The translations under genes were made by a program, and so were the position numbers. Positions 1 through 64,000 of a stretch of DNA of 64,000 nt are shown here, piece after piece; positions within the stretch are counted from its first letter, which is position 1; each line of letters starts with the position of its first letter. Below the pieces are notes generated by a model. That model was not told where the DNA came from and searched no databases. It saw nothing but the letters and a program-made list of their open reading frames with translations. The DNA is from Cyclobacteriaceae bacterium. GTDB lineage: Bacteria; Bacteroidota; Bacteroidia; Cytophagales; Cyclobacteriaceae. Location: positions 48,664-112,663 of the forward strand of contig JAYVBH010000009.1 in NCBI GenBank assembly GCA_043750575.1. The letters run 5' to 3'.

Positions 1-650
1 AGTGAGAATTTCCAGTTCTTACTTGGATCTTCAATGCGCTCCAGAAATCTTTTCTTCTGCTCCTTGTGCGAGACATGCAGAAAGAATTTCATAATGATCA
101 TTCCATTATCTGCCAGGTTCTTTTCAAATCGACGAATCTGCTTGTAACGCATCTTCCAGAAATCCTTATCCACATCTTTTGTAGACTCAACGTCAGGTAT
201 ATTTTCATTCAAGACAAATTCCGGGTGTACCTTGGTGACGAGTACATTTTCATAGTGTGACCTATTATGGATGGCGATTTCACCCCGTGCCGGCAAGGCC
301 AACTCATGGCGCCAAAGGTAGTCATGATCAAGCTCGGCCGTGTTTGGAGCCTTGAAGCTATAGACTTTAACTCCCAACGGATTAAATCCTGACATGATGT
401 GCTTGACTGCCCCATCCTTCCCGGCAGCGTCCATCGCCTGGAAAATGATCAATACAGAAAACCGGTTGTGGGCATAAAGCTTATCCTGAATTTCAGCTAA
501 ACCTTTGCGGCCCATGTCGAGCAGTGTCTCTGCATCTGCCTTAATCAAGGATTTACCTTCATACTTGGTGCTATAATCTTTAAGGGAAATATTAGTATCC
601 GGAGGTACCAATAGGTCCTTGGTGCGAATCAGTTTTTCATCGGTTAACAT
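1..650 (-). CDS. ppk2: Polyphosphate kinase 2 family protein, 3' end runs off the window
   Basis: Manual translation (not in ORF track): MLTDEKLIRTK...LIIFQAMDAAGKDGAVKHIMSGFNPLG...HDYLWRH...NRSHYENVL...KFFLHVSHKEQKKRFLER; PPK2 Walker-A-like DAAGKDG and NRSxYE motifs. Confidence 0.93.
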   Translation of the reverse strand, partial: MLTDEKLIRTKDLLVPPDTNISLKDYSTKYEGKSLIKADAETLLDMGRKGLAEIQDKLYAHNRFSVLIIFQAMDAAGKDGAVKHIMSGFNPLGVKVYSFKAPNTAELDHDYLWRHELALPARGEIAIHNRSHYENVLVTKVHPEFVLNENIPDVESTKDVDKDFWKMRYKQIRRFEKNLADNGMIIMKFFLHVSHKEQKKRFLERIEDPSKNWKFS

Positions 651-789
651 AGTGGTACGGTTTAGTTATCGTTTTATTAGTTAGCCAATGTAGCGAAATC
701 ACCAATTTTAGAGAATGATAAATGTCACCTTTTAGGTGCCCATTTTGCCTCTAAAACTGCGAATTAGGCCGATTTTGTTAAATTGCCAA

Positions 790-1266
790 ATGCAAGCGAT
801 TTCCGTCACCAAAAAAGGAATTCAAATCTCCCTCATCTTACTGATTATGGGGGCCGCACTAATGAGCTTTGGGCAGGAGGCCGATAAGGAAGCAATCAAA
901 CGCGTAGTCATGCAGGAGACGGAGTCCTATCTGGGTGTCGATCAGAATGCCTGGTTTGAGACTTGGCTGCACGTGCCGTACGCCTACTGGTCATTTTCAA
1001 ATAAGGAAGGGACGCAATTCGTTGATGGCTGGGATAAAATTCAAACTACGTTTGAAGAGTACTTCAAAACGCAAAAACCTTCGCGCTCAAAAGTGACCTA
1101 CATCTGGCAGGAAATACGCGTGTATGGCAATGGGGCCTATGTACGCTTCCGTGAGCGGGCCGACGACAATCATACTATTGAGGTGACTAATCAAATACGC
1201 GTCCTCGAAAAGAAAGAAGGAAAATGGAAGATGGTCTGCATGAGCGCTGTTGTCGAGTTACCTTAG
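790..1266 (+). CDS. Secreted NTF2-like/DUF4440-type protein
   Basis: ORF 736..1266; first ATG at 790; hydrophobic leader; EIRVYGNGAYVRF...QIRVLEKKEGKWKMV typical of NTF2-like fold. Confidence 0.65.
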   Translation: MQAISVTKKGIQISLILLIMGAALMSFGQEADKEAIKRVVMQETESYLGVDQNAWFETWLHVPYAYWSFSNKEGTQFVDGWDKIQTTFEEYFKTQKPSRSKVTYIWQEIRVYGNGAYVRFRERADDNHTIEVTNQIRVLEKKEGKWKMVCMSAVVELP

Positions 1267-1631
1267 TATTGGCCAGTCCGCAGCATGACGAGGGTACACG
1301 CTTCAATCACTGAAATCCCAGCATTCTCCAGTTCCTTTTCAAACTCAGGGTTCTCTGTGCCCGGATTAAAAATCACGCGTTTGGGCTTTAACCTTGGGAT
1401 ATACGCAATCAAGTCTTTCTGATTAGACACACCCACATATAGCGTCACTGTGTCTACGTCAGTGATGCTCGGAAAGGTTCGGATATCAATTATTTCCTTG
1501 CCGGATACAGTTCCCTTCCTTATGCCGAGTGGTACGATCTCATGTCCGCGCTCAGTAAGGAACGCTGCGGCCATGAAGGAGTAGCGGGAGGGATTGGGGG
1601 AAGCTCCGAGGATAACGGTCTTTTTAGGCAT
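1263..1631 (-). CDS. CoA-binding protein (YccU-like)
   Basis: KKTVILGASPNPSRYS, VDTVTLYV, RVIFNPGTEN, ACTLVML motifs. Confidence 0.9.
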   Translation of the reverse strand: MPKKTVILGASPNPSRYSFMAAAFLTERGHEIVPLGIRKGTVSGKEIIDIRTFPSITDVDTVTLYVGVSNQKDLIAYIPRLKPKRVIFNPGTENPEFEKELENAGISVIEACTLVMLRTGQY

Positions 1632-3198
1632 GCGCGTACTTTTTGATCACCGCTTCAGCGCATCTTTCACCGTCGATGGCTGCCGAGACAATTCCACCGG
1701 CATATCCCGCTCCTTCTCCACAAGGGAATAGCCTAGCCATCTGAGGATGCTCAAGCGTTTCGGCATCCCGCGGAATTCTTACAGGTGATGAGGTCCTGCT
1801 TTCAACACCGACCACCTGGGCCTCGTTCGTCAAATATCCCTTCATCTTTGTTCCAAAACTCCGGAAGCCCACCCGAAGCCCTTCAGAAATAAATTTTGGA
1901 AACAAAGCACCAACATCTATCGATGCAAGACCTGGCTGGTATGAGGTCTCCAGCAATGATCCGGATGATTTCTTGTCGACAAAGTCAACCAGTCGTTGCG
2001 CGGGAGCAGTTTGAGTTCCCCCCGCTTCGCGACATGCGCGCTGCTCAATCTCCATCTGGAAGTACAGCCCCCGTAACGGGCCATGCTTCGCATATCCCTC
2101 CAGGTCATTCAATCCAACTGCCACAACTATGCCGGAATTGGCGTAGCGTGAATCACGACGTGACGGGCTCATACCATTCACCACCACCTCTCCTGGAACT
2201 GTCGCTGAGGGCACAATAAATCCACCCGGGCACATGCAGAAGGAAAATACACCACGCTCTTGCCCATCCGTCTTGGACTGTGCCACCACCGAATAGGCCG
2301 AAGCTGGTAAATGAGGATTGCGATCTCCAAGGCAATGATACTGAATTGAATCAATCAACCGCTGCTCGTGCTCCACGCGAACGCCCATGGCGAAAGGCTT
2401 TGCTTCAATGAGGACATTCTTGTGCCGCAGCAATTCAAAGATATCCCGCGCCGAGTGACCTGTTGCTAAAATGCATGCCTCACCTTCAATCCGCTCCCCC
2501 TGCGCCGTCTGAACAGCCTGGAATTCATTTTCCGAAAAATGAATATCTGATATATGTGTGTCAAATCGAATTTCACCACCACATTGAAGAATCGTCTCAC
2601 GTATCTCCTGTATCAACTGTGGCAATTTGTTTGTCCCGATATGCGGGTGTGCATCGTAGAGAATCTCTGGCTTGGCCCCATGCGCGACCATGATTTCCAG
2701 GATTCGCTTGACATTGCCACGCTTCGTAGACCTTGTGTAGAGCTTCCCATCCGAATAGGTACCTGCTCCTCCTTCACCAAAGCAGTAGTTTGAATGTGGA
2801 TTAACCACGTGATCCTTGTTGATGGCGGCAATGTCCCGGCGGCGTGCCTGCACATCTTTGCCACGCTCCAGAATAATTGGTTTTATCCCACTGTCGAGGA
2901 GCCGCAGCGCAGCAAACAATCCTGCAGGGCCAGCACCAACTATGACTACCCGCTTGCATTTGGAAACATCTGCCTGAGGTTTCTGATAAGTGATCTTCCG
3001 AGCGGCCTCATCCCTGGAGACAACCTCACCGGCAATGCGGACCACAATATTCCGGCTGCGTGCGTCAATCGATCGCTTGAGGATCCGGAATCCCTGTTCA
3101 GCAGAAATATGAATCTGTTCGGAAACACACGCCGAGAACAAAGCGTCATCAAACGCTTCTTCCGGGGTTAAAACAAGTTCAAAAGATTTGTTGTTCAT
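1624..3198 (-). CDS. FAD-dependent oxidoreductase (uncharacterised dehydrogenase family)
   Basis: VGAGPAGLFAA dinucleotide fold, FGEGGAGTYSDGKL, FCMCPGG, GEGAGYAGGIVSAAIDG; likely start ATG 3198. Confidence 0.9.
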   Translation of the reverse strand: MNNKSFELVLTPEEAFDDALFSACVSEQIHISAEQGFRILKRSIDARSRNIVVRIAGEVVSRDEAARKITYQKPQADVSKCKRVVIVGAGPAGLFAALRLLDSGIKPIILERGKDVQARRRDIAAINKDHVVNPHSNYCFGEGGAGTYSDGKLYTRSTKRGNVKRILEIMVAHGAKPEILYDAHPHIGTNKLPQLIQEIRETILQCGGEIRFDTHISDIHFSENEFQAVQTAQGERIEGEACILATGHSARDIFELLRHKNVLIEAKPFAMGVRVEHEQRLIDSIQYHCLGDRNPHLPASAYSVVAQSKTDGQERGVFSFCMCPGGFIVPSATVPGEVVVNGMSPSRRDSRYANSGIVVAVGLNDLEGYAKHGPLRGLYFQMEIEQRACREAGGTQTAPAQRLVDFVDKKSSGSLLETSYQPGLASIDVGALFPKFISEGLRVGFRSFGTKMKGYLTNEAQVVGVESRTSSPVRIPRDAETLEHPQMARLFPCGEGAGYAGGIVSAAIDGERCAEAVIKKYAHA

Positions 3199-3244
3199 GA
3201 AAGGTAGTTTACCTCTAAATGACAAAACAAGGCGATATTGTCAA

Positions 3245-5065
3245 TCACCTTCGTCCATCAAAAGAAAAGGAGAAGCCAAAGTTAAGGACAAACCGAAAGC
3301 TATGGGAGAAGTTGTCTTGGCTCTGGGATTCGAAATATTGCTCCACGGCGGGATCAACATCAAACACGCGATAGCCCAAGTCGTAACCGATACTGGCATC
3401 GATCGTAAACCCATCGCCATTGTTCCTTTGCATCAAACGGGAACCCAGCATAATGCCGTACTCGGCCCGCTGCTCAGAGGCACTAACGGTAATGAGTTGG
3501 TTGGGTGATTGTGGAAAATTGACATTATTGAAGTAGCTGATGTTGGTGAGCCTTACCTCGTGTCCAAAATACCACATGCCCATGCTCAGCTCATTGTAGA
3601 ACTTCTGCTTAAGCGCAATAGAATAGCCACGTTGGTAGGTCGTACCTTCAGGAACCTCCGAGTCAGCAGTATAAAATGGAGATCGGATGGCTTCAAACTC
3701 AAACTCATGTCCCAAGCGCTCCTGGTTATAGAACTCGACCGCCAAGGGCAACCGGCCTACAAAAGACAGCATCGGGTTGGTACCGATAATGACGCTATGG
3801 TATTCGGGGTATCGCGGCTGGAAATAATAGAACCCACTGCGTCTGGCATTGCGGGCGGGTGTTGCAGGCGCGGCTGCCGCCCGGCTCTTGCTGATTAACG
3901 AATTGATTTCGTTTGCCAACTCGTTGTTCTCATAAAATGGCTTGTAATATCCTGACAAGGAACCATCAGGCTCATACAGTTCCCATGTACCCACGCGCAA
4001 TCCTTCTTCCATCTGGCCTTTCGTTTGAAGTGTACCCGTAGGATAGTATCCTTTGTAGAGGCCATTTCCTCCCTTGAATTCACATTCTCCTTCCAGCTTG
4101 CCGTCAATCGAAAAGTATTCCCATCGACCTTCATTCAAGCCATTAACAATCTGGCCCTTCGTCTTCAGTTTCTTTCCAGGGTAATATTCGCGGTACTCTC
4201 CCGCTTTGTTCGTGAATGTAATCTCGCTTTTTAGCGATCCATCAGGATTGGTGGCACTCCAGTATCCCTGTTTCTCGCCACCGGCAAACTCACCAGTGGA
4301 ACTTACGGTCCCATCCTCAAAATAGTACGACCACTTTCCTGTCTCTTCATCGGACTCATAACTACCCACAGACCGGATCTTGCCTGATGGAAAGTAATTC
4401 TTCCATTCACCAGATTTCTTTCCATTCGCATATTCACCTTCACTTTCCAGCGTACCATCTTCTGCAAAATATCGCCAAAGGCCAACGTTCTTAGATCCGG
4501 CCTTGGGGCCTTCGGCCTGAACTTTTCCCGAATGAAAATATTCTGTATGCCTGCCATGGTCATCGACATACTGCGCTTCACCCCGCTTGGAGCCGTCTTC
4601 AAAATAACTGATCCATAATCCTTCGCGTTTATTCTCCGCATAGGCACCCAGTTCCTTAAGCTTTCCGCTCTCATAGTATATTTTCCATTCCCCTTCCCTG
4701 TTCTTGCCGTTGACAAGGCCTTCCATGCTTTTCAATCCATTCTCATAAAAGTATTCCCACATTCCATAGTTAGAGTTCTGTCGAAGGATACCCCGCATTC
4801 TCAGGTTCCCTGTTTCAAAATAGAATTCCCACACTCCTGCCGTTTCATTGTTAACAAACTGTCCTTTTGATTCAATAGAGCCATTCAGGAAATACGAAAT
4901 GTACCGGCCCTGTAGCACGTTCTGAAATGTATCCTTCACCTGGTATACTTCCTTCACATTCTTTTTTGCAGCATCGTAATATGAAAAACGCGTAATGCCC
5001 TGACCCGCACAAAGCCAGGGAATGCCCATAATCGCCACCAAAGCAAGAATTCTGCTCATGCTCAT
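3245..5065 (-). CDS. Exported MORN-variant (YwqK-like) repeat protein with C-terminal beta-barrel-like region
   Basis: Signal peptide, many G.W..Y...G.L...G.Y repeats, C-terminal alternating aromatic strands ending FNFGFSFSFDGRR. Confidence 0.8.
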   Translation of the reverse strand: MSMSRILALVAIMGIPWLCAGQGITRFSYYDAAKKNVKEVYQVKDTFQNVLQGRYISYFLNGSIESKGQFVNNETAGVWEFYFETGNLRMRGILRQNSNYGMWEYFYENGLKSMEGLVNGKNREGEWKIYYESGKLKELGAYAENKREGLWISYFEDGSKRGEAQYVDDHGRHTEYFHSGKVQAEGPKAGSKNVGLWRYFAEDGTLESEGEYANGKKSGEWKNYFPSGKIRSVGSYESDEETGKWSYYFEDGTVSSTGEFAGGEKQGYWSATNPDGSLKSEITFTNKAGEYREYYPGKKLKTKGQIVNGLNEGRWEYFSIDGKLEGECEFKGGNGLYKGYYPTGTLQTKGQMEEGLRVGTWELYEPDGSLSGYYKPFYENNELANEINSLISKSRAAAAPATPARNARRSGFYYFQPRYPEYHSVIIGTNPMLSFVGRLPLAVEFYNQERLGHEFEFEAIRSPFYTADSEVPEGTTYQRGYSIALKQKFYNELSMGMWYFGHEVRLTNISYFNNVNFPQSPNQLITVSASEQRAEYGIMLGSRLMQRNNGDGFTIDASIGYDLGYRVFDVDPAVEQYFESQSQDNFSHSFRFVLNFGFSFSFDGRR

Positions 5066-5078
5066 CAATTGTGAATAC

Positions 5079-5086
5079 CAAATTTA
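5079..5086 (-). promoter_or_regulatory. Bacteroidota sigma-A -7 element TAAATTTG
   Basis: Exact TAnnTTTG match just upstream of the MORN-repeat gene. Confidence 0.6.
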
Positions 5087-5105
5087 ACGAATAATCGGCA
5101 ACCGC

Positions 5106-6056
5106 TCAGGGTTGCTGCAAAGCCTTCTCAATGGCAGGCTTCCCCCACTCCTCTTTCTCCTGGTCGCTCCACAATTCAGGGAAAAAAATAATCTTCTGAA
5201 ACCGTGGTGGGAGATACTTCTGCCAGTTCGTACCACCTGTTGCTTTAATGTCCTCCGGGCTTTTGTGCAAATATCGTCCGGCAGATTTCATGTGCGACAG
5301 CGGCCAAAAGACATTGGCCAGCAAATCAAACTCCCGGAGCACTTTGATGACAGCCGGCTTCCGGTCAAACTTGTTCTTGTAGATCCTCAACAGATTTTTG
5401 TCTGCATGCTCCTTCCCTGTAATCAGAAAATCCGCCATGTACTTGTTCTCAAATTGCTGAAGTGTAAGCGTCTTTTTACCCGACGCCAACTCGGTTGCTC
5501 CACTACGCCAGTATAACTTTTCCAATTGCTGCTCAACCGAACCCGCTGTCAGGGTTGGACGATTCACCGGATCTACCAGGTTGATCATGTCCGTTGATCG
5601 GATTTCAATCAACCTGTATTGTGCTGACTGAAAACCACTGGCTGGCAATAGTGACATTCTGAACATAAGAAACTGCTCCCGCTCCATGCCATCAGACATG
5701 ATATCGAAGCTGCTGCACAGGTTTTCAAAGTAACGTACCATCCGGGTAAGCCGGGCAACAAAAAACTTCTCATCCAGATCGGTTTTGTTGACAACCTGTT
5801 CGATTTCCCAGAGGACGAGGTTAAAATAGAGTTCGGTAATCTGGTGGTAGGCGATAAACACCTTCTCGTCGGGGAACTGGGTTTTGGGATTCTGCAAGCT
5901 CAGCAGCGTGTCCAGGTGGATGTAGTCCCAATAGGTCAGATAGTCTGCGTTGAGTAGCCCATCGAGATAGGACGTCAGGTCCTGGCCCATGACCTCGTAT
6001 TTTTGCTTCAGCTTGGCAAGCAAATCGCCAAGGGCTGGATCGACGGAAGTATCCAT
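5106..6056 (-). CDS. kynA: Tryptophan 2,3-dioxygenase family protein
   Basis: YWDYIHLDTLLSLQ, DEKVFIAYHQITELYF, PASGFQSAQYR, TGGT motifs. Confidence 0.9.
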   Translation of the reverse strand: MDTSVDPALGDLLAKLKQKYEVMGQDLTSYLDGLLNADYLTYWDYIHLDTLLSLQNPKTQFPDEKVFIAYHQITELYFNLVLWEIEQVVNKTDLDEKFFVARLTRMVRYFENLCSSFDIMSDGMEREQFLMFRMSLLPASGFQSAQYRLIEIRSTDMINLVDPVNRPTLTAGSVEQQLEKLYWRSGATELASGKKTLTLQQFENKYMADFLITGKEHADKNLLRIYKNKFDRKPAVIKVLREFDLLANVFWPLSHMKSAGRYLHKSPEDIKATGGTNWQKYLPPRFQKIIFFPELWSDQEKEEWGKPAIEKALQQP

Positions 6057-6065
6057 TCTTATCAC

Positions 6066-6084
6066 TAAATTTGAAGCAAATTAA
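6066..6084. promoter_or_regulatory. Overlapping divergent -7 promoter elements for gcdH (+) and kynA (-)
   Basis: TAAATTTG on + at 6066-6073; TTAATTTG (1 mismatch) on - at 6077-6084. Confidence 0.55.
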
Positions 6085-6093
6085 TCAAAATGT

Positions 6094-7314
6094 ATGGCAA
6101 CCGTATCAGCCTCCTCTACAACCGCAAAGAAGTCCCTCAAACAAGATGTTTATGAGCAGCCTGACTTCTACCAGATCGACAGTTTGCTAACTGAAGAGCA
6201 TAAGCTAATCCGGTCTTCCATCCGTGATTTTGTCAAGCGTGAAATCAGTCCCTACATAGAAGATTGGGCGCAACGAGCGCATTTCCCTTACGAAATGGTA
6301 AAGAAGTTTGGCGATATCGGTGCTTTCGGTCCTACCATTCCTCAGGAATACGGTGGCGGCGGTTTGGACTACATCTCATACGGCATACTGATGCAGGAAA
6401 TTGAACGCGGCGATTCGGGCATGAGGTCAACGGCCTCCGTCCAGGGATCGCTGGTGATGTACCCGATTTACAAATTTGGATCTGAAGTGCAGCGAAAAAA
6501 ATATCTACCCAAACTCGCATCCGGCGAATGGCTTGGATGCTTTGGTTTGACTGAACCGGACCACGGCTCGAACCCTAGCGGAATGGTCACCCATTTCAAA
6601 GACATGGGCGATCATTATCTATTGAACGGCGCGAAGATGTGGATCTCCAATTCACCTAAAGCAGATGTCGCTGTAGTTTGGGCCAAGAATGAAGCAGGCA
6701 GAATCCACGGACTAATTGTTGAGCGCGGCATGCCCGGATTCTCTACTCCAGAAACGCACGGCAAGTGGTCACTCCGTGCCAGCGCCACAGGCGAATTGGT
6801 ATTCGATAACGTGAAAGTTCCCAAAGAAAATCTACTGCCCAACAAGAGTGGACTTGGTGCGCCGATGATGTGCCTTGATTCTGCGCGGTACGGTATAGCC
6901 TGGGGTGCGCTAGGCGCCGCCATGGATTGCTACGAGTCGGCGAGAAGGTATGCAGCCGAACGTATCCAGTTTGGGAAACCCATTGGATCGTTTCAGCTTA
7001 TGCAGAAGAAACTTTCCGAAATGCTCACCGAAATCACCAAGGCCCAGTTGCTCAACTGGAGATTGGGTACACTCATGAATGAAGGCAAGGCCACAACACC
7101 GATGATCTCCCTCGCAAAACGCAATAATGTTCATATCGCCTTGCAGATTGCCCGCGAAGCACGACAGATGCATGGAGGCATGGGCATCACCGGAGAGTAC
7201 TCCATCATGCGGCATATGATGAATCTGGAATCTGTGGTCACCTACGAGGGTACGCATGACATTCACCTGCTCATTTTAGGTAACGAGATTACCGGAATTC
7301 CTGCTTTTTCCTGA
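6094..7314 (+). CDS. gcdH: Glutaryl-CoA dehydrogenase-like acyl-CoA dehydrogenase
   Basis: GCFGLTEPDHGSNP, LNGAKMWISN, SLRASATGEL, YEGTHDIH. Confidence 0.88.
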   Translation: MATVSASSTTAKKSLKQDVYEQPDFYQIDSLLTEEHKLIRSSIRDFVKREISPYIEDWAQRAHFPYEMVKKFGDIGAFGPTIPQEYGGGGLDYISYGILMQEIERGDSGMRSTASVQGSLVMYPIYKFGSEVQRKKYLPKLASGEWLGCFGLTEPDHGSNPSGMVTHFKDMGDHYLLNGAKMWISNSPKADVAVVWAKNEAGRIHGLIVERGMPGFSTPETHGKWSLRASATGELVFDNVKVPKENLLPNKSGLGAPMMCLDSARYGIAWGALGAAMDCYESARRYAAERIQFGKPIGSFQLMQKKLSEMLTEITKAQLLNWRLGTLMNEGKATTPMISLAKRNNVHIALQIAREARQMHGGMGITGEYSIMRHMMNLESVVTYEGTHDIHLLILGNEITGIPAFS

Positions 7315-8060
7315 TGCGCTGGAGAATCCTTTCATGGCTTTCTCTTGGGCTGGTCCTGCTTAACTGCGAGAAGAAGGGAGCAGAACCTGTTTACAGCAAT
7401 GTTCCGTTCATTGACTCGCCAGTTTTGGAATTCATCGAACGGCTGGAGCCTGCCAATCCTGACACACTCAAACTATCGTTTACTTTTACAGATGGTGATT
7501 TTGATCTGGGCTTTGACGTTGATTTCGAGACAAACAGACTGCTATACTTTTCAAAATCTACTGGGTTGCCAACCGACCCTTATACAGCCGACGACCTGAT
7601 TACATATAAGGACAGGGCACTGCTCGATTCCCTCCCAGCCTATGAGCATCCTTACCATTGCACCAACTGGTCAATTGACTATCTGCCCGGCACCGCAACC
7701 CTTGATACACTGTACTACCAGGTAAATCCGAATCACTTCAATATGTATGTTCGCTACTACTACCTTGAAAATGACGTATGGAAGGAGTTTAATTGGCTCA
7801 CCGATGTGATTGAATTTCCCCACTGCGGAATCACCTTTTCTGGAAGGTTCCCGCCAATAATTGGAGCTGGAAGAATGTTGGCCGGACCCTTCGATATCCA
7901 ATCCAACGGTAAGAACGCAGGCCTTATCCAATACAACATGCTAAGCATGGGATTCAAAGAACTTTTCGGAAGAAAAAAGATAAAGGTAAGCGTGCAAATT
8001 CAGGATAGAGCCTTTAACAAAAGTAACTTGATAGAGACGCCTGAGATTGAATTGCTGTAG
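7314..8060 (+). CDS. Hypothetical lipoprotein
   Basis: Lipobox LVLLNC; FTFTDGDFDLG motif; ATG overlaps gcdH stop. Confidence 0.75.
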   Translation: MRWRILSWLSLGLVLLNCEKKGAEPVYSNVPFIDSPVLEFIERLEPANPDTLKLSFTFTDGDFDLGFDVDFETNRLLYFSKSTGLPTDPYTADDLITYKDRALLDSLPAYEHPYHCTNWSIDYLPGTATLDTLYYQVNPNHFNMYVRYYYLENDVWKEFNWLTDVIEFPHCGITFSGRFPPIIGAGRMLAGPFDIQSNGKNAGLIQYNMLSMGFKELFGRKKIKVSVQIQDRAFNKSNLIETPEIELL

Positions 8061-8066
8061 AGGAAG

Positions 8067-8099
8067 TTTCTGAGTGGCCAGGTGCCGGAGTGCCAGGTG
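8067..8099. repeat. Short GCCAGGT/GCCGGAGT periodic repeat between convergent genes
   Basis: gagtggccaggtgccggagtgccaggtg. Confidence 0.4.
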
Positions 8100-8100
8100 A

Positions 8101-9516
8101 CTACTTTGATGACAATTTATCTGCTATTTCGTCTGGTGTTTTGAGATAGGTCCGGGATTTGCGCTTCTCCATGTTTACCAGCTGTGGCGCTCCAAATTTT
8201 GCCGGATCACCTTTGAATATAATCCGCCATATCTTTCCCTTCTTTGATTCAGATATATATAGTGATCCATCGGGTCCTTCCGATAATCCCATCGGCCTGT
8301 GCCTTGCATCTGCCATATAGGTAATCGTATCTACCCCTGCGAAACCATCGGCAAATACTTCCCACTTATCCACGGGCTTCCCATTTTCAAAAGGGATGAA
8401 CGCGACAATGTATCCGGCTTGTGGATAGGGTGCCCGATTGGTTGATCCGTGAAATGCAATAAATGCCCCACTCCTATAGCGTGCAGGAAATTGATTGCCT
8501 TTGTAGAACAATAAGTCGTTCGGTGCCCAGTGTGCTGGTAAGCCCATGATTGGATTTGCAAATTCCTTCGCTTCCCGGATACCATCTCCACCATATTCCG
8601 GTGCCACCATTTTCTTATGCTTGAATGGATCGTAGTAACTGTAAGGCCAGCCATAGTCTTCGCCCTCCTTGATGTTTACAAACTCCTCGGCAGGCAAAAC
8701 AGCGTTATCCCAAGGACTATAATATTGAGGGGCGTGGCCGTATAAGTAGTCCCGACCATGCTGAACCGCATATAAACTATTGTCCTCATAATTCCAGGAA
8801 ATGGCGACCACGCTTCTCAGCCCGGTGGCATATCGACGGCCATCCAATTGCGTTTGCTGTAATCGGTTCGCATCGAATCTCCAGATGCCGCCCTGGTCAA
8901 TCAGCTGAGAACAGGGATATTCACCCTTAACATTCTTGGTTGAATCACCATTCACCGAATCCCAATTCTCACAGACATTTGTCGGTGCGCTAAACGTGAC
9001 ATACATCCCATCGTCATTGTCAAAAGCCAGGGACTTGGCATTGTGCCACTGTAGCGGGTGCTGGTCCACAAATATTACCTCTGCCTTCTCTTCCGGAATC
9101 AATTTGCCTGGCGACAACTTTTGTCTGTACACCACCTGCTCCGAACTGAAATACAGATATCCGTTATGGATACGCATTTCCGTTCCAAAGCTTCCATCAT
9201 TGGGATAATCCCCAAAGCGTTGAAAAATATCTGCCCTGCCGTCCTGGTTCGTATCGCGCAATGCCATATTCCCCGCGATCCGATCAAAGAGATTTCCGGT
9301 CGTGATGCGCAACTTCACATAAATGTCACCATTATCATTCACGGCTATGTGCCGCGAAGGGCCAACGCTATCGGCTACTACCAGCGCGCCAAACCCACCG
9401 GGTAAGAACAGGCCACCATTATCCGGGTCCGCCCTGGGAATACCAACAGTCTCCTTGCTCTTGCACGCTGACAGGAGAACCAGGAAAATCAGTATAGAGA
9501 TAGGAGGATTGCCCAT
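8101..9516 (-). CDS. Sorbosone/glucose dehydrogenase-family (PQQ-dependent sugar dehydrogenase) lipoprotein
   Basis: Lipobox VLLSAC; YATGLRSVVAI, HGRD, YGWPY, AHWAPNDL, HGSTNRAP, RPMGLSEGPDGSLYISES; likely start ATG 9516. Confidence 0.85.
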   Translation of the reverse strand: MGNPPISILIFLVLLSACKSKETVGIPRADPDNGGLFLPGGFGALVVADSVGPSRHIAVNDNGDIYVKLRITTGNLFDRIAGNMALRDTNQDGRADIFQRFGDYPNDGSFGTEMRIHNGYLYFSSEQVVYRQKLSPGKLIPEEKAEVIFVDQHPLQWHNAKSLAFDNDDGMYVTFSAPTNVCENWDSVNGDSTKNVKGEYPCSQLIDQGGIWRFDANRLQQTQLDGRRYATGLRSVVAISWNYEDNSLYAVQHGRDYLYGHAPQYYSPWDNAVLPAEEFVNIKEGEDYGWPYSYYDPFKHKKMVAPEYGGDGIREAKEFANPIMGLPAHWAPNDLLFYKGNQFPARYRSGAFIAFHGSTNRAPYPQAGYIVAFIPFENGKPVDKWEVFADGFAGVDTITYMADARHRPMGLSEGPDGSLYISESKKGKIWRIIFKGDPAKFGAPQLVNMEKRKSRTYLKTPDEIADKLSSK

Positions 9517-9617
9517 TGACTTCGCTATTGAATATACCTTACCAAGGCTTCGAAGGTACAAATACAATTATTTATTATAGATATTCTGTCGCCTGACTGA
9601 ACCCCGCTCGGGCGGTG

Positions 9618-9714
9618 GTCGATGGTCCATAGTCCATAGCAGGGGCTCCAATGGACTAAAGGGACGTACTTTTTATCGGCCATCGAGATGGACCATAGAC
9701 TATGTACTATCAAC
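9618..9714. repeat. Inverted heptamer-array cassette (GTCCATA family), gene-less
   Basis: Left gtcgatg-gtccata-gtccata-g; reverse complement of right arm gttgata-gtacata-gtctatg-gtccat; a GC-rich imperfect hairpin precedes it (~9590-9615). Confidence 0.7.
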
Positions 9715-9762
9715 TCCCCATCCGTATCTTCACGGCTTCAACGACAGCACACTCATCTTGAT

Positions 9763-10836
9763 ATGAAAATTGTTACCGTCCTCGGCGCGAGGCCTCAATT
9801 CATAAAGGCAGCCACAGTCTCCAGGGCCCTGACCAAAGCAGGCATTGCTGAGCGCATCGTCCATACAGGTCAACATTTCGACAAGAATATGTCGGACATC
9901 TTCTTCCGTGAAATGGAAATCCCAGCCGCACACTATAACCTTGAAATCAATAGCCTTGGGCATGGAGCCATGACCGGACGAATGCTGGAAAAGGTGGAGG
10001 AGGTACTTAATATAGAGAAGCCCGATGCGGTATTGGTTTACGGAGACACCAATTCCACACTGGCTGGCGCCCTTGCAGCCGCCAAACTCAGCATTCCAGT
10101 CGCCCACGTCGAGGCCGGTCTCCGCAGCTTCAACATGGCCATGCCAGAAGAAATCAATCGGATCCTCACTGACCGCATCAGTTCAATTCTATTCTGCCCC
10201 ACCACAACTGCTGTGAAGAATTTAAAAAAGGAAGGATTCGATAAATTTGATTGTCATATAGAACAACCTGGTGATGTCATGTTTGATGCACTCAAGTACT
10301 ATGGGAAGAAAGCAGAAGGCGTTTCCCGGGTACTGCAGAAGCAGAATCTCGCCGGAAAAGAATTTGTACTGGCTACCATCCACCGCGAAGAAAACACAAA
10401 CAATCCAAAGCGACTACTTGCTATCGTCGATGCACTGAACACCATCAACAAAACAGTTACTGTAGTCCTCCCCCTCCATCCGCGTACGCGCAGCTATCTG
10501 GACTCACACAAGATAAAGCTTGACGTCACCCTGCTTGACCCCGTCGGTTATTTTGATATGCTTATGCTTCTTCGCAATTGCCGAATGGTTTTCACGGATA
10601 GCGGCGGCCTGCAGAAGGAGGCCTACCTGTCGGCAAAGTTTTGTGTAACGCTGCGTGATCAGACAGAATGGACAGAGCTTTTGAAGACCGGTGCGAATGT
10701 GCTGGTGGGCGCAGACACGCGCAAGATTCTAGGTGCTTTCAGGAAGAATAGAAAGAAGGTGGTCGTTGTTAAACCGCTCTATGGTCGTGGAGATGCGGCA
10801 GATAAGATCGCAAAACGGTTGAAAAGGCTTGGTTAG
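9763..10836 (+). CDS. wecB: UDP-N-acetylglucosamine 2-epimerase (non-hydrolysing)
   Basis: MKIVTVLGARPQFIK, VHTGQH, VYGDTNSTLAG, HVEAGLRS, TDSGGLQKEA; start ATG 9763. Confidence 0.95.
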   Translation: MKIVTVLGARPQFIKAATVSRALTKAGIAERIVHTGQHFDKNMSDIFFREMEIPAAHYNLEINSLGHGAMTGRMLEKVEEVLNIEKPDAVLVYGDTNSTLAGALAAAKLSIPVAHVEAGLRSFNMAMPEEINRILTDRISSILFCPTTTAVKNLKKEGFDKFDCHIEQPGDVMFDALKYYGKKAEGVSRVLQKQNLAGKEFVLATIHREENTNNPKRLLAIVDALNTINKTVTVVLPLHPRTRSYLDSHKIKLDVTLLDPVGYFDMLMLLRNCRMVFTDSGGLQKEAYLSAKFCVTLRDQTEWTELLKTGANVLVGADTRKILGAFRKNRKKVVVVKPLYGRGDAADKIAKRLKRLG

Positions 10837-10888
10837 TGGGCAGTTCATTCTGTAGCTCAAAGCTTGCAGGCGTGAATGCGGAAAACTA

Positions 10889-10985
10889 AATTCAGGGCCA
10901 CAACGAACACAAAGAAGGGCACGACGATCACAAAGGGGAGATTAGACATTCGCCGTGCGCTTCATAGTTCTTTGTGGTCTGAATT
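10889..10985. repeat. Inverted CACAAAG-family cassette, gene-less
   Basis: aattcagggccacaacgaacacaaag...cacgacgatcacaaag / ctttgtggtctgaatt. Confidence 0.6.
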
Positions 10986-11012
10986 CCTTGAGACTTACTA
11001 TCTGATTGCTAC

Positions 11013-12080
11013 CTAATCTTTAATGTAAACCAACACATTCAGCCACTGGACTGGGTTTCGCGGATCGTTCGTATAAACAGTTATCGCCTTCTGCTGCGTC
11101 CCACCCCGATTCTGTGGCTTGAAGCGTATCTTGATCTGAGTTGAGTCTCCGGCGCGGAGACTTTGCTTTGCTGATTCCGCAGAAATGCAAGTGCAGTTTC
11201 CTTGAAGTGCTCTGATCTTCAGCTCTCGTTTGCCTTTGTTGATCAACATAACATTTCGTTCCAGAGAAACCCCGGGCGTATGCTGTCCCAGGTCTACACT
11301 TTGCTCCCGCAGCACCGCCTGTGGCGCTCTCATCATATCTTCCGCCGTCGGGGTTGGATAGAACTCCTCAAGCGAAGCGAATACAGAGATTGATTTGTTT
11401 TCCTCTCCGGCATCGCTGGTGGTGAATAGCACATTATCAGAAACAAATCCAAAGGTATTCTTCATCCTGGCATCGTAGATCACATTGATTACTCCCTTTT
11501 GATGAGGCTCAATTACGGCAGGCATTCCAATCCGCATATAGTCAGGTTTTTCAACACCCAGAAACCGAAGGGGTTCGTCTCCATCATTCATAACCGGAAA
11601 CTGCTTTTGAACAGGCTCTTTATTAATATAGGCTGTCCCCATACTGAACGATTTTGTTTTCAACTTGAGCTTGCCCATGGTAATCGGATAAAGGTCATCC
11701 CCATTCGAAAATACCACCTGGCCTTTGATTTGGAGAACGACAGGGTTTGGGTCTGCATCCGTTAAGAGCGTAAGCGTCTTATTGAAATATCCAGGTCTAC
11801 CTTTAGGATCAAAACTTGCCTTGACAAATCCTGTCTTCCCGGAAGCAACCGGTTCCTTGGACCATCCAGGCGTTGTGCATCCACACGAGGTAGTGACGTT
11901 CAGGATCTTGACAGGCCTGCCACTGTTGTTGGTGAAGACAAATTCATGATCTGCATTACCCCTGGCTTCGAGGACGTCACCGAAGTCATAAACCTTCTCC
12001 CGGAAGATGAGCGACTCCAGGGCTTGTGCACCCAGAAATTCAGGAATCAAAAGAATGGCAGCAAGGATCAGTCTCCGCAT
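11013..12080 (-). CDS. DUF1573 domain-containing exported protein (three Ig-like modules)
   Basis: Signal MRRLILAAILL; TSCGCTTPGWSKEPVASGK and GNCTCISA DUF1573-type motifs; start ATG 12080. Confidence 0.85.
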   Translation of the reverse strand: MRRLILAAILLIPEFLGAQALESLIFREKVYDFGDVLEARGNADHEFVFTNNSGRPVKILNVTTSCGCTTPGWSKEPVASGKTGFVKASFDPKGRPGYFNKTLTLLTDADPNPVVLQIKGQVVFSNGDDLYPITMGKLKLKTKSFSMGTAYINKEPVQKQFPVMNDGDEPLRFLGVEKPDYMRIGMPAVIEPHQKGVINVIYDARMKNTFGFVSDNVLFTTSDAGEENKSISVFASLEEFYPTPTAEDMMRAPQAVLREQSVDLGQHTPGVSLERNVMLINKGKRELKIRALQGNCTCISAESAKQSLRAGDSTQIKIRFKPQNRGGTQQKAITVYTNDPRNPVQWLNVLVYIKD

Positions 12081-12094
12081 AGAACTATTTAACG

Positions 12095-12102
12095 CAAAAA
12101 TA
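12095..12102 (-). promoter_or_regulatory. -7 element TATTTTTG
   Basis: TAnnTTTG match 14 nt upstream of the DUF1573 start. Confidence 0.6.
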
Positions 12103-12140
12103 AGGGGATTTGCGTTAACCCTGTTTTCTTTGCATCTAAT

Positions 12141-13115
12141 ATGGCAAGAATTCTCACCGGCATTCAAAGCAGCGGGCGGCCTCACCTGGGTAACCTGCTG
12201 GGTGCCATCATTCCGGGAATAGCGCTTTCCCGCAAGCCGGGCAACGACTCTTTGTTCTTCATTGCCGACCTTCACTCACTGACCACCATTCGTGACGCCG
12301 AATTGAGAAAACAGAACACCCTCGCAGTCGCTGCAGCCTGGATCGCTTTTGGTTTCGATACAAACAAGAATCTTCTCTACCGCCAAAGCCGTATCCCTGA
12401 AGTCTGCGAGCTGACCTGGTATTTGAGCTGCTTCACACCCTTTCCTATGCTTGCCAACTCGCATGCTTTCAAGGACAAGTCCGACCGGCTGGCCGATGTA
12501 AACGCGGGATTGTTCATTTACCCGGTCTTGATGGCTTCGGATATCATTATGTACGATGCCAATATTGTGCCTGTCGGCAAAGACCAGAAGCAGCACATGG
12601 AAATGACCCGCGACATCGCCACTTCATTCAACACCCAATTCGGCGAAACATTTGTCGTTCCGGAAGCACAGATTGACGACCGGGTAATGACGGTCCCTGG
12701 AACAGACGGGCAAAAGATGAGCAAGTCATCCAACAACATCATTGACATCCTCCTCACCGAAAAGGAGCTGAAGAAACAGGTCATGTCAATCATCACCGAC
12801 AGTACCCCGATGGAGGCCCCGAAAAACCCGGATACGGACACTGTGTTTGCGATTTACAAATTAGTGGCTACTGCAGAGCAAACGGCCGAGCTTCGAAAGA
12901 AATACCTGGCCGGAAATTTTGGGTACGGACATGCGAAGCAGGAGCTCTTGGGACTGCTCATTGATAAATACAAGGCTGAACGCGAGGCTTTTCAGAATCT
13001 CATGGCTAACCCCAAGGAAATAAACAGGAGACTGGAAGAGGGCGAAGCCCGAGCCCGGGTAATCGCGAGAGAAGTGTTGGGGAGAGTTAGAATCAAATTG
13101 GGATTCTCGGAGTAG
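12141..13115 (+). CDS. trpS: Tryptophan--tRNA ligase
   Basis: ILTGIQSSGRPHLGN (HIGH), VPVGKDQKQH, KMSKS. Confidence 0.97.
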   Translation: MARILTGIQSSGRPHLGNLLGAIIPGIALSRKPGNDSLFFIADLHSLTTIRDAELRKQNTLAVAAAWIAFGFDTNKNLLYRQSRIPEVCELTWYLSCFTPFPMLANSHAFKDKSDRLADVNAGLFIYPVLMASDIIMYDANIVPVGKDQKQHMEMTRDIATSFNTQFGETFVVPEAQIDDRVMTVPGTDGQKMSKSSNNIIDILLTEKELKKQVMSIITDSTPMEAPKNPDTDTVFAIYKLVATAEQTAELRKKYLAGNFGYGHAKQELLGLLIDKYKAEREAFQNLMANPKEINRRLEEGEARARVIAREVLGRVRIKLGFSE

Positions 13116-13128
13116 AAAGGCAAAGGTT

Positions 13129-13655
13129 GCCACAGATTTCACAGATTAGCACAGATTGTAAGGTCAGAATATCAACCTCTTGTATTCTAAGCTTTTTCGC
13201 CCAAAATTGACAAGTAAGCCGACTTCACACCCTGAAACCTTCAGGTAGTTGATAGTTTGAGCAATTTGATCATTGACGAGGCCACCTTCTACGGCCTTTA
13301 TTTCAAGAATTATCTTGTCCCTCACCACAAAGTCAGCATAGAACTTGTGCGGGAGGATTGAGTCTTTATACTTTATTGAGTATTGTACCTCTCTGCCGAA
13401 AGTAATTTCCTTTCGCATAAGTTCGAATTGAATTGCATCCTTGTAAACTATCTCGAGGAATCCCTTCCCGAGTGTACGGTGGACATCCATGCAAATCCCA
13501 ATCAAAACATAAGTCTCGTCTTTTAGAGGGAAGTTTATGTCAGTCGATTCAATCGCCATCGCACGCAAGTTCGCGCGATTTAAGCTTGCAACATTATGGT
13601 TAGCCTCCGGAATTCCTGACTAAAAAAATCTGTGCTAATCTGCGTAATCTGTGGC
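13129..13655. mobile_element. Putative mini-element: GxxExxY gene enclosed by 29-bp inverted CACAGATT-triplet arms
   Basis: Left GCCACAGATTTCACAGATTAGCACAGATT (13129-13157); right arm 13627-13655 reverse-complements to GCCACAGATTACGCAGATTAGCACAGATT (27/29 identical). Confidence 0.6.
13164..13559 (-). CDS. GxxExxY protein (PD-(D/E)XK nuclease superfamily)
   Basis: VHRTLGKGFLEIVY (GxxExxY), YADFVV..KIILEIKA, QTINYL, GLLVNFG; likely start ATG 13559. Confidence 0.95.
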   Translation of the reverse strand: MAIESTDINFPLKDETYVLIGICMDVHRTLGKGFLEIVYKDAIQFELMRKEITFGREVQYSIKYKDSILPHKFYADFVVRDKIILEIKAVEGGLVNDQIAQTINYLKVSGCEVGLLVNFGRKSLEYKRLIF

Positions 13656-13661
13656 CAGACT

Positions 13662-14069
13662 CTACTTAGCCGTCCACACAATCTGCTGCTTCTCGCTGCC
13701 GATGTTTAGAACGATACGGGGAGGATTGGGAAGAATGGCAAGCTTTGTGTCTTTGCCGGCATAGTCATCCATCTCAACGAAGACGCCTTCGGTGTTGGCA
13801 ACACTGTATTCGTTGTTGGCGCTGATCTGGTACTTTTTCGCGATGTAGGCGATGGGCACAAGCACATCGCTGTCGGGGCAGTACTCATCGTGAATATCCT
13901 GTAAGGCATGCTCCAAGTCATCGCCAAACGTCTCCTGGAAGTCGTCCTCCAAGTCATGAAGCTTCTCTTCGAGGTCATCATAGGCCGGATTGTTGTAATC
14001 AAGCTTGGCCAGTTCCTGCCGATTTTTGATGATTTCAAGAAGGGCTATATCCAGGGCTTTGACGTCCAT
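13662..14069 (-). CDS. Acidic hypothetical protein
   Basis: 135-aa ORF with host-like codon usage; no motif recognised. Confidence 0.75.
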   Translation of the reverse strand: MDVKALDIALLEIIKNRQELAKLDYNNPAYDDLEEKLHDLEDDFQETFGDDLEHALQDIHDEYCPDSDVLVPIAYIAKKYQISANNEYSVANTEGVFVEMDDYAGKDTKLAILPNPPRIVLNIGSEKQQIVWTAK

Positions 14070-14101
14070 ATGTGCGAATTTAGGGCAAGATTAGGGAAAA
14101 G

Positions 14102-14278
14102 AGCTACAAGCTGCAAGCTACAAGCTGCAAGCATGGCGTTGTGGTTGATTCAGACCAAGTTGTAAAGCCAACTGAAGCTATGTGGGACCTTCCTTTTGCC
14201 AAGTGCAAAGGCCCTGGCCACATGGCTAAGACTAGTCGGATTTGGTAGCCGCAAGCTTGCCGCTTGTAGCCTGTAGCC
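14102..14278. repeat. Inverted GCTACAA/GCTGCAA heptamer cassette, gene-less
   Basis: Left agctacaagctgcaagctacaagctgcaagc (14102-14132); right gcttgccgcttgtagcctgtagcc (14255-14278). Confidence 0.75.
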
Positions 14279-14340
14279 GGAAGCAACCTAGGTGACAATC
14301 CAAGCCGAATACGTAAATTTACCAAGCCAATTAATTTACT

Positions 14341-15435
14341 ATGAATAAGGACTTCCTACCCATCAATGGAACAGATCACATAGAATTCTATGTCGGGAAC
14401 GCCAAACAGGCTGCACTGTTTTACCAACACTGCTTCGGCTTTTCACTGGTTGCCTATGCAGGGCCTGAAACTGGAGTCCGGGACAGATCTTCCTATGTGT
14501 TGCAGCAAGACAAGATCCGCTTTGTGCTGACCACGTCATTGCAGCTTGGTTCAGAAATTGCCGAGCATGTTGACAGGCACGGAGATGGTGTCAAAGTTCT
14601 CGCGCTATGGGTTGATGATGCTACCAAATCATTTAATGAAACAGTAGTTCGCGGAGCGCATCCCGCCTTCGCGCCGCAGACAATGAAAGATGAGTTCGGC
14701 GAAGTCGTGATTGCCGCTATTCACACTTACGGTGAAACTCTCCACACGTTTGTGGAGCGGAAGAATTACAAAGGAGCCTTTCTCCCCGGCTACCGGGCGG
14801 TAAAGTCTACATTTCAGAATGTAGGCATCGGCCTCAAGTATGTTGACCATTGCGTTGGCAACGTTGAACTGGGGAAAATGAACACCTGGGTAGACTTCTA
14901 TGAAAAGGTTATGGGCTTCAGTCTCCTGCTGACGTTTGATGACAAGGATATCTCGACGGAATACAGCGCGCTGATGTCGAAGGTCGTATCCAACGGAAAC
15001 GGGTACATCAAGTTTCCGATCAACGAACCGGCCTCAGGAAAGAAAAAATCGCAGATTGAAGAGTACCTCGATTTCTATAAAGGCCCCGGTGTACAACACA
15101 TCGCCATCGCAACAGACGATATTGTCAAAACCGTTTCCGAATTGCGCAAGCGTGGGGTGGAATTCCTATATGTCCCGGATACCTATTACAAAGACATCCT
15201 TGACCGGGTCGGCAAGATCAACGAAAACCTGGATGACCTGAAGAAACAAAACATCCTGATCGACCGGGACGAGGAGGGCTATTTATTGCAGATCTTCACC
15301 AAGCCAATTCAGGATCGGCCGACTGTATTTTTCGAGATTATCGAGCGTAATGGCGCCAAATCTTTTGGTAAAGGAAATTTCAAGGCACTCTTCGAATCCA
15401 TCGAACGCGAACAAGCCCTACGCGGAAACTTATGA
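14341..15435 (+). CDS. hppD: 4-hydroxyphenylpyruvate dioxygenase
   Basis: DHCVGNV, KFPINEP, SQIEEY, QHIA, LLQIFTKP, FFEIIER, FGKGNFKALFESIE. Confidence 0.97.
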   Translation: MNKDFLPINGTDHIEFYVGNAKQAALFYQHCFGFSLVAYAGPETGVRDRSSYVLQQDKIRFVLTTSLQLGSEIAEHVDRHGDGVKVLALWVDDATKSFNETVVRGAHPAFAPQTMKDEFGEVVIAAIHTYGETLHTFVERKNYKGAFLPGYRAVKSTFQNVGIGLKYVDHCVGNVELGKMNTWVDFYEKVMGFSLLLTFDDKDISTEYSALMSKVVSNGNGYIKFPINEPASGKKKSQIEEYLDFYKGPGVQHIAIATDDIVKTVSELRKRGVEFLYVPDTYYKDILDRVGKINENLDDLKKQNILIDRDEEGYLLQIFTKPIQDRPTVFFEIIERNGAKSFGKGNFKALFESIEREQALRGNL

Positions 15436-15758
15436 CAAATACGCTGAACCAACTTCAGGCACTGACGCCTCGTGAAATCTTTCCTGGGTTCATGGGGCGG
15501 ATCATTCACTCCACAAACATGACCTTCGTTTACTGGGAGGTTAAGAAAGGGAGCCTTGTGCCGGTCCATTCTCATGTTCACGAACAAGTCGTAAACATGT
15601 TTGAGGGAGAAATTGAACTCACTGTTAGTGACAAGACACATGTGCTTAAGCCAGGGGCTGTGCTTATTATCCCTTCCCATGCGGTTCATTCTGGCAAGGC
15701 CCTGACCGACTGCAAGATTTTGGATGTATTCTCACCCGTTCGCGAAGATTACCGGTAA
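15432..15758 (+). CDS. Cupin domain protein
   Basis: HSHVHEQ and IPSHAVHSG metal-binding motifs, DVFSPVREDY. Confidence 0.88.
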   Translation: MTNTLNQLQALTPREIFPGFMGRIIHSTNMTFVYWEVKKGSLVPVHSHVHEQVVNMFEGEIELTVSDKTHVLKPGAVLIIPSHAVHSGKALTDCKILDVFSPVREDYR

Positions 15759-15772
15759 AACGACTACGACCT

Positions 15773-17506
15773 ATGATAAAGACGTCTGATCTACTTTCAC
15801 AATCGACGACCCGCGCAAAAGAGTGGCTGGCAAGTTCCATAGACGCGGAATCGAAGAAACAGGTGGAGGCACTTCTTGCCCGTGAAGATCCCAAGCTTCT
15901 GATTGACAGCTTTTACAAGACGTTGGAATTTGGAACCGGCGGACTCCGCGGCCTCATGGGCGTGGGGTCAAACTGCATCAACCAATACACCATTGGATCC
16001 GCCACCCAAGGACTCGCCAACTACCTGAAGAAGTCTTTTCCCAATGAAGTCATCCAGGTAGCCATCGCCTACGACTGCCGGAACAAGAGCAAATATTTCG
16101 CTGAAGTTACGGCCAATGTATTCTCGGCAAACGGAATCACGGTGCACATATTCCCAGAACTCCGACCGACTCCGCTCCTCTCTTTCGCGATCAGGCATCT
16201 GAAATGCCAATCCGGCGTTGTCATCACGGCATCGCACAACCCTAAAGAATATAATGGCTACAAGGCCTACTGGAACGATGGCGCTCAACTCGTCCCGCCC
16301 CATGACGCCAATGTTATTAAAGAAGTAAACGCCATCACCAGTTTTGATAAGGTCCGTTTCACTCCTGACAAGTCAAAAATAAAAACAATCGGTCCAGAGA
16401 TAGAGGAAGCGTACTATGAGCAAGTCAATAAGCTGATTCCCCGCAAGGACAGCATCAAGCGGCAAAGCCAAACCGCAATCGTCTATTCCAGTCTTCATGG
16501 ATCGGGGATTACGATGGTACCGGAGTGTCTGAAGCGATTGGGGTTTGAGAATGTCACTATTATCGAAGAGCAAAGGGTCCCGGATGGAAATTTTCCTACC
16601 GTTGCTTCTCCCAATCCGGAAGAAAGGCCGGCCATGGACCTCGCCCTGCGCAAAGCCACACTACTTGGCGCCGACCTGGTCATGGCGACCGACCCTGATG
16701 CCGACCGGGTAGGGATTGGCATCAAAAACAGAAACAATGAATTCTTTCTCCTGAACGGCAACCAGGCGCTCAGCCTGATGATGTGGTTCATCCTGAAGAA
16801 CCTCAAAGAGAAGAAGGATACCTACATCGCAAAGACCATTGTCACATCAGATTTTATCGACAAGATGGCCGAGCAACTGGGTGTGGAATGTATAAATACA
16901 CTTACCGGCTTCAAGTACATCGCAGAGCTCATCCGCGAAAATGAGGGCAAGAAGAAATTTATTGCCGCCGGCGAAGAGAGCTATGGGTACATGGTAGGCG
17001 ACTTTGTACGCGACAAGGATGCGGTATCCGCGTGCGCATTCTTTGCAGCAATGGTTGCCGCAGCGAAAGATGACGGTCAGAGTTTGTTTACCTGGATGGT
17101 TGAGATGTACAAGGAGTTCGGACTCTACAAAGAAGGGCTTGTCAACCTGGTACGTACAGGAGCCGCAGGGGCGCAACAAATCAAATACATGATGGAGCGG
17201 TACAGAACCAACCCGCCCCATGTGATTGCGGGTCAAAAGGTGATACGCGTCCTCGACTACCAGAGCAGTATTGAAAGGAATCTTCTCAATGGTCACGAGC
17301 GACCCATCAAACAGCCAAAATCCGATGTGCTTCAATTCCTTACCTGGGAAGGTGGAAAAATCTCAGTACGTCCTTCGGGAACCGAGCCCAAGATCAAATT
17401 CTACATCAGTGTCAACCTCAGGCTCACTGATCCCAGCAATTTTGAACTAGCCTTGCAGCATTTGGATGATAAGATTGAAGCGATTGAGAAAGACTTGCTT
17501 AGATGA
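15773..17506 (+). CDS. pgm: Phosphoglucomutase/phosphomannomutase (phospho-sugar mutase)
   Basis: FGTGGLRG, ITASHNP, DPDADR, GEESYG, RPSGTEPKIK. Confidence 0.93.
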   Translation: MIKTSDLLSQSTTRAKEWLASSIDAESKKQVEALLAREDPKLLIDSFYKTLEFGTGGLRGLMGVGSNCINQYTIGSATQGLANYLKKSFPNEVIQVAIAYDCRNKSKYFAEVTANVFSANGITVHIFPELRPTPLLSFAIRHLKCQSGVVITASHNPKEYNGYKAYWNDGAQLVPPHDANVIKEVNAITSFDKVRFTPDKSKIKTIGPEIEEAYYEQVNKLIPRKDSIKRQSQTAIVYSSLHGSGITMVPECLKRLGFENVTIIEEQRVPDGNFPTVASPNPEERPAMDLALRKATLLGADLVMATDPDADRVGIGIKNRNNEFFLLNGNQALSLMMWFILKNLKEKKDTYIAKTIVTSDFIDKMAEQLGVECINTLTGFKYIAELIRENEGKKKFIAAGEESYGYMVGDFVRDKDAVSACAFFAAMVAAAKDDGQSLFTWMVEMYKEFGLYKEGLVNLVRTGAAGAQQIKYMMERYRTNPPHVIAGQKVIRVLDYQSSIERNLLNGHERPIKQPKSDVLQFLTWEGGKISVRPSGTEPKIKFYISVNLRLTDPSNFELALQHLDDKIEAIEKDLLR

Positions 17507-17510
17507 AAGA

Positions 17511-17726
17511 AGGTTCAATAGTTCAAAGATCAAGATCAAAGTTCAAAGTTCAACAGTTCAAGGCTTGCCCCGACGTGGGAATTACCGGAAGTGAAATCGT
17601 CTGGGTCGGCAGGTGTTCAACTTTGGAAGTGAAAGAGCTATGCATTTTTGTCGGGGTTCAATAGTTCAGGGTTGAATAGTTTAAGGTCGAAAGTCTAAGG
17701 TTGAAGGTCGAAAGTCGAAAATGCAT
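17511..17726. repeat. Two direct arrays of GTTCAA/GTCGAA 7-8-mers with palindromic pieces
   Basis: gttcaatagttcaaagatcaagatcaaagttcaaagttcaacagttcaagg; gttcaatagttcagggttgaatagtttaaggtcgaaagtctaaggttgaaggtcgaaagtcgaaa; second array closed by atgcatttt/aaaatgcat. Confidence 0.7.
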
Positions 17727-17756
17727 AAAATAAAAACACATTAAACTCATTTGACC

Positions 17757-18209
17757 ATGAATCTCGCAACAGAATCCTTACTCGCGCTTTACACACGGGA
17801 CCTTGATAAGTTGGCAGAAGAACTGCGGCTTTATCCTTCAGAGGAAGCTGTGTGGAAGGTTAGCCCCGGCATTACGAATTCAGCTGGTAACCTGAGCCTG
17901 CACTTGTGTGGCAACCTACAGCATTTCATTGGAGGGATTCTTGGTGACTCCGGGTACAAGCGCAACCGGGAGGCCGAGTTCAGTTTAAAGGATATACCGA
18001 GGATAGAACTGCTCGCGGAAATTGAGAGAACCAAATCTTCACTCGCCAACACCCTGGCAATATTGACCCCTGATCAACTCCATGGCCAATATCCTGTTGA
18101 TGTTTTTGGGAGACCCATGACGACGATCTACTTTCTCATGCACCTCGCAACGCATTTGGGGTATCATTTGGGGCAGGTGAATTATCATCGGAGGTTGGTG
18201 CGCAAGTAA
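17757..18209 (+). CDS. DinB/DUF1572 family protein
   Basis: NSAGNLSLHLCGNLQHFIG, RNREAEF, HLATHLGYHLGQVNY. Confidence 0.88.
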   Translation: MNLATESLLALYTRDLDKLAEELRLYPSEEAVWKVSPGITNSAGNLSLHLCGNLQHFIGGILGDSGYKRNREAEFSLKDIPRIELLAEIERTKSSLANTLAILTPDQLHGQYPVDVFGRPMTTIYFLMHLATHLGYHLGQVNYHRRLVRK

Positions 18210-18235
18210 CCATTTTTGGTTTTCTGTTGGAGCGC

Positions 18236-18333
18236 GGGTACTCACCGCAAAGGCGCAAAGCCGCGAAGGACCGCGAAGAATCCTTAGCGGTACTTCGCGG
18301 CTTTGCCCCGGCCTTGTGCCGGGGTGGTTACTC
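18236..18333. repeat. CGCAAAG/CGCGAAG-family palindromic element, copy 1
   Basis: gggtactcaccgcaaaggcgcaaagccgcgaaggaccgcgaagaatccttagcggtacttcgcggctttg...gtggttactc. Confidence 0.75.
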
Positions 18334-19648
18334 GCTCTCCATTTGAAACCATACTCCCCGAATTCACTCCAACACAGTCTTCTGTGATTTGATCGATATG
18401 GATCAATTGCAACGCATTCACTTGCGCCTGCTCCACCGGCACCTTCACCCGCACATAGTTTTCGGTGAAACCGTGAATCATCCCATCTTCAATATCGTTC
18501 TCGAACAATACCGTACGGGTCGTGCCCACGTTCGTTTCATAGAATGCCCTGCGCTTCTTATCTGAAAGAATATGCAGCATGCGTGAACGTTCACTACGAA
18601 CATTCATCGGCACCGGGCTGGGGAGCGTGACGGCCAGCGTATTCTCGCGTTCGGAGTAGGTGAAGACATGCAGGTATGAAATATTGAGCTCGTTGAGGAA
18701 GGTGTAGGTCTCGAGGAACTCGTCGTTCGTCTCACCCGGGAATCCGACAATGACGTCAACACCAATGCACGCTTGGGGCATCTCCGACTTGATTCTCGCC
18801 ACCCGCTCTACGTACAATTCACGCTGATATCTCCGCCGCATCATCTTCAATATCTTATTGGAGCCAGACTGGAGGGGGATGTGGAAGTGTGGGACAAAAC
18901 GGTTGGACTGTGCCACAAACGCAATGATCTCGTTGGTCAGCAAGTTGGGTTCGATGGATGAAATCCTGAATCGCTCAATGCCTTCCACCTGGTCGAGTGC
19001 TTTGATAAGGTCGATGAACCGCTCCTTGCGCTCGCCGCCCTGTAGTCCGAAGTCGCCGGTGTTGACGCCGGTGAGGACGATCTCCCGCACGCCCGTCGCC
19101 GCGATCTCTTGGGCGGTCTTCACGATGTTGGCCACCGTATCACTGCGGCTCCCACCCCGGGCAAGAGGAATGGTGCAGAAGCTGCACGAGTAGTCACATC
19201 CATCCTGCACCTTGAGGAACGTCCGTGTACGGTCCTGCATCGAAAACGATGTGTGAAAGGTATTGACCTGATCGATGTCGCACGAATAGACCACCGGCTT
19301 CGGGGGCCGCACGAACCCATCAAGCAATTCCACCAGCCTGAACTTCTCATTCGCCCCCAACACCGCATCGACACCCGGGATAGCCGATATCGCCTCCGGC
19401 TTCAGCTGGGCATAGCACCCGATGATGGCCACATACGCATCCGGAGATATCGCCCGCGCATCACGCACGATCTTGTGGCACTTCTTATCCGCGTTTTCTG
19501 TAACGGAACAGGTGTTGATGATGAAGATATCCGGCGTATCCGCAAAGTCGACTTTCAAATACCCCTTCTCCTCGAACTTCCGGGAAATGGTGGAGGTTTC
19601 TGAGTAGTTCAGTTTGCAGCCGAGGGTGTAAAAAGCAACCTTCTTCAT
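18284..19648 (-). CDS. mtaB: tRNA t6A37 methylthiotransferase MtaB
   Basis: MKKVAFYTLGCKLNYSET, INTCSVT, radical SAM CDYSCSFC, ISSIEP, HFHIPLQSG; start ATG 19648. Confidence 0.94.
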   Translation of the reverse strand: MKKVAFYTLGCKLNYSETSTISRKFEEKGYLKVDFADTPDIFIINTCSVTENADKKCHKIVRDARAISPDAYVAIIGCYAQLKPEAISAIPGVDAVLGANEKFRLVELLDGFVRPPKPVVYSCDIDQVNTFHTSFSMQDRTRTFLKVQDGCDYSCSFCTIPLARGGSRSDTVANIVKTAQEIAATGVREIVLTGVNTGDFGLQGGERKERFIDLIKALDQVEGIERFRISSIEPNLLTNEIIAFVAQSNRFVPHFHIPLQSGSNKILKMMRRRYQRELYVERVARIKSEMPQACIGVDVIVGFPGETNDEFLETYTFLNELNISYLHVFTYSERENTLAVTLPSPVPMNVRSERSRMLHILSDKKRRAFYETNVGTTRTVLFENDIEDGMIHGFTENYVRVKVPVEQAQVNALQLIHIDQITEDCVGVNSGSMVSNGERVTTPAQGRGKAAKYR

Positions 19649-19656
19649 TGGGAGTG

Positions 19657-19664
19657 CAAAGATA
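19657..19664 (-). promoter_or_regulatory. -7 element TATCTTTG of mtaB
   Basis: Perfect TAnnTTTG 8 nt upstream of ATG. Confidence 0.7.
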
Positions 19665-19710
19665 AGAGGAAAGTGTGTTAAGGGCTTAGTGTAGTTGATC
19701 CCGATAGAGT

Positions 19711-19801
19711 GGGTAACCACCGCTAAGACGCAACGGCGCAAAGGTCCGCGAAGAATTTCTTTGCGGAACTCTGCGTCTCTGTGCCTTTGCAGTGGTAACC
19801 C
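19711..19801. repeat. CGCAAAG-family palindromic element, copy 2
   Basis: gggtaaccaccgctaagacgcaacggcgcaaaggtccgcgaagaatttctttgcggaactctgcgtctctgtgcctttgcagtggtaaccc; aligns to copy 1. Confidence 0.8.
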
Positions 19802-19827
19802 CCTCTCTCCACGAAGCCATCCCCGTG

Positions 19828-19896
19828 CTACTACTACCCCACTATCACCCCATCCCTCATCTCCAACTTCCTATCCGCCATATTGGCAAATTCCTG
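19828..19896 (-). pseudogene. Detached duplicate of the ABC-ATPase 3' end (QEFANMADRKLEMRDGVIVG then three TAG)
   Basis: 47-bp direct repeat 19850-19896 vs 19953-19999 with one synonymous mismatch, continuing in frame to TAG TAG TAG. Confidence 0.75.
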
Positions 19897-19918
19897 CCTA
19901 CGCCAAGGCTTCGGCAGG
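19893..19918. repeat. REP-like palindrome CCTGCCTACGCCAAGGCTTCGGCAGG
   Basis: CCTGCC/GGCAGG stem lying between the two duplicated gene ends. Confidence 0.65.
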
Positions 19919-19930
19919 TGAATCAACGAC

Positions 19931-20590
19931 TTAAGCCTGACCAAGTATTAGTCCATCCCTCATCTCCAACTTCCTGTCCGCCATATTGGCAAATTCCTGG
20001 TTATGCGTGACGATGATAAACGTCTGTCCCATTTTCTCCCGAAGCCGAAAGAAAAGTTCGTGGAGGTCTTTTGCATTCTTGGAGTCGAGGTTTCCGCTGG
20101 GCTCGTCGGCGAGGATAATGTCGGGGCTATTCATGAGCGCGCGGGCGCAGGCCGTACGTTGTTGTTCGCCACCCGACAGCTCTGATGGCTTGTGATCCAG
20201 CCGGTCTTGAAGGCCTAGCTCCACCAGCAACTTGTGTGCGCGGTCCCTCACTTCGGCATCAGGTTTTCCCGACAAGAAACCAGGTATCATCACGTTCTCC
20301 AGCGCTGAAAATTCCGGGAGGAGATTATGAAACTGAAAGACGAAGCCGATGTGGCGGTTTCGGAATGCGGCGAGTGCATTGGAAGTCTGCTGAAAAACAT
20401 TGGTGCCGTTCACGGTAACCGTGCCTTTGTCAGGGTTGTCCAACGTACCCAGGATGTGCAGAAGCGTGCTTTTGCCAGCTCCGGAAGCCCCAACGATGGA
20501 TACGATCTCGCCCTTCTTGACGATCAGATTTACCCCTTTAAGCACCTTCAGGGCCCCGTACGACTTCTCAATACCTTTTGCTTCCAGCAT
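19931..20590 (-). CDS. lolD: ABC transporter ATP-binding protein, LolD-like
   Basis: GASGAGKST, GFVFQFHNLLPEF, LSGGEQQR, ADEPSGNLD, IVTHN. Confidence 0.85.
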   Translation of the reverse strand: MLEAKGIEKSYGALKVLKGVNLIVKKGEIVSIVGASGAGKSTLLHILGTLDNPDKGTVTVNGTNVFQQTSNALAAFRNRHIGFVFQFHNLLPEFSALENVMIPGFLSGKPDAEVRDRAHKLLVELGLQDRLDHKPSELSGGEQQRTACARALMNSPDIILADEPSGNLDSKNAKDLHELFFRLREKMGQTFIIVTHNQEFANMADRKLEMRDGLILGQA

Positions 20591-20650
20591 CCTGCAATTT
20601 CTTGAAATAAAGGTTTAAAAAAAGTAGATTGCTTGCAAAACTTACCCTTT

Positions 20651-21862
20651 ATGAACATTCACGAATACCAGGCTAAAGACTTACTCAAGAAGTTCGGTGT
20701 AGCAGTCCAGGGAGGCATCGTTGCAGACACGCCGGATCGTGCTGTGGCCGCCGCCAAAGAACTACATGCCGAGACGGGAACCAAGTGGTTTGTGGTAAAG
20801 TCGCAGATTCATGCCGGTGGACGCGGTAAGGGCACCGTCAATGAGACTGGCTCTAAAGGAGTCGTTTTGGCGAAAAGCATCGATGAAGTATTTGAGAAAT
20901 CAAAGGCTATCCTGGGCGGCACGCTGGTGACGCACCAGACTGGGCCAGCAGGAAAAAAAGTGAACAAAGTCCTTATCGCCGAGGATGTCTACTATCCGGG
21001 AGAATCAGAGCCGAAGGAGTATTATATGAGCATCCTCCTCGACCGCTCCGTAAGTATGCCCGTGATTATGGCCTCTACTGAAGGCGGAATGAACATTGAG
21101 GATGTGGCCGCCGAAACACCAGAAAAGATCATCAAAGAGTGGGTGGACCCCACTATCGGATTGCAACCATTCCAGGCCCGCAAAGTGGCTTTTGCCCTTG
21201 GCCTGGAGGGGAATGCCTTTAAGGAAATGATAAAGTTTATCAATGCCCTGTACACAGCATACGTAAGCACGGATGCATCGATGTTTGAGATCAACCCGGT
21301 ACTGAAGACCTCAGATAACAAGATTCTCGCTGTTGACGGCAAGGTGAATCTGGATGACAATGCGTTGTATCGTCACAAGGAACTGGCCGAACTGCGTGAT
21401 ATCACGGAAGAGGATCCATTGGAGGTTGAGGCCGGAAAATCAGGATTGAATTACGTGAAACTTGACGGCAACGTAGGTTGTATGGTCAACGGCGCCGGAC
21501 TGGCCATGGCGACCATGGATATCATCAAGATCTCGGGAGGTGAGCCTGCCAACTTCCTGGACGTGGGTGGTGGTGCCAATGCTGAGACTGTCGAGGCCGG
21601 TTTCCGGATCATCTTAAAAGACCCTAATGTCAAGGCCATCCTGATAAACATATTTGGTGGTATAGTCAGGTGCGACCGGGTGGCCAGCGGGGTTGTGGAG
21701 GCCTATAAGAAGGTTGGAAACATCCCTGTACCAATAATTGTGCGTTTGCAGGGCACAAACGCAGAAGAAGGGGCAAAAATCATCCAGCAATCGGGTTTAA
21801 AGGTCTATTCGGCCATCTTACTGAAAGACGCTGCTGAAAAAATCACCCAAGTTTTGGCCTGA
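20651..21862 (+). CDS. sucC: Succinyl-CoA ligase (ADP-forming) beta subunit
   Basis: [54 protein letters not shown]. Confidence 0.97.
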
Positions 21863-21920
21863 TAAGCGGTTTCCTTCTTGGGTTTATTTTGATAAATTGC
21901 TACAAAAAAGGGCTTTATTG

Positions 21921-22820
21921 ATGAAACGAGTCTTTCTGGTTGGGTTATTCGCTCTTGCTCTGGTTCCGGAATTGGTTTCGGCGCAGAGTTTTTATGCCAT
22001 GCGGAGGTCAAGGTCCTTGATGTTTGTGGGAGGAATAGGCACTTCCAGCTATTTGGGAGAACTCTCCAATCCAGGCGATTACCTTCAAGCCAAGCCCACT
22101 GTCAACCTGGGACTTCAGTACTACTTCACCCGAAACATCGCCATAAGGGGAGATGTGACTTGGTTTCAGCTAACCGGGTCAGATGCAAAGTCCAACGACG
22201 TGGAATCAGGGAGAAAGGGCCGCAATCTGTCATTCAGTTCTAACAACTTTGAAATGAGTGTAGTCGGGATCTATAACCTCTATCCCAACGGAAGGACCTT
22301 TTATCAGAGACCTGCCTTCAATGTTTACGGATTCGCAGGTATTGGCTTGTGTTATTTCAACCCAACCACCGATTATCAAGGAACAACTTACTCCTTACCT
22401 GAACTTCAAACTGAATTAGTTAGCTATAGCACATTTACACTCGTTATTCCGATGGGTCTGGGGGTTAGATTTAAGCTCGGACCTTTTATGAACCTTTCGT
22501 TTGAAGGAGGCTACCGACTAACATTTACAGACTACCTGGATGATGTTAGTACGATCCACAATGACGCATCATTATTTTCCAATCCCATTTCCGCTGCATT
22601 ATCAGATCGTCGTGGAGAGCTTACTCCGCCAGAGCCGCTCAAGGTTACCGGAGATATCCGCGGTAACCCAAAAACCAATGACGGATATATTCTATACAAT
22701 GTGAAGCTGGAATATTTCTTGCCCATTAATTTCTTTCAGGGCGGCGGTGGTCCCAAAAAGACAAAGCACAACAAGAAGGCTTTCTACCGATACAACAAGC
22801 GTGGCGGGTTGAGGAAGTAA
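21921..22820 (+). CDS. Outer-membrane beta-barrel protein (DUF6089/PorT-like)
   Basis: Signal ending VSA-Q; SSYLGEL, RNLSFSS, EGGYRLTFTDYLDDVS, RGNPKTNDGY. Confidence 0.75.
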   Translation: MKRVFLVGLFALALVPELVSAQSFYAMRRSRSLMFVGGIGTSSYLGELSNPGDYLQAKPTVNLGLQYYFTRNIAIRGDVTWFQLTGSDAKSNDVESGRKGRNLSFSSNNFEMSVVGIYNLYPNGRTFYQRPAFNVYGFAGIGLCYFNPTTDYQGTTYSLPELQTELVSYSTFTLVIPMGLGVRFKLGPFMNLSFEGGYRLTFTDYLDDVSTIHNDASLFSNPISAALSDRRGELTPPEPLKVTGDIRGNPKTNDGYILYNVKLEYFLPINFFQGGGGPKKTKHNKKAFYRYNKRGGLRK

Positions 22821-22857
22821 TTCGTTGATTCGGTTATTTGCTGATTCGTTGATTGGA
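22821..22857. repeat. Octamer array TTCGTTGA directly after the stop codon
   Basis: ttcgttga ttcggtta tttgctga ttcgttga ttgg. Confidence 0.55.
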
Positions 22858-22969
22858 GGAACCCCTTCATAGTGGCGGCCATCTGGTTGGTAGTACCTGA
22901 TCGGTAGTCCATGAAACAGTAAACGACTGACTTATCGATAAAGAATCCCCAATAACGTAACGTCCTGGA

Positions 22970-24892
22970 CTAGCTCAACTCGCTGAATCGCTGGGTGTCG
23001 AGCACTTCGTAGCGGCTGTAGTTGCTTTTGTACTCGGGGACGAGTTCCTTCATTAAAGCCACCATTTTCAGCTCGTTGCGGTCGTTGACAAGGTCGTGGA
23101 ACAGATCCACATACCGGTTGATCTCATCGTAGGAGTACTCCTGGACGCGGGCGATAAGGATCTTCTTGTGGTGCGTGGGGATGGTGTTCTCCTGGTTCGT
23201 GAGCAGTTCCTCAAACAACTTCTCTCCTTCTCTTAACCCCGTGAAATGAATCTCAATGTCGCGGTCGGGCTCGAGACCTGACAGCCAGATCATCTTCTTG
23301 GCGAGGTCAAGAATCTTCATGGACTTACCCATGTCAAAAATGAATATCTCACCCCCCTGCCCCATTGTACCGGCTTCAAGCACTAGCTGGCAAGCCTCTG
23401 GGATGGTCATGAAGAAACGCGTGATCTCCGGGTGCGTAACCGTTATCGGACCCCCTGCCTCAATCTGTTTCTTAAACAATGGGATAACCGAGCCGTTGGA
23501 TCCCAACACATTTCCAAAGCGAGTTGTGACAAAAGCCGTCCGGTGAGCCTTTCCGGTCGTGTAGTTATTTAAAGACTGAACATAGATTTCGGCGATGCGC
23601 TTTGAACAGCCCATCACATTGGTGGGGTTCACCGCCTTATCGGTGGAAATCATTACAAATTTCTGCACACCCGTTTCGGCAGAAATATCAGCCAGAATCT
23701 TGGTGCCAAGGATATTGCAGGCTACTGCCTCTGATGGATTGCTTTCCATCATCGGGACGTGCTTGTAGGCGGCAGCATGGTACACCAAATCCGGCTTCTG
23801 CTCTCTGAATATCGCGGCAATTCTCTCCTTGTTTGTGATGTCAACAAGAAAGATATTGATCTTGGCAGACGGCGCCAGGGCAACCATTTCCCGCTCGAGT
23901 TCATACAAAGCAGACTCTGCCTGATCAATCGCAATCACAGACTCCGGGTGATACTGAATGACCTGGCGGACCAATTCGCGGCCGATAGAACCAGCAGCCC
24001 CAGTAATACATATTCGCTTTCCCTTCAGGTCCCTTTCTACATTCTCTTTATTCAAACGGATGGCCTCCCTGCCCAGTAAGTCCTCAATGTTGATTTCCTT
24101 AATCTGGTTAAAGCTCAATTCACCTTTGGCCCACCGGTCAATTGGCGGTATCAGGCGTACACGGATCTGATGCTGAATACAAAGCTCTACCAGTTCATTC
24201 CGGCGTTCCGGGTCGATGTCCTTGGCCGCAATAACCAATTCGTCGAACGACCTATCTTTCAGCAAGGCTTCCAGTTGGACCTTGCCTGCATTATAAATCA
24301 TAACCCCGTCAAGCACTTTGCCGATCTTATCCGTATTGTCCTCCAGGAAGCCCATCACCCGCATTCGCTTTGAGGACTCGACGACATGACGGGTAATCAT
24401 TCCTGTATTGCCAGCCCCAAAAATTATAACCCTTGACCGCTTTAGCATTTGATCCTTGTAATAGGAGAAGATATACTTCACGAGGAGGCGATAATTGAAG
24501 AGCAAAAGAAATGACCCCAGGAAGCTAATCAATACGACGGAATACGGAACTGCGTATTGAAGCTTGTTGTAGGCATAGAAAAGATTGACCGATACAACCA
24601 GGGCCAGGTTCAACACGACCATAAACAATATCCTGGCTCCATCTTGTAAACCCGTATAGCGAATGATGCCTTTATAGCTTCCCGTGAGGAGGATGGAGAC
24701 TAGTCCGCAGAGCGAATAGATGAGTACACCCCGCTCGAGCCATTGCCCGGTGAGGTCGTTAAATGAAAAATTAAAGCGAAGTAGAAATCCCAGGAAAACT
24801 GAAAACGAAATGAAGGCAAGGTCTATGAAGATAATTACCCAGCGGGGCAATATGCGCAGATTGCGAACCAGATCAATCCACCAGCGGATCAC
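22970..24892 (-). CDS. Membrane-anchored UDP-GlcNAc 4,6-dehydratase (CapD/WbpM/PglF family)
   Basis: N-terminal TM helices, IFGAG, DLLGR, TGAAGSIG, HAAAYKHVP, ISTDKAVNPTNVMG, RFGNVLGSNGSV, GLREGEKLFEEL. Confidence 0.95.
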   Translation of the reverse strand: MIRWWIDLVRNLRILPRWVIIFIDLAFISFSVFLGFLLRFNFSFNDLTGQWLERGVLIYSLCGLVSILLTGSYKGIIRYTGLQDGARILFMVVLNLALVVSVNLFYAYNKLQYAVPYSVVLISFLGSFLLLFNYRLLVKYIFSYYKDQMLKRSRVIIFGAGNTGMITRHVVESSKRMRVMGFLEDNTDKIGKVLDGVMIYNAGKVQLEALLKDRSFDELVIAAKDIDPERRNELVELCIQHQIRVRLIPPIDRWAKGELSFNQIKEINIEDLLGREAIRLNKENVERDLKGKRICITGAAGSIGRELVRQVIQYHPESVIAIDQAESALYELEREMVALAPSAKINIFLVDITNKERIAAIFREQKPDLVYHAAAYKHVPMMESNPSEAVACNILGTKILADISAETGVQKFVMISTDKAVNPTNVMGCSKRIAEIYVQSLNNYTTGKAHRTAFVTTRFGNVLGSNGSVIPLFKKQIEAGGPITVTHPEITRFFMTIPEACQLVLEAGTMGQGGEIFIFDMGKSMKILDLAKKMIWLSGLEPDRDIEIHFTGLREGEKLFEELLTNQENTIPTHHKKILIARVQEYSYDEINRYVDLFHDLVNDRNELKMVALMKELVPEYKSNYSRYEVLDTQRFSELS

Positions 24893-25107
24893 TATTCTTT
24901 ATTTGATTTGTCCTTGCCAAGCATTCGCTTCAAACCAAGTAGTACTCCGCCCCCGATAAGAATTTCAATTCCCGTAATGGGCACGGCTGGTGGACAAGGT
25001 GGCTTAGGGCACGGCTTTCCGCCACCCCCCGGCTGAGCAGAACCCAAGAAAAAACTCAAGCAAAAAAATGCGGTAAGAAATAAAAGCCTCAAGAATTTCA
25101 TCTTCAT
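24892..25107 (-). CDS. PID-CTERM-like exosortase-target microprotein
   Basis: Signal peptide, QPGGGGKPCPKPPCPPA, VPITG, hydrophobic IEILIGGGVLLGL, basic KRMLGKDK tail; stop overlaps capD start. Confidence 0.75.
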   Translation of the reverse strand: MKMKFLRLLFLTAFFCLSFFLGSAQPGGGGKPCPKPPCPPAVPITGIEILIGGGVLLGLKRMLGKDKSNKE

Positions 25108-25112
25108 TACGC

Positions 25113-28100
25113 TCAATCTTTGATAATGCGAACTACGTCAACCTTGCTTCCGCGCTCAACTCGCAGGAAGTAAAAACCTGAACTTTCCTTATTGAAAGAA
25201 TACTCTCCTTTGTACCGGGAACCTGATGATTCAAAGTTGACAGGTCCGACGTATGCACCCATGAGGTTATACATCGATCCCACCGGCTTGGCATCAGCGT
25301 CCACACTAACCCGTAAGGTTTCTTTAACGGGGTTAGGATAGATCGTTATCCCCGCTGCACCAGAATTTGAAGGTTCAATGGCGGTTACTGCAAATACCTT
25401 GCTATCCGTAACGGTACATCCGTTCAATGTGACATCCAATCGGTATACACCACTTTGAACAGCCTGTAACGTATTGTTGGTAGCCCCAGGAATCAGGTTG
25501 CCATCGAGATACCACTGATTGCCCGTCTGGTAATTTGATTGAAGTGTAAACGCGTTAACAATCTCAATGACTGCAGGGTCCAAATTCGAGACATTCGCCA
25601 TCACTTCAACCCAAGGTCCTTCGCAGCCAAGGATATTGACAGCGGCAACATAATATGCTTTGCTTGAAGTCAGCTCGGGCGTTGTGTAGATAGCCAGTAT
25701 TTCATTCGGAATTGGGCTTACCGCTTCCAGCGAATCATACCAGTTGTAATGTCCATCCGCCGGAGCACCTGAAGCACTTATAACTGCATGCCCGGTACCG
25801 CAGGATGTGCCTGCTGTAACGGTGACTGCCGCAGGGACAGCAGCATAGTTGATTGATACCAGAAGTGTGGATTCCAGGTTTGTGCAATACCTGTTCGCTG
25901 CCTTTACTTGAAATTGGTTTTGTCCTGCTGTAATCTGATCTGCCGGGATATACAACCGTAATGGACCATCTTCTCCTTGTGTAGGTGCTACGACCACTGC
26001 GCCGGTTGATGGCTTAATAAGTGAATAGTCGTAATCTGAAGAACTGTTCGTCACATTGACCAATCCGGTTCCGGTATCACAAACGCCTGGAGTCTCGCTG
26101 GCGATTGTCACAAGGCCCCCTTCATAGGTAAACGCCAGACTAAAACGATCCGAGCCGAACGTATTCGGGTCAGTCTCATCCACAGAGAACGGATAATTTG
26201 GATTCAACCGAACATCGATGAGCGCATTTGTAAAATTATCCCTGAATTGAATTTTCATCGCCGAACTCATCGATTCAAACTCGGTGAAACTCAACTGATA
26301 CGTTCCTGTTGTGACATCACTGACGTCTAACGGCACCTGGGCAGCGCATGCCGACAAAGGCATTGCATTAATGGAGTATTTCTCGTTTGCCGAGATGGTT
26401 GACAGGTTCAGGTACCAATACGGGTTTCTGAATTTACGTGCGTCATATTTCGAATCAAACGCGATGGTAGCTGAGTCTGAAAAATAGATCACCGCTTCAT
26501 CTGTCAAATTATCCCTGGACAATGCAATCCGGATCAAGTCGGTAGGGCCTGATTGGCGGAAGAAGGTAGTTTGCGTTCCGGCAACTTTAACGGTTTCCCT
26601 AATGGTTAAAACCGGAGCTGCAGCATTTGCTTTCACCCAGAAGCCCTGACCTGTGGCGATGAATCGACTTCCGCCGTTCGTCCCAACGCCTGCAACAAAG
26701 GATGCAAATACGGGATTTGCCGTACTGTAGTCTGACATGTAAATGGCATCGTCCATGTTGGTTTTGGTCCAACCGGCAGAGAGCCAATCAATCGTGGAGG
26801 CATAGGGGTTCCCAACTAAATTCCAGCCATCGTTGGCGAGCACGGTAGGAGCAGACGATGTAAAGGTTACTGGCATAGACAGTGTTCCACTGTTAACTGT
26901 CCCTGAAACTGCCCATTGCGAATTAAGATTCGTGCTTACGGGAACGTCGCTACCAAAAATGAAAATCGAATAACCACGACCCGGTGACAATGCTTCTGAC
27001 GCATCTGCGACTGGAAAGGCCACATACCCGTTCTCCAAATCGCCCGTAACCAGTTCACTATAACTATACATGGATGGATCACCTGTTTGTCCTGGTATAA
27101 AGTCGGTCTGCGGAAAAGATCCGATAACGGGAAGCTCCTGTTGTATGTCGGCAACAGTCGTGGCGACAGGCGATGAAATATTTCGCCAAACCTGGAAGTT
27201 ATACAAGCCAACCCCCTGACGATTCATGTACCGTTGTACGGAAACATTACCTGTCACTTGGCCTGCTGCAACACTCATCTGCGCAATGCTGGCATCCTGC
27301 GTCGTAAAGGTACCCGAGGTCACCGGTCCTGTGGAAAGCAATGTCAACACTCTGGCGCCCCCAGCTCCATCCGCATCGAAAGTCGAGTTTGCTGCAGTAG
27401 TCATATTTAGGATACCGCCCAAATCGATGCCCACTGTATTCTCATTAATCAAATCCGGATTAGCTGTAACGTTTCCATTCACGGTAAGATTATTCAACGT
27501 AATCTTTGCACTACCATTGATCGTCTTCGTCAAGGTCGTCGATACGATGTTCACCAAACCGGTGCCTGCAGTAAATGTGCCGTCGTTGGTCAAGGTTGAG
27601 TTGATGTTCAGCGTTGCTGGGGCGATGAACGTACCAGTTGCATCGACTACAAAATTGAAGAACTGAGGAGAGGCTCCTGTCATGGTGATCGTAAAGCCTG
27701 CGCCAACACGAACCGTTCCGGTGCTCGTGAATGTGCCGGGTGTGAACGTTCCTGTAAACGCCAAAGTCATTCCGTTGCTTGCGCCGGCGGTCGGCGCGTT
27801 GAATGTACCGGCATTGGAGAACCCACCAACTGAAACATTGTTTGCTCCGGAAGTGAAGATGCGGCCTGTGGTCTGGATTGTAAAAATACCTGAAACATTC
27901 AGTGGTTGACCCACTGCCAACGTGACTGTAGTTGCATTATTAGTATTTACGGTCAAGTTCTTGATCGCACCCAAAGTTGGAATCTCAAATGCCGTAGTCT
28001 TTGTAGCACCCGTATAGGTTAGGTTCCATGGTCCACCACCTGGACTTGACGTAGTAATTGTGCCCGCAGCCCGAGAAATCGTTGCTCCATCCGCAAGCGT

Positions 28101-30839
28101 AAGCAAATTACCAGTGATTGCCATTGTACCAGCCGTAAGCGTAATCACGCTCGAAGCGTTCGGCATATCCACGGCCGTTGCAATCGACAGTGTTCCAGCA
28201 GTAAGGGTGAGGTTGTTGTTTATCGTCTGAGCCGAATTAACCGACAGCGTATTGGCGCTCTTGTTTACAGTGAAGTTGAAGAACCCGGCATCCGTACCCG
28301 TAATGGCCTGCGCGTTTCCTCCGCTAAAGTTAACCGTATTAACTCCTGGTGTGAACGTGAATTGGTTGAAAAAGTCTCCTTGAATATTCAGTGTCGTTGG
28401 GGAGACCAGTTCAGCAGCCGGGTTTATGGTGATATTCCGGAAATTTGTAGTGGATGCAGCTGTTCCCAGGATTGTCTGGTCAGCCGTGCCGCCAAATACA
28501 ACCGTTCCCGCGTTGTTTGTAAACGTTCCGTCGATGGTCAGGTCATCGTTGTTCAGACCACCGTTAAGCGTCAGGGTTGAGCTCGGTGCTGTAAACGTTC
28601 CAGCGGTAATTGTTAGAAAAGCTGTTGAGATTGCGTTCGCACCTGCATTGAATGTACCTGAAGTTTGTGTGAAGCCACCTACACCAATAACCAGTATCTG
28701 ATCGAGTGTAATGGTACTGGTATTGCTTGCCGTAAGACTAACCAAGCTACCAGAGACCGGAATCTCAAAACCAGTTGGATTAATTGCTGTAGTACCCGAA
28801 TAGATCAGGTTCCATGGACCGCCGGCAGGGCTTGATGTGGTGATTGATCCGGCAGAATTCAGGGTGATCGTTGGTACCGGTGCATTGCCCATACTAAGAG
28901 CGCTCCCTGTAATACTCAACTGCCCGTTGAGAACAGTAAGTGCATTGGATACATTCAGGGCACTTGAAATCGTAACTGAAAGGCCTGCATTGGACTTGTT
29001 AAGAATCAGGTCCTGAAGGGTATTGTTAAGTGGGTCAAAGTTTAATGGTGAGGCTAAGGCTGTACTCCCATTGAGTGTTAGCACAGATCCGCCACTGGAG
29101 GCCAGCTGACCGCCCGCCGAAGAATAGTTACCTCCGGCAGCACCAACATTCCCCAAAGTCAAGTTCTGACCGTCGAATGACAATGTCCCGCTGGTAAGCG
29201 TAGTTGTAGAGGTGATAAGTACATCATTGCCAAACTGAACAGCTCCTGCACCGCCCGTACGGTTCATTGTAAAATTTCGAATAGTGATGGCCCCAGCAGG
29301 GAATGGGAAAACTCCAAAGTCTCCAACGCCATTAACAGTCAGATCAGAATTTGCGCCCGAAAATGAAACTGCGGCTCCACCGGTATTCAGGATATCCGTA
29401 CTCAAGACCAACCCCCTTGCTGTTGCGGTGCTTGCGACACTAAGATTGCCGTTTGTAAGCTCAAGGATTCCAGGGATAGTTAGAATTGTTGCCGCAGAAT
29501 TACCCACTGTCGTTGTGTTAAAAGTAACACCAGCCGCGTTGTCAATTTCTGTTGTCACGCCGACCGTTGTAGGATGACCGCTGCCAATGAATTGAGCGCC
29601 CGTGCCGGCGTAGACCACACGACTGCTCGCCCCAAATGTTCTCGTTCCATTCGTCATTACGTTACCTGCCGTACGACCGGTTATCAGCGCGCCTGTTGTA
29701 TTGAGAGACCCCAGGCGAATTGTTCCATTAAGTGTAAAAGTCCCAGTCGCTGTGGCACTTCCCAATGGAGATTCATTGAGAACATCCAAAGTAGATGTAG
29801 AGGAAATGGTGAAATCAATCGTTAGTGTAATTGAGCCTGTGTTGGTGAACGTTTGAGTGCCGCTACCCACAAAATTTACAGCCCCTCTCCCATTCCCTGT
29901 TTCAGAAAGCGTACCGGCAGTCAAAGAAAAATTCCCGGTAAGGTTCATTGTACCTGTGTTGCCATTCCCTCCACTCAAAAGCAGCAGTCCCCCGGTTGCA
30001 TTCATATCAAAACCGCCAGTTACATTCAACGTGTAGGATCCGGTTGTTTTTAAAGGTGAGCCAGTAGCATTGGTTGACTGATAGTTGAAATTACCACCAA
30101 CGTTAATTGTTGCGCCAGTACCGGTCGTCACAAACGCGACCCTTGAGTTACCTGAAATCAAAAGGTCACCTGTAATCGCAATAACCAGGGCAGTAGTCGT
30201 AGCAAACTGCAACTGATTCCCATTCGTAGAACTTACACTAAGATTCCCAGTCACTGTCGTCAGGTTTCCAGCCAAATTGATCGTCGCGCTCTGTGTCGTT
30301 GCGTTCCAGGTGAAGTCATGGAACGATTGAGTAAGGCCAGTTGGAACAGTATTCGTGATTCCGGCAATGTTACATTCAGACCCGGTAATCCACGTGGCTG
30401 GAGGAACAATTCCTCCGTTCCGGTTATGTATGAAGTGGGATAAATTATTGAATTGAAAATTAGCTGCTGCGGGATTTGTAATAGCGCCCGTTCCTGTCAC
30501 GGTCACTGTGCCATTGACGACCAAAGCATTGGTATTATTCGCCAAGGTGAGCGTTGTGCTGCTAACTGTGAGGGTCGCTGTTGCACCTACTGTAGTACCA
30601 TCGATGGTTACTGGGCCGGTTACAGTTACTACATCGTTACCAATTATCTGAATGTCGACGCTGTTCGCTGACGTCGGGACATTTAACGTTGCAAGGTATG
30701 GCTGAATACCATCAGTACTTTCAAGCCAAGTGGTATTCACACTCCAGGTACCACCCCCAGCTCCATTTGTTTGAAAGAACTGCGCTGAGGCAGTGCTCCC
30801 GATCAACATGAAAACTACCAATGCCCCTATTTTACCCAT
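25113..30839 (-). CDS. 1908-aa T9SS type A cargo protein (Thr/Gly/Asn-rich beta-repeat adhesin-like)
   Basis: Signal ending ASA-Q, long T/G/N-rich repeats, GWNLVGNPY module, Ig-like YYVAA module, CTD IYPNPV...GFYFLRV...RIIKD. Confidence 0.9.
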   Translation of the reverse strand: MGKIGALVVFMLIGSTASAQFFQTNGAGGGTWSVNTTWLESTDGIQPYLATLNVPTSANSVDIQIIGNDVVTVTGPVTIDGTTVGATATLTVSSTTLTLANNTNALVVNGTVTVTGTGAITNPAAANFQFNNLSHFIHNRNGGIVPPATWITGSECNIAGITNTVPTGLTQSFHDFTWNATTQSATINLAGNLTTVTGNLSVSSTNGNQLQFATTTALVIAITGDLLISGNSRVAFVTTGTGATINVGGNFNYQSTNATGSPLKTTGSYTLNVTGGFDMNATGGLLLLSGGNGNTGTMNLTGNFSLTAGTLSETGNGRGAVNFVGSGTQTFTNTGSITLTIDFTISSTSTLDVLNESPLGSATATGTFTLNGTIRLGSLNTTGALITGRTAGNVMTNGTRTFGASSRVVYAGTGAQFIGSGHPTTVGVTTEIDNAAGVTFNTTTVGNSAATILTIPGILELTNGNLSVASTATARGLVLSTDILNTGGAAVSFSGANSDLTVNGVGDFGVFPFPAGAITIRNFTMNRTGGAGAVQFGNDVLITSTTTLTSGTLSFDGQNLTLGNVGAAGGNYSSAGGQLASSGGSVLTLNGSTALASPLNFDPLNNTLQDLILNKSNAGLSVTISSALNVSNALTVLNGQLSITGSALSMGNAPVPTITLNSAGSITTSSPAGGPWNLIYSGTTAINPTGFEIPVSGSLVSLTASNTSTITLDQILVIGVGGFTQTSGTFNAGANAISTAFLTITAGTFTAPSSTLTLNGGLNNDDLTIDGTFTNNAGTVVFGGTADQTILGTAASTTNFRNITINPAAELVSPTTLNIQGDFFNQFTFTPGVNTVNFSGGNAQAITGTDAGFFNFTVNKSANTLSVNSAQTINNNLTLTAGTLSIATAVDMPNASSVITLTAGTMAITGNLLTLADGATISRAAGTITTSSPGGGPWNLTYTGATKTTAFEIPTLGAIKNLTVNTNNATTVTLAVGQPLNVSGIFTIQTTGRIFTSGANNVSVGGFSNAGTFNAPTAGASNGMTLAFTGTFTPGTFTSTGTVRVGAGFTITMTGASPQFFNFVVDATGTFIAPATLNINSTLTNDGTFTAGTGLVNIVSTTLTKTINGSAKITLNNLTVNGNVTANPDLINENTVGIDLGGILNMTTAANSTFDADGAGGARVLTLLSTGPVTSGTFTTQDASIAQMSVAAGQVTGNVSVQRYMNRQGVGLYNFQVWRNISSPVATTVADIQQELPVIGSFPQTDFIPGQTGDPSMYSYSELVTGDLENGYVAFPVADASEALSPGRGYSIFIFGSDVPVSTNLNSQWAVSGTVNSGTLSMPVTFTSSAPTVLANDGWNLVGNPYASTIDWLSAGWTKTNMDDAIYMSDYSTANPVFASFVAGVGTNGGSRFIATGQGFWVKANAAAPVLTIRETVKVAGTQTTFFRQSGPTDLIRIALSRDNLTDEAVIYFSDSATIAFDSKYDARKFRNPYWYLNLSTISANEKYSINAMPLSACAAQVPLDVSDVTTGTYQLSFTEFESMSSAMKIQFRDNFTNALIDVRLNPNYPFSVDETDPNTFGSDRFSLAFTYEGGLVTIASETPGVCDTGTGLVNVTNSSSDYDYSLIKPSTGAVVVAPTQGEDGPLRLYIPADQITAGQNQFQVKAANRYCTNLESTLLVSINYAAVPAAVTVTAGTSCGTGHAVISASGAPADGHYNWYDSLEAVSPIPNEILAIYTTPELTSSKAYYVAAVNILGCEGPWVEVMANVSNLDPAVIEIVNAFTLQSNYQTGNQWYLDGNLIPGATNNTLQAVQSGVYRLDVTLNGCTVTDSKVFAVTAIEPSNSGAAGITIYPNPVKETLRVSVDADAKPVGSMYNLMGAYVGPVNFESSGSRYKGEYSFNKESSGFYFLRVERGSKVDVVRIIKD

Positions 30840-30861
30840 AAAATTGCTTTAGCTAAGCCTA

Positions 30862-30869
30862 CAAAAATA
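30862..30869 (-). promoter_or_regulatory. -7 element TATTTTTG upstream of the T9SS cargo gene
   Basis: TAnnTTTG match 22 nt upstream of ATG. Confidence 0.6.
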
Positions 30870-31207
30870 AGAAATAACATGACAGTATGGATGCCCAAAA
30901 CCCGTTAGGTGTAACCAATTTCATAAGATAATATGCAGGTGCTGAACCTTTTGGGATCGTCCAAAAAAATGAAACCCTCATTTCCTATAATATTCTCATA
31001 TTCAGGCACTTGGCATTATGCTGACTGACGTCAGTTGTTGGATCGATAAAATGTCTCGCGCTTGAAGGAAATGGGACTCCTCAATCATGCAATTTTGAGT
31101 ACCTAAAAGAGGGGTATTCTAAACCAGGGATCGGCTCCAATAACAGGGAATGGGAGCCAAAAATGGCCTAATTGGCGGTGGATTGCAGAATTGCCACAGG
31201 GACACTT

Positions 31208-31621
31208 TTAGTCCCTCTTCCTGAAGCGCTCTTGAAAATAAACCGCCGGAATAAGGAGCAGCATGAGCGTAGGATTGACAATGAGGCGGTGGAATTGGGA
31301 AAGCAACGGCGATGAAATCTCGGATGTCCCTTCCCATGATAGTTTTACTATGAAGTACAAGGGTAACATTACCAAGGCATCAATAACCTGTATACCCAGC
31401 GCAAGGCGAGTTACTGTTGGCTTGTTGAATAACCCAATAATTACCAAAATCATCCCTGCATCATTCAATAAGACGCGGCATGTCTTGCGGATCACAAAGC
31501 CCTTGACCTCAGAAATATCCCCAAAGCCAAAATCCAACTGCTCCTGAAAAAGATAGGTGACTACGATAATAGCCAGGCCGCTGGAGATCATCACCGCGTG
31601 CCTGAAATCAATCTTGACCAT
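31208..31621 (-). CDS. Exosortase F system-associated membrane protein
   Basis: Likely start MVKIDF (31621) overlapping xrtF; RVLLND, FHRLIVNPTLMLLLIPA motifs; 3-4 TM segments. Confidence 0.8.
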   Translation of the reverse strand: MVKIDFRHAVMISSGLAIIVVTYLFQEQLDFGFGDISEVKGFVIRKTCRVLLNDAGMILVIIGLFNKPTVTRLALGIQVIDALVMLPLYFIVKLSWEGTSEISSPLLSQFHRLIVNPTLMLLLIPAVYFQERFRKRD

Positions 31622-32147
31622 TGCGCTTGCTTGACACCATCCGGATCCAGCCGTACCAAATGGCAAATACAAAAACATAAATGAATCCGGTGAAGAGGTA
31701 CTTGTGAAAGAAGTAGAGCTGGTCAGGGAAATGCAAGGCAACGCCATACAATAATCCTATTCGCGCTAGGTTTAGAAAATGAATTGCGGGAATACCCAGT
31801 AGGACAAACCAAATCAATAGCCTGCCCGGTCCACGAAAAGCAAGAAGGAAGCTGACATACACGATGACGACATTCAACCCATTGCAGCCCTCGAATACAT
31901 AGATCAGGTTCTGCTGATCGTTCGAAATGGCGATGTACTCGGCCACATCCGATCTATACTGCGCGATGCTTGGATCAAAGAAGCCGAGGCACCAAACTAC
32001 CTGACGGGCAATCCATTGCGTAAAAGGATCAGAGGTCGGCGCGTAGTGGTTGACAAACAACCCGTAGACTGAATTCAGGAGGATATAAACCGCAATAAAC
32101 ACCCCGATGAACCGGAGGGCCTGCTTGTTTTCAGTCAGCAGTTTCAC
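31608..32147 (-). CDS. xrtF: Exosortase family protein XrtF
   Basis: VFEGCNGLNV (Cys), NLARI (Arg), YFFHKYLF (His), YVFVFAIW. Confidence 0.9.
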   Translation of the reverse strand: MKLLTENKQALRFIGVFIAVYILLNSVYGLFVNHYAPTSDPFTQWIARQVVWCLGFFDPSIAQYRSDVAEYIAISNDQQNLIYVFEGCNGLNVVIVYVSFLLAFRGPGRLLIWFVLLGIPAIHFLNLARIGLLYGVALHFPDQLYFFHKYLFTGFIYVFVFAIWYGWIRMVSSKRNGQD

Positions 32148-32782
32148 ACGGATATCTTTTTGGCCGGTACGCCGGCAACTGTAGTGTCTGCCTCAACCGA
32201 TTCCAACACAACCGCGCCCGCACCTACCACGGCGTTCTTGCCGATGGAAAGATTCTGGAGGGTCCTCGCCCCTGTTCCGATCAACACACATTCGCCAATG
32301 GCGACGTTGCCTGAAATACTGCATGACGGCATGAGCGTGGAAAATTTCCCGATGCGCACGTCATGGCCAACGGTACATGAAAGATTAACAATCACAAAGT
32401 CACCAAGGTGAATACCTGTCGTCAAAATCACGCCGGCTGTGATAATGCTTCCTTTGCCAAAACTATTCCCAATGGCTCCCGTGTTTGCCAACGGATGAAT
32501 CAACAGTGGAAAATGAACGTGCTTGTTGCTGATCGAGGAAACTAACGTCCTCCGAACCTGCGGATCCGCGATGGCCACAACAATATCCAGTGAAGTTCCC
32601 CATGTGTTGAGTTCCGCCAATCCGCCAAGGACAGGTAAATCATCGACGAGTTTTCCATGTATTACGCCATCATCGAAAAAGCCCAGGAGGTTCCATTGGT
32701 CCTGGACCTGGTTGATCTGCTGCACCAGCCAGGCAGTCTCGCGACCGAAGCCGCCGGCACCGTAGATGGCGAGGTCTTTCAT
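32144..32782 (-). CDS. PglD/NeuD-family sugar N-acetyltransferase
   Basis: IYGAGGFGRE, FFDD, LIHP, hexapeptide repeats with GHDV, AGVPAK. Confidence 0.92.
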   Translation of the reverse strand: MKDLAIYGAGGFGRETAWLVQQINQVQDQWNLLGFFDDGVIHGKLVDDLPVLGGLAELNTWGTSLDIVVAIADPQVRRTLVSSISNKHVHFPLLIHPLANTGAIGNSFGKGSIITAGVILTTGIHLGDFVIVNLSCTVGHDVRIGKFSTLMPSCSISGNVAIGECVLIGTGARTLQNLSIGKNAVVGAGAVVLESVEADTTVAGVPAKKISV

Positions 32783-32839
32783 GGCTCTAAAATACTTAAT
32801 TGTAATTTGTGATTGTGTATTCGGCCCGGATCAAGAAGG

Positions 32840-32877
32840 CCTCACCCCCGGCCCCTCTCCGAAGCAGAGAGGGGGGA
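32840..32877. repeat. CCTCACCCCCGGCCCCTCTCC...GAGAGGGG REP-like hairpin
   Basis: Perfect 8-bp stem CCCCTCTC (32852-59)/GAGAGGGG (32867-74), 7-nt loop. Confidence 0.7.
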
Positions 32878-32899
32878 GATGGATGGTCAAAGGGATTTT

Positions 32900-33997
32900 T
32901 CAGCGACGGACTACTATGTCGACAATTTGTTTTATGTCCTCAAGGCTAAGCTCACCTCCAGACGGCAAGCACAAGCCCTGATCAAACAACTTTTCAGCAA
33001 CCGTCCCGCCAAAGGCAAGAGCGTCCTTAAAAAGCGGCTGATGATGCATCGGCTTCCACTGTCTCCTTCCCTCGATATTCGCGCGAGCCAAGCGTTCGAG
33101 AACCTCTCCGGGATGTACATCCTGAGGAAGAATGCAGGCGGGTAACCACGGTTGAAAATCAACCTCCGGTCCTGCCGCCTGGAAACGCAACCCAAACTTT
33201 TCACCGAGTGAGCGATAGTGCTCATAAATCTCTTTCCTTAACCGAAGCAACTCTGCCATCCGCGTCAACTGCAACAACCCATACGCAGCGATCAGCGGGC
33301 TCATGCGATAGTTGTGTCCTACTTCCTCATGCTGGTAGTATTGAACCGCAGAGCGGGCGTGCGATGCCAGGTACCTGGCCTTATCAATGATATCCGGATT
33401 ACCTGAGACAAGTGCCCCTCCGCCAAATGCGGTCACTCCCTTGTTGCTATTGAAAGACAAGACTCCGACATCGCCCAGTGTTCCTGTCCATTTCCCACGG
33501 AACCTGGATCCAAAAGATTCCGCGGCATCCTCGATAAGGGGGATGCCCCATTTTTTCGCAATCGGCAAAATCAAATCCATACGTGCGGGCATTCCGTAAT
33601 TATGCACCACAACAATGGCTCCCACCTTTTTTCCCAAGCTACAGATTTGGGTGATGCCCTGTTCCAGCAACACGGGATCCATATTCCACGTAAGTTCCTC
33701 ACTGTCAATCAAAACCGGATGAGCACCCAGGTACAGTATTGGACTTACGGAAGCTACATAGGCAAAGGTTGGGGCGATAACAAAATCACCCGGCTGAACA
33801 CCAACAACACGCAACGCAAGGTGCATCGCCGCTGTTCCCGATTGCACCGCTGTTACATTAGAGCATCCTACTTCGGTGCCTAACCGTTGCTCAAAGTCAT
33901 GCACGATTTCCTGATGGTCCCGACCTTGATATGATTTCAGAACCGCAGACAAGCCATCAGCATCGATTTCATTGTAGGATAGCGGAGTGCGGGTCAT
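32900..33997 (-). CDS. DegT/DnrJ/EryC1/StrS aminotransferase (PglE-like)
   Basis: SGTAAMHLAL, DSEELTWNMDP, IEDAAESFG, SFNSNK, GHNYRMSP. Confidence 0.92.
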   Translation of the reverse strand: MTRTPLSYNEIDADGLSAVLKSYQGRDHQEIVHDFEQRLGTEVGCSNVTAVQSGTAAMHLALRVVGVQPGDFVIAPTFAYVASVSPILYLGAHPVLIDSEELTWNMDPVLLEQGITQICSLGKKVGAIVVVHNYGMPARMDLILPIAKKWGIPLIEDAAESFGSRFRGKWTGTLGDVGVLSFNSNKGVTAFGGGALVSGNPDIIDKARYLASHARSAVQYYQHEEVGHNYRMSPLIAAYGLLQLTRMAELLRLRKEIYEHYRSLGEKFGLRFQAAGPEVDFQPWLPACILPQDVHPGEVLERLARANIEGRRQWKPMHHQPLFKDALAFGGTVAEKLFDQGLCLPSGGELSLEDIKQIVDIVVRR

Positions 33998-34001
33998 GGG
34001 G

Positions 34002-34099
34002 GGAGTTAGGAGTTGGGTATTGGGTGTTGGGCGTTCGGTGTTGGGAGTTCGGTGTTCGGTGTTCGGTGTTCGGTGTTGGGTATTAGGCGTTAGGTGTTA
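34002..34099. repeat. 14 in-phase heptamers GGNRTTV filling the intergenic gap
   Basis: ggagtta ggagttg ggtattg ggtgttg ggcgttc ggtgttg ggagttc ggtgttc ggtgttc ggtgttc ggtgttg ggtatta ggcgtta ggtgtta. Confidence 0.92.
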
Positions 34100-34707
34100 G
34101 GATTTCCGCGGAAGGGTTGTTCCGTGAGTGAGATGTCTTTTCGGAAGGATAAAAGTAGCACAATGGTTTTAAGAAGAATGCGCAGGTCGAGGATGAAAGA
34201 TTGGTTATTCACGTATTCAACATCGAGCTCGAACTTCTTCTGCCATGAAATGCCATGCCGGCCATTCACCTGCGCCCAGCCGGTGATGCCGGGCTTCATG
34301 GTGTGCCTCCTTCGTTGCTCCTCCGAGTAAAGCGGAAGGTACTCGAGCGGTAACGGCCGGGGACCCACGACAGACATATCCCCCGTGAGAACATTCCAGA
34401 GCTGAGGTAGTTCATCGAGGCTTGTGGTGCGCAGAAAGGAGCCCATCCAGAATTTCCGCTCAGGCAACGGCAGGCTATCATCAGTCGCCAACGTTCTGAA
34501 CTTGTACAACGTGAACGGCTGACCATCCTTGCCCGTTCGCAGCTGTTTGAAGATCATTGGGAAATGGCGTGTGATCAAAAAGGCAAAAGCCGTAGCCAGG
34601 AATAATGGCGACAAGAGGATGATACCCATTGCGGCAGCTATCCGGTCAACGATTGGTTTAACGAAAGACACATATATTCCCGGCATCTGGCTCGAGGGCA
34701 ATGGCAT
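34090..34707 (-). CDS. Priming sugar transferase (PglC-like phosphoglycosyl transferase)
   Basis: KFRTL, LRTTSLDELPQLWNVL.GDMSVVGPRP, KPGITGWAQVNGR; alternative start 34686. Confidence 0.93.
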   Translation of the reverse strand: MPLPSSQMPGIYVSFVKPIVDRIAAAMGIILLSPLFLATAFAFLITRHFPMIFKQLRTGKDGQPFTLYKFRTLATDDSLPLPERKFWMGSFLRTTSLDELPQLWNVLTGDMSVVGPRPLPLEYLPLYSEEQRRRHTMKPGITGWAQVNGRHGISWQKKFELDVEYVNNQSFILDLRILLKTIVLLLSFRKDISLTEQPFRGNPNT

Positions 34708-34737
34708 GCAAATTACGAAAGTTCGGGAGGCTTATTC

Positions 34738-34763
34738 ACCGCAGAGTCGGAGAGACGCAGAGG
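34738..34763. repeat. Half CGCAGAG-type periodic element
   Basis: accgcagagtcggagagacgcagagg. Confidence 0.45.
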
Positions 34764-34767
34764 AGTA

Positions 34768-35066
34768 CCCTATGGAATGTCTCACCGGACGGCGTCTCGC
34801 GTTCCGGTGTCCCGCGGCAGCCGCACAAATGCACCGGACGGCGCCTCTACGTTCCGGCAGCCGCACAAAGGCATTTCATCAAGCCGCACACAACACCCTA
34901 TGGAATGTCTCACCAGACGGCGTCTCGCGTTCCGGTGTCCCGCGACAGCCGCACAAATGCACCGGACGGCGTCTCGCGTTCCGGTGTCCCGCAGCAGCCG
35001 CACAAATGCACCGGACGGCGTCTCGCGTTCCGGTGTCCCGCGGCAGCCGTACAAACGTATTTCATT
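34768..35066. repeat. Array of 49-bp hairpin units in two higher-order blocks
   Basis: Unit caccggacggcgtctcgcgttccggtgtcccgcggcagccgcacaaatg at 34783, 34832 (variant), 34911, 34960, 35009; leader ccctatggaatgtct at 34768 and 34896. Confidence 0.93.
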
Positions 35067-35067
35067 A

Positions 35068-36063
35068 TTACGCAGCGACACTATCGGATGAAGCGCCGGA
35101 ATTCTTGACTTGTCTAGCTACCCAACCTCTCACCGCTACGTAGACTAGAAAAAAAACAACCGTAGCCAGAACCGGGAGAAACACCTGCCTCTGGACTAGT
35201 GATCCCACGACAATCACGTTGAACATAACCTGAATACCCCCAAAGAGCAACGCAACCTGCCGGTGCGACCATTTCATTTCATTGGATAGGTATTGAAACA
35301 AATGCGCACGGTGAGGCGTAAAAATGTTTTCTCTTCTTCTGATCCGCAATACAATGGTGACGATCGAATCGGTACCATAAACCAGAAAAACCAAAGGCCA
35401 CAGCAAGTTGTGCGTCACGTGGATCAGCTGGAGCAGTATGAAGATCAACACAAAGGCAATCGTCACGCTCCCCACATCGCCGGCAAAGCATCGCGCCCGG
35501 ACGCGAAAATTGAAAAAGAGAAAGATCACTACAGCGATTGCCATGATGATCAGCAACGAAATATCCGTAAAGGGTTGATAGTAAATCTGAATGTAGCCAA
35601 ACGTTACCAGCGTGACCATGGCATATATCCCCGTAATCCCATTGATCCCGTCCATGAAATTGAACGCATTGAGCGTGCCGACACACATAACCACTGCGAG
35701 AATCAGCAAATATGCAGGCCAATGAATCGGCCAAAGTTGGGCGAACAAGAGCAACACAGCACACAGTTGCACGAGGAAGCGAACAAGGGGATTAAGCGAA
35801 ATGATGTCATCGAAGAAGCTGACCACAGCTATGATAAGCGTACCCGCTGCAAACCATGGCCAGGAAAATCCTGACTGAAGAAACCAAAAAACGATTGCCA
35901 CAAAGAAGATCACCCCTCCCCCTCGAATAACCGGCCTCATATGTGAACTCCGGTCATTTGGATGATCTACGATTCTGAATTTCAGGGCCACACGGAAATA
36001 CAAAAGCTCCGTGGCCAGGAGCCCTGCACCGATCGCCACAAATATCAGCAACTGACTATCCAT
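35068..36063 (-). CDS. MraY/WecA/WbpL-family UndP sugar-1-phosphate transferase
   Basis: DHPNDRSSH..PVIRGGG, SFFDD, NAFNFMDGINGI, FAGDVGS, HRAHLFQ. Confidence 0.92.
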   Translation of the reverse strand: MDSQLLIFVAIGAGLLATELLYFRVALKFRIVDHPNDRSSHMRPVIRGGGVIFFVAIVFWFLQSGFSWPWFAAGTLIIAVVSFFDDIISLNPLVRFLVQLCAVLLLFAQLWPIHWPAYLLILAVVMCVGTLNAFNFMDGINGITGIYAMVTLVTFGYIQIYYQPFTDISLLIIMAIAVVIFLFFNFRVRARCFAGDVGSVTIAFVLIFILLQLIHVTHNLLWPLVFLVYGTDSIVTIVLRIRRRENIFTPHRAHLFQYLSNEMKWSHRQVALLFGGIQVMFNVIVVGSLVQRQVFLPVLATVVFFLVYVAVRGWVARQVKNSGASSDSVAA

Positions 36064-36973
36064 TCATCGAACGTATTGTGCGTCTCAACCCTTCGCGCAT
36101 ATCCACAGGAAGTGGTCCTTCAAGGTACTGAAGCAATTTGGCGTTGGAGACTTTCATATCCTCCGTCAATTTAATCAGCACATCCTGCTTGCCTATGGCT
36201 GATGCAAAACTTTTAACCACTGCTGGCGGAAGATTCCAAATCCAGGGCTTTTTTCCCAGCACACCGCTGATTAATTCATAGAGCTCCCTTGTAGACAGAT
36301 ATCCATTATCCGCCAGATGAAAGATGCCCGAGGGTATGTCTTTGTACATGAAGGTTCGTATGATCGCAATCAAGTTCTCCATACTGAGAAAAGACCGTTG
36401 GTTATTGAATGTTCCAAACGGATAGGGCACCGGCATCCTGACGAATTTTAACAGTGCGTTTAGGTTACCCTTGTTGTCAGGGCCATGAATCATGCAAGGC
36501 CTGAAGATGTAGAAGCGCTTATCATCCGGAAGCGCTACAGAGAGCAAGTACTCCTCTGCCCTTCTCTTTGACTTCCCATATTCGGTTAAGGGCAATGCTT
36601 GCGCTGACTCATCTACTGGCTCGGGGGCTGTGTCCGCTACGGCCTTGATGGAACTGAAAAAAATAAATCGGGTTGCCCCGGATTCCCTGAACGCATCAAA
36701 AACAGATTTTGCATGATCTACATTCGCAGCCTGGTAATCAACTGCCGTATATTTTCCTTTGAGATCATGTGCAATGCCGGCAAGGTGAATAACCGAATCT
36801 ATGCCTGCATCGTCCAATGACCCGGCGCTTATATCGGAAAGCCATTGGACTGGAAGTTGTGCTACCGGATTACGGCTGTGGCCAAAAATTTGAATGCCCG
36901 TGGTCTCTTTAAAGGCATGAACCAGGTTCCTACCAATAAATCCTGAAATACCGGTAATAAGAATCTTCCTCAC
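36056..36973 (-). CDS. NAD-dependent epimerase/reductase (WbpV-like)
   Basis: TGISGFIG, IHLAGIAH, SSIKAV, YGKSK, GPDNKGNL, NQRSFLS. Confidence 0.88.
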   Translation of the reverse strand: MRKILITGISGFIGRNLVHAFKETTGIQIFGHSRNPVAQLPVQWLSDISAGSLDDAGIDSVIHLAGIAHDLKGKYTAVDYQAANVDHAKSVFDAFRESGATRFIFFSSIKAVADTAPEPVDESAQALPLTEYGKSKRRAEEYLLSVALPDDKRFYIFRPCMIHGPDNKGNLNALLKFVRMPVPYPFGTFNNQRSFLSMENLIAIIRTFMYKDIPSGIFHLADNGYLSTRELYELISGVLGKKPWIWNLPPAVVKSFASAIGKQDVLIKLTEDMKVSNAKLLQYLEGPLPVDMREGLRRTIRSMNG

Positions 36974-36986
36974 GCAGCTAATTGCA

Positions 36987-37730
36987 TCAAATTAACTCAA
37001 ACAATTTCCGAAAGTACTTGCTATACACCATGAACCCATTTGAGTAGATTCCATTTTCCTTGCAGGCCCTGAGAATTTCCCGATTGAGTATGATGTTACT
37101 CATCAGGCCTCGCGAACTTACTCCTCCCCTGCGCATATGAACCATCGTTAACGGCAGGTAGCGATACCTGAGCCGATTCACAAACAAGAACCTGATTAGT
37201 AATTCATAGTCTGCAGCAATGCGGTAATCGGTCTTGAAGAGGCCGATCTCCTCATAGAATTTCCTGCGTACAAAGAAGGTTGGATGGGCAGGCATGAAAC
37301 CCCAGGCGAATTTTTCTGGGTTCCATCGGGCGGAAGAATACCGCCGAACTACTTTTCCCAGATTCTGAGGATCAACAACGACCAGATCGCCAAAGACCGC
37401 ATCCACGGAAGGATCAGAAAATGCATCAGCGACGGAGGAAAGAATCTGCGGGGTGGCATAAAAATCATCTGAGTTGATGATGCCTACTACGTCCCCGGTG
37501 GCCAGGCGGATAGCCTTGTTCATCGCGTCATAAATGCCATGGTCGGGCTCACTGATCCAGCGTGTTACCACGTTGCCGGCGTTGCGGACAATATCCAGCG
37601 TTGAATCTTTGGATTGCCCGTCTACGACGATGTACTCAATGTTGTTGTGGGTTTGCTCCCGCACAGAGCGGATGGTATCACCGATGGTAGCTGCGGAATT
37701 AAAGGAAACGGTGAGGAGGGAAATCTTCAT
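36987..37730 (-). CDS. Glycosyltransferase family 2 (WcaE-like)
   Basis: EYIVVDGQSKD, SEPDHGIYDAMNK, INSDD, PAHPTFF, ADYEL. Confidence 0.92.
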   Translation of the reverse strand: MKISLLTVSFNSAATIGDTIRSVREQTHNNIEYIVVDGQSKDSTLDIVRNAGNVVTRWISEPDHGIYDAMNKAIRLATGDVVGIINSDDFYATPQILSSVADAFSDPSVDAVFGDLVVVDPQNLGKVVRRYSSARWNPEKFAWGFMPAHPTFFVRRKFYEEIGLFKTDYRIAADYELLIRFLFVNRLRYRYLPLTMVHMRRGGVSSRGLMSNIILNREILRACKENGIYSNGFMVYSKYFRKLFELI

Positions 37731-37743
37731 TCCGGAACGCGGC

Positions 37744-37955
37744 TAAATGCACTTTGCCACAGATTACACAGATTCACACAGATTATCGGATCAAATTTTT
37801 CTCGGCGTTCTTTGCGCATATTCCTCAGCGACCTCTGCGGTTAAATGCACTTTGCCACAGATTACACGGATTCACACAGATTATCGGATCAAATTCTTCT
37901 CGGCGTCCTTTGCGCCTATTCCTCAGCGGCTCTGCGGCTCTGCGGTTAAATGCAT
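37744..37955. repeat. Tandem 98/105-bp units, each a CACAGATT-triplet arm joined to a CTCTGCG-family arm
   Basis: taaatgca at 37744, 37842, 37947; GCCACAGATTACACAGATTCACACAGATT from 37757 and a 1-mismatch copy from 37855. Confidence 0.92.
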
Positions 37956-39683
37956 TTAACCCCGCTCAATCAAGCAGTTCTCCAACACAAGCATATCCAT
38001 TTCAGTGCGCAAAAAACAATTCAGCGCCTCTTGCGGGGTATTGACGATGGGCTCATTCTCATTGAACGAAGTATTCAACAAGATCGGGACTCCCGTCCTC
38101 TTTCTAAAGCACTCTATGAGACCGTAATACCGGGGCGATACCTCCTTCATGACCGTTTGCAACCTGCCCGTGCCATCCACGTGCGTTACCGCCGGGATGA
38201 TGGAGCGCTTTTCGGGACGGATGGGAAATACTTTCTCCATGAACGGAACGTCCTCGACTTTTTCAAAATACTCACTGGTGTATTCTTTCAGAATAGACGG
38301 GGCGAACGGGCGAAAGCTTTCTCGACGTTTGATCTTCGAGTTAAGCAAGTCTTTCGCCTTTGGGTTGCGCGGGTCGGCGAGGATGGAGCGTGCACCCAAT
38401 GCCCTCGGACCAAACTCTGCCCTTCCCGAAAACCAGCCTACTACTCCCGGCTCCAGCAGCTTATCCGTGATTTTCTCGAATAGTTCATCATCCGGCAGAC
38501 GACGGTAACTCACACCCTGCCCCTTGAGAAAAGTCTCAATCTCATCATTGGAAAACTTGCTGCCCGTGTAGGCACTGTAGATCGCTGGGGCGCGTTTATT
38601 ACGGAGCACATGATTATGCACATACAGCGCACTGCCCATGCTGATACCCGCATCATGACCGGCAGAAGGAATGTAGAGATTCTTAAAGGCAGTCTTCTCC
38701 AAAATCTTTCCATTGGCTACCGAGTTCTGTGCCACGCCGCCGGCAATACAAACGTTTCCCAATCCCGTTCGGTCTTGAAGTTTATTCAGAATGTGAAGGA
38801 TCAATTCCTCGCAGACCAATTGAACACTGGCGGCGATGTCCTTATGTTTTTGAGTTAGCTCTTCCGTGGGCTTGCGGGCAGGTCCGAAAATATCTTCGAT
38901 CTTCTTCCCGTACAGGGTGGAAATGACCGGGACAGACGTAGAATAATCCAGTTTGATCTCGGTAGGGCTGGCAAAATAGGACGCATCCCATCCGAACAGT
39001 CCGTCTGGTTTGAAGTGTAAAACTTTTCGGATCTCTTCCGCAAATACCGGCTTGCCATAAGGGGCCAGGCCCATTACCTTGTATTCATCCCCATAGTGCG
39101 GGAAGCCCAGGTACTGTGTAAAGGCCGTGTAAAACAATCCAGCGGAGACCGGAAAATCCACAGAATCAAGAACCTCGATCTGGTTGCCACGACCAACCGC
39201 AATCATGGTAGTGGTAAAATCTCCGGAGCCATCAATAGAGAGTATGGCCGCTTCCTCAAATGGACTGGCGAAGAAAGCCGAAGCGAGGTGACTGCGGTGG
39301 TGCTCGACTTGAACGATGCGGGGCTTGATCTCCGATTCGCTTAATCCACTGATGGCTGCAAGCTCATGCTCCAGGCTGGCCACCTTACTGGAGTTCTTCA
39401 GCCGATCCGACAACAGGGTATTCTTCTTGCCAATATTTTTCAGAACAAATCCAACCTTCCTCCAGAATTTAGCCCTGAGGTCTCGCCCAATGCAAATATG
39501 GTCAACCTCTTTCAACGTTATCCCGGCCTCTTGCAAGCAGAACTTCACCGCCTCACTCGGGAATCCCACCCAGTGTTTAATGCGACGGAACCGTTCTTCT
39601 TCAGTGGCCGCAATAAGAACGCCATCTTTAAAGATGGCGGCGGAAGAGTCTGCGTGGTGGGCGTTAAGGCCGAGGATGTACAT
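37956..39683 (-). CDS. Carbamoyltransferase (NodU/CmcH family)
   Basis: HADSSAA, EEERFRR.KH, VEHHRSH, GGVAQN, EFGPRALGARSIL, RESFRPFAP, THVDGTGRLQTV, LNTSFN. Confidence 0.95.
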   Translation of the reverse strand: MYILGLNAHHADSSAAIFKDGVLIAATEEERFRRIKHWVGFPSEAVKFCLQEAGITLKEVDHICIGRDLRAKFWRKVGFVLKNIGKKNTLLSDRLKNSSKVASLEHELAAISGLSESEIKPRIVQVEHHRSHLASAFFASPFEEAAILSIDGSGDFTTTMIAVGRGNQIEVLDSVDFPVSAGLFYTAFTQYLGFPHYGDEYKVMGLAPYGKPVFAEEIRKVLHFKPDGLFGWDASYFASPTEIKLDYSTSVPVISTLYGKKIEDIFGPARKPTEELTQKHKDIAASVQLVCEELILHILNKLQDRTGLGNVCIAGGVAQNSVANGKILEKTAFKNLYIPSAGHDAGISMGSALYVHNHVLRNKRAPAIYSAYTGSKFSNDEIETFLKGQGVSYRRLPDDELFEKITDKLLEPGVVGWFSGRAEFGPRALGARSILADPRNPKAKDLLNSKIKRRESFRPFAPSILKEYTSEYFEKVEDVPFMEKVFPIRPEKRSIIPAVTHVDGTGRLQTVMKEVSPRYYGLIECFRKRTGVPILLNTSFNENEPIVNTPQEALNCFLRTEMDMLVLENCLIERG

Positions 39684-39687
39684 CAGG

Positions 39688-41154
39688 CTAAAATTGAAAA
39701 TAGATAAATTGACTGATTGGCCTCAGAAAAGTAAAGACGAGGATGATAATGAATGTGTAACGGACACAATTCAAACAGAAATACAGTGGTCCAATGCGTT
39801 TCAGTCTTTCCTCCAGGTAAGTGGTGAAAAAATAACTCAGAAGAAATAGCAAGACTAAGAGCGCTGCAATGATATAGACGTTCTCCCTCATGGTATAAAA
39901 CAGATAGTACCGGGGCACAAAAACCTTTCCCATCATCAAGAAGGTGTCTTTCAGATTTGCAGCCCTAAATGGGATCCAGCTAAGCATAGCCAGGGGCAAT
40001 ACCAATAACCACCCGACAAGGCGGGCTTCAAGGAACGGTATGCGCTTCTTTATCGGCCGCAATATGCGTTCCATGAAGATCATTGTCGCATGATATAGGC
40101 CCCAAAAGACAAACGTCCAATTCGCACCATGCCAGAGACCCATGATCCCCCATGTAAGAAACAGAGCGCCATTTTTTGTTTGCGTGCTTGTCGCCTCCAA
40201 ACCCTCCCCGATGCCACCCTTTCCCGTGGTCTTTGTTACCCTCACCCCGGACAGCGGCAGATAAAGGTAATCTCTTATCCAAGACGACAAGGAAATATGC
40301 CATCTCTTCCAAAAGTCCTTAAACGAGGAGGCGATATAGGGATAGTTAAAGTTTTCAGGGATGGTGATACCCATCAGCCTTGCGGCTCCGACGGCAATAT
40401 GAGAATAGGCTGAAAAATCAAAGTAGATCTGAAACCCAAAGAGAAAAGCCAGGGTCCACACATCTATCGCTGATAGCGTTGCGGCACTTACGGAAAAGCC
40501 CTCATCCACCAAGGGGCTAATGTTGTCTGCCAAAACAACTTTCAGGAACAATCCATACAGGATTCTCTTGATTCCATCCGTAACAAAATCCAGCTGAAAT
40601 GCCGGGCGCGTTTTCAATTGAACGAGGAGCTCAGAAGCGCGTTGAATGGGGCCCGCTACCAACTTGGGAAAAAACGTTACAAACAATGCATAGTCAACAA
40701 ACGTCTTCTCAGGTTTGATCAAACCACGATAGACGTCCACCGTATAGCTGATCGTTTCAAATGTGTAGAAGCTTATCCCGAAGGGCAACAATACATGGAG
40801 CAACGGGAACTGGTAATGAAAACCCAGGAGTTCCAACAATCCGTTCGTGTTCTCCGTGAAAAAATACAAATACTTGAAATAACATAGCAGGCCGAGGTTT
40901 ACAACCAGTGTAACCGCCAACAGGGCGTTCCGCCGCCGTTTATCAGTTGCAGCAGTATTCCCAATGGCAAGTGCGGTGTAATAATCCGTGAGCGCAGAAA
41001 TAAACATCACACTCAGGTACTCCCATTTCCAGAAACCATAAAATATGCAACTGACGATCAATAGCATCCACTTCTTCAATCGCAATGGAAGCGTCCAATA
41101 AAGGGCTACCACCAAAATGAGAAATACAATAAATGTTACTGAATTGAAAATCAC
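39688..41154 (-). CDS. MBOAT O-acyltransferase (AlgI/DltB family)
   Basis: LPFGISFYTF, FFPKLVAGPI.R, YFDFSAYS, ENFNYPY, FWKRWHISLS, GLWHGA. Confidence 0.95.
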   Translation of the reverse strand: MIFNSVTFIVFLILVVALYWTLPLRLKKWMLLIVSCIFYGFWKWEYLSVMFISALTDYYTALAIGNTAATDKRRRNALLAVTLVVNLGLLCYFKYLYFFTENTNGLLELLGFHYQFPLLHVLLPFGISFYTFETISYTVDVYRGLIKPEKTFVDYALFVTFFPKLVAGPIQRASELLVQLKTRPAFQLDFVTDGIKRILYGLFLKVVLADNISPLVDEGFSVSAATLSAIDVWTLAFLFGFQIYFDFSAYSHIAVGAARLMGITIPENFNYPYIASSFKDFWKRWHISLSSWIRDYLYLPLSGVRVTKTTGKGGIGEGLEATSTQTKNGALFLTWGIMGLWHGANWTFVFWGLYHATMIFMERILRPIKKRIPFLEARLVGWLLVLPLAMLSWIPFRAANLKDTFLMMGKVFVPRYYLFYTMRENVYIIAALLVLLFLLSYFFTTYLEERLKRIGPLYFCLNCVRYTFIIILVFTFLRPISQFIYFQF

Positions 41155-41155
41155 G

Positions 41156-42358
41156 CTACTTGTTGCTCATTCCCATCAATACATGCTGTAGTGAATCAGC
41201 CAAGATCTCATGCCCCCTGTATTGGAAATGCATGAAGTCAACTTCCCGCTTTGACATGAGATTGGTGGCCGCTTGAAAGCCCCATAAAGGGCCAGGAACA
41301 ATATTCTCATAATTTCGGAACTCCACATCAGCACCAGAATGCTGTGCAATTCGAACAACCGCATCCTTAAAATTCATGTATTCTTCGGGGGCATACGGAG
41401 GCGTGGTATCGGGACGGATTGGAGGGATATACAATAAGACCTTGTGTTTGTACTCTCTGCATTTGGTCAGTATCAACCTTAATGATTCCATATTGTCATC
41501 ATACCGCTGCGGTATCATTCTCCGGATGCTGTTGGCACCGACTCCAAACACTGTGTTGCGCAACCTATAGACCCAACTAAAAACATCTCCGCGCACATTT
41601 TGCCGATTGCTCCAGGCCAGGGAGTTCTCGGTCAGTTGGGCATTGAGGTATATCTCAGCCTTCTCTTGCAGGGTCTCTTTTAACGCCGCCAAATCATCGT
41701 CTTGTGCAGATGTCTTGCTGTTGGGATTGCTCGACCAATAATCGCGCAAGTTCTTGTTAATCTTCTGGGCTAGATGAGAAGAATCCCTTTCCACCTGATA
41801 ATTCTCATCGATTAACTTAGTAAAAAATACATTCCGGATACCATCTTCCCGCATGTCATCCATGAACAGAGGAATTACAATGATTTGCAGAGGTAGCCGG
41901 TCTTTCCAATACATATAGGAAAGGTAGAATTCCTGCAAGCCGGCATTGGGCAGGCTATTACCAAGTACTTCGGAGCTGTCATTGAGCGCATTTCTGAATA
42001 TCAATTCCAGGAAGTTAACCTCATCTTCCCGCTTTTGATTGATGCTATGCATCTGGGAGTTGCCCAGGAAAAGAGTAACCTTCTTTTCGCCCCTCGCTCT
42101 CCAACTATCAACAAACTCCTTCTCCTCTGCCCCGCTGATCCTGACAATATGGATTAACTTACCATTGCTATCCAGAGCTTGATAACTTGCTGTTTCTGTG
42201 CCCAAAGCTAAGTCCTCAAACTTCACAGTTCCGGCGAACCAAGTGGTGATAATCCAATACGCAAGCACAAACGCAAAGGAAAGTTCAATCAAAGGCGTGT
42301 ATCTTCTCATATGAATCCTAGTCCACAGTCTTCGCTGCTTCCCTTGAGTCATTGTCAT
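41156..42358 (-). CDS. Membrane-anchored periplasmic protein, possible SGNH-like (AlgJ/DltD-type) partner
   Basis: One N-terminal TM; FLGNSQ and DFMHF resemble SGNH blocks I and V; adjacent to MBOAT. Confidence 0.6.
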   Translation of the reverse strand: MTMTQGKQRRLWTRIHMRRYTPLIELSFAFVLAYWIITTWFAGTVKFEDLALGTETASYQALDSNGKLIHIVRISGAEEKEFVDSWRARGEKKVTLFLGNSQMHSINQKREDEVNFLELIFRNALNDSSEVLGNSLPNAGLQEFYLSYMYWKDRLPLQIIVIPLFMDDMREDGIRNVFFTKLIDENYQVERDSSHLAQKINKNLRDYWSSNPNSKTSAQDDDLAALKETLQEKAEIYLNAQLTENSLAWSNRQNVRGDVFSWVYRLRNTVFGVGANSIRRMIPQRYDDNMESLRLILTKCREYKHKVLLYIPPIRPDTTPPYAPEEYMNFKDAVVRIAQHSGADVEFRNYENIVPGPLWGFQAATNLMSKREVDFMHFQYRGHEILADSLQHVLMGMSNK

Positions 42359-43479
42359 TATTGAAATAGGAAACCATACTCCTTCACATAATCCTTGCTA
42401 GCCCAGTATTGCTCCGCAAACCTCGTTGCATTTACTCGCATTTCACTATACGTACTATCACTGAGATTACTTACCGTTTCCAACTGACTACACAAATCGT
42501 CAGACCCATCGATATCTGTATAAAATCCAAGATTATCTTCTGTGACGTTTTTCCATGGAGTAGTCCTAGAAATTATTACTGGAGTGCCTGATGCAAATGC
42601 GTCAAAAATTGCATGTCCGAAGTTTTCCCCCTGAGTGGGCAGAACAAAAAAGTGATACTGTTGAAGAATGTTTGGCACATTCCATGGTGGTATTGCGCCC
42701 TTATAAGATACTTCAGCCTTTTCACTAATCAGAGCATCGCATTGGGACCAATATTCCTCGTCCGCAATTGGACCATAAATATCCAGCATGAACCTTCCCC
42801 CCAACCCATTAACAGCTTGTATGATAAGATGGAGATTCTTGTTTGGGCTAATCAACGAAAGAAAGACCAAACGGATCTTTCCCGTTACCTCCGGGAATTC
42901 AAGTGCTTTGGGCTGAACAGGTCGTCTGGGAATATTTGGAGCAACATGAACCTTCTGAAATGGACCAAAGACCTTAAGAATCTCATCCTTCTCACGGCTG
43001 TCTGTTGCGTGCCACTCCTGTCGACTACCAACCCCAACACGAAATACGCCTAGATAGATCCGCTTCTTCAGCCAGTGCCTTCTCAAAGCCCAATCCTGAA
43101 GCATGCCTCGCGGCGAAATTACGGTTCTAATACCCATCATTCTTCCAATCACGAGGCCAAAAAAGGACGTATGCCAATGGAATATACCATTTACAAAAAT
43201 GGTATGAGGCCGAACTTCCCGCAATTTTGTTAAAATCAGTGATGGAGAGATCGACGAAGTGATAAAAATGTTTTCGCCATTCGGGCCGACGTTCCAACGA
43301 TCCTTACTCAATACCTTGTCGAGAGGTTGGTGATCAATATCCCGGTTTAAGGAAATAGTGTAGAAAACAATCTCAGGTTTAAGGAAAGACACAAGGTTCA
43401 TTAGCGACTGCACTGGACCTCCTGCCTTATAAAGAGGCCAATAGAAGGGATACATAAAAAAGACTCGTCTCGCTTTCAA
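42358..43479 (-). CDS. Glycosyltransferase family 4
   Basis: ISPRG, KNLH, LPTQGENFGHAIFDA; probable TTG start overlapping upstream TGA. Confidence 0.88.
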   Translation of the reverse strand: MKARRVFFMYPFYWPLYKAGGPVQSLMNLVSFLKPEIVFYTISLNRDIDHQPLDKVLSKDRWNVGPNGENIFITSSISPSLILTKLREVRPHTIFVNGIFHWHTSFFGLVIGRMMGIRTVISPRGMLQDWALRRHWLKKRIYLGVFRVGVGSRQEWHATDSREKDEILKVFGPFQKVHVAPNIPRRPVQPKALEFPEVTGKIRLVFLSLISPNKNLHLIIQAVNGLGGRFMLDIYGPIADEEYWSQCDALISEKAEVSYKGAIPPWNVPNILQQYHFFVLPTQGENFGHAIFDAFASGTPVIISRTTPWKNVTEDNLGFYTDIDGSDDLCSQLETVSNLSDSTYSEMRVNATRFAEQYWASKDYVKEYGFLFQ

Positions 43480-44759
43480 CGAATATTTTGCCAATAGCGC
43501 GTCGGCCAAATTTGCTTACGAACGAAATTCACCAGCAGAAAGACCAGAAACCCTTTCACAAGACCATTAAAGAAAACATAGAAGTCATTATCAGCCCTAA
43601 CCAAATAGGTGAACATGAATGGTATCCAGACAACATTAATCGGATCCGGAATAACATACAGTATGATAAATCGTCTAAGGAGCCATGAAATCAATGCGCC
43701 AAATACAAACAGCATCGCTAAGGAACCCCACCATCCAAAGTTTATGTAGAAATCTCCCAATATTCCAATTGTCATCGCTGTCTTTTTGGACAATTTATGG
43801 CCAGTGTATTTATAGAATTTCTCATTGGTATGCGTGACCTTCTTATCGGGGAATAACAATCTTGGTGTAAAAGAGGCTGCAATATCCCCAGCCATCTCCT
43901 GCCCCTCAGAAAATGGTTCCTTCTTTGGCACTCGCCGAAGTACCATCCCCAAATGCCAACCTTGATTTAGACGGCCAATAGTACCAACGACTCCCTTTGC
44001 TTTGAAAAATGAAGCGCCTGTGTTTTCCAAAGCACTCCTCTCCGCCAATTCAGTAAACAGACTAATCCCTGCTTCTCGCTTTCCGGACCAAGTGGCGGCT
44101 CGATATTCTCCCTTCACACTTTGAATCACTATCAATACCAGGACTCCCACGGCAACAAAACCGGCCCTAATCCCAAAAGCAAAACGATAAGCCAGGTTGA
44201 TCATAAAGAAAAGATATGTAGACCAGATAATGAAGTCCATGAAGACACCACTCTGCAGGACTTCAAATACTAGCTCGACATAAATTAGGCCGATTAATAA
44301 AATCTTCAATCTCGACTTACTAAACAAAAAACAAAAGGCGGCAACATATTTAAGATATTTAGTAAACGAAAGCACTGACCCCAAAGACGCAATCTCAAAG
44401 ACAGCAATAGCCTCGAAACTATAAGCCACTACAAGCAGGCCTAAACCCATATAGAATGCTTCTTCTTGATCAATCCGAATTACTAGGTCCTTCAATGGCA
44501 AGTCTCTATTGAGAACAAACACACCGATGAACAATGCTAGCATTGCAGGAATCATGAAGGAAAATAGCTGATTCTGCCCAATCGGCATCTGACTCTTCAG
44601 GACTTCATACTCATTGTAAATCAGGTAGGTCGAAAATATGTATTGAACATAAAAGGTAAATAGAAAGAGGTATAGTAATGGAAATGACCGTCCTGCCTTC
44701 CATATCAATAGGAAGAAAACACAGCCTAAAAGGGAATATGCAATTAAATTATTCACCAT
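43476..44759 (-). CDS. Polytopic membrane protein, probable O-antigen polymerase (Wzy-like)
   Basis: About 10 hydrophobic segments, large loop GRLNQGW, position within the glycan cluster. Confidence 0.65.
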   Translation of the reverse strand: MVNNLIAYSLLGCVFFLLIWKAGRSFPLLYLFLFTFYVQYIFSTYLIYNEYEVLKSQMPIGQNQLFSFMIPAMLALFIGVFVLNRDLPLKDLVIRIDQEEAFYMGLGLLVVAYSFEAIAVFEIASLGSVLSFTKYLKYVAAFCFLFSKSRLKILLIGLIYVELVFEVLQSGVFMDFIIWSTYLFFMINLAYRFAFGIRAGFVAVGVLVLIVIQSVKGEYRAATWSGKREAGISLFTELAERSALENTGASFFKAKGVVGTIGRLNQGWHLGMVLRRVPKKEPFSEGQEMAGDIAASFTPRLLFPDKKVTHTNEKFYKYTGHKLSKKTAMTIGILGDFYINFGWWGSLAMLFVFGALISWLLRRFIILYVIPDPINVVWIPFMFTYLVRADNDFYVFFNGLVKGFLVFLLVNFVRKQIWPTRYWQNIR

Positions 44760-44807
44760 GCTCTAAAACCTTTTTGTCAATTCCAATTTAGTAAGGATAC
44801 ATACTTC

Positions 44808-45806
44808 CTAGGACCTATTCTCACTAAGCAATTCGTAGATCCCTGTATATTGCCTTGCAATTTGACTAACGTCAAAGCGTTTGACGTTAGCAAGTCCATT
44901 TCTAATCAACTCTTCTCTCAATGAATCATCCTCAATCAGACGCATGATTCCATTTCTTATAGAACTAACATCAAAAGGGTCAACTAGAATCGCTGCATTT
45001 CCAGCAACCTCCGGCATGGACAAGAGATTGCTGGTTACAACCGGTCTTCCTATAGCATTTGCCTCAACAATTGGCATCCCAAAGCCCTCGTACGTAGACA
45101 CGAATGATACGATGTCAGCTTGCTTATACTTTTCATGCACTTGTTCATCCGAAAGGTTTTTCGAGTGACCAAATTCGATTTTGCATGTTCTGATCTCTGT
45201 GGCTAGCTCATCGTTCACGTCTCCAACTATTTCCAGCTTGCAACAAATCCCAACCAATGCCCGTACAAGTCGAATTACATTCTTATTGGGTTTAGTTCCA
45301 ATTTGTAGAATAGTGGGTTTTGCTTTATTAAACATTTTTGGATCAAATACATACCGCTCTGATATTGGCACATAGACTACCTTGACACGAGCAGGATCTA
45401 CTCTTACATGCCTCAATAGTTCATTCTTCGTCGATTGCGAAATCGTAGTGATGATAGCCGATCTCCTAACAGGTAACTGAATCCAAAACAGTTTCAATAA
45501 CCAACGGGCAAATCCTTTGGAATGATTTAGTAATCCCAAATCAAGAATGGTAAGCACGGTGTAGCGCTTCTTGAGGAATAGCGCGATGAAATTAACGTCG
45601 CCAGTAATGTGATTAATCCCCTTCTGAGAAAAGAGCGCTTCAATGCCTATATAAAGCCTCTTAAATAGTCCACTGCTGAAATAGCGCAACTCCTTCACCT
45701 CCCAATCCACATGAGGCGGAAGATGACTTCTGACAAATTTAAACAAGTTCTCTACGCTAAAATTAAAATCGGGCCGGGGCTTACGATGAAAGTAGACAAC
45801 CTTCAT
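44808..45806 (-). CDS. Glycosyltransferase family 4
   Basis: HITGDV, KPNKN, STYEGFGMPIVEA, MPEVAG; start ATG 45806. Confidence 0.92.
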   Translation of the reverse strand: MKVVYFHRKPRPDFNFSVENLFKFVRSHLPPHVDWEVKELRYFSSGLFKRLYIGIEALFSQKGINHITGDVNFIALFLKKRYTVLTILDLGLLNHSKGFARWLLKLFWIQLPVRRSAIITTISQSTKNELLRHVRVDPARVKVVYVPISERYVFDPKMFNKAKPTILQIGTKPNKNVIRLVRALVGICCKLEIVGDVNDELATEIRTCKIEFGHSKNLSDEQVHEKYKQADIVSFVSTYEGFGMPIVEANAIGRPVVTSNLLSMPEVAGNAAILVDPFDVSSIRNGIMRLIEDDSLREELIRNGLANVKRFDVSQIARQYTGIYELLSENRS

Positions 45807-46798
45807 AGCCGGTTTCCAGTCTTTACCTCCCACTTAAGCAATTCCTTCTCATCGCTAATAAGCTGATGAATCAGCAATTCAGTAGTCAGGCTATACTCCC
45901 ATCCAAGTTGGGTCTTTGCCTTTCCATTGTCGCCATAAATGATCTCCAGGTCAAGAGCTCTTAAAAGTGAAGTATCCACGGTAACATAGCGTGACATATC
46001 CAAGTCAAGATGATTGAAAACAGCCGTCACAAAGCCATTCAGACTGGTTGGTATCCCTGAGCAAATCAAAAAATCATCCATTTTCTCTTGCTGCATCATA
46101 CGCCACATAGCATCAACATACAGCGGCGCATAACCCCAATCTCTCACAATTGCCAAATTACCTAAAGCCAAGCTGTCTTCATCACCATTCTTAATCCGAA
46201 TCGCGGTTCGAATCACCTTCTTTATTACAAAGTGTGAAGGACGAAGGGCGGATTCGTGATTAAACAAAATACCGCAGCAAGCATCCAGCTTATATGCCTC
46301 GCGGTAATTTACGGCTAACCAATGAGCAGATGCCTTGGAAATACCGTATGGACTAGCTGGATGAAATAGAAATGACTCCTTTATAGGCAATCTGGATTTG
46401 CCAATATTCCCAAACATTTCGCTACTGGATGCCTGGTAAAACCTGGTCTTTGGCGAGACGTGTCGAATCGCCTCCAAAATATTAAGTACACTTATGGTAT
46501 TGAATTCAAATGTAGCTGATGGCTGCTTGAATGAATCCCCTACAGAACTCATAGCGGCCAAATTATAGAACTCATCAATTCTTGTTCTCGTCAGTATCTC
46601 CTCTACTTCCTTTTGGCTCTGCAAATTCACTCGTCTAACAACTATTCGATCCCTAATTCCTAGATACGTCAATCGAAGCAAGGAAGAATCCCGATGAGCA
46701 GGAGACAAACCAATAACTTCATATCCTTTTTTCAATAAATATTCTGCCAAAAGAGCCCCATCCTGCCCTCCAATCCCAGAGATAATAGCCGTCTTCAT
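45803..46798 (-). CDS. gmd: GDP-mannose 4,6-dehydratase
   Basis: GIGGQDG, NLAAMSSV, YQASSSEMFG, SPYGISK, GILFNHES, RDWGYA. Confidence 0.88.
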   Translation of the reverse strand: MKTAIISGIGGQDGALLAEYLLKKGYEVIGLSPAHRDSSLLRLTYLGIRDRIVVRRVNLQSQKEVEEILTRTRIDEFYNLAAMSSVGDSFKQPSATFEFNTISVLNILEAIRHVSPKTRFYQASSSEMFGNIGKSRLPIKESFLFHPASPYGISKASAHWLAVNYREAYKLDACCGILFNHESALRPSHFVIKKVIRTAIRIKNGDEDSLALGNLAIVRDWGYAPLYVDAMWRMMQQEKMDDFLICSGIPTSLNGFVTAVFNHLDLDMSRYVTVDTSLLRALDLEIIYGDNGKAKTQLGWEYSLTTELLIHQLISDEKELLKWEVKTGNRL

Positions 46799-46820
46799 TG
46801 GCCCAGATTAGGAATTGAAT

Positions 46821-47948
46821 TCATATCTCAAGCAATTTGTCAACGAGAGGAGCCAGAGCAAATTCACTAAAGTACTCAGAATCTCGACCTACCGAACTAT
46901 CTGCATGAAGATGTGAATTGTAGTCAAACTCATCCATTGAGCCAAAGTCCACTGCAACAACAACCGGATAACTAGATTGCGTACAATAGGACAAGCTCCC
47001 TGTCATTACCGACGGAAGCCATACATTTAAACCGCAAGCTAAATATTCAAACAATTTATTAGGTGCATTCAGTATATAATTAGGGATATGACCCTTATAC
47101 AATATTACTCCTACATCATATTTTGGCAGAATATTCGAAAGTTTATCATATTCTACGCCGTGGAGTAAACTTATCCATGGGCATGATAACTCTCTAAGAA
47201 ACCTTTCGGCCTCGGAAGTGAAATTAAAGGAGTATATATCCCAGAGTATCCGTCCATGCTTCTCATTGATCCACCTTGCAAACTCCTTGACATACATGGT
47301 ATTCAAACTCAGAGCCCCAACGTATACAATCCTGAGAGGATTGGTCGCAATACATCTCGGCTGGACTTTCCATGCTAGTGGGGGATAGTTGGGTACAATT
47401 TGAGGATAACTCACTTCAACAGGAAATACATCTTTTCTAAACCTGTCCATTCGAGCCTCGTTGGTATGAGAAACCCAAATTGCCCGAGGATATACCCACT
47501 TTTCAAGGTTATGGAAATACCGTGTAAGCTTCATTCCACTTGCGTATTCCTGCTCACTTGTATACTCATGATAATGCGCTAATATCTTAGATCGACTAGC
47601 AACGAAACGAGAATAGAAATACACTGGCCAGGCTGAAATTGTTTCAAAGTACATAACCCGCTTCGGTCGATACCAGGCAAGAAGTAACAAACAGGCAGCA
47701 TAGAAGTGAAAATAGTAGGCATATCTGGTTGTAGCGCCAAGCTCTTTATCGGTAGCACCAAGCCTAATTATTTTAACCCGAGAGGATCTCGGCCTATATT
47801 TATCAAGTTCAGAATTGGCAGCTCGCGTAGTTAACACTACAATCCGATGATTGCCACCTCTTCTAATCAATTCTTGAAGCAGATTTTGTACCGGAGGATA
47901 AAATTCAACTGGCGCAAAATGAACTATCACCAAAATTTCAGAATTCAT
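46821..47948 (-). CDS. Putative glycosyltransferase (GT-B-like)
   Basis: VYVGAL, DVGVILY, NAPNKLFEYLACG. Confidence 0.7.
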   Translation of the reverse strand: MNSEILVIVHFAPVEFYPPVQNLLQELIRRGGNHRIVVLTTRAANSELDKYRPRSSRVKIIRLGATDKELGATTRYAYYFHFYAACLLLLAWYRPKRVMYFETISAWPVYFYSRFVASRSKILAHYHEYTSEQEYASGMKLTRYFHNLEKWVYPRAIWVSHTNEARMDRFRKDVFPVEVSYPQIVPNYPPLAWKVQPRCIATNPLRIVYVGALSLNTMYVKEFARWINEKHGRILWDIYSFNFTSEAERFLRELSCPWISLLHGVEYDKLSNILPKYDVGVILYKGHIPNYILNAPNKLFEYLACGLNVWLPSVMTGSLSYCTQSSYPVVVAVDFGSMDEFDYNSHLHADSSVGRDSEYFSEFALAPLVDKLLEI

Positions 47949-48863
47949 CTATGCCTTAAGAATACTAGCTAGACCAGCTTCCAAAGAAATCAATGGCCTA
48001 TTCAATACAGTCATCATTTTGGCAATATCAGGCTGTCTTCGCGTCATATCACCTTCTTTTAGTGGGGGTAAATTAATAATTCTTGATCGCGATTTCGTAA
48101 TCTTCAAAATTGTTTCCGCCAATTCCAAAACCGCAGTTAATCTATCATTCCCAACGTTAACCACATCATTTACAAAATGATTCCCCTCAAGGACCTTTAG
48201 GGTGAATTCTGTATTGTCATCAACATAGCAAAACGTCCGCGTTTGACCCCCATCACCATAAACAGTAATATCTTCATTTAGCTTTGCAGCCTTCATAAAC
48301 TTTGAAATCACAAAATCCTCACTTTGCCTCGGTCCATAAGTATTAAAGAATCTAAAAACAGTATAATCCAGACCAAACTCTTTTTGATATGACTTGCAGA
48401 AGCACTCGCCCAAGTTCTTCACAACGGCATACGGCAATCTTGAATTGAGCGGAGTCACATGCTCATGCTGAGGCAAATGCACAGGCTCACCATAGACTTC
48501 AGAAGAAGATGAAAAGAATATTCTCTTTACACAGGTATTCTTTGATAACTCAAAAATGTTTTGCAGTCCCTTGATATCCTCCAATACCAATTTTGGATTA
48601 TCCGTTGTTCTGGCTACCCCGACTACAGCAGCATAATGAAAAACATAATCAAAATCATAGTGGAGCATTACCGACGCCAAACTCGGGAAATCATTAACAT
48701 CGCACCTGATAAACCTGTAATTTGGGTGAGCAGGTAAGTTTCCCGTTTTCCCGGTAAGCAGACTATCCACACCAACAACCAAGTACCTACCCGAGTTAAG
48801 GAGGGTATCAGCAAGCGAACTAGGAATAAATCCAGCGGCCCCAGTGATAAGAACAGTTTTCAT
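47949..48863 (-). CDS. NAD-dependent epimerase/dehydratase (UDP-glucuronate decarboxylase-like)
   Basis: TGAAGFI, SSSEVYG, PYAVVK, RFFNTYGPRQ, QTRTFCYVDD. Confidence 0.88.
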   Translation of the reverse strand: MKTVLITGAAGFIPSSLADTLLNSGRYLVVGVDSLLTGKTGNLPAHPNYRFIRCDVNDFPSLASVMLHYDFDYVFHYAAVVGVARTTDNPKLVLEDIKGLQNIFELSKNTCVKRIFFSSSSEVYGEPVHLPQHEHVTPLNSRLPYAVVKNLGECFCKSYQKEFGLDYTVFRFFNTYGPRQSEDFVISKFMKAAKLNEDITVYGDGGQTRTFCYVDDNTEFTLKVLEGNHFVNDVVNVGNDRLTAVLELAETILKITKSRSRIINLPPLKEGDMTRRQPDIAKMMTVLNRPLISLEAGLASILKA

Positions 48864-49903
48864 GCAGTCAACGGAACAGAGTCTTCCAATAATTTCACTA
48901 TTCTTGATAATCGCGTTGTATAATTGTGCGTGCTCACGATTTTACTTTGAGCTTCACTTCTAATTTTATGCGCCTCATCCGGGTTATTAATTATCCATTC
49001 AACATTGTTAATAGCATCCAATTCATTTTCAAAATAGACAACCTCCCTTTTATGAGTAAATTCCACTTCCATTTCTGGACAACTTGAGCATAATTCCAAT
49101 CCGCCAGAAGCAGGGATTTCAAAAAACCGCATATTTGCTGCAGGGTAATTAGTGTCATCAATAACATTAATATTTATCATACTTCTATTAAAATGTGCAG
49201 ATAGATCTTCCCCAAAAAGCCCATTTCCTTTCCATTTAGCAAGCACTCCCCTATCCATGCAATTTCTCTTCCAATAGCCCCCATGTATCTCAATTCTGAG
49301 GTGCCCAAATTTTTCAATAATTGCTTTCAAGATCCTCTGCCGCTCAGGCCTCCACATCCCAACAAAAGAAAGGTCGCAGGCGAACTCCTTATTAAGTGTG
49401 ACTTCCCTAAAATGCAACTTCAGGTCGCCAGCCAACGGCACCCAATGTACATTTCGAAATCCCAGTCTACTCAAAACATCCCTGGTAGATTCGCTGTATG
49501 CGGCCGACAAGTCCAAGATAGGTCCGTAATTCAGATTATTGGTATTAAGATTCAATGGAGTATCCGGCCAAACCCAAGCAAGTTTACAATTTGGTAATAT
49601 TGCTTTGATCGTGGCAAGCGTCCCATATAAAACGCTAGAACCACCTACAATCATGATTATATCAGGTCTCGTTTCTTTGGCCTTAATAATTAATTCACGA
49701 TTCATTTTCCTGGTCCATATTTCAATATTCACCAAGCCATTTACGAGACGACCCAGTTTCCCGAACCGAATGTGCTTCTGGATCTCTCTCGACGGGTCAA
49801 ATCTAGTGACATCAAAATTCAACTCTGCCGCAGCACTGGCATAAGAACTTTCCAGGCAATATTCATTGATAGTTCCAACAATCAAAATACTATGATGTCT
49901 CAT
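48860..49903 (-). CDS. CgeB-like glycosyltransferase family protein
   Basis: DLSFVG...R, ININV, NMRFFEIPASGG, HNYTTR. Confidence 0.78.
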   Translation of the reverse strand: MRHHSILIVGTINEYCLESSYASAAAELNFDVTRFDPSREIQKHIRFGKLGRLVNGLVNIEIWTRKMNRELIIKAKETRPDIIMIVGGSSVLYGTLATIKAILPNCKLAWVWPDTPLNLNTNNLNYGPILDLSAAYSESTRDVLSRLGFRNVHWVPLAGDLKLHFREVTLNKEFACDLSFVGMWRPERQRILKAIIEKFGHLRIEIHGGYWKRNCMDRGVLAKWKGNGLFGEDLSAHFNRSMININVIDDTNYPAANMRFFEIPASGGLELCSSCPEMEVEFTHKREVVYFENELDAINNVEWIINNPDEAHKIRSEAQSKIVSTHNYTTRLSRIVKLLEDSVPLTA

Positions 49904-49987
49904 AACCTTAATTCACAGATATTGCCACCCCTGCTATATTGATAGAGGCGTTCAATTTTTTTAAAAAGAAAACCATTCGCAATACCA

Positions 49988-50731
49988 TTAGAGATCCCTA
50001 GCAATAAATATTGCATCTGCCCAGGCAATGTTTCCATTTCCATAAATCGGCGAATAAATATCTTGAAGGGAAAAGCCTTGCCCGTAGAGCAGCTCTGCAA
50101 TACTATGGAACAAAGGTTGGCCTTCGTACTGCCGAATAAAATAGACCTCCGAATAGATACATCTCACTTTTCGTTTACTTAAACAATTCATTGCACCTAC
50201 CAATGCCGAAAACTCACCACCCTGAATATCCATTTTCAATATATCAATACTTTCAATTGCCATCTCCGTCGCAAAATTATCAATGGATGTTGAGCGGACC
50301 CGAATGACTTTTTCGTTAATTACTTGACTATCCGATGAAAGTCCAGCCCGCCTAGGCTTCAGTAAAGAGTTTGTGTCAACATTCCTATTCACATAAAACT
50401 CCTTTTCATCATTAGATTCTGAAATCGCTAAATTATGACAATGTACAGACGGTTTGTCCAGGAAGCGGTTCTGCAGAATTTTAAAAGACTCAGGAAATGG
50501 TTCGAATGCATGAATAATTGCTCTCGGAAATAAATTCAAATAGACATCGGTAATATCACCTCGGTTTGCGCCTATATCAAAGATCACCGGACGATCAGTA
50601 CCAATCAGCTCTTTTTGCCTTTGAAACGGGTCATCTTTAAATGAACTCTTCTTTAACGCTTGAATGAACCCCGTACCATGAATTTCGAAACCAAATCGGC
50701 CAAGCAACCCATTAATTTGCGCCTTATTCAT
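49988..50731 (-). CDS. FkbM-family methyltransferase
   Basis: FDIGANRG, FEPFP, DILKMDIQGGE. Confidence 0.92.
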   Translation of the reverse strand: MNKAQINGLLGRFGFEIHGTGFIQALKKSSFKDDPFQRQKELIGTDRPVIFDIGANRGDITDVYLNLFPRAIIHAFEPFPESFKILQNRFLDKPSVHCHNLAISESNDEKEFYVNRNVDTNSLLKPRRAGLSSDSQVINEKVIRVRSTSIDNFATEMAIESIDILKMDIQGGEFSALVGAMNCLSKRKVRCIYSEVYFIRQYEGQPLFHSIAELLYGQGFSLQDIYSPIYGNGNIAWADAIFIARDL

Positions 50732-51624
50732 AATTTCCTTATTGACTTGACAAGCAAAGCATTTGCTTCCTCAAATGGACCTTCATAAACATCGAAATCC
50801 AATCCCACCGGCCTTAATGATGCATGCAAATGGTCCGGGTGCATAATTAATAGAGCGTCAGAGATGAATCCAGCCCAATAGCTAAACGTACTTCCTGCGG
50901 AAGTAATAATTACTTTGCTTTTGCTCAATAAAAGCATATCCAGAATATCATTCTTTCCATTTACAACATCAACATTTTCTAATTTAAGTATATCAGCCAA
51001 TTCTTCCCTCTTCCCATCAGTGAAGATTCCGACTTCCAATGACGTGCCATGAACCTGCCGAATCTTTCCAATTACTTCAGTAAAATAATCTAAAGGCGTT
51101 CTTACGGCACCTACTTTTGCGAAATCCTCACCTGCTTTCAATTTTCTGAAATCTCCCAATCTAACGTGAACACCTATTTTGTGAGGAACTAAACTCCCTA
51201 ATTGCTGTATAATTGACGGTCGTATAGCATCCAAAAACAGCTCAATTACCAATGGACGGAAATCCTTCAGCTGGGCAAAGTAATCCGTCCAATGAGGCAT
51301 TCTTGAAAACACATAAATAGCATTATGGCTTTTATCAATAACCGTTAAGTCTGGCTCTTCGATAACCCGATAGCCAGTCCGTGAGAGAAAATTGATTCGT
51401 ATCCGATCCCAAGCTTCAGCAAATAAGGTCTTCTCGAAAGTAAAATAACCCAAATAGTTGCGCTTGGACCTTTCGCCCCTAAAATAAGGCCCCAACTTCA
51501 CCTGGTGATACCCAATAACCGATGCAGATACGCCGTTCAATCTTGCAAATACCAACGCCTTCATCAGAGGAAAAAGCTGATTTCCCAGACCTGCTTTTGG
51601 TAATTTGCAAACAACGAAAATCAT
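50728..51624 (-). CDS. Alpha-1,2-fucosyltransferase family (GT11)
   Basis: GLGNQLF, GVHVRLGDF, FTD, STFSYWA. Confidence 0.88.
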   Translation of the reverse strand: MIFVVCKLPKAGLGNQLFPLMKALVFARLNGVSASVIGYHQVKLGPYFRGERSKRNYLGYFTFEKTLFAEAWDRIRINFLSRTGYRVIEEPDLTVIDKSHNAIYVFSRMPHWTDYFAQLKDFRPLVIELFLDAIRPSIIQQLGSLVPHKIGVHVRLGDFRKLKAGEDFAKVGAVRTPLDYFTEVIGKIRQVHGTSLEVGIFTDGKREELADILKLENVDVVNGKNDILDMLLLSKSKVIITSAGSTFSYWAGFISDALLIMHPDHLHASLRPVGLDFDVYEGPFEEANALLVKSIRKL

Positions 51625-52805
51625 GGCTTATATAATGAGATAACTTTCTCTAAGGAGAGTTTGTGGGAAATTTCTTGAAACTGCTCTGCAAAGCAATGGC
51701 TCGCAGTTGAAAAACTCCTCATTAAAGCCTTGTCATCACACAATCGAAGAATCTTTTTAGACAGGTCCTCAATATTACCCCAAGGAAATACAAATCCATT
51801 TTTTCCTTCCTGAACATCATCATTCTCACCATAACTCCCACATCGGTCACTGACTATGATAGGAAGACCCATATAAATTGCCTCACTGACAGCAATTGAA
51901 TGAGGCTCTACAGAGGCTGGGTGAACATAGATATCTGCCGTAGCATAATAAGAAGGCAGATCTTCAGGTGGAATGAAGCCCACAAAATGGACGCTGCTTG
52001 AACGTAATTGGCCGGCCTTCGTACGCAATTCTGCTAGCCTTGGCCCAGAACCAACCATTAAAAGTTGCAAAGTCAACCCTTGGCCTTCTAATTTGATCAA
52101 TGCATCGATGATGTGGTCCTGACTCTTCCAAGGAACCAACTTTCCAACAACAATCAATACTATATCCTCTATGCTGATACCAAGCTGCTTTCGAACACTC
52201 TTACGCAGGAAGTCTTTGTTTGCAAATGCAGTCTTATACAAATCAATGTCAATAGGAAAGTGCATCCTAATGAATTTGCGTTTTGGGACTCGGTAACGCT
52301 CATAGTATTCCTCATTCGCATTCCCAACCGTCAAGAAATGGTCAATGTGATAAAAATACCATGTCAAGAAAGGATACTTAACTATATCCCAGAATACTGA
52401 GTTTTCTTGTCTCCGTTCACTATCCGAAATATAAAGGATAGAAACGTCTCTCTTTCTCGCCCAGCGATAGGCTCTCCGCTGAACCTTCTGATAATATCCG
52501 TAGACTATTAGCAGGGAAGGAGCAAACTTGGTCAGCGCTGTATCAAGTGAAGGCGCATCCAAATCACGATTGGACGACAATACACTGTCTCCATTGAGAA
52601 ACTCATGATCAAAGGAATCAAGTCGAAGGTTTCCCCATGAGATCTCCTTTTGAAATAGCTCGTCATGGTACTTTCTAAAACCAAGCGCTGACGCAAAAAA
52701 CACCTTAAACTCAACGTCGCCATTTCCAGCAAAACTTGAGTACTGCGGACAAAAGTGTTGTATCGGATGTGACACAACCAAGGCAATTCTAACCTTTTCA
52801 CTCAT
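51621..52805 (-). CDS. Glycosyltransferase family 4
   Basis: SHPIQH, VGKLVPWK, EPHSIAVSEA, NGFVF. Confidence 0.9.
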   Translation of the reverse strand: MSEKVRIALVVSHPIQHFCPQYSSFAGNGDVEFKVFFASALGFRKYHDELFQKEISWGNLRLDSFDHEFLNGDSVLSSNRDLDAPSLDTALTKFAPSLLIVYGYYQKVQRRAYRWARKRDVSILYISDSERRQENSVFWDIVKYPFLTWYFYHIDHFLTVGNANEEYYERYRVPKRKFIRMHFPIDIDLYKTAFANKDFLRKSVRKQLGISIEDIVLIVVGKLVPWKSQDHIIDALIKLEGQGLTLQLLMVGSGPRLAELRTKAGQLRSSSVHFVGFIPPEDLPSYYATADIYVHPASVEPHSIAVSEAIYMGLPIIVSDRCGSYGENDDVQEGKNGFVFPWGNIEDLSKKILRLCDDKALMRSFSTASHCFAEQFQEISHKLSLEKVISLYKP

Positions 52806-53940
52806 TTATCAGTGCCTCAATCCGCATTAACTGTGACCCGTAAGTATTGTCACGCGCATAGGCTACCCTTCTTGCACGCAATTCATCGCTATTATAACTA
52901 AGCAATTTGCCTATTACTTCCGTGAAAAGTGCCGGTAAGGCGCGATTGCTATCGCGGTCAGGCGCCATCACAATCAAATCTGGACTATCACGATAAGTGG
53001 TAATGTTATTAGAGATAATCACTGAGCCCGATGCGAGGTACTCCATAACCTTGTGGTAGTTTGTTCCTTTACTCTGATCCTTAAGCACGTCATAACAGAT
53101 CAGAAAAGTATCCATTCTTTGGAGCGAAGTCGCAAGAACCTCTGTTGAAACAACGCCATGCAGAATTACGTTACCGTAGTTCTGCAGGGTCTTAACAAAT
53201 TCTCTTGCACCTTCATCATCGGCCCCACCAATATTGCTATCCTTGAATTGATAGCTACCCCAAAATTCGAACTGACACCCAGGATTGTCTTTGATAATCT
53301 GCAATAATGTAGTGCGGTCAATATCCGGTCTTAATAAATTGCCTGAAAAGCCAACCCGAACAGGACCCGTAGCATTGCGACGCCCATCATCCGAAATGAA
53401 AAAGTCCAATGTAACACCATGGTTGACAAAGTGACGTGGGCAACTGTATCCTTCGTACTTATCCAAAATCTCCTTTGTCACTGAAAAAATCACCTGCGCA
53501 CCTTCTGCGGCGTCAATGGCGGCACTATTTAAAGGTTCGTCTACAGGATGAAATATCTTGTAGACCTTTCGATCAAAAAAAGTTAAAGGGTAAGTGAAAC
53601 CGAGGTCAAAGGACCAAACAATATCGATGGGTGTTTTAAGTATGCTGAGGATACGTTTGATCTGAATCCTCATCAGCCCATGAAACATAGACATCAGATG
53701 AAACTTCAGAGCGTATGGAAAAAACAGGATGTGGTCAACAATGAACAAATTCTGCTGAACTTCCTGAATGCTAATCTCAGGGCACCGGATGCTGATCCTT
53801 TCCTGGTTTGGCGGATTTAGAAAGTAGACTGTATTGCCTAGCTTTGTCAATTCTCTGGCATAATGATGCTTCGACAAGGACATTGCACCCCAGGCCTGCG
53901 GAGAAAGAATGAGAATTGTACGATTCCTTAAATCAGGCAA
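52798..53940 (-). CDS. Putative glycosyltransferase (GT-B-like)
   Basis: SKHHYARELT, NHGV, GFSGNL, HKVMEYLASG; probable TTG start overlapping upstream stop. Confidence 0.7.
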   Translation of the reverse strand: MPDLRNRTILILSPQAWGAMSLSKHHYARELTKLGNTVYFLNPPNQERISIRCPEISIQEVQQNLFIVDHILFFPYALKFHLMSMFHGLMRIQIKRILSILKTPIDIVWSFDLGFTYPLTFFDRKVYKIFHPVDEPLNSAAIDAAEGAQVIFSVTKEILDKYEGYSCPRHFVNHGVTLDFFISDDGRRNATGPVRVGFSGNLLRPDIDRTTLLQIIKDNPGCQFEFWGSYQFKDSNIGGADDEGAREFVKTLQNYGNVILHGVVSTEVLATSLQRMDTFLICYDVLKDQSKGTNYHKVMEYLASGSVIISNNITTYRDSPDLIVMAPDRDSNRALPALFTEVIGKLLSYNSDELRARRVAYARDNTYGSQLMRIEALINE

Positions 53941-55045
53941 TGGAATGGTAGAAAGCTTTAATTGAACCAGCCACATGGTCAATCATCTCGTGGGTCAGTT
54001 CAGGATACATTGGCAGAGAAAGGATCTCAGACTGAAGCTTAGTAGCTATCGGGAAGTCTGATGGACTGTGCCCCAAATATCTATATGCTTCTAAATTAGG
54101 TAGTGCCGTTGGATAGTGAATGGCTGTTTCTATTCCTTGCGTCTTCAAATACCGCATCAGCCGATCGCGTTGTTTGGCCTTGATTACATACAAATGAAAT
54201 GTGTGTTTCGTGACCGGCCTAACCAGAGGCACCTCCATTTCCTCCACATCATTGAGGGCCTTCGAATACCGTTCCGCGTGATGGATTCTTTGCTCGGTCC
54301 ACGAAAGAATATGAGGCAACTTGGCTGATAGAATTGCCGCCTGCAATCCATCCATCCTGCTATTAACTCCCTCCATTCTGTGCTCATGCTTTTTCAGGGC
54401 ACCATGCCTCGCATACATTCTGAATTTTTCCGCCAAACTATCATTATTCGTAATAATGCATCCAGCGTCGCCATACGCCCCAAGGTTCTTCCCAGGATAA
54501 AAGCTAAAAGAACCCGCAACACCTGAGAGTCCGGCCCTAACACCATTGTACTCTGAAAAATGAGCCTGGGCACAGTCTTCAATCAAGTAAATGTTATGCT
54601 TCTGACAAATGGATTTGATCATATTCATTTCACACATCTGCCCATGCAGATGAACGACAATCAACGCTTTTGTCTTTACAGTAATCTTACTCTCAATCAG
54701 GTTTTCATCGACACTATAATAGCAAGGGCTAGCATCGACAAAAACAGGTTTTGCGCCTGTCTGCGTTATCGTTTCTGAACTGGAAATCCAGCTATTGGCT
54801 ACCGTAACTACCTCATCCCCAAATCCAATACCGAGCATCTTCATGATAATATACAGCGAATCAGTTCCGTTGGCACAGGAAATCACGTGCTGAACACCGT
54901 ATAGCCTCGCAAACCCTTCCTCAAATTCGTTTACATAATGACCTCCAATAAACGCAGTATCCTCAATTACACTGGCAATTGCTCGATCAATATCACTCTT
55001 TATCTGCTGGTACTGAGCCGAAAGATCTACAAAGGGAACGTTCAT
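53933..55045 (-). CDS. DegT-family aminotransferase (WbpE-like)
   Basis: PFVDL, ANGTD, EDCAQAH, SFYPGKNLGAYGDAG, GVNSRMDGLQAAIL, SLPMYP. Confidence 0.93.
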   Translation of the reverse strand: MNVPFVDLSAQYQQIKSDIDRAIASVIEDTAFIGGHYVNEFEEGFARLYGVQHVISCANGTDSLYIIMKMLGIGFGDEVVTVANSWISSSETITQTGAKPVFVDASPCYYSVDENLIESKITVKTKALIVVHLHGQMCEMNMIKSICQKHNIYLIEDCAQAHFSEYNGVRAGLSGVAGSFSFYPGKNLGAYGDAGCIITNNDSLAEKFRMYARHGALKKHEHRMEGVNSRMDGLQAAILSAKLPHILSWTEQRIHHAERYSKALNDVEEMEVPLVRPVTKHTFHLYVIKAKQRDRLMRYLKTQGIETAIHYPTALPNLEAYRYLGHSPSDFPIATKLQSEILSLPMYPELTHEMIDHVAGSIKAFYHSIA

Positions 55046-55065
55046 TGTATTTGGTCTTGAAGACC

Positions 55066-55530
55066 CTATAATCGTCTGATCAGTTGAGCTGGATTTCCAG
55101 CGTAAACACCTGAAAGGTCGATATCCCTCGTTACAACTGCTCCAGCACCAATCACAACATGATCACATATGCGCACCGGCAGAATTGTTGCATTCGATCC
55201 GATTGAAACCCTGTTACCAATAGTTGTAGACTTCCATAGCGACTGGTCGCCTCCCGCCGGTGATCCCTTCGCAAAGAGATCATTGATGAACATGACTCCA
55301 TGACCCACAAAACAATTCTCACCAATGGCAACTTTACTGCAAATAAATGTATGCGATTGAACTTTCGAATGGCGACCAATAATAACACCAGCCTGAATCT
55401 CCACAAATGGACCTATAAAACACCCATCGCCAATAGAGCACTCATAAAGGTTTACAGGCTCAACGACTTTTACGTCATGTCCAAAAGCAACATCCCTGAT
55501 TTGGGTTTTCAGAATTTGGGGCTCGTTCAT
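55066..55530 (-). CDS. Hexapeptide N-acyltransferase (WbpD-like)
   Basis: NLYECSIGDGCFIGPFVEIQ, QSHTFIC, GHGVMFIND, YAGNPA. Confidence 0.88.
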   Translation of the reverse strand: MNEPQILKTQIRDVAFGHDVKVVEPVNLYECSIGDGCFIGPFVEIQAGVIIGRHSKVQSHTFICSKVAIGENCFVGHGVMFINDLFAKGSPAGGDQSLWKSTTIGNRVSIGSNATILPVRICDHVVIGAGAVVTRDIDLSGVYAGNPAQLIRRL

Positions 55531-56552
55531 ATACGCACCGCAGCCTTATAAATCTTTTCAATGATCTCCACTGTTTTCAATCCTTCAAATGAATTTGTTG
55601 TAATAGAGGCATTGTGTTGCAATACTTCTATAATGTTGTCATATACTTTATCATGATTGCTCATGGAGCCCACATAATTACCATAGTTGTTAGGCTTGTT
55701 TCCCTCTGCCAAATTTTCAATACGGTATCCATCTATGCACTGATATTCCAGTTCGTTAAGATATTGGCCACCGATCTTTACCGTGCCTTTCTCTCCAAAA
55801 AGCGTTAGTGAGCCCTCCATATTCTTCTCAAAACTGTTCACTGTATAGTTCATCGTACCAATAGTGCCACTATGAAATTCCATAATCACCACTCCAGTAT
55901 CCTCGAATTCGATGATATTTTTATGGTGATAGTTACCCATGTAAGCTTGCACATTCCGGACATCCCCCAGGAACCAATACAACAAATCAACAAAGTGACT
56001 GAATTGTGTGTATAGTGTTCCACCATCCATTTTCAAGGTGCCTTTCCAGGAGTTGTGATAGTAGTCTGGGTTACGGTTCCAAAAGCATGAGAGTTGAAAA
56101 TTCATGATTTTTCCCAGCCTACCTTCGTCAATTAATCGCTTCACAGCAGCAACAGGAGGATTATACCGATTTTGCTTGATCGCAAACAAACGCCTATTGG
56201 CCCTTTCCGCAGCTTGTATCATGCGACCACAATCATATGAGGAAATAGCCATGGGTTTTTCACACAATGCATGGAATCCTCCCTGCAAAACTCTGATTGA
56301 ATGCTCAGCATGTAATCCATTCGGCGAGCAAATGGCAACCACATCCAGGTCAACAACCCCCGTCAAGAAAGTATCAATATCATAATATGCCTTCGCATTG
56401 TATTTAGTTGCCAGGTCGTCTGCTTTTTCCCGTACGACATCACATACAGCAACCAATTCTCCTTTACAATGAATGTGCTCGGCATGACGTTGTGCTATTC
56501 TACCGCATCCGATAATTCCGAATTTTAAACGATTGTGAGGCTCCCCCATCAT
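55527..56552 (-). CDS. Gfo/Idh/MocA oxidoreductase (WbpB/WlbA-like)
   Basis: IIGCGRIAQRH, CSPNGLH, CEKPMA, QNRYNP, GGTLYTQFSH. Confidence 0.92.
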   Translation of the reverse strand: MMGEPHNRLKFGIIGCGRIAQRHAEHIHCKGELVAVCDVVREKADDLATKYNAKAYYDIDTFLTGVVDLDVVAICSPNGLHAEHSIRVLQGGFHALCEKPMAISSYDCGRMIQAAERANRRLFAIKQNRYNPPVAAVKRLIDEGRLGKIMNFQLSCFWNRNPDYYHNSWKGTLKMDGGTLYTQFSHFVDLLYWFLGDVRNVQAYMGNYHHKNIIEFEDTGVVIMEFHSGTIGTMNYTVNSFEKNMEGSLTLFGEKGTVKIGGQYLNELEYQCIDGYRIENLAEGNKPNNYGNYVGSMSNHDKVYDNIIEVLQHNASITTNSFEGLKTVEIIEKIYKAAVRI

Positions 56553-56553
56553 T

Positions 56554-57726
56554 TTAAGTATGTTTTAATAGGTAACGAAATTTTTTGGTACGCTGAAGAA
56601 ACCGCATATACATCTGCTTCTTCCAGGTGTCCGTCTCAAAGTCAAAATGGCTTCGTGGTGTGGTCTCCATGATCGCAAGAAATTCATCTGCCTGAAGGCC
56701 CCATTTTTTCAGGATGTATTCCTTATCCCGCCTCAACGTTTCAGAATCGTAAAGGGGAAGACTCAATTCATACAAAGCCTCTTCGCGCGTTATCTGTCCC
56801 GAACAAATCAGTGTTGAAAGATGAGCTTTCCGTTTATCTATTTTGAATTTCTCAGGTAAGATATAAGCCTGATAGAATTTTGTAAATGTAGATTCATAGT
56901 GCTTTCCACCATAGTCACGCCAACCCAATTCACGGCTGATCAAGGTCTTGATCTCCTTCTTGTTATATGGAACATAGTTCAAAATGGAAATAGGCGTTAG
57001 CTTAAGGGCAGCTGAATAATACACATATCGCTTGAAGTCCATATAGGGATAAGTCTTTAACTTAACCTTTCCATACTGATTGTGAATACTTTGTAGATTG
57101 TCAAAATCCATCTTTGAATAAAGCCACAAGGGCGGCATAATGTACTCCGTGACAACGTTGGTTCCACTGATGATATAGCTGATGCTATGCTTTCGTGCCA
57201 GTCTGTACATCGTTGCAAAAATGGCGTGATCGGATACAACTTCAATATCGACCACAGAAGCTTTGAAATAGGCAAGCTGAATATCCCTGAACTCTTCCCA
57301 ATCAATCACCAGTGTAAAAAGGTCTATGTCAAGTTTGCGAATTACATTTTCGATATTTTGAACGGCCAATTCTGAGTTCCACCCATTATCAAGGTGAACA
57401 GCCAAAGGTCGTAACCCATGTTTCTTCACGAGATAAGCCACATACGTGCTGTCCACACCCCCGCTCAACCCAATCAGGCAATCGTATGCTTTTCCCCTGC
57501 CCTTTCGTTTAATGGCTGATACCAACTCTGCCAGGCGTGACTGGCCAGCTTTACCGACAAGGACACTCTCAATCTCCGCCTTTTTGTATTCATGGACATA
57601 ATTGCATACTCCACTTTCGTCAAATTCAATACTTGGGTCAGCAATATTGTCCATCACGGTCAGTGAGCATTGCCTGTAAAGAGGATCGCTGATATCCAAA
57701 ATCACTTTCGACTTAAATTTTCTCAA
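56554..57726 (-). CDS. N-acetyl sugar amidotransferase (WbpG/WbuX-like PP-loop ATPase)
   Basis: YDCLIGLSGGVDST, HLDNGWNSELA, SGTN, YGGKHYES, ITREEAL. Confidence 0.92.
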   Translation of the reverse strand: MRKFKSKVILDISDPLYRQCSLTVMDNIADPSIEFDESGVCNYVHEYKKAEIESVLVGKAGQSRLAELVSAIKRKGRGKAYDCLIGLSGGVDSTYVAYLVKKHGLRPLAVHLDNGWNSELAVQNIENVIRKLDIDLFTLVIDWEEFRDIQLAYFKASVVDIEVVSDHAIFATMYRLARKHSISYIISGTNVVTEYIMPPLWLYSKMDFDNLQSIHNQYGKVKLKTYPYMDFKRYVYYSAALKLTPISILNYVPYNKKEIKTLISRELGWRDYGGKHYESTFTKFYQAYILPEKFKIDKRKAHLSTLICSGQITREEALYELSLPLYDSETLRRDKEYILKKWGLQADEFLAIMETTPRSHFDFETDTWKKQMYMRFLQRTKKFRYLLKHT

Positions 57727-58480
57727 AAAGACCTTCCCGTAACTCCTCCTGAGAAGGATAGCTAATCAATACAGCCCGATGAGGGCCTTTGAAAACAAAC
57801 ATACTTCCAGCAGCAACTGCCGAGGCGCCATTGGCAATGGCGGATTCAAAATCAGCAATACAGGAAGCCCCGCCAAGGGCAACTACCGGAATATCAACTC
57901 CATGAGCTACCAATCTCAACAGGTCCAAGTCATAACCTCCAAGAGTTCCATCACGCTCGATTGAGTTTAGAATGATTTCACCCGCACCCATCCGTTCTGC
58001 TTCTCGAGCATATTCGAGTGGGCCCTTGCCCGTATTAACAGATCCGTTACAAGTGTACGTTTGATACTTACCCCAAATATTCTTTCGCACATCTATGGAT
58101 ACAACCACACTTTGGCTACCTACGTAGTCTGAACACACTCGCACCAATGAAGGCTTTTCGTTAAACGCTGAATTGATAACGACCTTTTCTACTCCTGATG
58201 AAATTAAAGCCTGAACTTGCTCAACACTGGTAATTCCTCCTCCATAAGCTATTGGCATAAATGCCTCACTTGCGATCTCCCGTATCCGATCTAAGTCAGG
58301 AGCTCGCTGAGCAATAGTCGCAGATAAATCGAGAATAACCAGTTCATCAACCTCCTTCTCGTTAAATATTCTTACTGCATTGATAGGATCACCAACATAT
58401 TTTTGATTTTTGAACTGAGTCGATTTAACCAGGCCAGTGTCCTTGATTAGCAATGTTGGAATAACACGCACTCTCCGCAT
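57713..58480 (-). CDS. HisF-like cyclase paralogue of glycan clusters
   Basis: RVIPTLL, YVGDPINAVRIFNEKEVDEL, YGGGI, SIERDGT.GYD, AAGSMFVF. Confidence 0.9.
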   Translation of the reverse strand: MRRVRVIPTLLIKDTGLVKSTQFKNQKYVGDPINAVRIFNEKEVDELVILDLSATIAQRAPDLDRIREIASEAFMPIAYGGGITSVEQVQALISSGVEKVVINSAFNEKPSLVRVCSDYVGSQSVVVSIDVRKNIWGKYQTYTCNGSVNTGKGPLEYAREAERMGAGEIILNSIERDGTLGGYDLDLLRLVAHGVDIPVVALGGASCIADFESAIANGASAVAAGSMFVFKGPHRAVLISYPSQEELREGLFEKI

Positions 58481-59098
58481 TTAGAATTTTTCAATAAAAT
58501 TAGCGAACAGTTTCATGCCGAATTTATGGCTCTTCTCAGGATGAAACTGAATGCCCATAATATTGCCCTCTTCAACACCAGCCACAAATGAATATCCATG
58601 ATGTGCCACCATGCTTGCGGCTCCCTCATCCTCGAGAATCGCATGGTATGAATGAACAAAATAGAATCGAGGAATAATAATACCCTTCAATAGCCTAGAA
58701 GGTTTAACCGCCTCTACTTCAGTCCATCCCATATGAGGTATCTTCAATTCCTGGGGCAACCTACTCCGGTCAAATCGAACATTTCTGCCTTTGATCCATC
58801 CAAATCCAGGAAGACGACCTTCCTCACTGCCCTCTAGGAGCATCTGCATTCCAACACATAGTCCCAGAATGGGAACTTTGAGGCGTATCACTTGATTCTC
58901 AATAACACCAAACAAATCAGAGTCTTTTAATTTCCCTATACATGAATCAAATGCACCAACACCAGGCAAGATCAGCCTCGTCGCTTCCGCAATCTGCTGT
59001 GAATCCTTTGCCAAGTAACTGTCAATACCCGCCTTATCGAGCATATTTTTAATTGAGCCCACGTTCCCAACACCATAATCAATTATGCCCAACATCAA
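58481..59098 (-). CDS. HisH-like glutamine amidotransferase of glycan clusters
   Basis: DYGVGN, LPGVGAF, GLCVGMQ, PHMGW, YFVHSY, QFHPEKS. Confidence 0.92.
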   Translation of the reverse strand: MMLGIIDYGVGNVGSIKNMLDKAGIDSYLAKDSQQIAEATRLILPGVGAFDSCIGKLKDSDLFGVIENQVIRLKVPILGLCVGMQMLLEGSEEGRLPGFGWIKGRNVRFDRSRLPQELKIPHMGWTEVEAVKPSRLLKGIIIPRFYFVHSYHAILEDEGAASMVAHHGYSFVAGVEEGNIMGIQFHPEKSHKFGMKLFANFIEKF

Positions 59099-59772
59099 AA
59101 ATTAAGATAATCATCTCGAAACTTATCAAACTCCGATGACCGAATAAATCCATTGAATTCATGCCTATTGCTGTACCTAAGAAATTTTTTCTTCACTTCC
59201 TTATTTGCGCTGTAATCCGCATGCATTCTAGCTGGATTACCACTGATTACGCAATAGCCTTCCGGAAACGAACATGCAACAATAGAACCAGCCGCTACTG
59301 TAGTGAAATCACCCAAGACAACCCCAGGAAGAATTACCGACCCCATTCCGATTCTGCAGTATTCTCCAATTTGAATTTCATTTATCACATGCTTTCGGAT
59401 ATCGAGCATGAAATGGTTAGAACTAATTATTCCAACATTTGCAGCAATTTGTGTGTAATCTCCAATCCAAACCCTACCCATAGCCTGAATGTAACACCCC
59501 GGTGAAATTCCAGGTGCTGCATCAATACCAACTATCACATTCCTCCATGACCCAGTAATGACTGACGTCGGGTGCATCGGCCAGTAACACCCCGAATTGG
59601 GGCCAAGTACCTGATACTTAAACCACTGCTTAAAACTAATTGGACTCTCATTTTCTCTTGTTTCATCCAATGGCGAGAAAAATGGTACAAATTTCACCAC
59701 AGCTGTATAAAGGCGACCATGGAAAAGAAAAGCATACACTCTACTAAAGAACCTTAGAAAAACAAGTATCAT
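59095..59772 (-). CDS. Hexapeptide-repeat O-acyltransferase
   Basis: YWPMH, PGISPGCYIQ, IISSNH, VILPGVVLG, ISGNPA. Confidence 0.8.
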   Translation of the reverse strand: MILVFLRFFSRVYAFLFHGRLYTAVVKFVPFFSPLDETRENESPISFKQWFKYQVLGPNSGCYWPMHPTSVITGSWRNVIVGIDAAPGISPGCYIQAMGRVWIGDYTQIAANVGIISSNHFMLDIRKHVINEIQIGEYCRIGMGSVILPGVVLGDFTTVAAGSIVACSFPEGYCVISGNPARMHADYSANKEVKKKFLRYSNRHEFNGFIRSSEFDKFRDDYLNF

Positions 59773-60020
59773 TCGCTTGGCCTCGCCTTTAGTACATATT
59801 CACAATAATCTCCAACACATTGTGCATCAAAAATAAAGTCAATTGAGAATGTAATCTTGAATTCTCTTTCCATCGCAGAGATTAAGAACAAATTCGTTAT
59901 AGAGGTCCAGTTGGCTACAGAGTCTGGACTTGATTCATAAGTAATCTCAAGGCTCTCATCTCCTAACTCTTGCCTGAAAATTCTCTCCACTCTCTTGAGA
60001 ATCTCTTCCATTGAATTCAT
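59769..60020 (-). CDS. Acyl/aminoacyl carrier protein
   Basis: 83 aa, acidic; NWTSITNL (WDS-type Ppant site variant), AMEREFKITF. Confidence 0.8.
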   Translation of the reverse strand: MNSMEEILKRVERIFRQELGDESLEITYESSPDSVANWTSITNLFLISAMEREFKITFSIDFIFDAQCVGDYCEYVLKARPSE

Positions 60021-60023
60021 AAA

Positions 60024-60770
60024 TCATTCTGTTTTAGTATAAAGTATATATGAACTAGTCTCCTTAAATCCAAGTGAAAGATATAGTGGCTTACCAATTC
60101 TTGTCGATTGTAGATAGCAACTTTCAATTTTCAAACCATTCAATATTCTAAGGCAATGAATTAATAATGTCTTGCCGAACCCTTGCGCGCGATACTCCTT
60201 CTTGACACAAACCATATAGATACCTGCATTCCCATCCTCATCAAAATATAACATCGAAGCCCCAACCAACTCACCTCGGACTTTGAGACCAATAAGCCTA
60301 GATGAATTCATTCCTAATTCATTGAAGATATTTGAATCTAACTTTCTAGAGCTAAAAAGACATTGACTAACTAAACTGGTCCATTCAGGCAAATCAAGAG
60401 AGCCCTCAACAAATTCTGCCACCCTGTCTCCAGCGCAGATAGCATTGCTAACACTAAAATCTTTCAGTGACATACCAGTAGTTCGATCCGCTGGAATAAA
60501 TCCCTTTGCTCTTAGTGCAGCCTCGTGATTTGCACTGCCAAGTACCAATGGATTCATTCGAGCATTGCGCAAATCCTGAAGAATACCTTCAACTGTATCC
60601 AACCCTATACCAATTGAAGAAGTAATGAAGGCAAGATTAGGCCAAGAGGAATTCGAATGCTTAACAATACTGTAAAGCTCTTCTTCATAAAATTCCCCCC
60701 TCCACAAGCCCCCAATTCTTCTATAAAGCGAAAATAGATTTCGCTGATTTAATAGAACATCTGAAATCAT
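60024..60770 (-). CDS. GNAT-family N-acyltransferase
   Basis: GIYMVCVKKEYRAQGFGK, LQST..G..LY..LGF. Confidence 0.85.
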   Translation of the reverse strand: MISDVLLNQRNLFSLYRRIGGLWRGEFYEEELYSIVKHSNSSWPNLAFITSSIGIGLDTVEGILQDLRNARMNPLVLGSANHEAALRAKGFIPADRTTGMSLKDFSVSNAICAGDRVAEFVEGSLDLPEWTSLVSQCLFSSRKLDSNIFNELGMNSSRLIGLKVRGELVGASMLYFDEDGNAGIYMVCVKKEYRAQGFGKTLLIHCLRILNGLKIESCYLQSTRIGKPLYLSLGFKETSSYILYTKTE

Positions 60771-62287
60771 CCAATCATACTAAGTATTTGTCTCCTATCA
60801 ACTTTTCCACTAGTGCCTATTGGAAACTCACCTATTGATGCTATTCTTGCAGGGACCATATAGTATGGCAATTTCTTCTTAAGAAAACTCAATACCTTTG
60901 CGGTGTCAACTAGCGTAGTGGATTCAAGCACTAGCACAATTTCCGAAGTCCCATAACGATTACTCACCACTGTAGCACAATTGAGATCAAACTCTTGCCT
61001 AACCAAATATTCAATCTCGCTTAACTCAACTCGATACCCCTGGATTTTTACTTGGTTATCTATTCTGCCACAGTAGTATAGGTCTCCAACCTCATCCTTG
61101 TAGCACAAATCGCCAGTTCGGTAAAAACGGACTAATTTATTGCCTATGGTAAAAACTAAAAATGCAACGGCATTCTTTTCCGGGCAATTCAAGTAGCCGC
61201 TAGTAAGCTGGGGTCCGCTAATTAGCAACTCTCCCTTCTCATATTCTGCCACTGGATTCCCATATTCATTAATAATTAGAGATGTGGCCCCGCCAAATAG
61301 CTTACCAATTGACAGCATACCGTTGTAATTCTTAACCCTATAGGAGTCAACAGTATAACAAGAAACCCAAATTGTAGTTTCCGTTGGGCCATACAAATTC
61401 CTTATCATCGCATTCGGAACGACTTGTCGCCAAGCTTCCAACAAGTCCACTTGAGTCGCCTCTGCCGTTAATAGACAATTTCGAACCCTGGAAAACTTCA
61501 ATTGACTTAGATATGGTTTTAATAAGGCAATTAAAGAGGGCACGATTGTTATTATCGTAAGCTCGTACTGCATAATAATCTTTGCAGCATTCAAATATTT
61601 AATTCCATGAGGTGGCACCGTGTAAACTTGTGCTCCAGAAAGAAGCGGAAGTAGAAAACAAGCAATTGATACATCAAATGTCAAATCAAACATTTGAAGA
61701 CACCTGTCATTCCCATTAATTGGAATAGCTAAAAGATTCCAGGAATCCACGAAGGCACTTACGTTTCCATATGAAATTGGAACGCCTTTAGGACTGCCAG
61801 TACTACCCGAGGTAAACAGAATGTACAACTCCGAATCTGAACCCCGCCCAATTATCTCAAAATCCCCATCCTCCATCTCCACATGGTGCCTTGTGTCAAT
61901 AAACCTAACAGAAGGGGGCAAATTGAGGGAATTATCTGAGGTTGAGTCCAATATATAACTGATATCAGCTTGGTCAATAATTTCGAGATTTCGGCTCAAA
62001 GGGAAATCTTGATTAATGGGAACATAAGAGTTACCCGAAAACCAACAAGCTAGGAATGAAGCATAGGTGTCAATTGCATTTCTTGTGACAATACCTAATC
62101 TAGCACCGCCTTTAGGGTATTCTTTTACAATTTTAGCCTGAATGCCAACAGTCCTTTTACGTAAATCTCCGTAGCTATAGTAATTCCCATCTATACAAAA
62201 TGCTACATTACTCTCATGTTTACTCAAAGATTCTCTAAGTTTTTCAAATAAAGCTAAAGGTTCAGAACCAACATTCATTCTTCCCAT
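60767..62287 (-). CDS. Stand-alone amino-acid adenylation enzyme (DltA-like)
   Basis: YILFTSGSTGSPKGV, FDVS, NLYGPTETT, GELLI, YRTGDL, GRIDNQVKIQGYRVEL, SGKVDR. Confidence 0.93.
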   Translation of the reverse strand: MGRMNVGSEPLALFEKLRESLSKHESNVAFCIDGNYYSYGDLRKRTVGIQAKIVKEYPKGGARLGIVTRNAIDTYASFLACWFSGNSYVPINQDFPLSRNLEIIDQADISYILDSTSDNSLNLPPSVRFIDTRHHVEMEDGDFEIIGRGSDSELYILFTSGSTGSPKGVPISYGNVSAFVDSWNLLAIPINGNDRCLQMFDLTFDVSIACFLLPLLSGAQVYTVPPHGIKYLNAAKIIMQYELTIITIVPSLIALLKPYLSQLKFSRVRNCLLTAEATQVDLLEAWRQVVPNAMIRNLYGPTETTIWVSCYTVDSYRVKNYNGMLSIGKLFGGATSLIINEYGNPVAEYEKGELLISGPQLTSGYLNCPEKNAVAFLVFTIGNKLVRFYRTGDLCYKDEVGDLYYCGRIDNQVKIQGYRVELSEIEYLVRQEFDLNCATVVSNRYGTSEIVLVLESTTLVDTAKVLSFLKKKLPYYMVPARIASIGEFPIGTSGKVDRRQILSMIG

Positions 62288-62348
62288 AAATTAGGAGTTT
62301 ACTATTGTACCTCACTTGAAAATCAAGTTTTTAGACTCTTTCAGACCA

Positions 62349-63203
62349 TCAATAAATTCTGCCCTTCCAATCAGTCTGAAAAAGAAATGTAACCGCTTCA
62401 GCTACTGCGCTAAACTTAAGTCTAATTGCATCCTTAGTTATTTGTCGAATCAATATGGCCCTTTCACTGGCTATTAATTTGAGCCGGCAAGGAAGCGGCA
62501 GAGGACATGATTTATGCAAGAGAAAGGCAATGGTGATCGAGAGATATGTAAAGCGATACTTCCCAAAATCATTCATCTCCTGTGACAGATGCTCTCTATA
62601 CCAAACCATTCCATCAGGCATAAGCACAACTCTATTTGTTTGCCCAAGTCGATGCCACATTTCAAAATCCCCCGCCATTCGAATATTCTTGAATCCTCCT
62701 AATAAATGAAATACATCACGCTTTACTATTGATGACAATGGTGCCTTATGAAATAAGCCATGGTTCAAATAGTGATACTCATACGCCTGCTTTGGTGATA
62801 AATCAAAAGGGAATGTCTTTTCTTTATTTGGAAAAAGTGAGCACAAACCCCAGGTAGCTTCAGGAAATCTCTCCATCATTGAAACCATTAATTCCAAGCC
62901 CCAAGGGTAGATCAAATCATCAGCATCCACATATTTCAAGTACTTTCCTGAGGCATAGGAGGCTGACACATTTCGATTTGGGTAGTCTCCAACGTTTTCA
63001 ACATTAACATAAACCTTCACCCTTCTATCCCTCGCCTCGTAAGACCTCGCAATTTCAACAGTTCTATCTTTGGAGCAATCATCAACAATAATCAGTTCCA
63101 AATTCGTATAAGTTGAGGCCAATACACTCTCAATTGCTTCCGCAACATACTTTTCACGGTTATAAGCCGTCATTAAAACACTCACTAGTGGCTGCTCTTT
63201 CAC
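62349..63203 (-). CDS. Glycosyltransferase family 2
   Basis: VSVLMTAYN, IIVDDCSKD, YVDADD, AGDFEMW. Confidence 0.92.
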   Translation of the reverse strand: MKEQPLVSVLMTAYNREKYVAEAIESVLASTYTNLELIIVDDCSKDRTVEIARSYEARDRRVKVYVNVENVGDYPNRNVSASYASGKYLKYVDADDLIYPWGLELMVSMMERFPEATWGLCSLFPNKEKTFPFDLSPKQAYEYHYLNHGLFHKAPLSSIVKRDVFHLLGGFKNIRMAGDFEMWHRLGQTNRVVLMPDGMVWYREHLSQEMNDFGKYRFTYLSITIAFLLHKSCPLPLPCRLKLIASERAILIRQITKDAIRLKFSAVAEAVTFLFQTDWKGRIY

Positions 63204-63985
63204 TTAGAAATTAAACTTCTGTTTATGCCTATTGTCAATTCCCCAGCATTGAAAACAAAAAAACCATTCGTAATCAGAATATCGGAAATAACCTGTCTGC
63301 AATTCAATTCATCATGGATTTCAAGTGCTATTATCTTTGTTTTAGCCAAAAAAGACAAATCACGTCCAAGTCTAAAAACTTCTGCTTCACTCCCCTCAAT
63401 ATCCATTTTCAAAAAATCGATTGACTCAATATCATATCGGGCTATTAGATATTCCAAAGGAATCCCCTCTATTGGTAGTTTTGACTTTTTCTGCACGGTA
63501 GAAACACTTCTCGACCAATCCTCACCATCGCGAAAATCATTATTAAGGAATAGCGTTTCTTGTCTATACCACAGCGCATTATTCAAAAGAGATACATTGA
63601 GTGAAAAGTTTTTCAGGTTCTTACTCATCTGTATGTAATTCTGGCCATCTGGCTCAATACAAATAATGTGTGCGTTAGGAAATTTTTGGATTAGAAGAAT
63701 TGATGTAAGACCAATATTACACCCCGCATCAATTATTGTCCTCATCTTGATTCCATTTTTCAAAATAAGATCAATAACCGGTTCATATTCTCGTCCAATG
63801 AAAACCTGTTGAAAGGCCTTGATGTCACTACTGTACTTTCTTAGCTCTATTTCAACATTCTCCCTCCTTATGACTAAAATCCCATTCCCGTTTTTTGAAG
63901 TGAGTATTTCAAAACCCAAACTTTCAATTTTATCAAGTAAAATTCTATAGTTGCGTAAGGAATCAAAATTCATGATATGCAACAT
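63200..63985 (-). CDS. FkbM-family methyltransferase
   Basis: SSDIKAFQQVF, IDAGCNIG, IEPD, DFLKMDIEGSE, LEIHD. Confidence 0.9.
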   Translation of the reverse strand: MLHIMNFDSLRNYRILLDKIESLGFEILTSKNGNGILVIRRENVEIELRKYSSDIKAFQQVFIGREYEPVIDLILKNGIKMRTIIDAGCNIGLTSILLIQKFPNAHIICIEPDGQNYIQMSKNLKNFSLNVSLLNNALWYRQETLFLNNDFRDGEDWSRSVSTVQKKSKLPIEGIPLEYLIARYDIESIDFLKMDIEGSEAEVFRLGRDLSFLAKTKIIALEIHDELNCRQVISDILITNGFFVFNAGELTIGINRSLISK

Positions 63986-64000
63986 TCTACTTACAAATGC

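Follow-up and report, generated by a model that had tools for sequence, protein, structure and literature searches.

Periodic hairpin and array insertions between the genes of a Cyclobacteriaceae bacterium: candidate IVS-like elements outside rRNA

What are the short periodic repeats in the intergenic gaps of a Cyclobacteriaceae bacterium, and how are those that enclose a gene related to those that do not? The question is raised by positions 9618 to 37955 of a stretch of 64,000 nucleotides (GCA_043750575.1, JAYVBH010000009.1:48664-112663), the whole of which is called the window below. A sequence-only reading had listed several unrelated repeat alphabets with a common layout of periodic arm, spacer and reverse-complement arm, and had proposed that they are non-autonomous remnants or targets of a multi-family system of small nucleases or four-helix-bundle (4HB) proteins. 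All the arrays and cassettes that it listed were found where it had placed them.

Abundance and pairing of periodic arrays

Tandem arrays were counted in the window and 80 related loci, together 1.43 Mb. At a score of at least 40, 66 arrays were intergenic (0.52 per kb) and 54 were coding (0.041 per kb), compared with 1 and 22, respectively, in shuffled sequence. The density of short-period arrays (7-9 nt) in the window and the 80 related genomes is about 12 times higher in intergenic than in coding regions. A reverse-complement partner with a score of at least 13 was observed not more than 1.5 kb away from 22 of 99 intergenic arrays, whereas the same arrays had one complement-only and three reverse-only partners. 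Thus the inverted pairing exceeds chance.

Orthologous sites show the clear presence/absence polymorphism among relatives that had been anticipated. The window cassettes are insertions relative to compact orthologous gaps, and their arms differ between strains by whole units; a right arm in L003, for example, contains seven unit copies rather than three. The same 15-nt words were found at non-orthologous sites of different genomes.

That the repeats are low-complexity sequence whose inverted matches arose by accident is hardly credible. Admittedly, the GTCCATA array (9625-9639) has only 2.1 copies, the CACAAAG array (10894-10935, 21-nt period) is barely periodic, and TRF matches at score 30 are common in shuffles too. 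However, the intergenic enrichment, the partner controls, the folding z-scores given below and the conservation of words between relatives refute a chance origin. The periodic intergenic repeats of the window are genuine insertions, hairpins or arrays, and are specific to lineages.

The nuclease cassette

As had been stated, only one window cassette (13129-13655) contains a gene, the GxxExxY ORF at 13164-13568 on the minus strand. It is flanked by a stop-proximal arm of the form GCC-CACAGATT x3 (13129-13157) and a start-proximal arm of the form AATCTGTG x3-GGC (13627-13655); no strand is assigned to such arms, nor to the hairpins below. Both arms are 29 nt long and 93% complementary, and the folding z-score of the complete cassette is -7.7. 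The likely start codon is the ATG at 13559, and about 58-70 nt separate the start codon from the arm. The gene is co-oriented with the upstream gene h135.

The ORF matches TIGR04256 (GxxExxY; E=2e-36, 124.9 bits, cut-off 35) and PF13366 (PDDEXK_3; E=3e-33, 115.1 bits, cut-off 22), that is, minimal PD-(D/E)XK nucleases. The catalytic residues D79, E89 and K91 are invariant in an alignment of three sequences. In an alignment of 26 sequences, where the numbering is shifted by 3, D76 and K88 never vary, and conservation of E86 is at least 90%. The GxxExxY motif is invariant or nearly so in the alignments. The AlphaFold model has pLDDT = 92.5, and its closest PDB folds are Cas4 SSO0001, lambda exonuclease and Hjc. 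The product is thus confidently predicted to have the PD-(D/E)XK fold with intact D-E-K residues.

The cassette appears to have been recently transferred between the window lineage and that of L349. Its identity with the L349 copy is 98.7%, whereas that of the flanks is about 84%, the flanking genes trpS, h135, HPPD and DUF1573 being 85%, 88%, 84% and 74% identical. The identity falls with distance (97, 94, 91 and 87%) over about 400 bp on each side; this gradient comes from one pair and from a MAG contig, where an assembly mosaic is possible. Of 15 pairs from a second orthologous set, 13 show stronger conservation of the cassette ORF than of the housekeeping gene upstream of it. Related cassettes occupy many different sites, and orthologous empty sites do not contain arms; hence the arms travel together with the gene. 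In the source metagenome, the stop-proximal arm has twice the read depth of its flanks and is a point where assembly contigs end.

Distant GxxExxY and 4HB genes

Inverted periodic arms surround 46 of 70 distant GxxExxY genes (arm score at least 12), compared with 1 of 70 in the control, and the 4HB genes of 8 loci (PF05635; L057, L087, L092, L148, L350-L353). This agrees with the proposed multi-family system. Nearly all the GxxExxY arms consist of CACAGATT-type words and end in ..GTGGC. The geometry is constant: the arm is about 29 nt long (the median in the 38 strong cases), the distance from the stop codon to the arm is 9 nt, and that from the arm to the start codon has a median of 32 nt, which leaves little space for an internal promoter in many of these cassettes. 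Arms within one cassette resemble each other far more often than they resemble arms of other cassettes (46% vs 2% at a score of at least 16, spacers included). Co-orientation with both neighbours was observed for 42 of 49 GxxExxY genes, with gaps of about 80 nt, and for all four 4HB genes that were looked up, one of them between thrB and thrC.

The suggestion that the shared property is periodicity rather than sequence is not supported. Gene families keep their arm word even where protein identity has fallen to about 40%: GxxExxY genes have CACAGATT, and one 4HB subfamily has GAC-N-GAT. Judging by these sequences, the association of genes and words is far too strong for genes lodging there by chance.

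Gene-less hairpins

Four further cassettes of the window have the inverted layout, as had been proposed, and they fold well, the GTCCATA and CACAAAG ones being the poorer arrays. Two of them, GTCCATA and GCTACAA, lie in divergent promoter regions and not at 3' ends. The GTCCATA hairpin with words GTCCATAG/GTCGATGG (9612-9712) is situated upstream of wecB and has z=-4.2 against dinucleotide shuffles; at the same place, L349 carries this hairpin three times in tandem, in units of about 115 nt, and the word family also occurs in L014 and L021. The GCTACAA/GCTGCAA cassette (14102-14284) separates h135 from HPPD. Its 33-nt arms (14103-14135 and 14252-14284) are 79% complementary, the 116-nt loop contains no ORF, and z=-4.6 against the same kind of shuffles. 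Compared with L002-L005, L009 and others, the window has about 185 nt inserted here. A diverged copy (56% identity) is present in L349, and the word is found at another site in L012.

The other two hairpins lie between convergent genes. The long imperfect CACAAAG hairpin (10889-10986), between wecB and a DUF1573 gene, has z=-5.1/-6.8 against dinucleotide shuffles. It is missing from L349, where the gap is 52 nt, and from L003-L005, and its right half is replaced in one strain of metagenome X5. The CGCAAAG/CGCGAAG hairpin (18246-18309), between the DinB and MiaB-like genes, has 27-nt arms (18252-18278 and 18283-18309) that are 89% complementary, a 4-nt loop and z=-6.4/-6.0; its right arm overlaps the final codons of the MiaB-like ORF. 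The orthologous hairpin of L003 retains the word, which L043 and L017 have elsewhere. A tract overlooked in the sequence-only reading lies upstream of the MiaB-like gene: a short CGCGAAG/CTTTGCG hairpin followed by CTCTGCG/CTTTGCA words (19742-19800), with a local 9-bp stem and z not significant. A second overlooked word tract is at 34740-34762.

Gene-filled versions of the arm families exist for CACAGATT and GTGTTAAG, the latter forming a gene-less hairpin in L003 that matches the 4HB cassette of L057. No gene-filled counterpart was found for GTCCATA, CACAAAG, GCTACAA or CGCAAAG. These four show neither depth excess nor alternative joints in the source metagenome and therefore look single-copy there. 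Given both observations, what links the four alphabets to the nuclease and 4HB genes is shared architecture only. Nor is it supported that the gene-less cassettes are remnants, as tblastn with 81 GxxExxY and 4HB proteins detected no coding trace in 354 intergenic gaps or in the gaps of the window.

Solo arms and direct arrays

The CACAGATT family itself has gene-less forms. On the minus strand, a 98-bp tandem duplication (37739-37945) contains solo GxxExxY-type arms: each unit has CCGCAGAG/GCGCAAAG words followed by a AATCTGTG x3..GTGGC arm, and a CTCTGCGG x3 array lies at 37922-37945. These arms (37758-37785 and 37856-37883) had also been overlooked. The same order of the two alphabets was found in L270 and L288, and gene-less CACAGATT hairpins or arms in L090, L102 and L108 and in other metagenomes. 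The source metagenome contains the CACAGATT arms in multiple copies, and some of its contigs join both arms via loops of 11-35 nt with no gene between them.

The direct arrays described earlier are also present, at 17513/17678, 22821 and 34001; they have no inverted partner and no folding excess. On the plus strand, GTTCAAA (17513-17561) and GTCGAAA/GTCTAAG (17678-17720) heptamers bracket a 106-nt element (17556-17661) that is multi-copy in the source metagenome. The whole region 17513-17720 is an insertion at the PGM-DinB operon junction, where most relatives have a gap of 0-14 nt and L003 has one of 47 nt that contains these words. Metagenome reads cover it 5-6 times as deeply as the flanks, and strains differ by an indel of one 7-nt unit. 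The plus-strand array TTCGTTGA/TGCTGATT (22821-22856) lies just past the stop codon of an OMP gene, where most relatives have gaps of 0-50 nt. On the minus strand, GGTGTTC x12 (34001-34098; AACACCG on the transcribed strand) occupies the entire 92-nt gap between two co-oriented polysaccharide genes and is unstructured (MFE -2.3 on that strand).

Interpretation

The best reading, to which we assign a probability of roughly one half, is that the window elements are IVS-like stem-loop or array insertions in intergenic DNA, akin to the intervening sequences (IVS) of 23S rRNA. They would then belong to a widespread class of small intergenic stem-loop and array insertions, with the 23S rRNA IVSs as its best-studied relatives. 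In the full form, an arm of 2-7 tandem words of 7-9 nt and its mirror image would enclose a small gene encoding a GxxExxY PD-(D/E)XK nuclease or a 4HB protein, and the whole would lie sense-oriented within a transcription unit of the host. The cassette may be transcribed by read-through, and base pairing of the two arms may produce a stem of about 29 bp, a candidate substrate for a double-strand RNase of the RNase III type. Such a stem would allow the insert to be excised or insulated, so that the host genes still work. Since the arm word is family-specific and conserved, sequence-specific recognition may act in addition to pairing, and the words are probably recognised by the encoded protein.

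The ORF-less hairpins, that is, the four of the window and the solo CACAGATT arms, would be counterparts of the ORF-less rRNA IVSs and not decayed genes, tolerated chiefly at 3' ends of genes and changing rapidly by unit slippage. The direct arrays could be single-armed versions or raw material. Spread between lineages would proceed by homologous recombination along with the flanks, as in the one case described above. Several observations count against the IVS-like reading. A search of RNA sequencing runs found none that contains the sequence. Pairing alone does not demand conservation of words. The 58-70 nt before the start codon of the window cassette are room for its own promoter. The GCTACAA and GTCCATA hairpins are in divergent promoter regions, the mismatches of the arms on the sense strand have no significant G.U bias (23 vs 14, p=0.19; most are non-wobble), and the four gene-less alphabets are placed in the class by architecture only.

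Another possibility, to be held tentatively, is a mobile element at the DNA level. The GxxExxY nuclease would recognise the arms as terminal inverted repeats and would cut gene-less hairpins bearing its word (or cruciforms), and the gene would be copied in by repair, like homing; gene-less cassettes would be targets or non-autonomous copies. This is compatible with the IVS-like reading on expression and differs from it on the mode of spread. The word conserved with the gene, the intact catalytic residues in a confident fold, the multi-copy CACAGATT arms with their gene-less arm-loop-arm contigs and hairpins in other metagenomes, and the occurrence of related cassettes at many sites all speak for it. 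So do the conservation of the cassette ORF beyond that of the housekeeping gene and the similarity to L349, 98.7% between flanks of 74-88% and decaying like a co-conversion tract. However, that gradient is a single, possibly mosaic pair. No target-site duplications were seen by eye outside the arms of the 38 strong cassettes, the flanks being merely A-rich; empty orthologous sites have no arms, 4HB cassettes of the same architecture encode no nuclease, and the arms of the four gene-less alphabets look single-copy. It is rather doubtful that GxxExxY nucleases (and 4HB proteins by another route) copy themselves into gene-less hairpins bearing their own word, with the words as recognition sites. 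If they did, the gene-less periodic hairpins of Bacteroidota, cyanobacteria and Geobacter would be landing pads of a large undescribed class of hairpin-homing minigenes, and the classical 23S rRNA IVS would be a special case of it.

It is improbable that the elements are regulatory or structural DNA or RNA made by the host, such as terminator or insulator hairpins grown by slippage or arrays binding a host protein, in which small genes merely lodge. Indeed, inverted arrays favour convergent gaps (10 of 19, whereas these gaps comprise 20% of intergenic bases), unit-slippage polymorphism is observed, 47 of 112 arrays have unique words, and in 1.4 Mb there are more than ten gene-less arrays for every gene-filled cassette. 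CGCAAAG-type hairpins are present between genes of viral contigs with no nuclease or 4HB gene nearby, and similar gene-less arrays have been described as putative regulator sites (PMC2700814; PMC4679880; bioRxiv 10.1101/2022.06.06.494920). On the other hand, no window cassette fits the intrinsic terminator pattern of a GC-rich stem, 3-8-nt loop and T-run (10 terminator-like sites in 9400-23000, shuffle mean 14.1). Several elements are insertions in operons or promoter regions that relatives dispense with, identical words recur at non-orthologous sites, and the gene-word association exceeds chance by far.

Comparison with known systems

Like MITEs, foldback elements and REP/BIME, the window contains short intergenic inverted-repeat elements with no coding gene, and the CACAGATT arms are multi-copy; arms of foldback elements also consist of tandem short units. 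The absence of visible target-site duplications is unlike MITEs and IS. Copy number in the source metagenome is mixed: besides the CACAGATT arms the 17556-17661 element is multi-copy, whereas most of the cassettes look single-copy. A scan of 39 window proteins detected no transposase or RAYT (Y1-transposase), the partner of REP/BIME.

The homing endonucleases include a PD-(D/E)XK enzyme, I-Ssp6803I. The cassette resembles them in that a small PD-(D/E)XK nuclease gene resides inside an element which it could propagate, and in the decaying excess of cassette identity over flank identity in the one pair with L349. It differs in having no intron or intein context, in arms that travel with the gene, and in the existence of 4HB cassettes with no nuclease. 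Homing involves target cleavage, whereas cleavage of a target by GxxExxY proteins would be a candidate function.

Mazel et al. are said to have reported cyanobacterial STRR heptamers in 1990. Intergenic TAACTGA heptamer arrays occur in Beggiatoaceae, Cyanobacteria and some Bacteroidetes, and a translational regulator has been proposed (MacGregor 2015, PMC4679880). These are tandem 7-nt units, often just 5' of start codons; close relatives with one and the same gene neighbourhood may have or lack them, and several heptamers per gap are possible. The direct arrays at 17513, 17678, 22821 and 34001 fit this type. Unlike the window cassettes, such repeats are nearly always direct, have one dominant word per genome and contain no gene between copies. 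The paired tandem repeats of Geobacter metallireducens, with 3-5 units of 7-9 nt (GTTGCTYN, TCTCCGTS[Y], MTYCTGA), were interpreted as IHF/HU "global regulator binding sites" (Aklujkar et al. 2009, PMC2700814). They too form opposite-strand pairs at variable distance and are intergenic, including positions within operons (proBA), and the sister species lacks them. However, a genome has a single word that forms a multi-copy family, in contrast to the mostly single-copy words of the window, and that report draws no link to GxxExxY or 4HB genes or to RNA stems.

The closest parallel is with the 23S rRNA IVS. The Coxiella IVS contains a 4HB ORF and a 28-bp terminal stem that is cut by RNase III, with 2-3 tandem GACAGAT heptamers, the number depending on the strain (PMC4990558). 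As in the Coxiella and Leptospira IVSs (S23p/4HB ORF), a terminal stem of about 28-29 bp encloses a loop with a small ORF. Strains differ in the number of tandem heptamers in the arms, as in Coxiella, and the insert is sense-oriented in the host transcript. The GAC-N-GAT word flanks 4HB genes of Bacteroidota, and CACAGAT-T of the GxxExxY arms is a one-base variant of this Coxiella-type heptamer. Forms with and without an ORF (the latter in Salmonella and Campylobacter) exist in both cases. Unlike the IVSs of helix 25 or 45 of 23S rRNA, the window elements are located between protein-coding genes or inside operons, no rRNA or other Rfam family having been found in the window. Their ORF encodes a PD-(D/E)XK nuclease (PF13366/TIGR04256) and not S23p/4HB (PF05635), the gene-less hairpins are built of other words, and cutting by RNase III, known for Coxiella, is proposed here from sequence.

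Repeat arrays and inverted structures

All repeat features listed in the sequence-only reading were found in the window. Three copies of CACAGATT (13129-13157) and three of AATCTGTG (13627-13655) form mirrored 29-nt arms (93%) enclosing one minus-strand ORF, which encodes a 134-aa GxxExxY (PDDEXK_3) protein. Four further inverted structures contain no gene and are named by their words: GCTACAA (33-nt arms, 116-nt loop), CGCAAAG (27-bp stem, 4-nt loop), and CACAAAG and GTCCATA, both of poor quality as arrays. All four fold far above dinucleotide shuffles (z from -4.2 to -6.8). The folding test detected neither inverted partners nor structure for the direct arrays GTTCAA/GTCGAAA, TTCGTTGA and GGTGTTC. 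The arrays lack unique spacers of regular length, which rules out CRISPR.

No Rfam families were observed in the whole window at gathering thresholds, nor in 17480-17760 at permissive ones; a tRNA scan of the window found no tRNAs. In a terminator scan, the hairpins and inverted arrays of the window did not match the terminator pattern. The promoter scan used a sigma-70 model, whose coverage does not extend to Bacteroidota promoters.

The window belongs to an uncultured Cytophagales bacterium found in freshwater and sediment metagenomes. The genomes nearest to it are Cyclobacteriaceae/Fulvivirgaceae MAGs, Dawidia, Chryseosolibacter and Ohtaekwangia, with HPPD identity reaching 88%. The 6-41 kb region contains ordinary housekeeping and polysaccharide genes. 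At 42000-64000 the G+C content falls from about 0.49 to about 0.40, and a tightly packed block of minus-strand genes has few gaps and no periodic arrays. Between two polysaccharide genes (gap 34708-35067), a 49-bp unit with an internal hairpin CACCGGA..TCCGGTG occurs in five copies (2+3) at 34780-35055; the overlying ORF 34529-35143(+) has no Pfam match.

Clade-wide statistics were collected from the window and 80 loci of related genomes (1.43 Mb, 9% of it intergenic, with gene models in the compared loci given by simple ORF calls). Arrays scoring at least 40 number 66 in intergenic regions (0.52 per kb) and 54 in coding regions (0.041 per kb), compared with one and 22, respectively, in shuffled sequence. 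Of the 99 intergenic arrays, 22 have a reverse-complement partner no more than 1.5 kb away; the complement-only and reverse-only controls gave one and three. Thus the inverted pairing proposed from the sequence is more frequent than expected by chance. Inverted arrays prefer convergent gaps (10/19), and the words of 47 of 112 arrays were met only once.

The GxxExxY cassette as a conserved unit

The cassette was compared at eighty GxxExxY loci from unrelated metagenomes, encoding proteins 39-68% identical to that of the window. Inverted arms scoring at least 12 were found at 46 of the 70 loci having both flanks, against one in the control. The arm word is nearly always CACAGATT/AATCTGTG, with variants CACGGATT, CACTGATT, CGCAGATT and CACGAATT; the outer arm end is GCC.../...GGC, or TGTCTGAA in a second subgroup. 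Arrays of this word type seldom occur elsewhere; of 136, 94 are no more than 200 nt away from a GxxExxY gene. Mirroring that includes the spacers (score at least 16) was observed for 46% of arm pairs from the same cassette and 2% from different cassettes. The layout is constant, with 9 nt between the stop codon and its arm, 32 nt (median) between the start codon and its arm, and an arm length of about 29 nt. Most GxxExxY genes (42/49) share the orientation of the genes on either side, from which they are separated by about 80 nt. No CGCAAAG-type arrays were found within GxxExxY loci, and no target-site duplications were seen at arm ends.

The catalytic D-E-K residues are retained in the alignments, and the protein can be confidently predicted to be a minimal PD-(D/E)XK nuclease, with Cas4, lambda exonuclease and Hjc as its closest counterparts. 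A PDB sequence search with the window nuclease gave no matches, and in a survey of PD-(D/E)XK proteins PDDEXK_3 is entered as a family of unknown function (PMC3424549). Locus L039 (7447-7740) contains a further small nuclease minigene whose flanks are inverted, a 97-aa GIY-YIG ORF between 24-nt palindromes (AGAGCGATGAATATTCATCGCTCT).

Insertions at orthologous sites

The gene order ACAD-wecB-DUF1573-trpS-h135-HPPD-PGM-DinB-MiaB-ABC-sucC-OMP is conserved across about 30 genomes, and therefore the gaps can be compared one by one. Here h135 (13662-14069) encodes an acidic 135-aa protein without a family match; it is retained in about 30 related genomes, is divergent from HPPD, and its transcript would run into the GxxExxY cassette. 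The trpS/h135 gap is 0-60 nt in most genomes. Only the window, its closest relative L349 (GCA_031384895.1) and L003 carry a GxxExxY gene in this gap; in L012 the place is taken by a 129-nt cassette that has GCTACAAGCTGCAAG arms and no gene. In many relatives about 90 nt separate h135 from HPPD. At this site the window contains the GCTACAA cassette as an insertion of about 185 nt, and L021 a different hairpin with GTCCACAG words. In most genomes PGM directly adjoins or overlaps DinB. In the window the two genes are separated by 244 nt containing arrays and an inserted element, in L003 by 47 nt with the same words, and in L043 a CGCAAAGG hairpin occupies this site.

The CACAAAG hairpin is missing in L349, where the GCTACAA cassette is strongly diverged (56% identity, compared with 84-88% in the flanks) and a GTCCATAG hairpin upstream of wecB occurs in three tandem copies. 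Metagenomic strains are distinguished by whole 7-nt units. The words GCTACAAG, CGCAAAGG, GTCGATAG, GTTCAAAG and GTGTTAAG recur at non-orthologous sites of other genomes. The gap polymorphism, together with the differences between strains, therefore identifies the window elements as insertions with quick turnover, the word being retained among close relatives.

Two local features accompany these sites. The element inserted between PGM and DinB (17556-17661, about 106 nt, inverted ends CCCCGAC/GTCGGGG) is nested in heptamer arrays and, in the source metagenome, is covered 5-6 times as deeply as its flanks; it has no Rfam match and no second copy within the window. Where the window (7314-9567) encodes a 248-aa protein and a glucose/sorbosone dehydrogenase, L349 (7133-9665) has genes for an ABC-F-type ATPase and a PemK toxin pair; the GTCCATAG hairpin stays with wecB in both.

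Gene-less forms

Gene-less structures had been read from the sequence as non-autonomous remnants or targets of a system of small proteins. Words linked to a gene also occur on their own: in the window as two solo AATCTGTG..GTGGC arms in a 98-bp duplication (37739-37939), elsewhere as hairpins and cassettes in L090, L102 and L108 and a GTGTTAAG hairpin in L003. Contigs of the source metagenome contain two CACAGATT arms joined by loops of 11-35 nt, with depth doubled at the arm. The GCTACAA, CGCAAAG, CACAAAG and GTCCATA hairpins are apparently single-copy in the same metagenome, and neither 1.7 Mb of loci nor two scans of viral contigs yielded a gene-filled cassette with their words. Therefore the interpretation as targets or non-autonomous partners has support only in the case of the CACAGATT word. 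The remnant interpretation, that of decayed genes, was dropped because tblastn with GxxExxY and four-helix-bundle proteins (two subfamilies as queries) revealed no recognisable fragment in the loops and gaps of the window or in 354 gaps of related loci.

In the viral scans, the GCTACAAGCTGCAAGC matches were mostly NNCAAGC arrays upstream of phage promoters, apparently a different phenomenon, and the CGCAAAGGCGCAAAG matches included many chance coding hits and gene-less hairpins; no GxxExxY or four-helix-bundle gene adjoined either, the latter sought with a profile of only four sequences. In L167, L168, L203, L213, L219 and other IMG/VR marine viral loci the NNCAAGC arrays end exactly at a TTGACA..TATAAT-like promoter, and possibly represent a separate phage regulatory feature. 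A composite of a CGCAAAG/CGCAGAG array, a spacer, and a AATCTGTG array ending in GTGGC recurs in the window (37739-37939) and in two unrelated viral contigs, L270 (approximately 1870-1930) and L288 (2786-2850); evidently, different alphabets can belong to one unit.

Four-helix-bundle cassettes

Periodic flanks also surround genes of PF05635 or its relatives in L057 (arms GTGTTAA), L087, L092 and L148. All four relatives of the L087 protein (Maribellus, Flavivirga, a metagenome) are sense-oriented between host genes; in this small sample, each has GAC-N-GAT words upstream and their mirror image downstream (4/4), the background frequency being 0.017 per 110 nt. In Maribellus comscasis (CP046401; L351, 71-1854) a GxxExxY and a four-helix-bundle cassette flank one DUF6807 gene, all co-oriented. 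In Flavivirga spongiicola (L352, 1501-1857) the threonine operon contains a four-helix-bundle cassette between thrB and thrC.

Possible mechanism and rival explanations

The anatomy, conservation, orientation bias and insertion polymorphism of the cassettes are observed directly. The favoured proposal is that read-through transcription covers a cassette, whose arms would pair into a stem of about 29 bp and serve as a site for a double-strand RNase, as in the intervening sequences (IVS) of rRNA. The encoded protein may recognise the arm word, which would account for the conservation of the word. Strand-specific G.U mismatches between arms (23 versus 14, not significant) speak neither for nor against RNA pairing.

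Homing or another mobile element acting on DNA is a serious rival of this IVS-like model, or a complement to it. Between the window and L349, the cassette ORF is 98.7% identical and the flanking genes 74-88%; in 100-nt windows identity rises inward (87, 91, 94, 96, 97), reaches 98-99 across the cassette and falls outward (96, 91, 87). In this one pair, where L349 is a MAG contig, the pattern is that of a recombination tract centred on the cassette, as would arise in homing with co-conversion. At the same site in L003 the GxxExxY protein is just 64% identical and the flanks 80-87%, which shows that cassette and site have uncoupled histories. A second orthologous set, compared in 15 pairs, showed stronger conservation of the cassette ORF than of the adjacent housekeeping gene in 13 of them. 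Binding of host regulators would suit the many unique-word and direct arrays. Gene-less paired arrays of Geobacter metallireducens were described as putative IHF/HU sites (PMC2700814), and heptamer direct repeats are known in Beggiatoaceae, cyanobacteria and some Bacteroidetes (PMC4679880), and in Nostoc promoters (bioRxiv 10.1101/2022.06.06.494920).

Relation to known systems

Small proteins of the GxxExxY (PF13366) and four-helix-bundle (23S_rRNA_IVP, PF05635) families are very common and lack a known function; seed-limited candidate sets returned 7,594 and 3,378 relatives, respectively. In an incomplete coverage of the literature, we found no paper that connects such genes, where they lie outside rRNA, with mirror-image word arrays specific to each family. 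Intergenic heptamer arrays have been reported on several occasions, and left unexplained, in Geobacter, Beggiatoaceae, cyanobacteria and Coxiella. Our analysis links them through family-specific mirror-image word arrays, sense orientation inside host operons, and the architecture and word of the rRNA IVS. In place of "function unknown" it offers testable hypotheses, namely excision by RNase III, and recognition of the word by the protein or homing, and provides an annotation rule for such inserts inside operons, e.g. between thrB and thrC.

We regard these elements as a variant of IVS and simple-sequence hairpins. The 23S IVS of Coxiella burnetii carries a four-helix-bundle (S23p) ORF and is reported to have a terminal stem of 28 bp and GACAGAT heptamers in two or three tandem copies, depending on the strain; RNase III cleaves it within the stem, at the first of the repeats (PMC4990558). 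Thus the four-helix-bundle cassettes of Bacteroidota have the architecture as well as the word of the classical 23S IVS, and the arm word of the GxxExxY cassettes differs from the Coxiella heptamer by one base.

Follow-up and report, generated by a model that had tools for sequence, protein, structure and literature searches.

Within the window, by which we mean the whole 64,000-nt stretch of DNA analysed here, a gene for a GxxExxY protein (13164..13559, minus strand; 131 aa from ATG) lies between two inverted arms at 13129-13157 and 13627-13655, and with them makes up a unit of 527 bp. The arms, which a repeat search of the window located, are 29 nt each, complementary at 27 of 29 positions (93%) and separated by a gap of 469 nt, with cores spaced first 9, then 10 nt in both. 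The arm on the 3' side in gene orientation (13129..13157, no strand assigned) reads GC+CACAGATT-T-CACAGATT-AG-CACAGATT and is unchanged in the sister genome L003. The 5'-side arm (13627..13655, likewise without strand) reads GCCACAGATT-A-CGCAGATT-AG-CACAGATT on the minus strand, that is, GC+CACAGATT-A-CGCAGATT-AG-CACAGATT on the strand of the gene. The core CACAGATT is over-represented in the window, where we counted 12 copies; shuffled versions of the sequence had 2.7 +/- 1.7, and in none of 100 shuffles were there as many as 12.

A gap of 6 nt (13158-13163) separates the left arm, on its inner side, from the stop codon of the GxxExxY gene, and another of 6 nt (13656-13661) separates the right arm, on its outer side, from the stop codon of the neighbouring gene for a 135-aa protein; between the left arm and the trpS stop codon there are 13 nt. 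The 5' inner region between arm and ATG (13560..13626, minus strand) is 97% identical to that of L003, falls within the conserved part of the cassette and contains a weak sigma-70-like match at 13622-13593; directly past the 3' arm on the gene strand there is a small GC hairpin with a T-run (13119..13131, minus strand), which may be a terminator. Both signals come from a consensus scan. The genes around the cassette are trpS and those for a DUF1573 protein, an epimerase, the 135-aa protein, HPPD (4-hydroxyphenylpyruvate dioxygenase), a cupin and PGM. No direct repeat or target-site duplication was seen at the arm edges in the window, the junctions of loci L066, L071 and L080 likewise had no target-site duplication, and no transposase gene was found within +/-4 kb of the cassette. 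The first-pass annotation, which had described a 131-aa gene inside 29-bp inverted arms identical at 27/29 positions, each 6 nt from a stop codon, with neither target-site duplication nor transposase, was thus accurate on the layout. Its statement that each arm is made of three cores of one kind holds for the left arm, which has three exact copies of CACAGATT; the right arm has two exact copies and one A>G variant, CGCAGATT.

The protein belongs to the PD-(D/E)XK nuclease superfamily, as had been stated in the annotation. It matched the TIGR04256 GxxExxY profile with E = 1.9e-36 (124.9 bits, cut-off 35) and the PF13366 PDDEXK_3 profile with E = 2.9e-33 (115.1 bits, cut-off 22), and these were its only Pfam and NCBIfam matches. 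The name-giving motif is G33-F-L-E36-I-V-Y39. The predicted active-site residues in YADF...LEIK, to which the annotation had also pointed, are intact (D76...E86-x-K88); all of 62 homologues have D76 and K88, and nearly all have E86. An AF2 model of the protein had a pLDDT of 92.9, and the best PDB match found by Foldseek was the Cas4 protein SSO0001 (E = 2.4e-5), with lambda exonuclease, AddAB nuclease/RecB-type nucleases and Hjc resolvases among the other matches; a sequence search of the PDB gave no match. A TTG codon nine bases upstream of the ATG is an alternative start, which would lengthen the protein to 134 aa. Arm sequence translated into N-termini such as 'TD' is a source of annotation artefacts. 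The PF13366/TIGR04256 family is large, with about 20,000 clusters when grouped at 50% identity, and literature searches on the family and on the arm sequences gave only a table entry 'Unknown', two incidental mentions and unrelated primer matches.

The annotation had suggested looking for enrichment of inverted arms at GxxExxY genes in general, and this enrichment turned out to be very strong. Among 85 GxxExxY genes from about 80 genomes, 67 were flanked by inverted periodic arms (inverted repeat score of at least 13), compared with 21 of 771 control ORFs (Fisher p = 1e-63). At 49/85 genes the layout was exactly that of a GCCAC arm on the upstream side and a GTGGC arm on the downstream side. 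Divergent members, one of them in a GC-rich host, and a subfamily which is only 33% identical were also found in or beside such arms. Among the carriers there are cultured bacteria, namely Niabella aurantiaca DSM 17617, Flavobacterium arsenatis and Avrilella dinanensis (loci L054, L044 and L014). About a quarter of the genes had their arms 'inside-out' or stood between two complete hairpins; the polarity of the arms was reversed in about 19 cassettes. The arms consist of two to three, sometimes many, tandem cores of the C[A/G]CNGAT type with a GCC cap, and the consensus of their outer end is a T-rich stretch followed by GCCAC. The cores, spaced 8 to 10 nt apart, are tandem direct repeats of 8-10 nt without an internal palindrome. 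Among close relatives they drift by transitions, with no obvious link to the protein allele, and the GCCAC...GAT core is kept across distant hosts.

Cassettes of this kind duplicate to new loci with the arm as boundary, flip, decay, and can pass between lineages along with a little flanking DNA. Two loci of one MAG, L066 and L071, are 95% identical over 466 bp, the homology starting at GCCAC, and L051 has two GxxExxY copies. At the trpS site the cassette has opposite orientations in L091 and in L011/L013, whose proteins are 74% identical (L011 and L013 are 92% identical in protein and about 84% in nucleotide sequence). The L085 cassette is frameshifted and L192 is a pseudogene. Between the window and L003 the cassette is 98.7% identical, compared with about 85% for the flanks; within 13 kb of 72-89% identity it forms the single peak, at 98.5%, and the tract of low divergence extends about 170 bp into trpS. 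The history of the cassette is uncoupled from that of its flanks. The history of the trpS site looks mostly vertical, with one clear exchange event. A Logan contig (L002) that would represent a putative second locus, beside the SDR gene, could be a k-mer chimera formed through a shared 32-nt arm.

The trpS site is occupied in the window, L003, L085, L089, L091-93, L011 and L013. An empty site, for which the annotation had also proposed a search, exists in one lineage, L094/L095, where the trpS-p135 junction is TAA-12 nt-CTA with no arms, the comparison of occupied and empty sites being one between species. Relative to this hairpin-free site the cassette with its arms is an insertion, and since the empty site has no hairpin, gene and arms arrived together or in quick succession. 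We rejected as unproven the reading that L094 is nested among occupied lineages and lost the cassette precisely; the trees of trpS and p135 are nearly star-like. We also considered joints that skip the cassette in reads of the source metagenomes as evidence for an empty trpS allele, and rejected them, since they proved to be hairpins from elsewhere that match the arms only.

It could be argued that GxxExxY is an ordinary, beneficial cellular nuclease, acting for example in repair or defence, that it is inherited vertically, and that the hairpins around it are the usual intergenic repeats with nothing selfish about them. The gene is under purifying selection, as seen in the greater identity of L011 and L013 in protein than in nucleotide sequence and in the invariant D76 and K88, and it has resided at the trpS site for long across a bacterial family, and the mean column identity in an alignment of 62 sequences is 62%, all of which would fit a cellular function. 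We nevertheless regard this explanation as improbable. Only 2.7% of the control ORFs from the same loci, and 5/211 of the small ones, have such flanks. The empty state, the orientation flips, the pseudogenes, the paralogous copies bounded by an arm and the peak of identity limited to the cassette also speak against it, and neither PADLOC nor PHROGs returned a match.

Most of the arms have no gene. We counted 378 periodic arms in 1.19 Mb, compared with 14-21 in shuffled sequence, and the density of gene-less arms in the sampled sequence was about one per 5 kb. Of 91 arms found by a pattern search, only 3-4 (about 4%) adjoined a GxxExxY gene, 29 belonged to empty hairpins and 42 had no partner within 700 nt; most arms are empty hairpins, solo arms or tandem arrays. 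The idea that the arms are the GxxExxY gene's own repeats is contradicted by this result, as about 96% of them have no such gene next to them. The window itself contains two gene-less solo arms of the same family on the plus strand, one (GCCACAGATTACACAGATTCACACAGATT) at 37757..37784 inside a 98-bp tandem unit and another at 37855..37882 in the second copy of that unit; these units at 37.7 kb were considered as empty hairpins, an assignment we rejected since they do not fold into a hairpin. Gene-less hairpins are gained and lost between relatives, and in L089 an empty hairpin is found where the stop codons of the relatives overlap. In viral contigs there were 17 arm matches, all gene-less, and no close relatives of GxxExxY were found there. 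In metagenome contigs, bins containing arms are about 7 times deeper than their flanks. Short-read assemblies are broken by arms, and contigs end there.

With about 96% of them gene-less, the arms could be independent host elements: a repeat family spread by some other enzyme, or kept as terminators or insulators, with GxxExxY as a passenger or a loop-targeting homing gene that has a preference for sites in or next to hairpins, much as IS1397 has for REP loops, and with its nuclease having no part in the spread of the hairpins. Several observations agree with this. At L109 the loop of one hairpin contains a hairpin of another family, one arm is interrupted by a 36-nt mini-hairpin, some loci have a hairpin-gene-hairpin structure, and a Vsr gene and a Gp49-type toxin ORF are also found between such arm pairs. 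Moreover, the hairpins are found preferentially in convergent and tandem intergenic regions, with 15 convergent and 4 divergent cases where the background has 142 and 113. On the other hand, the empty trpS site has no hairpin at all. The association is also very strong and specific to the class of protein, the PF05635 genes described below using other cores, and simple terminators would be expected to drift, whereas the GCCAC...GAT core is kept in distant hosts. We consider independent hairpins a serious competitor, although on balance an unlikely one.

Genes of the four-helix-bundle family PF05635 form analogous cassettes with periodic arms in these genomes, with cores of the TGAGTAT or AATTAGC type as opposed to the CACAGAT type of GxxExxY. 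The presence of Vsr and of the Gp49-type toxin ORF between arm pairs suggests that the cargo of the arms may be interchangeable. Tentatively, and with rather less confidence than we have in the main conclusion of this work, it can be proposed that the GxxExxY and four-helix-bundle cassettes represent one new class of minimal mobile element, in which a protein of roughly 120 aa would cut or mark its own periodic palindromic repeats, and the arms would serve as portable homology for copying-in by host recombination. The arms would fold in RNA and make the insertions harmless, and insertion into rRNA, giving the ORF-bearing intervening sequences, would be one special case.

PF05635 is named after 23S rRNA intervening sequences, and in PMC4990558 the Coxiella intervening sequence, with its ORF in helix 45, is called a selfish element. 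Shared architecture with these genes is one reason to ask whether the main role of the arms is at the level of RNA, with the cassette as the protein-gene counterpart of such an intervening sequence, its stem cut by RNase III, its ORF excised or silenced, and its arms conserved for base-pairing and not for recognition as DNA. The predicted fold of the whole cassette does pair the two arms (dG -188 kcal/mol, z = -8), and the arms come to within 0-13 nt of the stops of convergent genes. The start codon is overlapped or touched by the 5' arm in many cassettes, and 5' inner regions show no enrichment of the Bacteroidota promoter motif TAnnTTTG (1/45, 2.5 expected), thus the arms are probably transcribed. 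Against this, where the two arms mismatch the differences are mostly transversions located in the spacers, the excess of G:U over A:C-type mismatches is not significant (38 against 27, p = 0.21), and no compensatory changes were seen between the arms of the window and of L003. The long stem around the ORF, which had been postulated for read-through transcripts, is thus predicted by folding, but a G:U bias of the mismatches that would accompany it is not significant. Solo arms and direct arrays, which cannot form stems, are common; Rfam gave no match, either for the whole window at the gathering threshold or for 13000-14400 at E <= 1, and no rRNA was found in the window, where the cassette sits between trpS and a protein-coding gene. 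A search of RNA runs found none that contains the cassette. Finally, RNA processing leaves the spread of the cassette in DNA unexplained. A primary role in RNA seems to us quite doubtful.

We favour, with a probability of roughly one half, a REPIN/RAYT-like selfish system that is run by a PD-(D/E)XK nuclease. The family-wide arms, the empty trpS site, the copies at different loci and the history uncoupled from the flanks make the term 'selfish cassette' and the analogy with REP reasonable. They support this side of the first-pass proposal of a REP/RAYT-like selfish cassette; a PD-(D/E)XK enzyme in place of a HUH one, and arms without a GTAG/CGTC tag, set a limit to the likeness. The association between arms and GxxExxY suggests that selfish gene cassettes of an undescribed kind are linked to abundant bacterial hairpin repeats, and in the literature searched we found no published description of such a combination of nuclease and periodic arms.

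According to the model that we propose for this selfish system, a nuclease gene for roughly 125 aa, embedded in or beside a REP-like palindrome, would constitute a widespread family of single-gene cassettes. We infer that the nuclease recognises its own arms, presumably through the repeated cores or the hairpin or cruciform formed by them, and it would cut palindromes of its own family. Repair of the break from an occupied copy, with the arms as portable homology, would copy the gene into empty palindromes, and with arms that are inverted copies of one another, this repair could take place in either orientation. Host recombination is required by the model, since DNA cannot be inserted by a nuclease on its own. 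Acting in trans, the nuclease may maintain and spread the gene-less hairpins in the way that RAYT serves REPINs. Where transcription reads through, the arms would pair into a stem of roughly 29 bp, which might sequester the start codon and might be cut by RNase III, and this could make an insertion between convergent genes harmless. The PF13366/TIGR04256 family gains a concrete and testable genomic context from these results. If the nuclease does service the palindromes, the REPIN/RAYT lifestyle would have been invented independently on a different enzyme fold, and the hundreds of periodic hairpins per Bacteroidota genome would be explained; the parallel with the four-helix-bundle cassettes could offer a route to the origin of ORF-bearing rRNA intervening sequences.

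It is instructive to compare the cassette with known systems. Its inverted repeats are reminiscent of a TIR DNA transposon or a MITE, an identification that we rejected as there is neither target-site duplication nor transposase and the polarity is sometimes reversed. Elements of the IS1397/ISKpn1 type insert in REP loops, and they resemble the cassette in being gene-carrying elements in the loop of a host palindromic repeat. The IR/DR ends of transposons such as Tn7 and Sleeping Beauty contain several direct copies of a motif per end, and, as in the cassette, short-motif direct copies within each end are inverted between the ends. In contrast to these elements, the cassette lacks a transposase, DDE or other, as well as a target-site duplication, and its arms are the same as the gene-less repeats of the genome. 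Reversed or inside-out arms in about a quarter of the cases also make a poor fit with a transposon end of fixed polarity.

The ORF-bearing 23S rRNA intervening sequences (S23p, PF05635) share with the cassette the small ORF, the inverted flanks and the predicted long stem; they differ in being located in a helix of 23S rRNA rather than between protein-coding genes, and in their protein fold. Free-standing homing endonuclease genes are similar in other respects. Some lineages have the cassette at a site that is empty in one lineage, the tract of low divergence spills over into the flanks as in co-conversion, degenerate copies occur, and a single nuclease gene is found with no target-site duplication. 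Homing endonucleases, however, target a unique conserved site in a gene, whereas the presumed target of GxxExxY is a dispersed repeat, the homology used would be that of the arms, roughly 20-30 bp, and typical homing endonucleases are much less conserved than the GxxExxY protein.

The parallel on which our model draws is with REP/REPIN-RAYT. The cassette is not itself a RAYT: the RAYT enzyme is a HUH/Y1 transposase (IS200/IS605-like), in place of which we find a PD-(D/E)XK nuclease. According to PMC3733652, REP units are short and imperfectly palindromic and have a conserved 5' tag, GTAG or CGTC, whereas the arms of the cassette start with GCCAC and consist of tandem direct repeats of 8-10 nt. 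The RAYT gene is single-copy, while GxxExxY can be multi-copy (L066/L071) and is often inside one long palindrome. In other respects the two systems are alike: both combine abundant extragenic palindrome-forming repeats with a nuclease gene between inverted copies, the gene-less copies vastly outnumber the gene, the enzyme is under purifying selection, and inheritance looks largely vertical and long-lasting, in the case of the cassette at the trpS site.

In the window, the repeat finder returned a single strong inverted pair, a left arm at 13129-13157 and a right arm at 13627-13655, each 29 nt long, complementary at 27 of 29 positions and separated by 469 nt. The only ORF between the arms (minus strand, 13164-13559; 131 aa when counted from its ATG) encodes a protein scoring 124.9 bits against TIGR04256 'GxxExxY protein' (cut-off 35) and also matching PF13366 (PDDEXK_3); the cassette is a member of this family. 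The first-pass annotation had described a 131-aa GxxExxY gene in such arms, with neither a target-site duplication nor a transposase, and this description held. It had also assigned three CACAGATT cores to each arm; the number was right (GC, then three CACAGATT-type cores spaced 9 and 10 nt apart), but one core of the right arm is a CGCAGATT variant. The window contains 12 occurrences of CACAGATT where 2.7 would be expected, and shuffled sequences never reached 12. The G33-F-L-E36-I-V-Y39 motif is kept across 62 homologues, in which D76, E86 and K88 are also conserved, and the AlphaFold model (pLDDT 92.9) predicts a structure similar to Cas4, lambda-exonuclease/RecB-type nucleases and Hjc resolvases. 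The cassette has convergent genes on either side: trpS on the plus strand (12141-13115) and, on the minus strand (13662-14069), an uncharacterised gene of 135 aa. The GxxExxY family comprises 19,957 clusters at 50% identity (E <= 1e-3), and some library members (P0252, P0258, P0285, P0290, P0294, P0299, P0353, P0357; 250-277 aa) carry two tandem GxxExxY domains.

The arrangement is widespread. One genome per species was scanned with an alignment of 12 homologues, yielding 80 loci, mostly from MAGs, of Bacteroidota, Ignavibacteria/Chlorobiota and one Acidobacteriota MAG, whose proteins share 53-71% identity with that of the window. GCCAC-capped periodic arms flank the homologues nearly everywhere, with a core that differs between genomes (CACAGAT, CACGAAT, CACTAAT, CACGGAT, CGCAGAT, CACAGAA, CACGGAG). 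A regular expression found 378 periodic arms in 1.19 Mb, against 14-21 in block-shuffled sequence; 49 of 85 genes had both an upstream GCCAC arm and a downstream GTGGC arm, and 25 further genes had one of the two. In a motif-free test comparing the upstream with the downstream flank, 67 of 85 GxxExxY genes had an inverted-repeat score of 13 or more, compared with 21 of 771 other ORFs in the same loci (odds ratio 133, Fisher p = 1e-63) and 5 of 211 such ORFs of up to 200 aa. The expected enrichment of inverted arms at GxxExxY genes across relatives was thus found: there is an abundant family of periodic palindromes, and a small conserved nuclease gene lies in or beside them far above chance. 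Weakly scoring family members, too, lie in GCCAC-type arms (L147, from a GC-rich host, L193, and L069 5606-6095); about 19 genes have another layout, with a complete hairpin on each side or the GCC ends of the arms facing the gene, and a GxxExxY subfamily at only 33% identity adjoins CCCGCAGAT...ATCTGCGGG hairpins. Annotated N-termini often include translated arm, ACAGAT being read as 'TD', which gives recurrent M..TD.. starts and over-long ORFs (P0022, P0034, P0057, P0081, P0084; L147 908-1361; L069 5606-6095).

The arms are not private to the GxxExxY gene. GCCACAGATTNCACAGATT matches at least 120 metagenome contigs, and also 17 contigs of a viral collection, none of which has a GxxExxY gene. 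Among 91 pattern-found arms in the first 80 of these metagenome loci, 3-4 adjoin a GxxExxY gene, 29 belong to empty hairpins with the partner within 120 nt, 10 have a partner 120-700 nt off and no GxxExxY gene, and 42 are without a partner inside 700 nt; the earlier view that the arms are the nuclease's own has to be given up. Of the empty hairpins, 15 lie in convergent, 36 in tandem and 4 in divergent intergenic regions (background 142, 647 and 113), a preference for the first two settings and a deficit in the third; the outer-end consensus is T-rich plus GCCAC. In metagenomes with the window sequence, depth in the arm bins is about 7-fold that of the flanks, and contigs break off at arms. 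At L109 the loop of one hairpin family holds another hairpin family, and a few long arm pairs (880-943 nt) enclose other ORFs. These gene-less arms bring in the main rival explanation, namely that of hairpins as elements in their own right, with the GxxExxY gene as a passenger or as a homing gene that targets loops; set against the strong association of gene and palindromes, we consider it possible but doubtful.

Among the long arm pairs, two of the CACAGATT type enclose a Vsr mismatch endonuclease ORF (PF03852; L175, 943 nt apart) and a Gp49/HigB-type toxin ORF (PF05973; L170, 880 nt apart). Arms also form long tandem arrays with periods of 24 or 46 nt, made of the same cores (L085 3975-4290, a right arm of about 300 bp; L011 9848-9909; L149 1660-1900; L152). 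In the window, gene-less solo arms of the CACAGATT type lie at 37757-37784 and 37855-37882 inside a 98-bp tandem unit (37739-37960, 2.1 copies), each copy of which has a solo arm of three CACAGATT cores and a CGCAGAG/CGCTGAG-type arm; the unit is free of ORFs and does not form a hairpin. A second periodic family with CGCAAAG/CGCGAAG cores, also present in L011, L035 and L079, forms strong hairpins (dG -30.6 kcal/mol, z = -7.6) at 18245-18299 and 19736-19783, flanking a 454-aa ORF (18283-19648) that we take to be a putative radical-SAM gene from a CxxxCxxC motif seen by eye. Intergenic heptamer-period tracts (units GCTACAA/GCTGCAA, GTTCAAA and GTTCGGT) occur at 14102-14132/14247-14280, an inverted-arm hairpin around about 115 nt without an ORF, at 17513-17561 and 17655-17720, and at 34001-34098. 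A 49-bp unit is repeated three times at 34780-35055 (94% matches), with additional, diverged copies upstream and CGCAGAG-type cores adjoining at 34740-34770.

The history of the trpS site was followed in trpS homologues and their contigs from Cyclobacteriaceae. The gap between trpS and the 135-aa gene is occupied in the window, its sister genome L003, L011 and L013, with the gene antisense to trpS, and in L085 (= L007), L089 and L091-93, with the gene in the same direction as trpS; both flanking stop codons are 0-13 nt away from an arm, and in L013 the trpS TAG overlaps the arm. An empty site, sought in relatives, was found in L094/L095, where the gap is 12 nt (TAA-cggaggccggga-CTA) with no arm and no hairpin; it occurs in at least two independent metagenomes. 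In L094 the cassette was either lost or never acquired, the trees being too star-like to separate the two. Empty hairpins are also gained or lost, since L089 carries a gene-less CACAGATT hairpin (1288-1357) in the convergent epimerase/DUF1573 gap, whereas in L085 and L094 the stop codons of these genes overlap. In the window this gap (10837-11012) holds unrelated repeats instead. The cassette tree roughly tracks the flank trees. Between L011 and L013 the cassette (82-87% nucleotide identity) has diverged together with its flanks (75-88%) while the protein is 92% identical, which indicates vertical inheritance under purifying selection. L091 has the opposite gene orientation to L011/L013 with proteins 74% identical, and in L085 the GxxExxY gene is frameshifted and the right arm has grown into an array.

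Same-genome duplication is represented by one clear case, L066 and L071, two contigs of one MAG whose cassettes are 95% identical over 466 bp in unrelated flanks, the homology starting exactly at the left-arm GCCAC; L080, in a different MAG, has a cassette that matches that of L066 at 96% identity. The 5' inner region of L066 (about 9950-9990) contains a precise insertion of a GC-rich mini-hairpin of 36 nt, CCCGCCTGCC...GGCGGGCAGG, which recurs within the right arm of L071 (after 10384) and is missing from L080. The window and L003 share 82-88% identity in flanking genes, against 98.7% in the GxxExxY gene and 97% in the 5' inner region; a 400-bp profile over 13 kb runs at 0.72-0.895 with a sole peak of 0.985 at the cassette, and the low-divergence tract (about 12950-13700) takes in about 170 bp of trpS and about 45 bp of the neighbour on the other side. 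This single case has the appearance of a recent exchange by recombination, with the cassette at its centre and some flanking DNA carried along. In a Logan contig (L002 1-1089), a 98.9% identical cassette whose 5' arm is of the L003 type adjoins a short-chain dehydrogenase gene absent from the window; the contig may stem from a second locus or be a k-mer assembly chimera via the shared 32-nt arm. Insertion, duplication, inversion, decay and exchange are thus all seen for the unit. That the gene is an ordinary cellular one with incidental hairpins would agree with vertical inheritance but is at odds with the enrichment, the empty site and the arm-bounded paralogues, and we regard it as improbable.

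The constraint could act on DNA or on RNA. The predicted fold of the whole-cassette RNA pairs the arms (dG -188 kcal/mol, z = -8). In many homologues the start codon adjoins or overlaps the 5' arm, and TAnnTTTG, the -7 motif of Bacteroidota, shows no enrichment within cassettes (1/45 vs 2.5 expected), thus the arms are probably transcribed. However, mismatches between arms are mainly transversions in spacers, the feature conserved between the window and L003 is the core motif and not the pairing, and solo arms and direct arrays are common, which disfavours a purely RNA-level constraint. The excess of G:U-type over A:C-type mismatches (38 vs 27) was not significant (p = 0.21), the Rfam search matched no family, and a search for RNA runs that contain the cassette returned none. 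As a primary role, RNA processing of the kind known from rRNA intervening sequences seems unlikely to us; it can coexist with either the nuclease-driven or the independent-hairpin reading. Among the control ORFs that have strong repeats in their flanks are four-helix-bundle proteins (PF05635, '23S rRNA-intervening sequence protein'; L038 8319-8678, L014 4214-4573, L074 1613-1957, L188 910-1200, L223 5787-6122). Periodic inverted arms occur at 5/6 four-helix-bundle genes, with cores unlike those of GxxExxY genes (TGAGTAT heptamers, AATTAGC, AT-rich units). Two unrelated small-protein families, each with its own class of periodic arms, argue that protein and arm class are functionally linked.

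The reading we favour, with a probability of about one half, is that the cassette is a functional analogue of REPIN/RAYT systems with a PD-(D/E)XK enzyme and homing-like features. The GxxExxY nuclease would act on periodic palindromes, breaks would be mended from occupied copies with the arms serving as portable homology, and the same activity would keep the gene-less hairpins going. A literature search of limited coverage found no description of the arms and no function for TIGR04256/PF13366. The first-pass comparison with REP/RAYT cassettes survives in the enrichment, the mobility and the gene-less repeats, but the enzyme is not a RAYT, since both its fold and the repeat tag differ. Nor is the cassette a classical TIR transposon, as it lacks a target-site duplication and a transposase and its arms vary in polarity, or an rRNA intervening sequence. 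It fits a known type, that of selfish palindromic repeats with an associated nuclease.

What the first reader, a model, noticed from the sequence alone, without database searches (positions are those of the whole stretch)
19828..19999. Ghost 3' end of lolD: a second, codon-conserved C-terminus behind a REP palindrome
Seen: the gene ends QEFANMADRKLEMRDGLILGQA*. A 47-bp repeat 103 bp downstream has only a synonymous GAC/GAT change and continues in frame as QEFANMADRKLEMRDGVIVG followed by TAG TAG TAG. The diverged tails are conservative at protein level (GLILG vs GVIVG). A CCTGCCTACGCCAAGGCTTCGGCAGG palindrome lies between the copies. Established: integrative elements supply replacement 3' ends at att sites. 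Inference: this is a scar of integration or homology-assisted REP insertion that swapped in a tail from a homologous allele.
Basis: partly seen in the sequence, partly recalled or inferred. Interest (0 to 1): 0.66.

Follow-up and report, generated by a model that had tools for sequence, protein, structure and literature searches.

The report
Displaced original end of lolD gene
A 103-base insertion gave the lolD transporter gene a new last seven codons plus a small hairpin and pushed its original end downstream as an untranslated "ghost"; sister strains without the insertion still use such an end, so this is a real but fairly ordinary recombination scar.

Summary
lolD (19931-20590, minus strand) ends ...QEFANMADRKLEMRDGLILGQA*. 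Then come 12 nt and a 26-nt imperfect palindrome. Then comes a second copy of the conserved 47 nt (46/47 identical), continuing as GVIVG + TAG TAG TAG.

It is not an assembly artefact. Independent Logan assemblies from six runs in two studies carry the same sequence across both junctions.

The same 56-nt cassette (new tail, linker, hairpin) also sits in a second lolD haplotype (runs X11, X17; synonymous divergence 0.20). There the ghost tail is GIIV* followed by other downstream DNA. That tail and downstream are the working gene end in insert-free alleles (L003; contigs in X13, X14). So the ghost is the displaced native 3' end, and the locus is a 103-bp insertion/duplication polymorphism.

No integrase, phage or plasmid trace was found, and flanking genes are syntenic housekeeping genes. 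The hairpin is a single, 5'-truncated copy of a 30-nt hairpin unit found in more than ten phyla. It abuts the ghost with a 4-nt CAGG overlap.

Best reading: recombination within the conserved core, plus one illegitimate joint at the hairpin foot. The cassette can then move between or drop out of alleles through its two core copies. An integrase scar is possible but not shown.

The parts
19931..20590 (-). Working lolD-like ABC ATPase gene (219 aa), ending ...MRDGLILGQA*
   Evidence: ORF list. Best NCBIfam match is LolD TIGR02211, 270.7 bits, below the curated cut-off of 307.75. Thousands of homologues, called 'lipoprotein-releasing system ATP-binding protein' by JGI.
19953..19999 (-). Upstream ('real') copy of the conserved 47-nt core, CAGGAATTTGCCAATATGGCGGACAGGAAGTTGGAGATGAGGGATGG (codes QEFANMADRKLEMRDG)
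   Evidence: The peptide is nearly invariant in the 120 best homologues.
19931..19952 (-). Imported tail: A CTA ATA CTT GGT CAG GCT TAA (..LILGQA*). This is the first part of the 56-nt cassette.
   Evidence: Absent from all insert-free relatives. Present with one synonymous change (CTA>TTA) in the second haplotype in X11 and X17.
19919..19930 (-). 12-nt linker GTCGTTGATTCA between the new stop codon and the hairpin
   Evidence: One difference (19929) in X11 and X17.
19893..19918 (-). 26-nt imperfect palindrome CCTGCCGAAGCCTTGGCGTAGGCAGG. It is a 5'-truncated copy (lacks the leading CCTG) of a 30-nt hairpin unit. Its last 4 nt (CAGG, 19893-19896) overlap the ghost core.
   Evidence: Only copy in the window. 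Family consensus and random flanks. Fold energy -14.7 kcal/mol, z -1.5 here, against -20.8, z -3.1 for the consensus. No Rfam match. No terminator consensus.
19850..19896 (-). Downstream ('ghost') copy of the 47-nt core, 46/47 identical to the real one (GAT for GAC)
   Evidence: In X11 it differs from the window's ghost only at two third-codon positions (19882, 19885).
19828..19849 (-). Ghost tail G GTG ATA GTG GGG TAG TAG TAG (..VIVG***): the displaced former gene end
   Evidence: GAT GGG at the start of the tail is shared with all three closest relatives, whereas the working tail has GAT GGA. In X11 and X17 this position holds GIIV* + agtcgaaagtcg..., identical to L003's working end.
19712..19800 (-). 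Second, unrelated 89-nt palindromic element between the ghost and the mtaB promoter region. It is part of the 196 nt that differ wholly from the X11 haplotype.
   Evidence: Fold energy -49.6 kcal/mol, z -8. Extra depth of 20-53 against about 4 in X8 and X9, and related copies in other contexts in X3 and X4. X11 has 106 other letters in place of 19653-19848.
18284..19651 (-). Downstream gene mtaB (tRNA methylthiotransferase), the right-hand conserved flank of the variable spacer
   Evidence: NCBIfam TIGR01579, 406.9 bits, above its cut-off. X11 differs at 1 of 353 nt in its 5' part.

Best explanation
Shown: the locus is a 103-bp insertion/duplication at the 3' end of lolD. The native gene ended with the conserved 47-nt core followed by a short, poorly constrained tail (GVIVG*** in this strain; GIIV* in a sister haplotype). 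A stretch of DNA now lies between the core and that native tail. It consists of another lolD-type tail with its stop codon (..LILGQA*), 12 nt, a truncated copy of a dispersed 30-nt hairpin unit, and a second copy of the core. Translation therefore stops in the new tail. The native end survives just downstream as an untranslated, out-of-frame ghost.

Inferred mechanism:
1. The hairpin/ghost-core junction, with its 4-nt CAGG overlap at the foot of the hairpin, is one illegitimate (microhomology) joint. It formed when a lolD 3' fragment carrying tail' and hairpin recombined with a resident allele. One side used homology inside lolD or the core; the other side used the microhomology. This is recombination of the homology-facilitated illegitimate type.
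2. Once formed, the cassette is flanked on both sides by a sequence that every lolD allele carries. It can therefore be moved into other alleles by recombination in the core, and most easily in its last 16 identical bases. That leaves each recipient's own tail as the ghost. It can also be lost again by recombination between the two copies, which restores the native end.

The new tail is probably functionally neutral. The only likely effect is a hairpin in the lolD 3' untranslated region.
For: - Structure is real and reproducible in independent assemblies from two studies.
- The same cassette, at the same position, is present in a second haplotype. The X11 19.7-kb contig is collinear over 19849-20700 with no gaps and 43 differences.
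- lolD differs between the two haplotypes by 31 synonymous and 2 non-synonymous bases, pS 0.20.
- That haplotype's ghost tail and downstream DNA (ATTATTGTTTAAAGTCGAAAGTCGAAGGTT) match 30/30 the working end of insert-free L003.
- Empty-site alleles exist. X13 (552-nt contig) and X14 have the core followed directly by G ATT ATT GTT TAA AGTCGAAAG.... X13 also holds an occupied allele.
- The closest relatives (82-86% nt in lolD) all lack hairpin and ghost.
- All real-versus-ghost core differences are synonymous third-position variants: 1 in the window, 5 in X11. The same variants segregate among functional alleles (L001, L003). So both copies come from functional coding alleles, not from decay after an in-situ duplication.
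- In X11 the two cores share only the last 16 nt as a long identical block. That places the exchange points there.
- tail' has the lolD family pattern.
- The hairpin is 5'-truncated relative to its family, and the CAGG is shared by hairpin and core.
- No recombinase nearby, and gene order is conserved.
- The lolD-mtaB spacer is a turnover hotspot with a different repeat array in each lineage.
Against: - No donor allele was found with tail' + hairpin but without a ghost.
- Direction cannot be proved. Empty alleles could be ancestral or could be secondary deletions.
- The alternative that the ghost segment was the incoming piece, anchored in mtaB, is not excluded.
- Both exchange points in the X11 haplotype fall in the same 16 nt. 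A single site-specific (Campbell-type) crossover would explain that more simply than two independent homologous exchanges.
- The cassette and ghost core differ by only 5/103 between haplotypes whose synonymous divergence is 0.20. This needs constraint, conversion, or a more recent transfer.
- All population evidence comes from short-read contigs, not raw or long reads.
Confidence: 0.55

Rival explanations
1. Scar of a site-specific integrative element. An element whose attP mimics the last ~70 nt of lolD integrated by a single crossover in the core, supplying a replacement tail (as e14 and phage 21 do at icd). It was later reduced to 56 nt, or it is a tiny att-flanked cassette moved in trans by a recombinase encoded elsewhere.
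For: - Direct repeats of the gene end flank foreign DNA, and the gene stays intact.
- The same cassette is present in two haplotypes, each with its own native tail as ghost.
- An empty site exists.
- In X11 the real core carries host-type variants and the ghost core carries cassette-type variants up to the same point (last 16 nt). One reciprocal crossover predicts exactly this.
Against: - No integrase, excisionase or other element gene at or near the site. Flanks are syntenic housekeeping genes.
- Only 56 nt lie between the repeats. A 103-bp double-stranded circle is physically implausible.
- Two cassette copies about 5% apart would both have had to shrink to the same remnant.
- No lolD-end mimic and no cassette sequence in IMG/VR, phage or plasmid collections.
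- No larger element was seen at the site in any relative fetched.
Confidence: 0.2
2. The ghost is the foreign piece. The working tail GLILGQA* and the hairpin are native. A fragment from another strain (lolD core + tail + spacer + mtaB 5' end) replaced the DNA downstream of the hairpin. It was anchored by homology in mtaB and joined at the CAGG microhomology.
For: - The same illegitimate CAGG joint applies.
- mtaB 5' is 99.7% identical between haplotypes while lolD is 95%, which shows recombination around the spacer.
- The spacer is replaced wholesale between haplotypes.
Against: - No allele with tail' + hairpin but without a ghost has been seen.
- Every insert-free relative and empty allele uses ghost-type tails and GAT GGG rather than GAT GGA.
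- The empty allele in X13 and X14 would then have to be a secondary deletion.
Confidence: 0.12
3. Simple in-situ tandem duplication of the gene end, followed by divergence of the two tails.
For: Head-to-tail geometry with period 103 and a nearly identical 47-nt block.
Against: - Only 47 of 103 nt are shared. The rest of the two 'units' is unrelated.
- Identity falls abruptly from 46/47 in the core to about 16/27 in the tail.
- In X11 the two cores differ at 5 sites, all synonymous allelic variants.
- The ghost tail equals the working tail of other strains.
Confidence: 0.04
4. Assembly artefact: two strain alleles collapsed in tandem.
For: The source is a metagenome-type assembly, and several lolD alleles coexist in the same samples.
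Against: - Independent k=31 Logan assemblies of six runs from two studies reproduce both junctions without a difference.
- The two core copies share no 31-mer (longest identical runs 23 nt), so the repeat cannot mislead that assembler.
- A 5%-diverged copy of the whole structure lies on a 19.7-kb contig at depth 13.6 in another study.
Confidence: 0.02

Closest known systems
Gene 3'-end replacement by integrative elements (e14 and phage 21 at icd in E. coli; tRNA/tmRNA-targeting islands). From my own knowledge, not tested here.
   Same: A duplicated gene end flanks inserted DNA. The inserted copy supplies a slightly different but functional end. The original end remains as a downstream pseudo-end. 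Empty sites exist in relatives.
   Different: Only 56 nt lie between the repeats. There is no integrase or any element gene, and no attP-bearing element was found in the viral, phage or plasmid collections searched.
Homology-facilitated illegitimate recombination, described in naturally transformable bacteria such as Acinetobacter baylyi and Streptococcus pneumoniae (own knowledge)
   Same: One homologous side and one joint at a few bases of GC-rich microhomology (here CAGG). Net gain of foreign DNA next to a conserved anchor gene.
   Different: The donor was not identified. The outcome here is a duplication rather than the more usual replacement or deletion. Nothing is known about transformation in this organism.
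cis-mobilizable elements (CIMEs): att-flanked, integrase-less remnants of integrative elements in streptococci (own knowledge)
   Same: att-like direct repeats around DNA that encodes no recombinase. Possible mobilisation or loss through the repeats.
   Different: CIMEs are kilobases long and derive from identified ICEs. This cassette is 56 nt and no parent element is known.
REPs and other small palindromic repeats, including intragenic ones (Di Nocera et al. 2013, PMC3733652; Rickettsia palindromic elements)
   Same: A short imperfect palindrome just downstream of a gene. Members of the same hairpin family also occur inside genes in frame, as that paper reports for some REPs.
   Different: Single copy in 64 kb. 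No unpaired terminal GTAG or CGTC tag. The same 30-nt sequence occurs in more than ten phyla, whereas most REP families are species- or genus-specific. No RAYT link was tested.

Membership tests
Integrative-element att scar (tyrosine or serine recombinase) | Direct repeats (attL/attR) of the target flank the inserted DNA | tested here: met
   47-nt repeats, 46/47 identical, flank 56 nt.
Integrative-element att scar (tyrosine or serine recombinase) | Integrase or other element genes lie between or beside the att sites | tested here: not met
   56 nt with no ORF. Neighbours are pgm, a DinB-family gene, mtaB, sucC, DUF6089 and a CapD-like gene, syntenic with relatives.
Integrative-element att scar (tyrosine or serine recombinase) | A free element (phage, ICE or plasmid) carries the matching attP | tested here: not met
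   No match to the back-translated core or to the cassette in IMG/VR, the phage collection or the plasmid collection. Genome and metagenome collections could not be rescanned for this.
Integrative-element att scar (tyrosine or serine recombinase) | An unoccupied site exists in related genomes | tested here: met
   L003/L004/L005, L001 and L006. Empty allele with the same tail and downstream DNA in X13 and X14.
REP (repetitive extragenic palindrome, RAYT-associated) | 20-40-nt imperfect palindrome | tested here: met
   26 nt here; the family unit is 30 nt.
REP (repetitive extragenic palindrome, RAYT-associated) | High copy number within the genome | tested here: inconclusive
   One copy in the 64-kb window. 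The rest of the genome is not available. A 74-nt contig with two tandem copies exists in the same metagenome, X3.
REP (repetitive extragenic palindrome, RAYT-associated) | Unpaired GTAG (or CGTC) tag at one end of the stem-loop (PMC3733652) | tested here: not met
   GTAG lies inside the 3' arm, and most family members have GCAG there.
REP (repetitive extragenic palindrome, RAYT-associated) | An associated RAYT transposase gene | not tested
   The genomes holding the hairpin were not screened for RAYT genes.
Homology-facilitated illegitimate recombination product | A joint at a short microhomology on one side and uninterrupted homology on the other | tested here: met
   CAGG is shared by the hairpin's 3' foot and the first codons of the core. 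On the left, the lolD reading frame runs on without interruption.
Homology-facilitated illegitimate recombination product | An identifiable donor sequence | tested here: not met
   No lolD with tail GLILGQA apart from this one in the 5.8-billion-protein index. No lolD-linked hairpin in JGI metagenomes.
Tandem duplication | The two units are alike over their whole length | tested here: not met
   Only 47 (66 at 86% identity) of 103 nt are alike.
Diversity-generating retroelement (VR/TR pair) | Differences confined to template adenines, and a reverse transcriptase nearby | tested here: not met
   The differences are C/T in the core and a wholesale change in the tail. No RT among the neighbouring genes.

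The most novel reading that the evidence does not exclude
The 103-bp unit may be a self-propagating 3'-end replacement cassette. It is a tiny piece of DNA that carries a substitute gene tail, a hairpin and a copy of the gene's own most conserved segment. It could therefore enter any lolD allele by one crossover in a 16-47-nt site, and leave again, without encoding any enzyme. It might use a trans-acting recombinase or single-strand mechanism tied to the hairpin. That hairpin belongs to an apparently undescribed 30-nt palindromic unit that is stop-free in all six frames, has the same sequence in more than ten phyla, and can sit in frame inside essential genes.
Probability: 0.15. Interest if true: 0.7.

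Novelty: new member of a known kind. Interest (0 to 1): 0.4.

Why it matters
It is a clean natural example of how the unconstrained last codons of an essential gene get overwritten while the old end is kept beside it. Occupied and empty alleles coexist in the same sediments. This shows that duplicated gene ends need not mean a prophage or island, and it warns annotators that such ghosts are real.

The side observation may matter more. A 30-nt hairpin unit with the same sequence occurs across many phyla, sometimes in frame inside conserved enzymes. If it proves mobile, it would be among the smallest mobile sequences known.

Tried and rejected
- Assembly collapse: rejected.
- Simple tandem duplication: rejected.
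- DGR VR/TR pair: rejected. The differences are not adenine-specific and there is no RT.
- Known RNA family at the hairpin or ghost: none. Only sub-threshold miRNA/snoRNA noise on the neighbouring long palindrome.
- Intrinsic terminator or sigma-70 promoter consensus at the hairpin: none.
- Paralogue in the window as the source of the new tail: none.
- Flanking duplications as a general feature of the hairpin family: none apart from one tandem array.
- Literature search for the hairpin sequence: no paper holds it.
- Search with the last 40 residues to find the donor tail: only two fragments, uninformative.
- Look-up of the window's MtaB to fetch the X11 contig: not on record.
- k-mer search for runs holding the cassette alone: returned only the runs of this strain.
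- An empty-site allele with this strain's own GVIVG*** tail was not found. X9 holds the ghost tail and downstream at 98.6% identity, but the contig ends at the core boundary.

Full report
**1. What is in the sequence**

On the minus strand, an ABC ATPase gene of the LolD type occupies 19931-20590 (219 aa). Its best NCBIfam match is LolD TIGR02211, below the curated cut-off, and JGI names its homologues 'lipoprotein-releasing system ATP-binding protein'. It ends ...THNQEFANMADRKLEMRDGLILGQA*.

Reading on in gene sense, the following parts come in order:
- the stop codon TAA (19931-19933);
- a 12-nt linker, GTCGTTGATTCA (19919-19930);
- a 26-nt imperfect palindrome, CCTGCCGAAGCCTTGGCGTAGGCAGG (19893-19918);
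- overlapping its last four bases, a second copy of the 47 nt that code for QEFANMADRKLEMRDG (19850-19896);
- G GTG ATA GTG GGG TAG TAG TAG, down to 19828.

The two 47-nt blocks (19953-19999 and 19850-19896) differ at one synonymous base, GAC versus GAT, and the start-to-start spacing is 103. After the block, identity falls to about 16/27.

The ghost is in the +1 frame relative to lolD, because 103 = 3x34+1.

The next gene downstream is mtaB (18284-19651). Homologues place the organism in Cyclobacteriaceae/Cytophagales.

**2. It is real**

- Logan contigs from runs X1 and X2 (study P1) cover 19500-20300 without a difference.
- In study P2, runs X3-X6 hold pieces across both junctions. One is a 382-nt contig over 19760-20030 with no difference.
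- The two core copies share no 31-mer, because the single mismatch splits them into runs of 23 nt. A k=31 assembler therefore cannot have been misled by the repeat.
- The 'two alleles collapsed in tandem' test fails.

**3. Which end is the original**

The core peptide is nearly invariant in the 120 best homologues. What follows it is short and variable.

The three closest relatives are 92-94% identical in protein and 82-86% identical in lolD DNA. They have no hairpin and no second core. Their tails are:
- GIISA* (L001)
- GIIV* (L003)
- GVVLGDGVS* (L006)

All three continue GAT GGG after the core, as the ghost does. The working tail has GAT GGA.

The decisive evidence comes from other metagenomes.
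- In run X11, a 19,676-nt contig is collinear with window 19849-20700, with no gaps and 43 differences. It therefore carries ghost core, hairpin, linker, new tail, real core and lolD in the same arrangement.
- Beyond the ghost core that contig reads G ATT ATT GTT TAA AGTCGAAAGTCGAAGGTT. This matches 30/30 the working gene end and downstream DNA of insert-free L003.
- X17, from another study, shows the same cassette and the same GIIV* ghost tail, with a slightly different downstream.
- In X13 (a 552-nt contig) and X14, the core is followed directly by G ATT ATT GTT TAA AGTCGAAAG..., with no new tail and no hairpin. This is an empty-site allele. X13 also holds an occupied allele.

So the ghost-type tail is what insert-free strains translate. 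The tail GLILGQA occurs only together with the hairpin and a ghost. The ghost is the displaced native end, and the locus is a 103-bp insertion/duplication polymorphism.

**4. History as far as it can be read**

I rebuilt the X11 lolD from the listed differences. Compared with the window it has 31 synonymous and 2 non-synonymous base changes (one residue, K171R). That gives pS = 0.20.

Other segments diverge very differently between the two haplotypes:

| Segment | Differences |
|---|---|
| mtaB 5' part | 1 of 353 |
| Between ghost core and mtaB | unrelated: 196 nt here, 106 nt in X11 |
| 56-nt cassette | 3 (19900, 19929, 19951) |
| Ghost core | 2 (19882, 19885), both third-codon positions |
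| Real core | 4, all synonymous |

Within X11 the two cores differ at five positions. All five are synonymous variants that also segregate among functional alleles: GCT AAC and AGA AAA CTG as in L001, and AAA as in L003. Both copies therefore descend from functional coding alleles. They do not come from an in-situ duplication that later decayed.

The only long block shared by the two X11 cores is the last 16 nt, TGGAGATGAGGGATGG. The real core carries host-type variants, and the ghost core cassette-type variants, right up to that block. The exchanges that built or moved the structure map there.

The lolD-mtaB spacer is a turnover hotspot in this clade. Each lineage has its own array of 7-nt 'words' or palindromes directly after the stop. 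The window has an extra 89-nt palindrome at 19712-19800 (fold energy -49.6 kcal/mol, z -8). That palindrome is multicopy in other metagenomes.

**5. The palindrome**

It occurs once in the 64-kb window. However, a degenerate pattern of it hits 88 stretches in GTDB genomes, against about 1 expected by my own estimate. It also gives 45 GATGG-linked hits in JGI metagenomes and 5 viral contigs.

The hits come from Patescibacteria, Saccharibacteria, WOR-3, Planctomycetota, Verrucomicrobiota, Omnitrophota, Saprospiraceae, Chitinophagaceae, Proteobacteria and others. Some genomes hold several copies.

Aligning 118 distinct instances gives a conserved unit of 30 nt, CCTGCCTGCCGAAGCCTYGGCGYAGGCAGG, usually preceded by G, with random flanks. 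It folds as a 12-bp stem with a 2-nt bulge (fold energy -20.8 kcal/mol, z -3.1).

The window copy lacks the first CCTG. It folds weakly in a shifted register (-14.7 kcal/mol, z -1.5). It is a 5'-truncated copy.

The unit has no stop codon in any of the six frames (my translation). In some genomes it lies in frame inside real genes:
- an M32 carboxypeptidase, where it adds 11 residues (AYAEASAGRPG) relative to the Thermus enzyme;
- an IleRS, between the anticodon-binding domain and the zinc finger;
- an amidase.

No Rfam family matches it, and no paper holds the sequence. It does not fit the GTAG/CGTC-tagged REP definition of PMC3733652.

No other copy has duplicated flanks, apart from one tandem array. 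The gene-end duplication is therefore a property of this lolD locus and not of the hairpin family.

**6. Mechanism**

Shown:
- A foreign 56 nt plus a second core lie between the native core and the native tail.
- Occupied and empty alleles coexist.
- The cassette sits in at least two lolD haplotypes, each with a different native ghost tail.
- No recombinase gene lies nearby.
- The cassette and the lolD-end mimic are absent from the viral, phage and plasmid collections.

Inferred:
- The hairpin/core junction, with CAGG shared by both partners and a truncated hairpin, is an illegitimate microhomology joint made once. On the other side, a lolD-type fragment (tail' has the family pattern DG-hydrophobic-I/L-hydrophobic-G) recombined with a resident allele through homology.
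- Afterwards the cassette is bracketed by a sequence present in every lolD allele. It can be transferred into other alleles, or lost, by recombination in the core.

I give this composite reading 0.55.

It would explain more simply why both exchange points in X11 fall in the same 16 nt, and why each haplotype keeps its own tail. But it lacks any element, integrase or attP. It also requires a 103-bp unit to behave as an integrating molecule, or two diverged elements to shrink to the same remnant.

A mirror-image scenario is not excluded (0.12). In it the ghost is the incoming piece, anchored in mtaB. It is disfavoured because no tail'-only allele exists and all insert-free alleles use ghost-type tails.

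In-situ tandem duplication and assembly artefact are contradicted.

**7. Novelty and interest**

Displaced gene ends are well known next to integrated elements. Illegitimate, microhomology-mediated insertions are also known. This is a new, unusually small and well-documented member of that kind, with a natural empty/occupied polymorphism. It is of moderate interest.

The more unusual item is the cross-phylum 30-nt hairpin unit seen in passing. I could not tie it to any described family with the tools available.

Noticed in passing
window 19893-19918; loci L008-L145 (e.g. L059:4970-4995, L070:3154-3179, L058:2189-2214, L071:2965-3151): A 30-nt hairpin unit, CCTGCCTGCCGAAGCCTYGGCGYAGGCAGG, occurs with the same sequence and random flanks in MAGs of more than ten phyla and in 5 viral contigs. 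Some genomes hold several copies, and it is often set among 7-8-nt 'word' arrays. It has no stop in any frame. It sits in frame inside an M32 carboxypeptidase (an 11-aa insert relative to the Thermus enzyme), an IleRS and an amidase. No Rfam family and no paper matches it.
   Followed up: partly
window 19712-19800: An 89-nt near-perfect palindrome (fold energy -49.6 kcal/mol, z -8) lies between the ghost and the mtaB promoter region. Extra depth in X8 and X9, and related copies in other contexts in X3 and X4, suggest a dispersed MITE/REP-like element. It is absent from the X11 haplotype.
   Followed up: partly
L003:2203-2293; L146:2164-2262; L147:2167-2330; L001:3655-3805 and 5153-5365: In relatives, the DNA straight after the lolD stop is filled with lineage-specific tandem arrays of 7-nt 'words' (GTCGAAA/GGTTGAA, GTTCAAC, TTGGCTA...). 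These are partly arranged as inverted arrays around the mtaB promoter-like TAnnTTTG. Each lineage has a different word.
   Followed up: no
window 34002-34106; 13127-13166; 37739-37928: Further word-type repeats in the window: a period-7 array (GGTGTTS...), and CACAGATT-type triplets inside a 98-nt tandem duplicate.
   Followed up: no
window 34767-35073: A tandem array with a 49-nt period (and one 128-nt spacing) of a GC-rich unit that contains its own inverted repeat (CACCGGACGGCGTCTCGCGTTCCGGTG).
   Followed up: no
L001:3806-5152 and L002:845-2191: In the 94%-identical relative (GCA_031384895.1), mtaB alone is inverted relative to lolD and the DinB-family gene. The inverted segment is bounded by word-repeat spacers.
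   Followed up: no
window 19300-19652 versus 19849-20700 in run X11: Sharp mosaic between two co-occurring haplotypes: mtaB 5' is 99.7% identical, the spacer is unrelated, and lolD is 95% identical (pS 0.20). This indicates frequent recombination with breakpoints at the spacer edges.
   Followed up: partly
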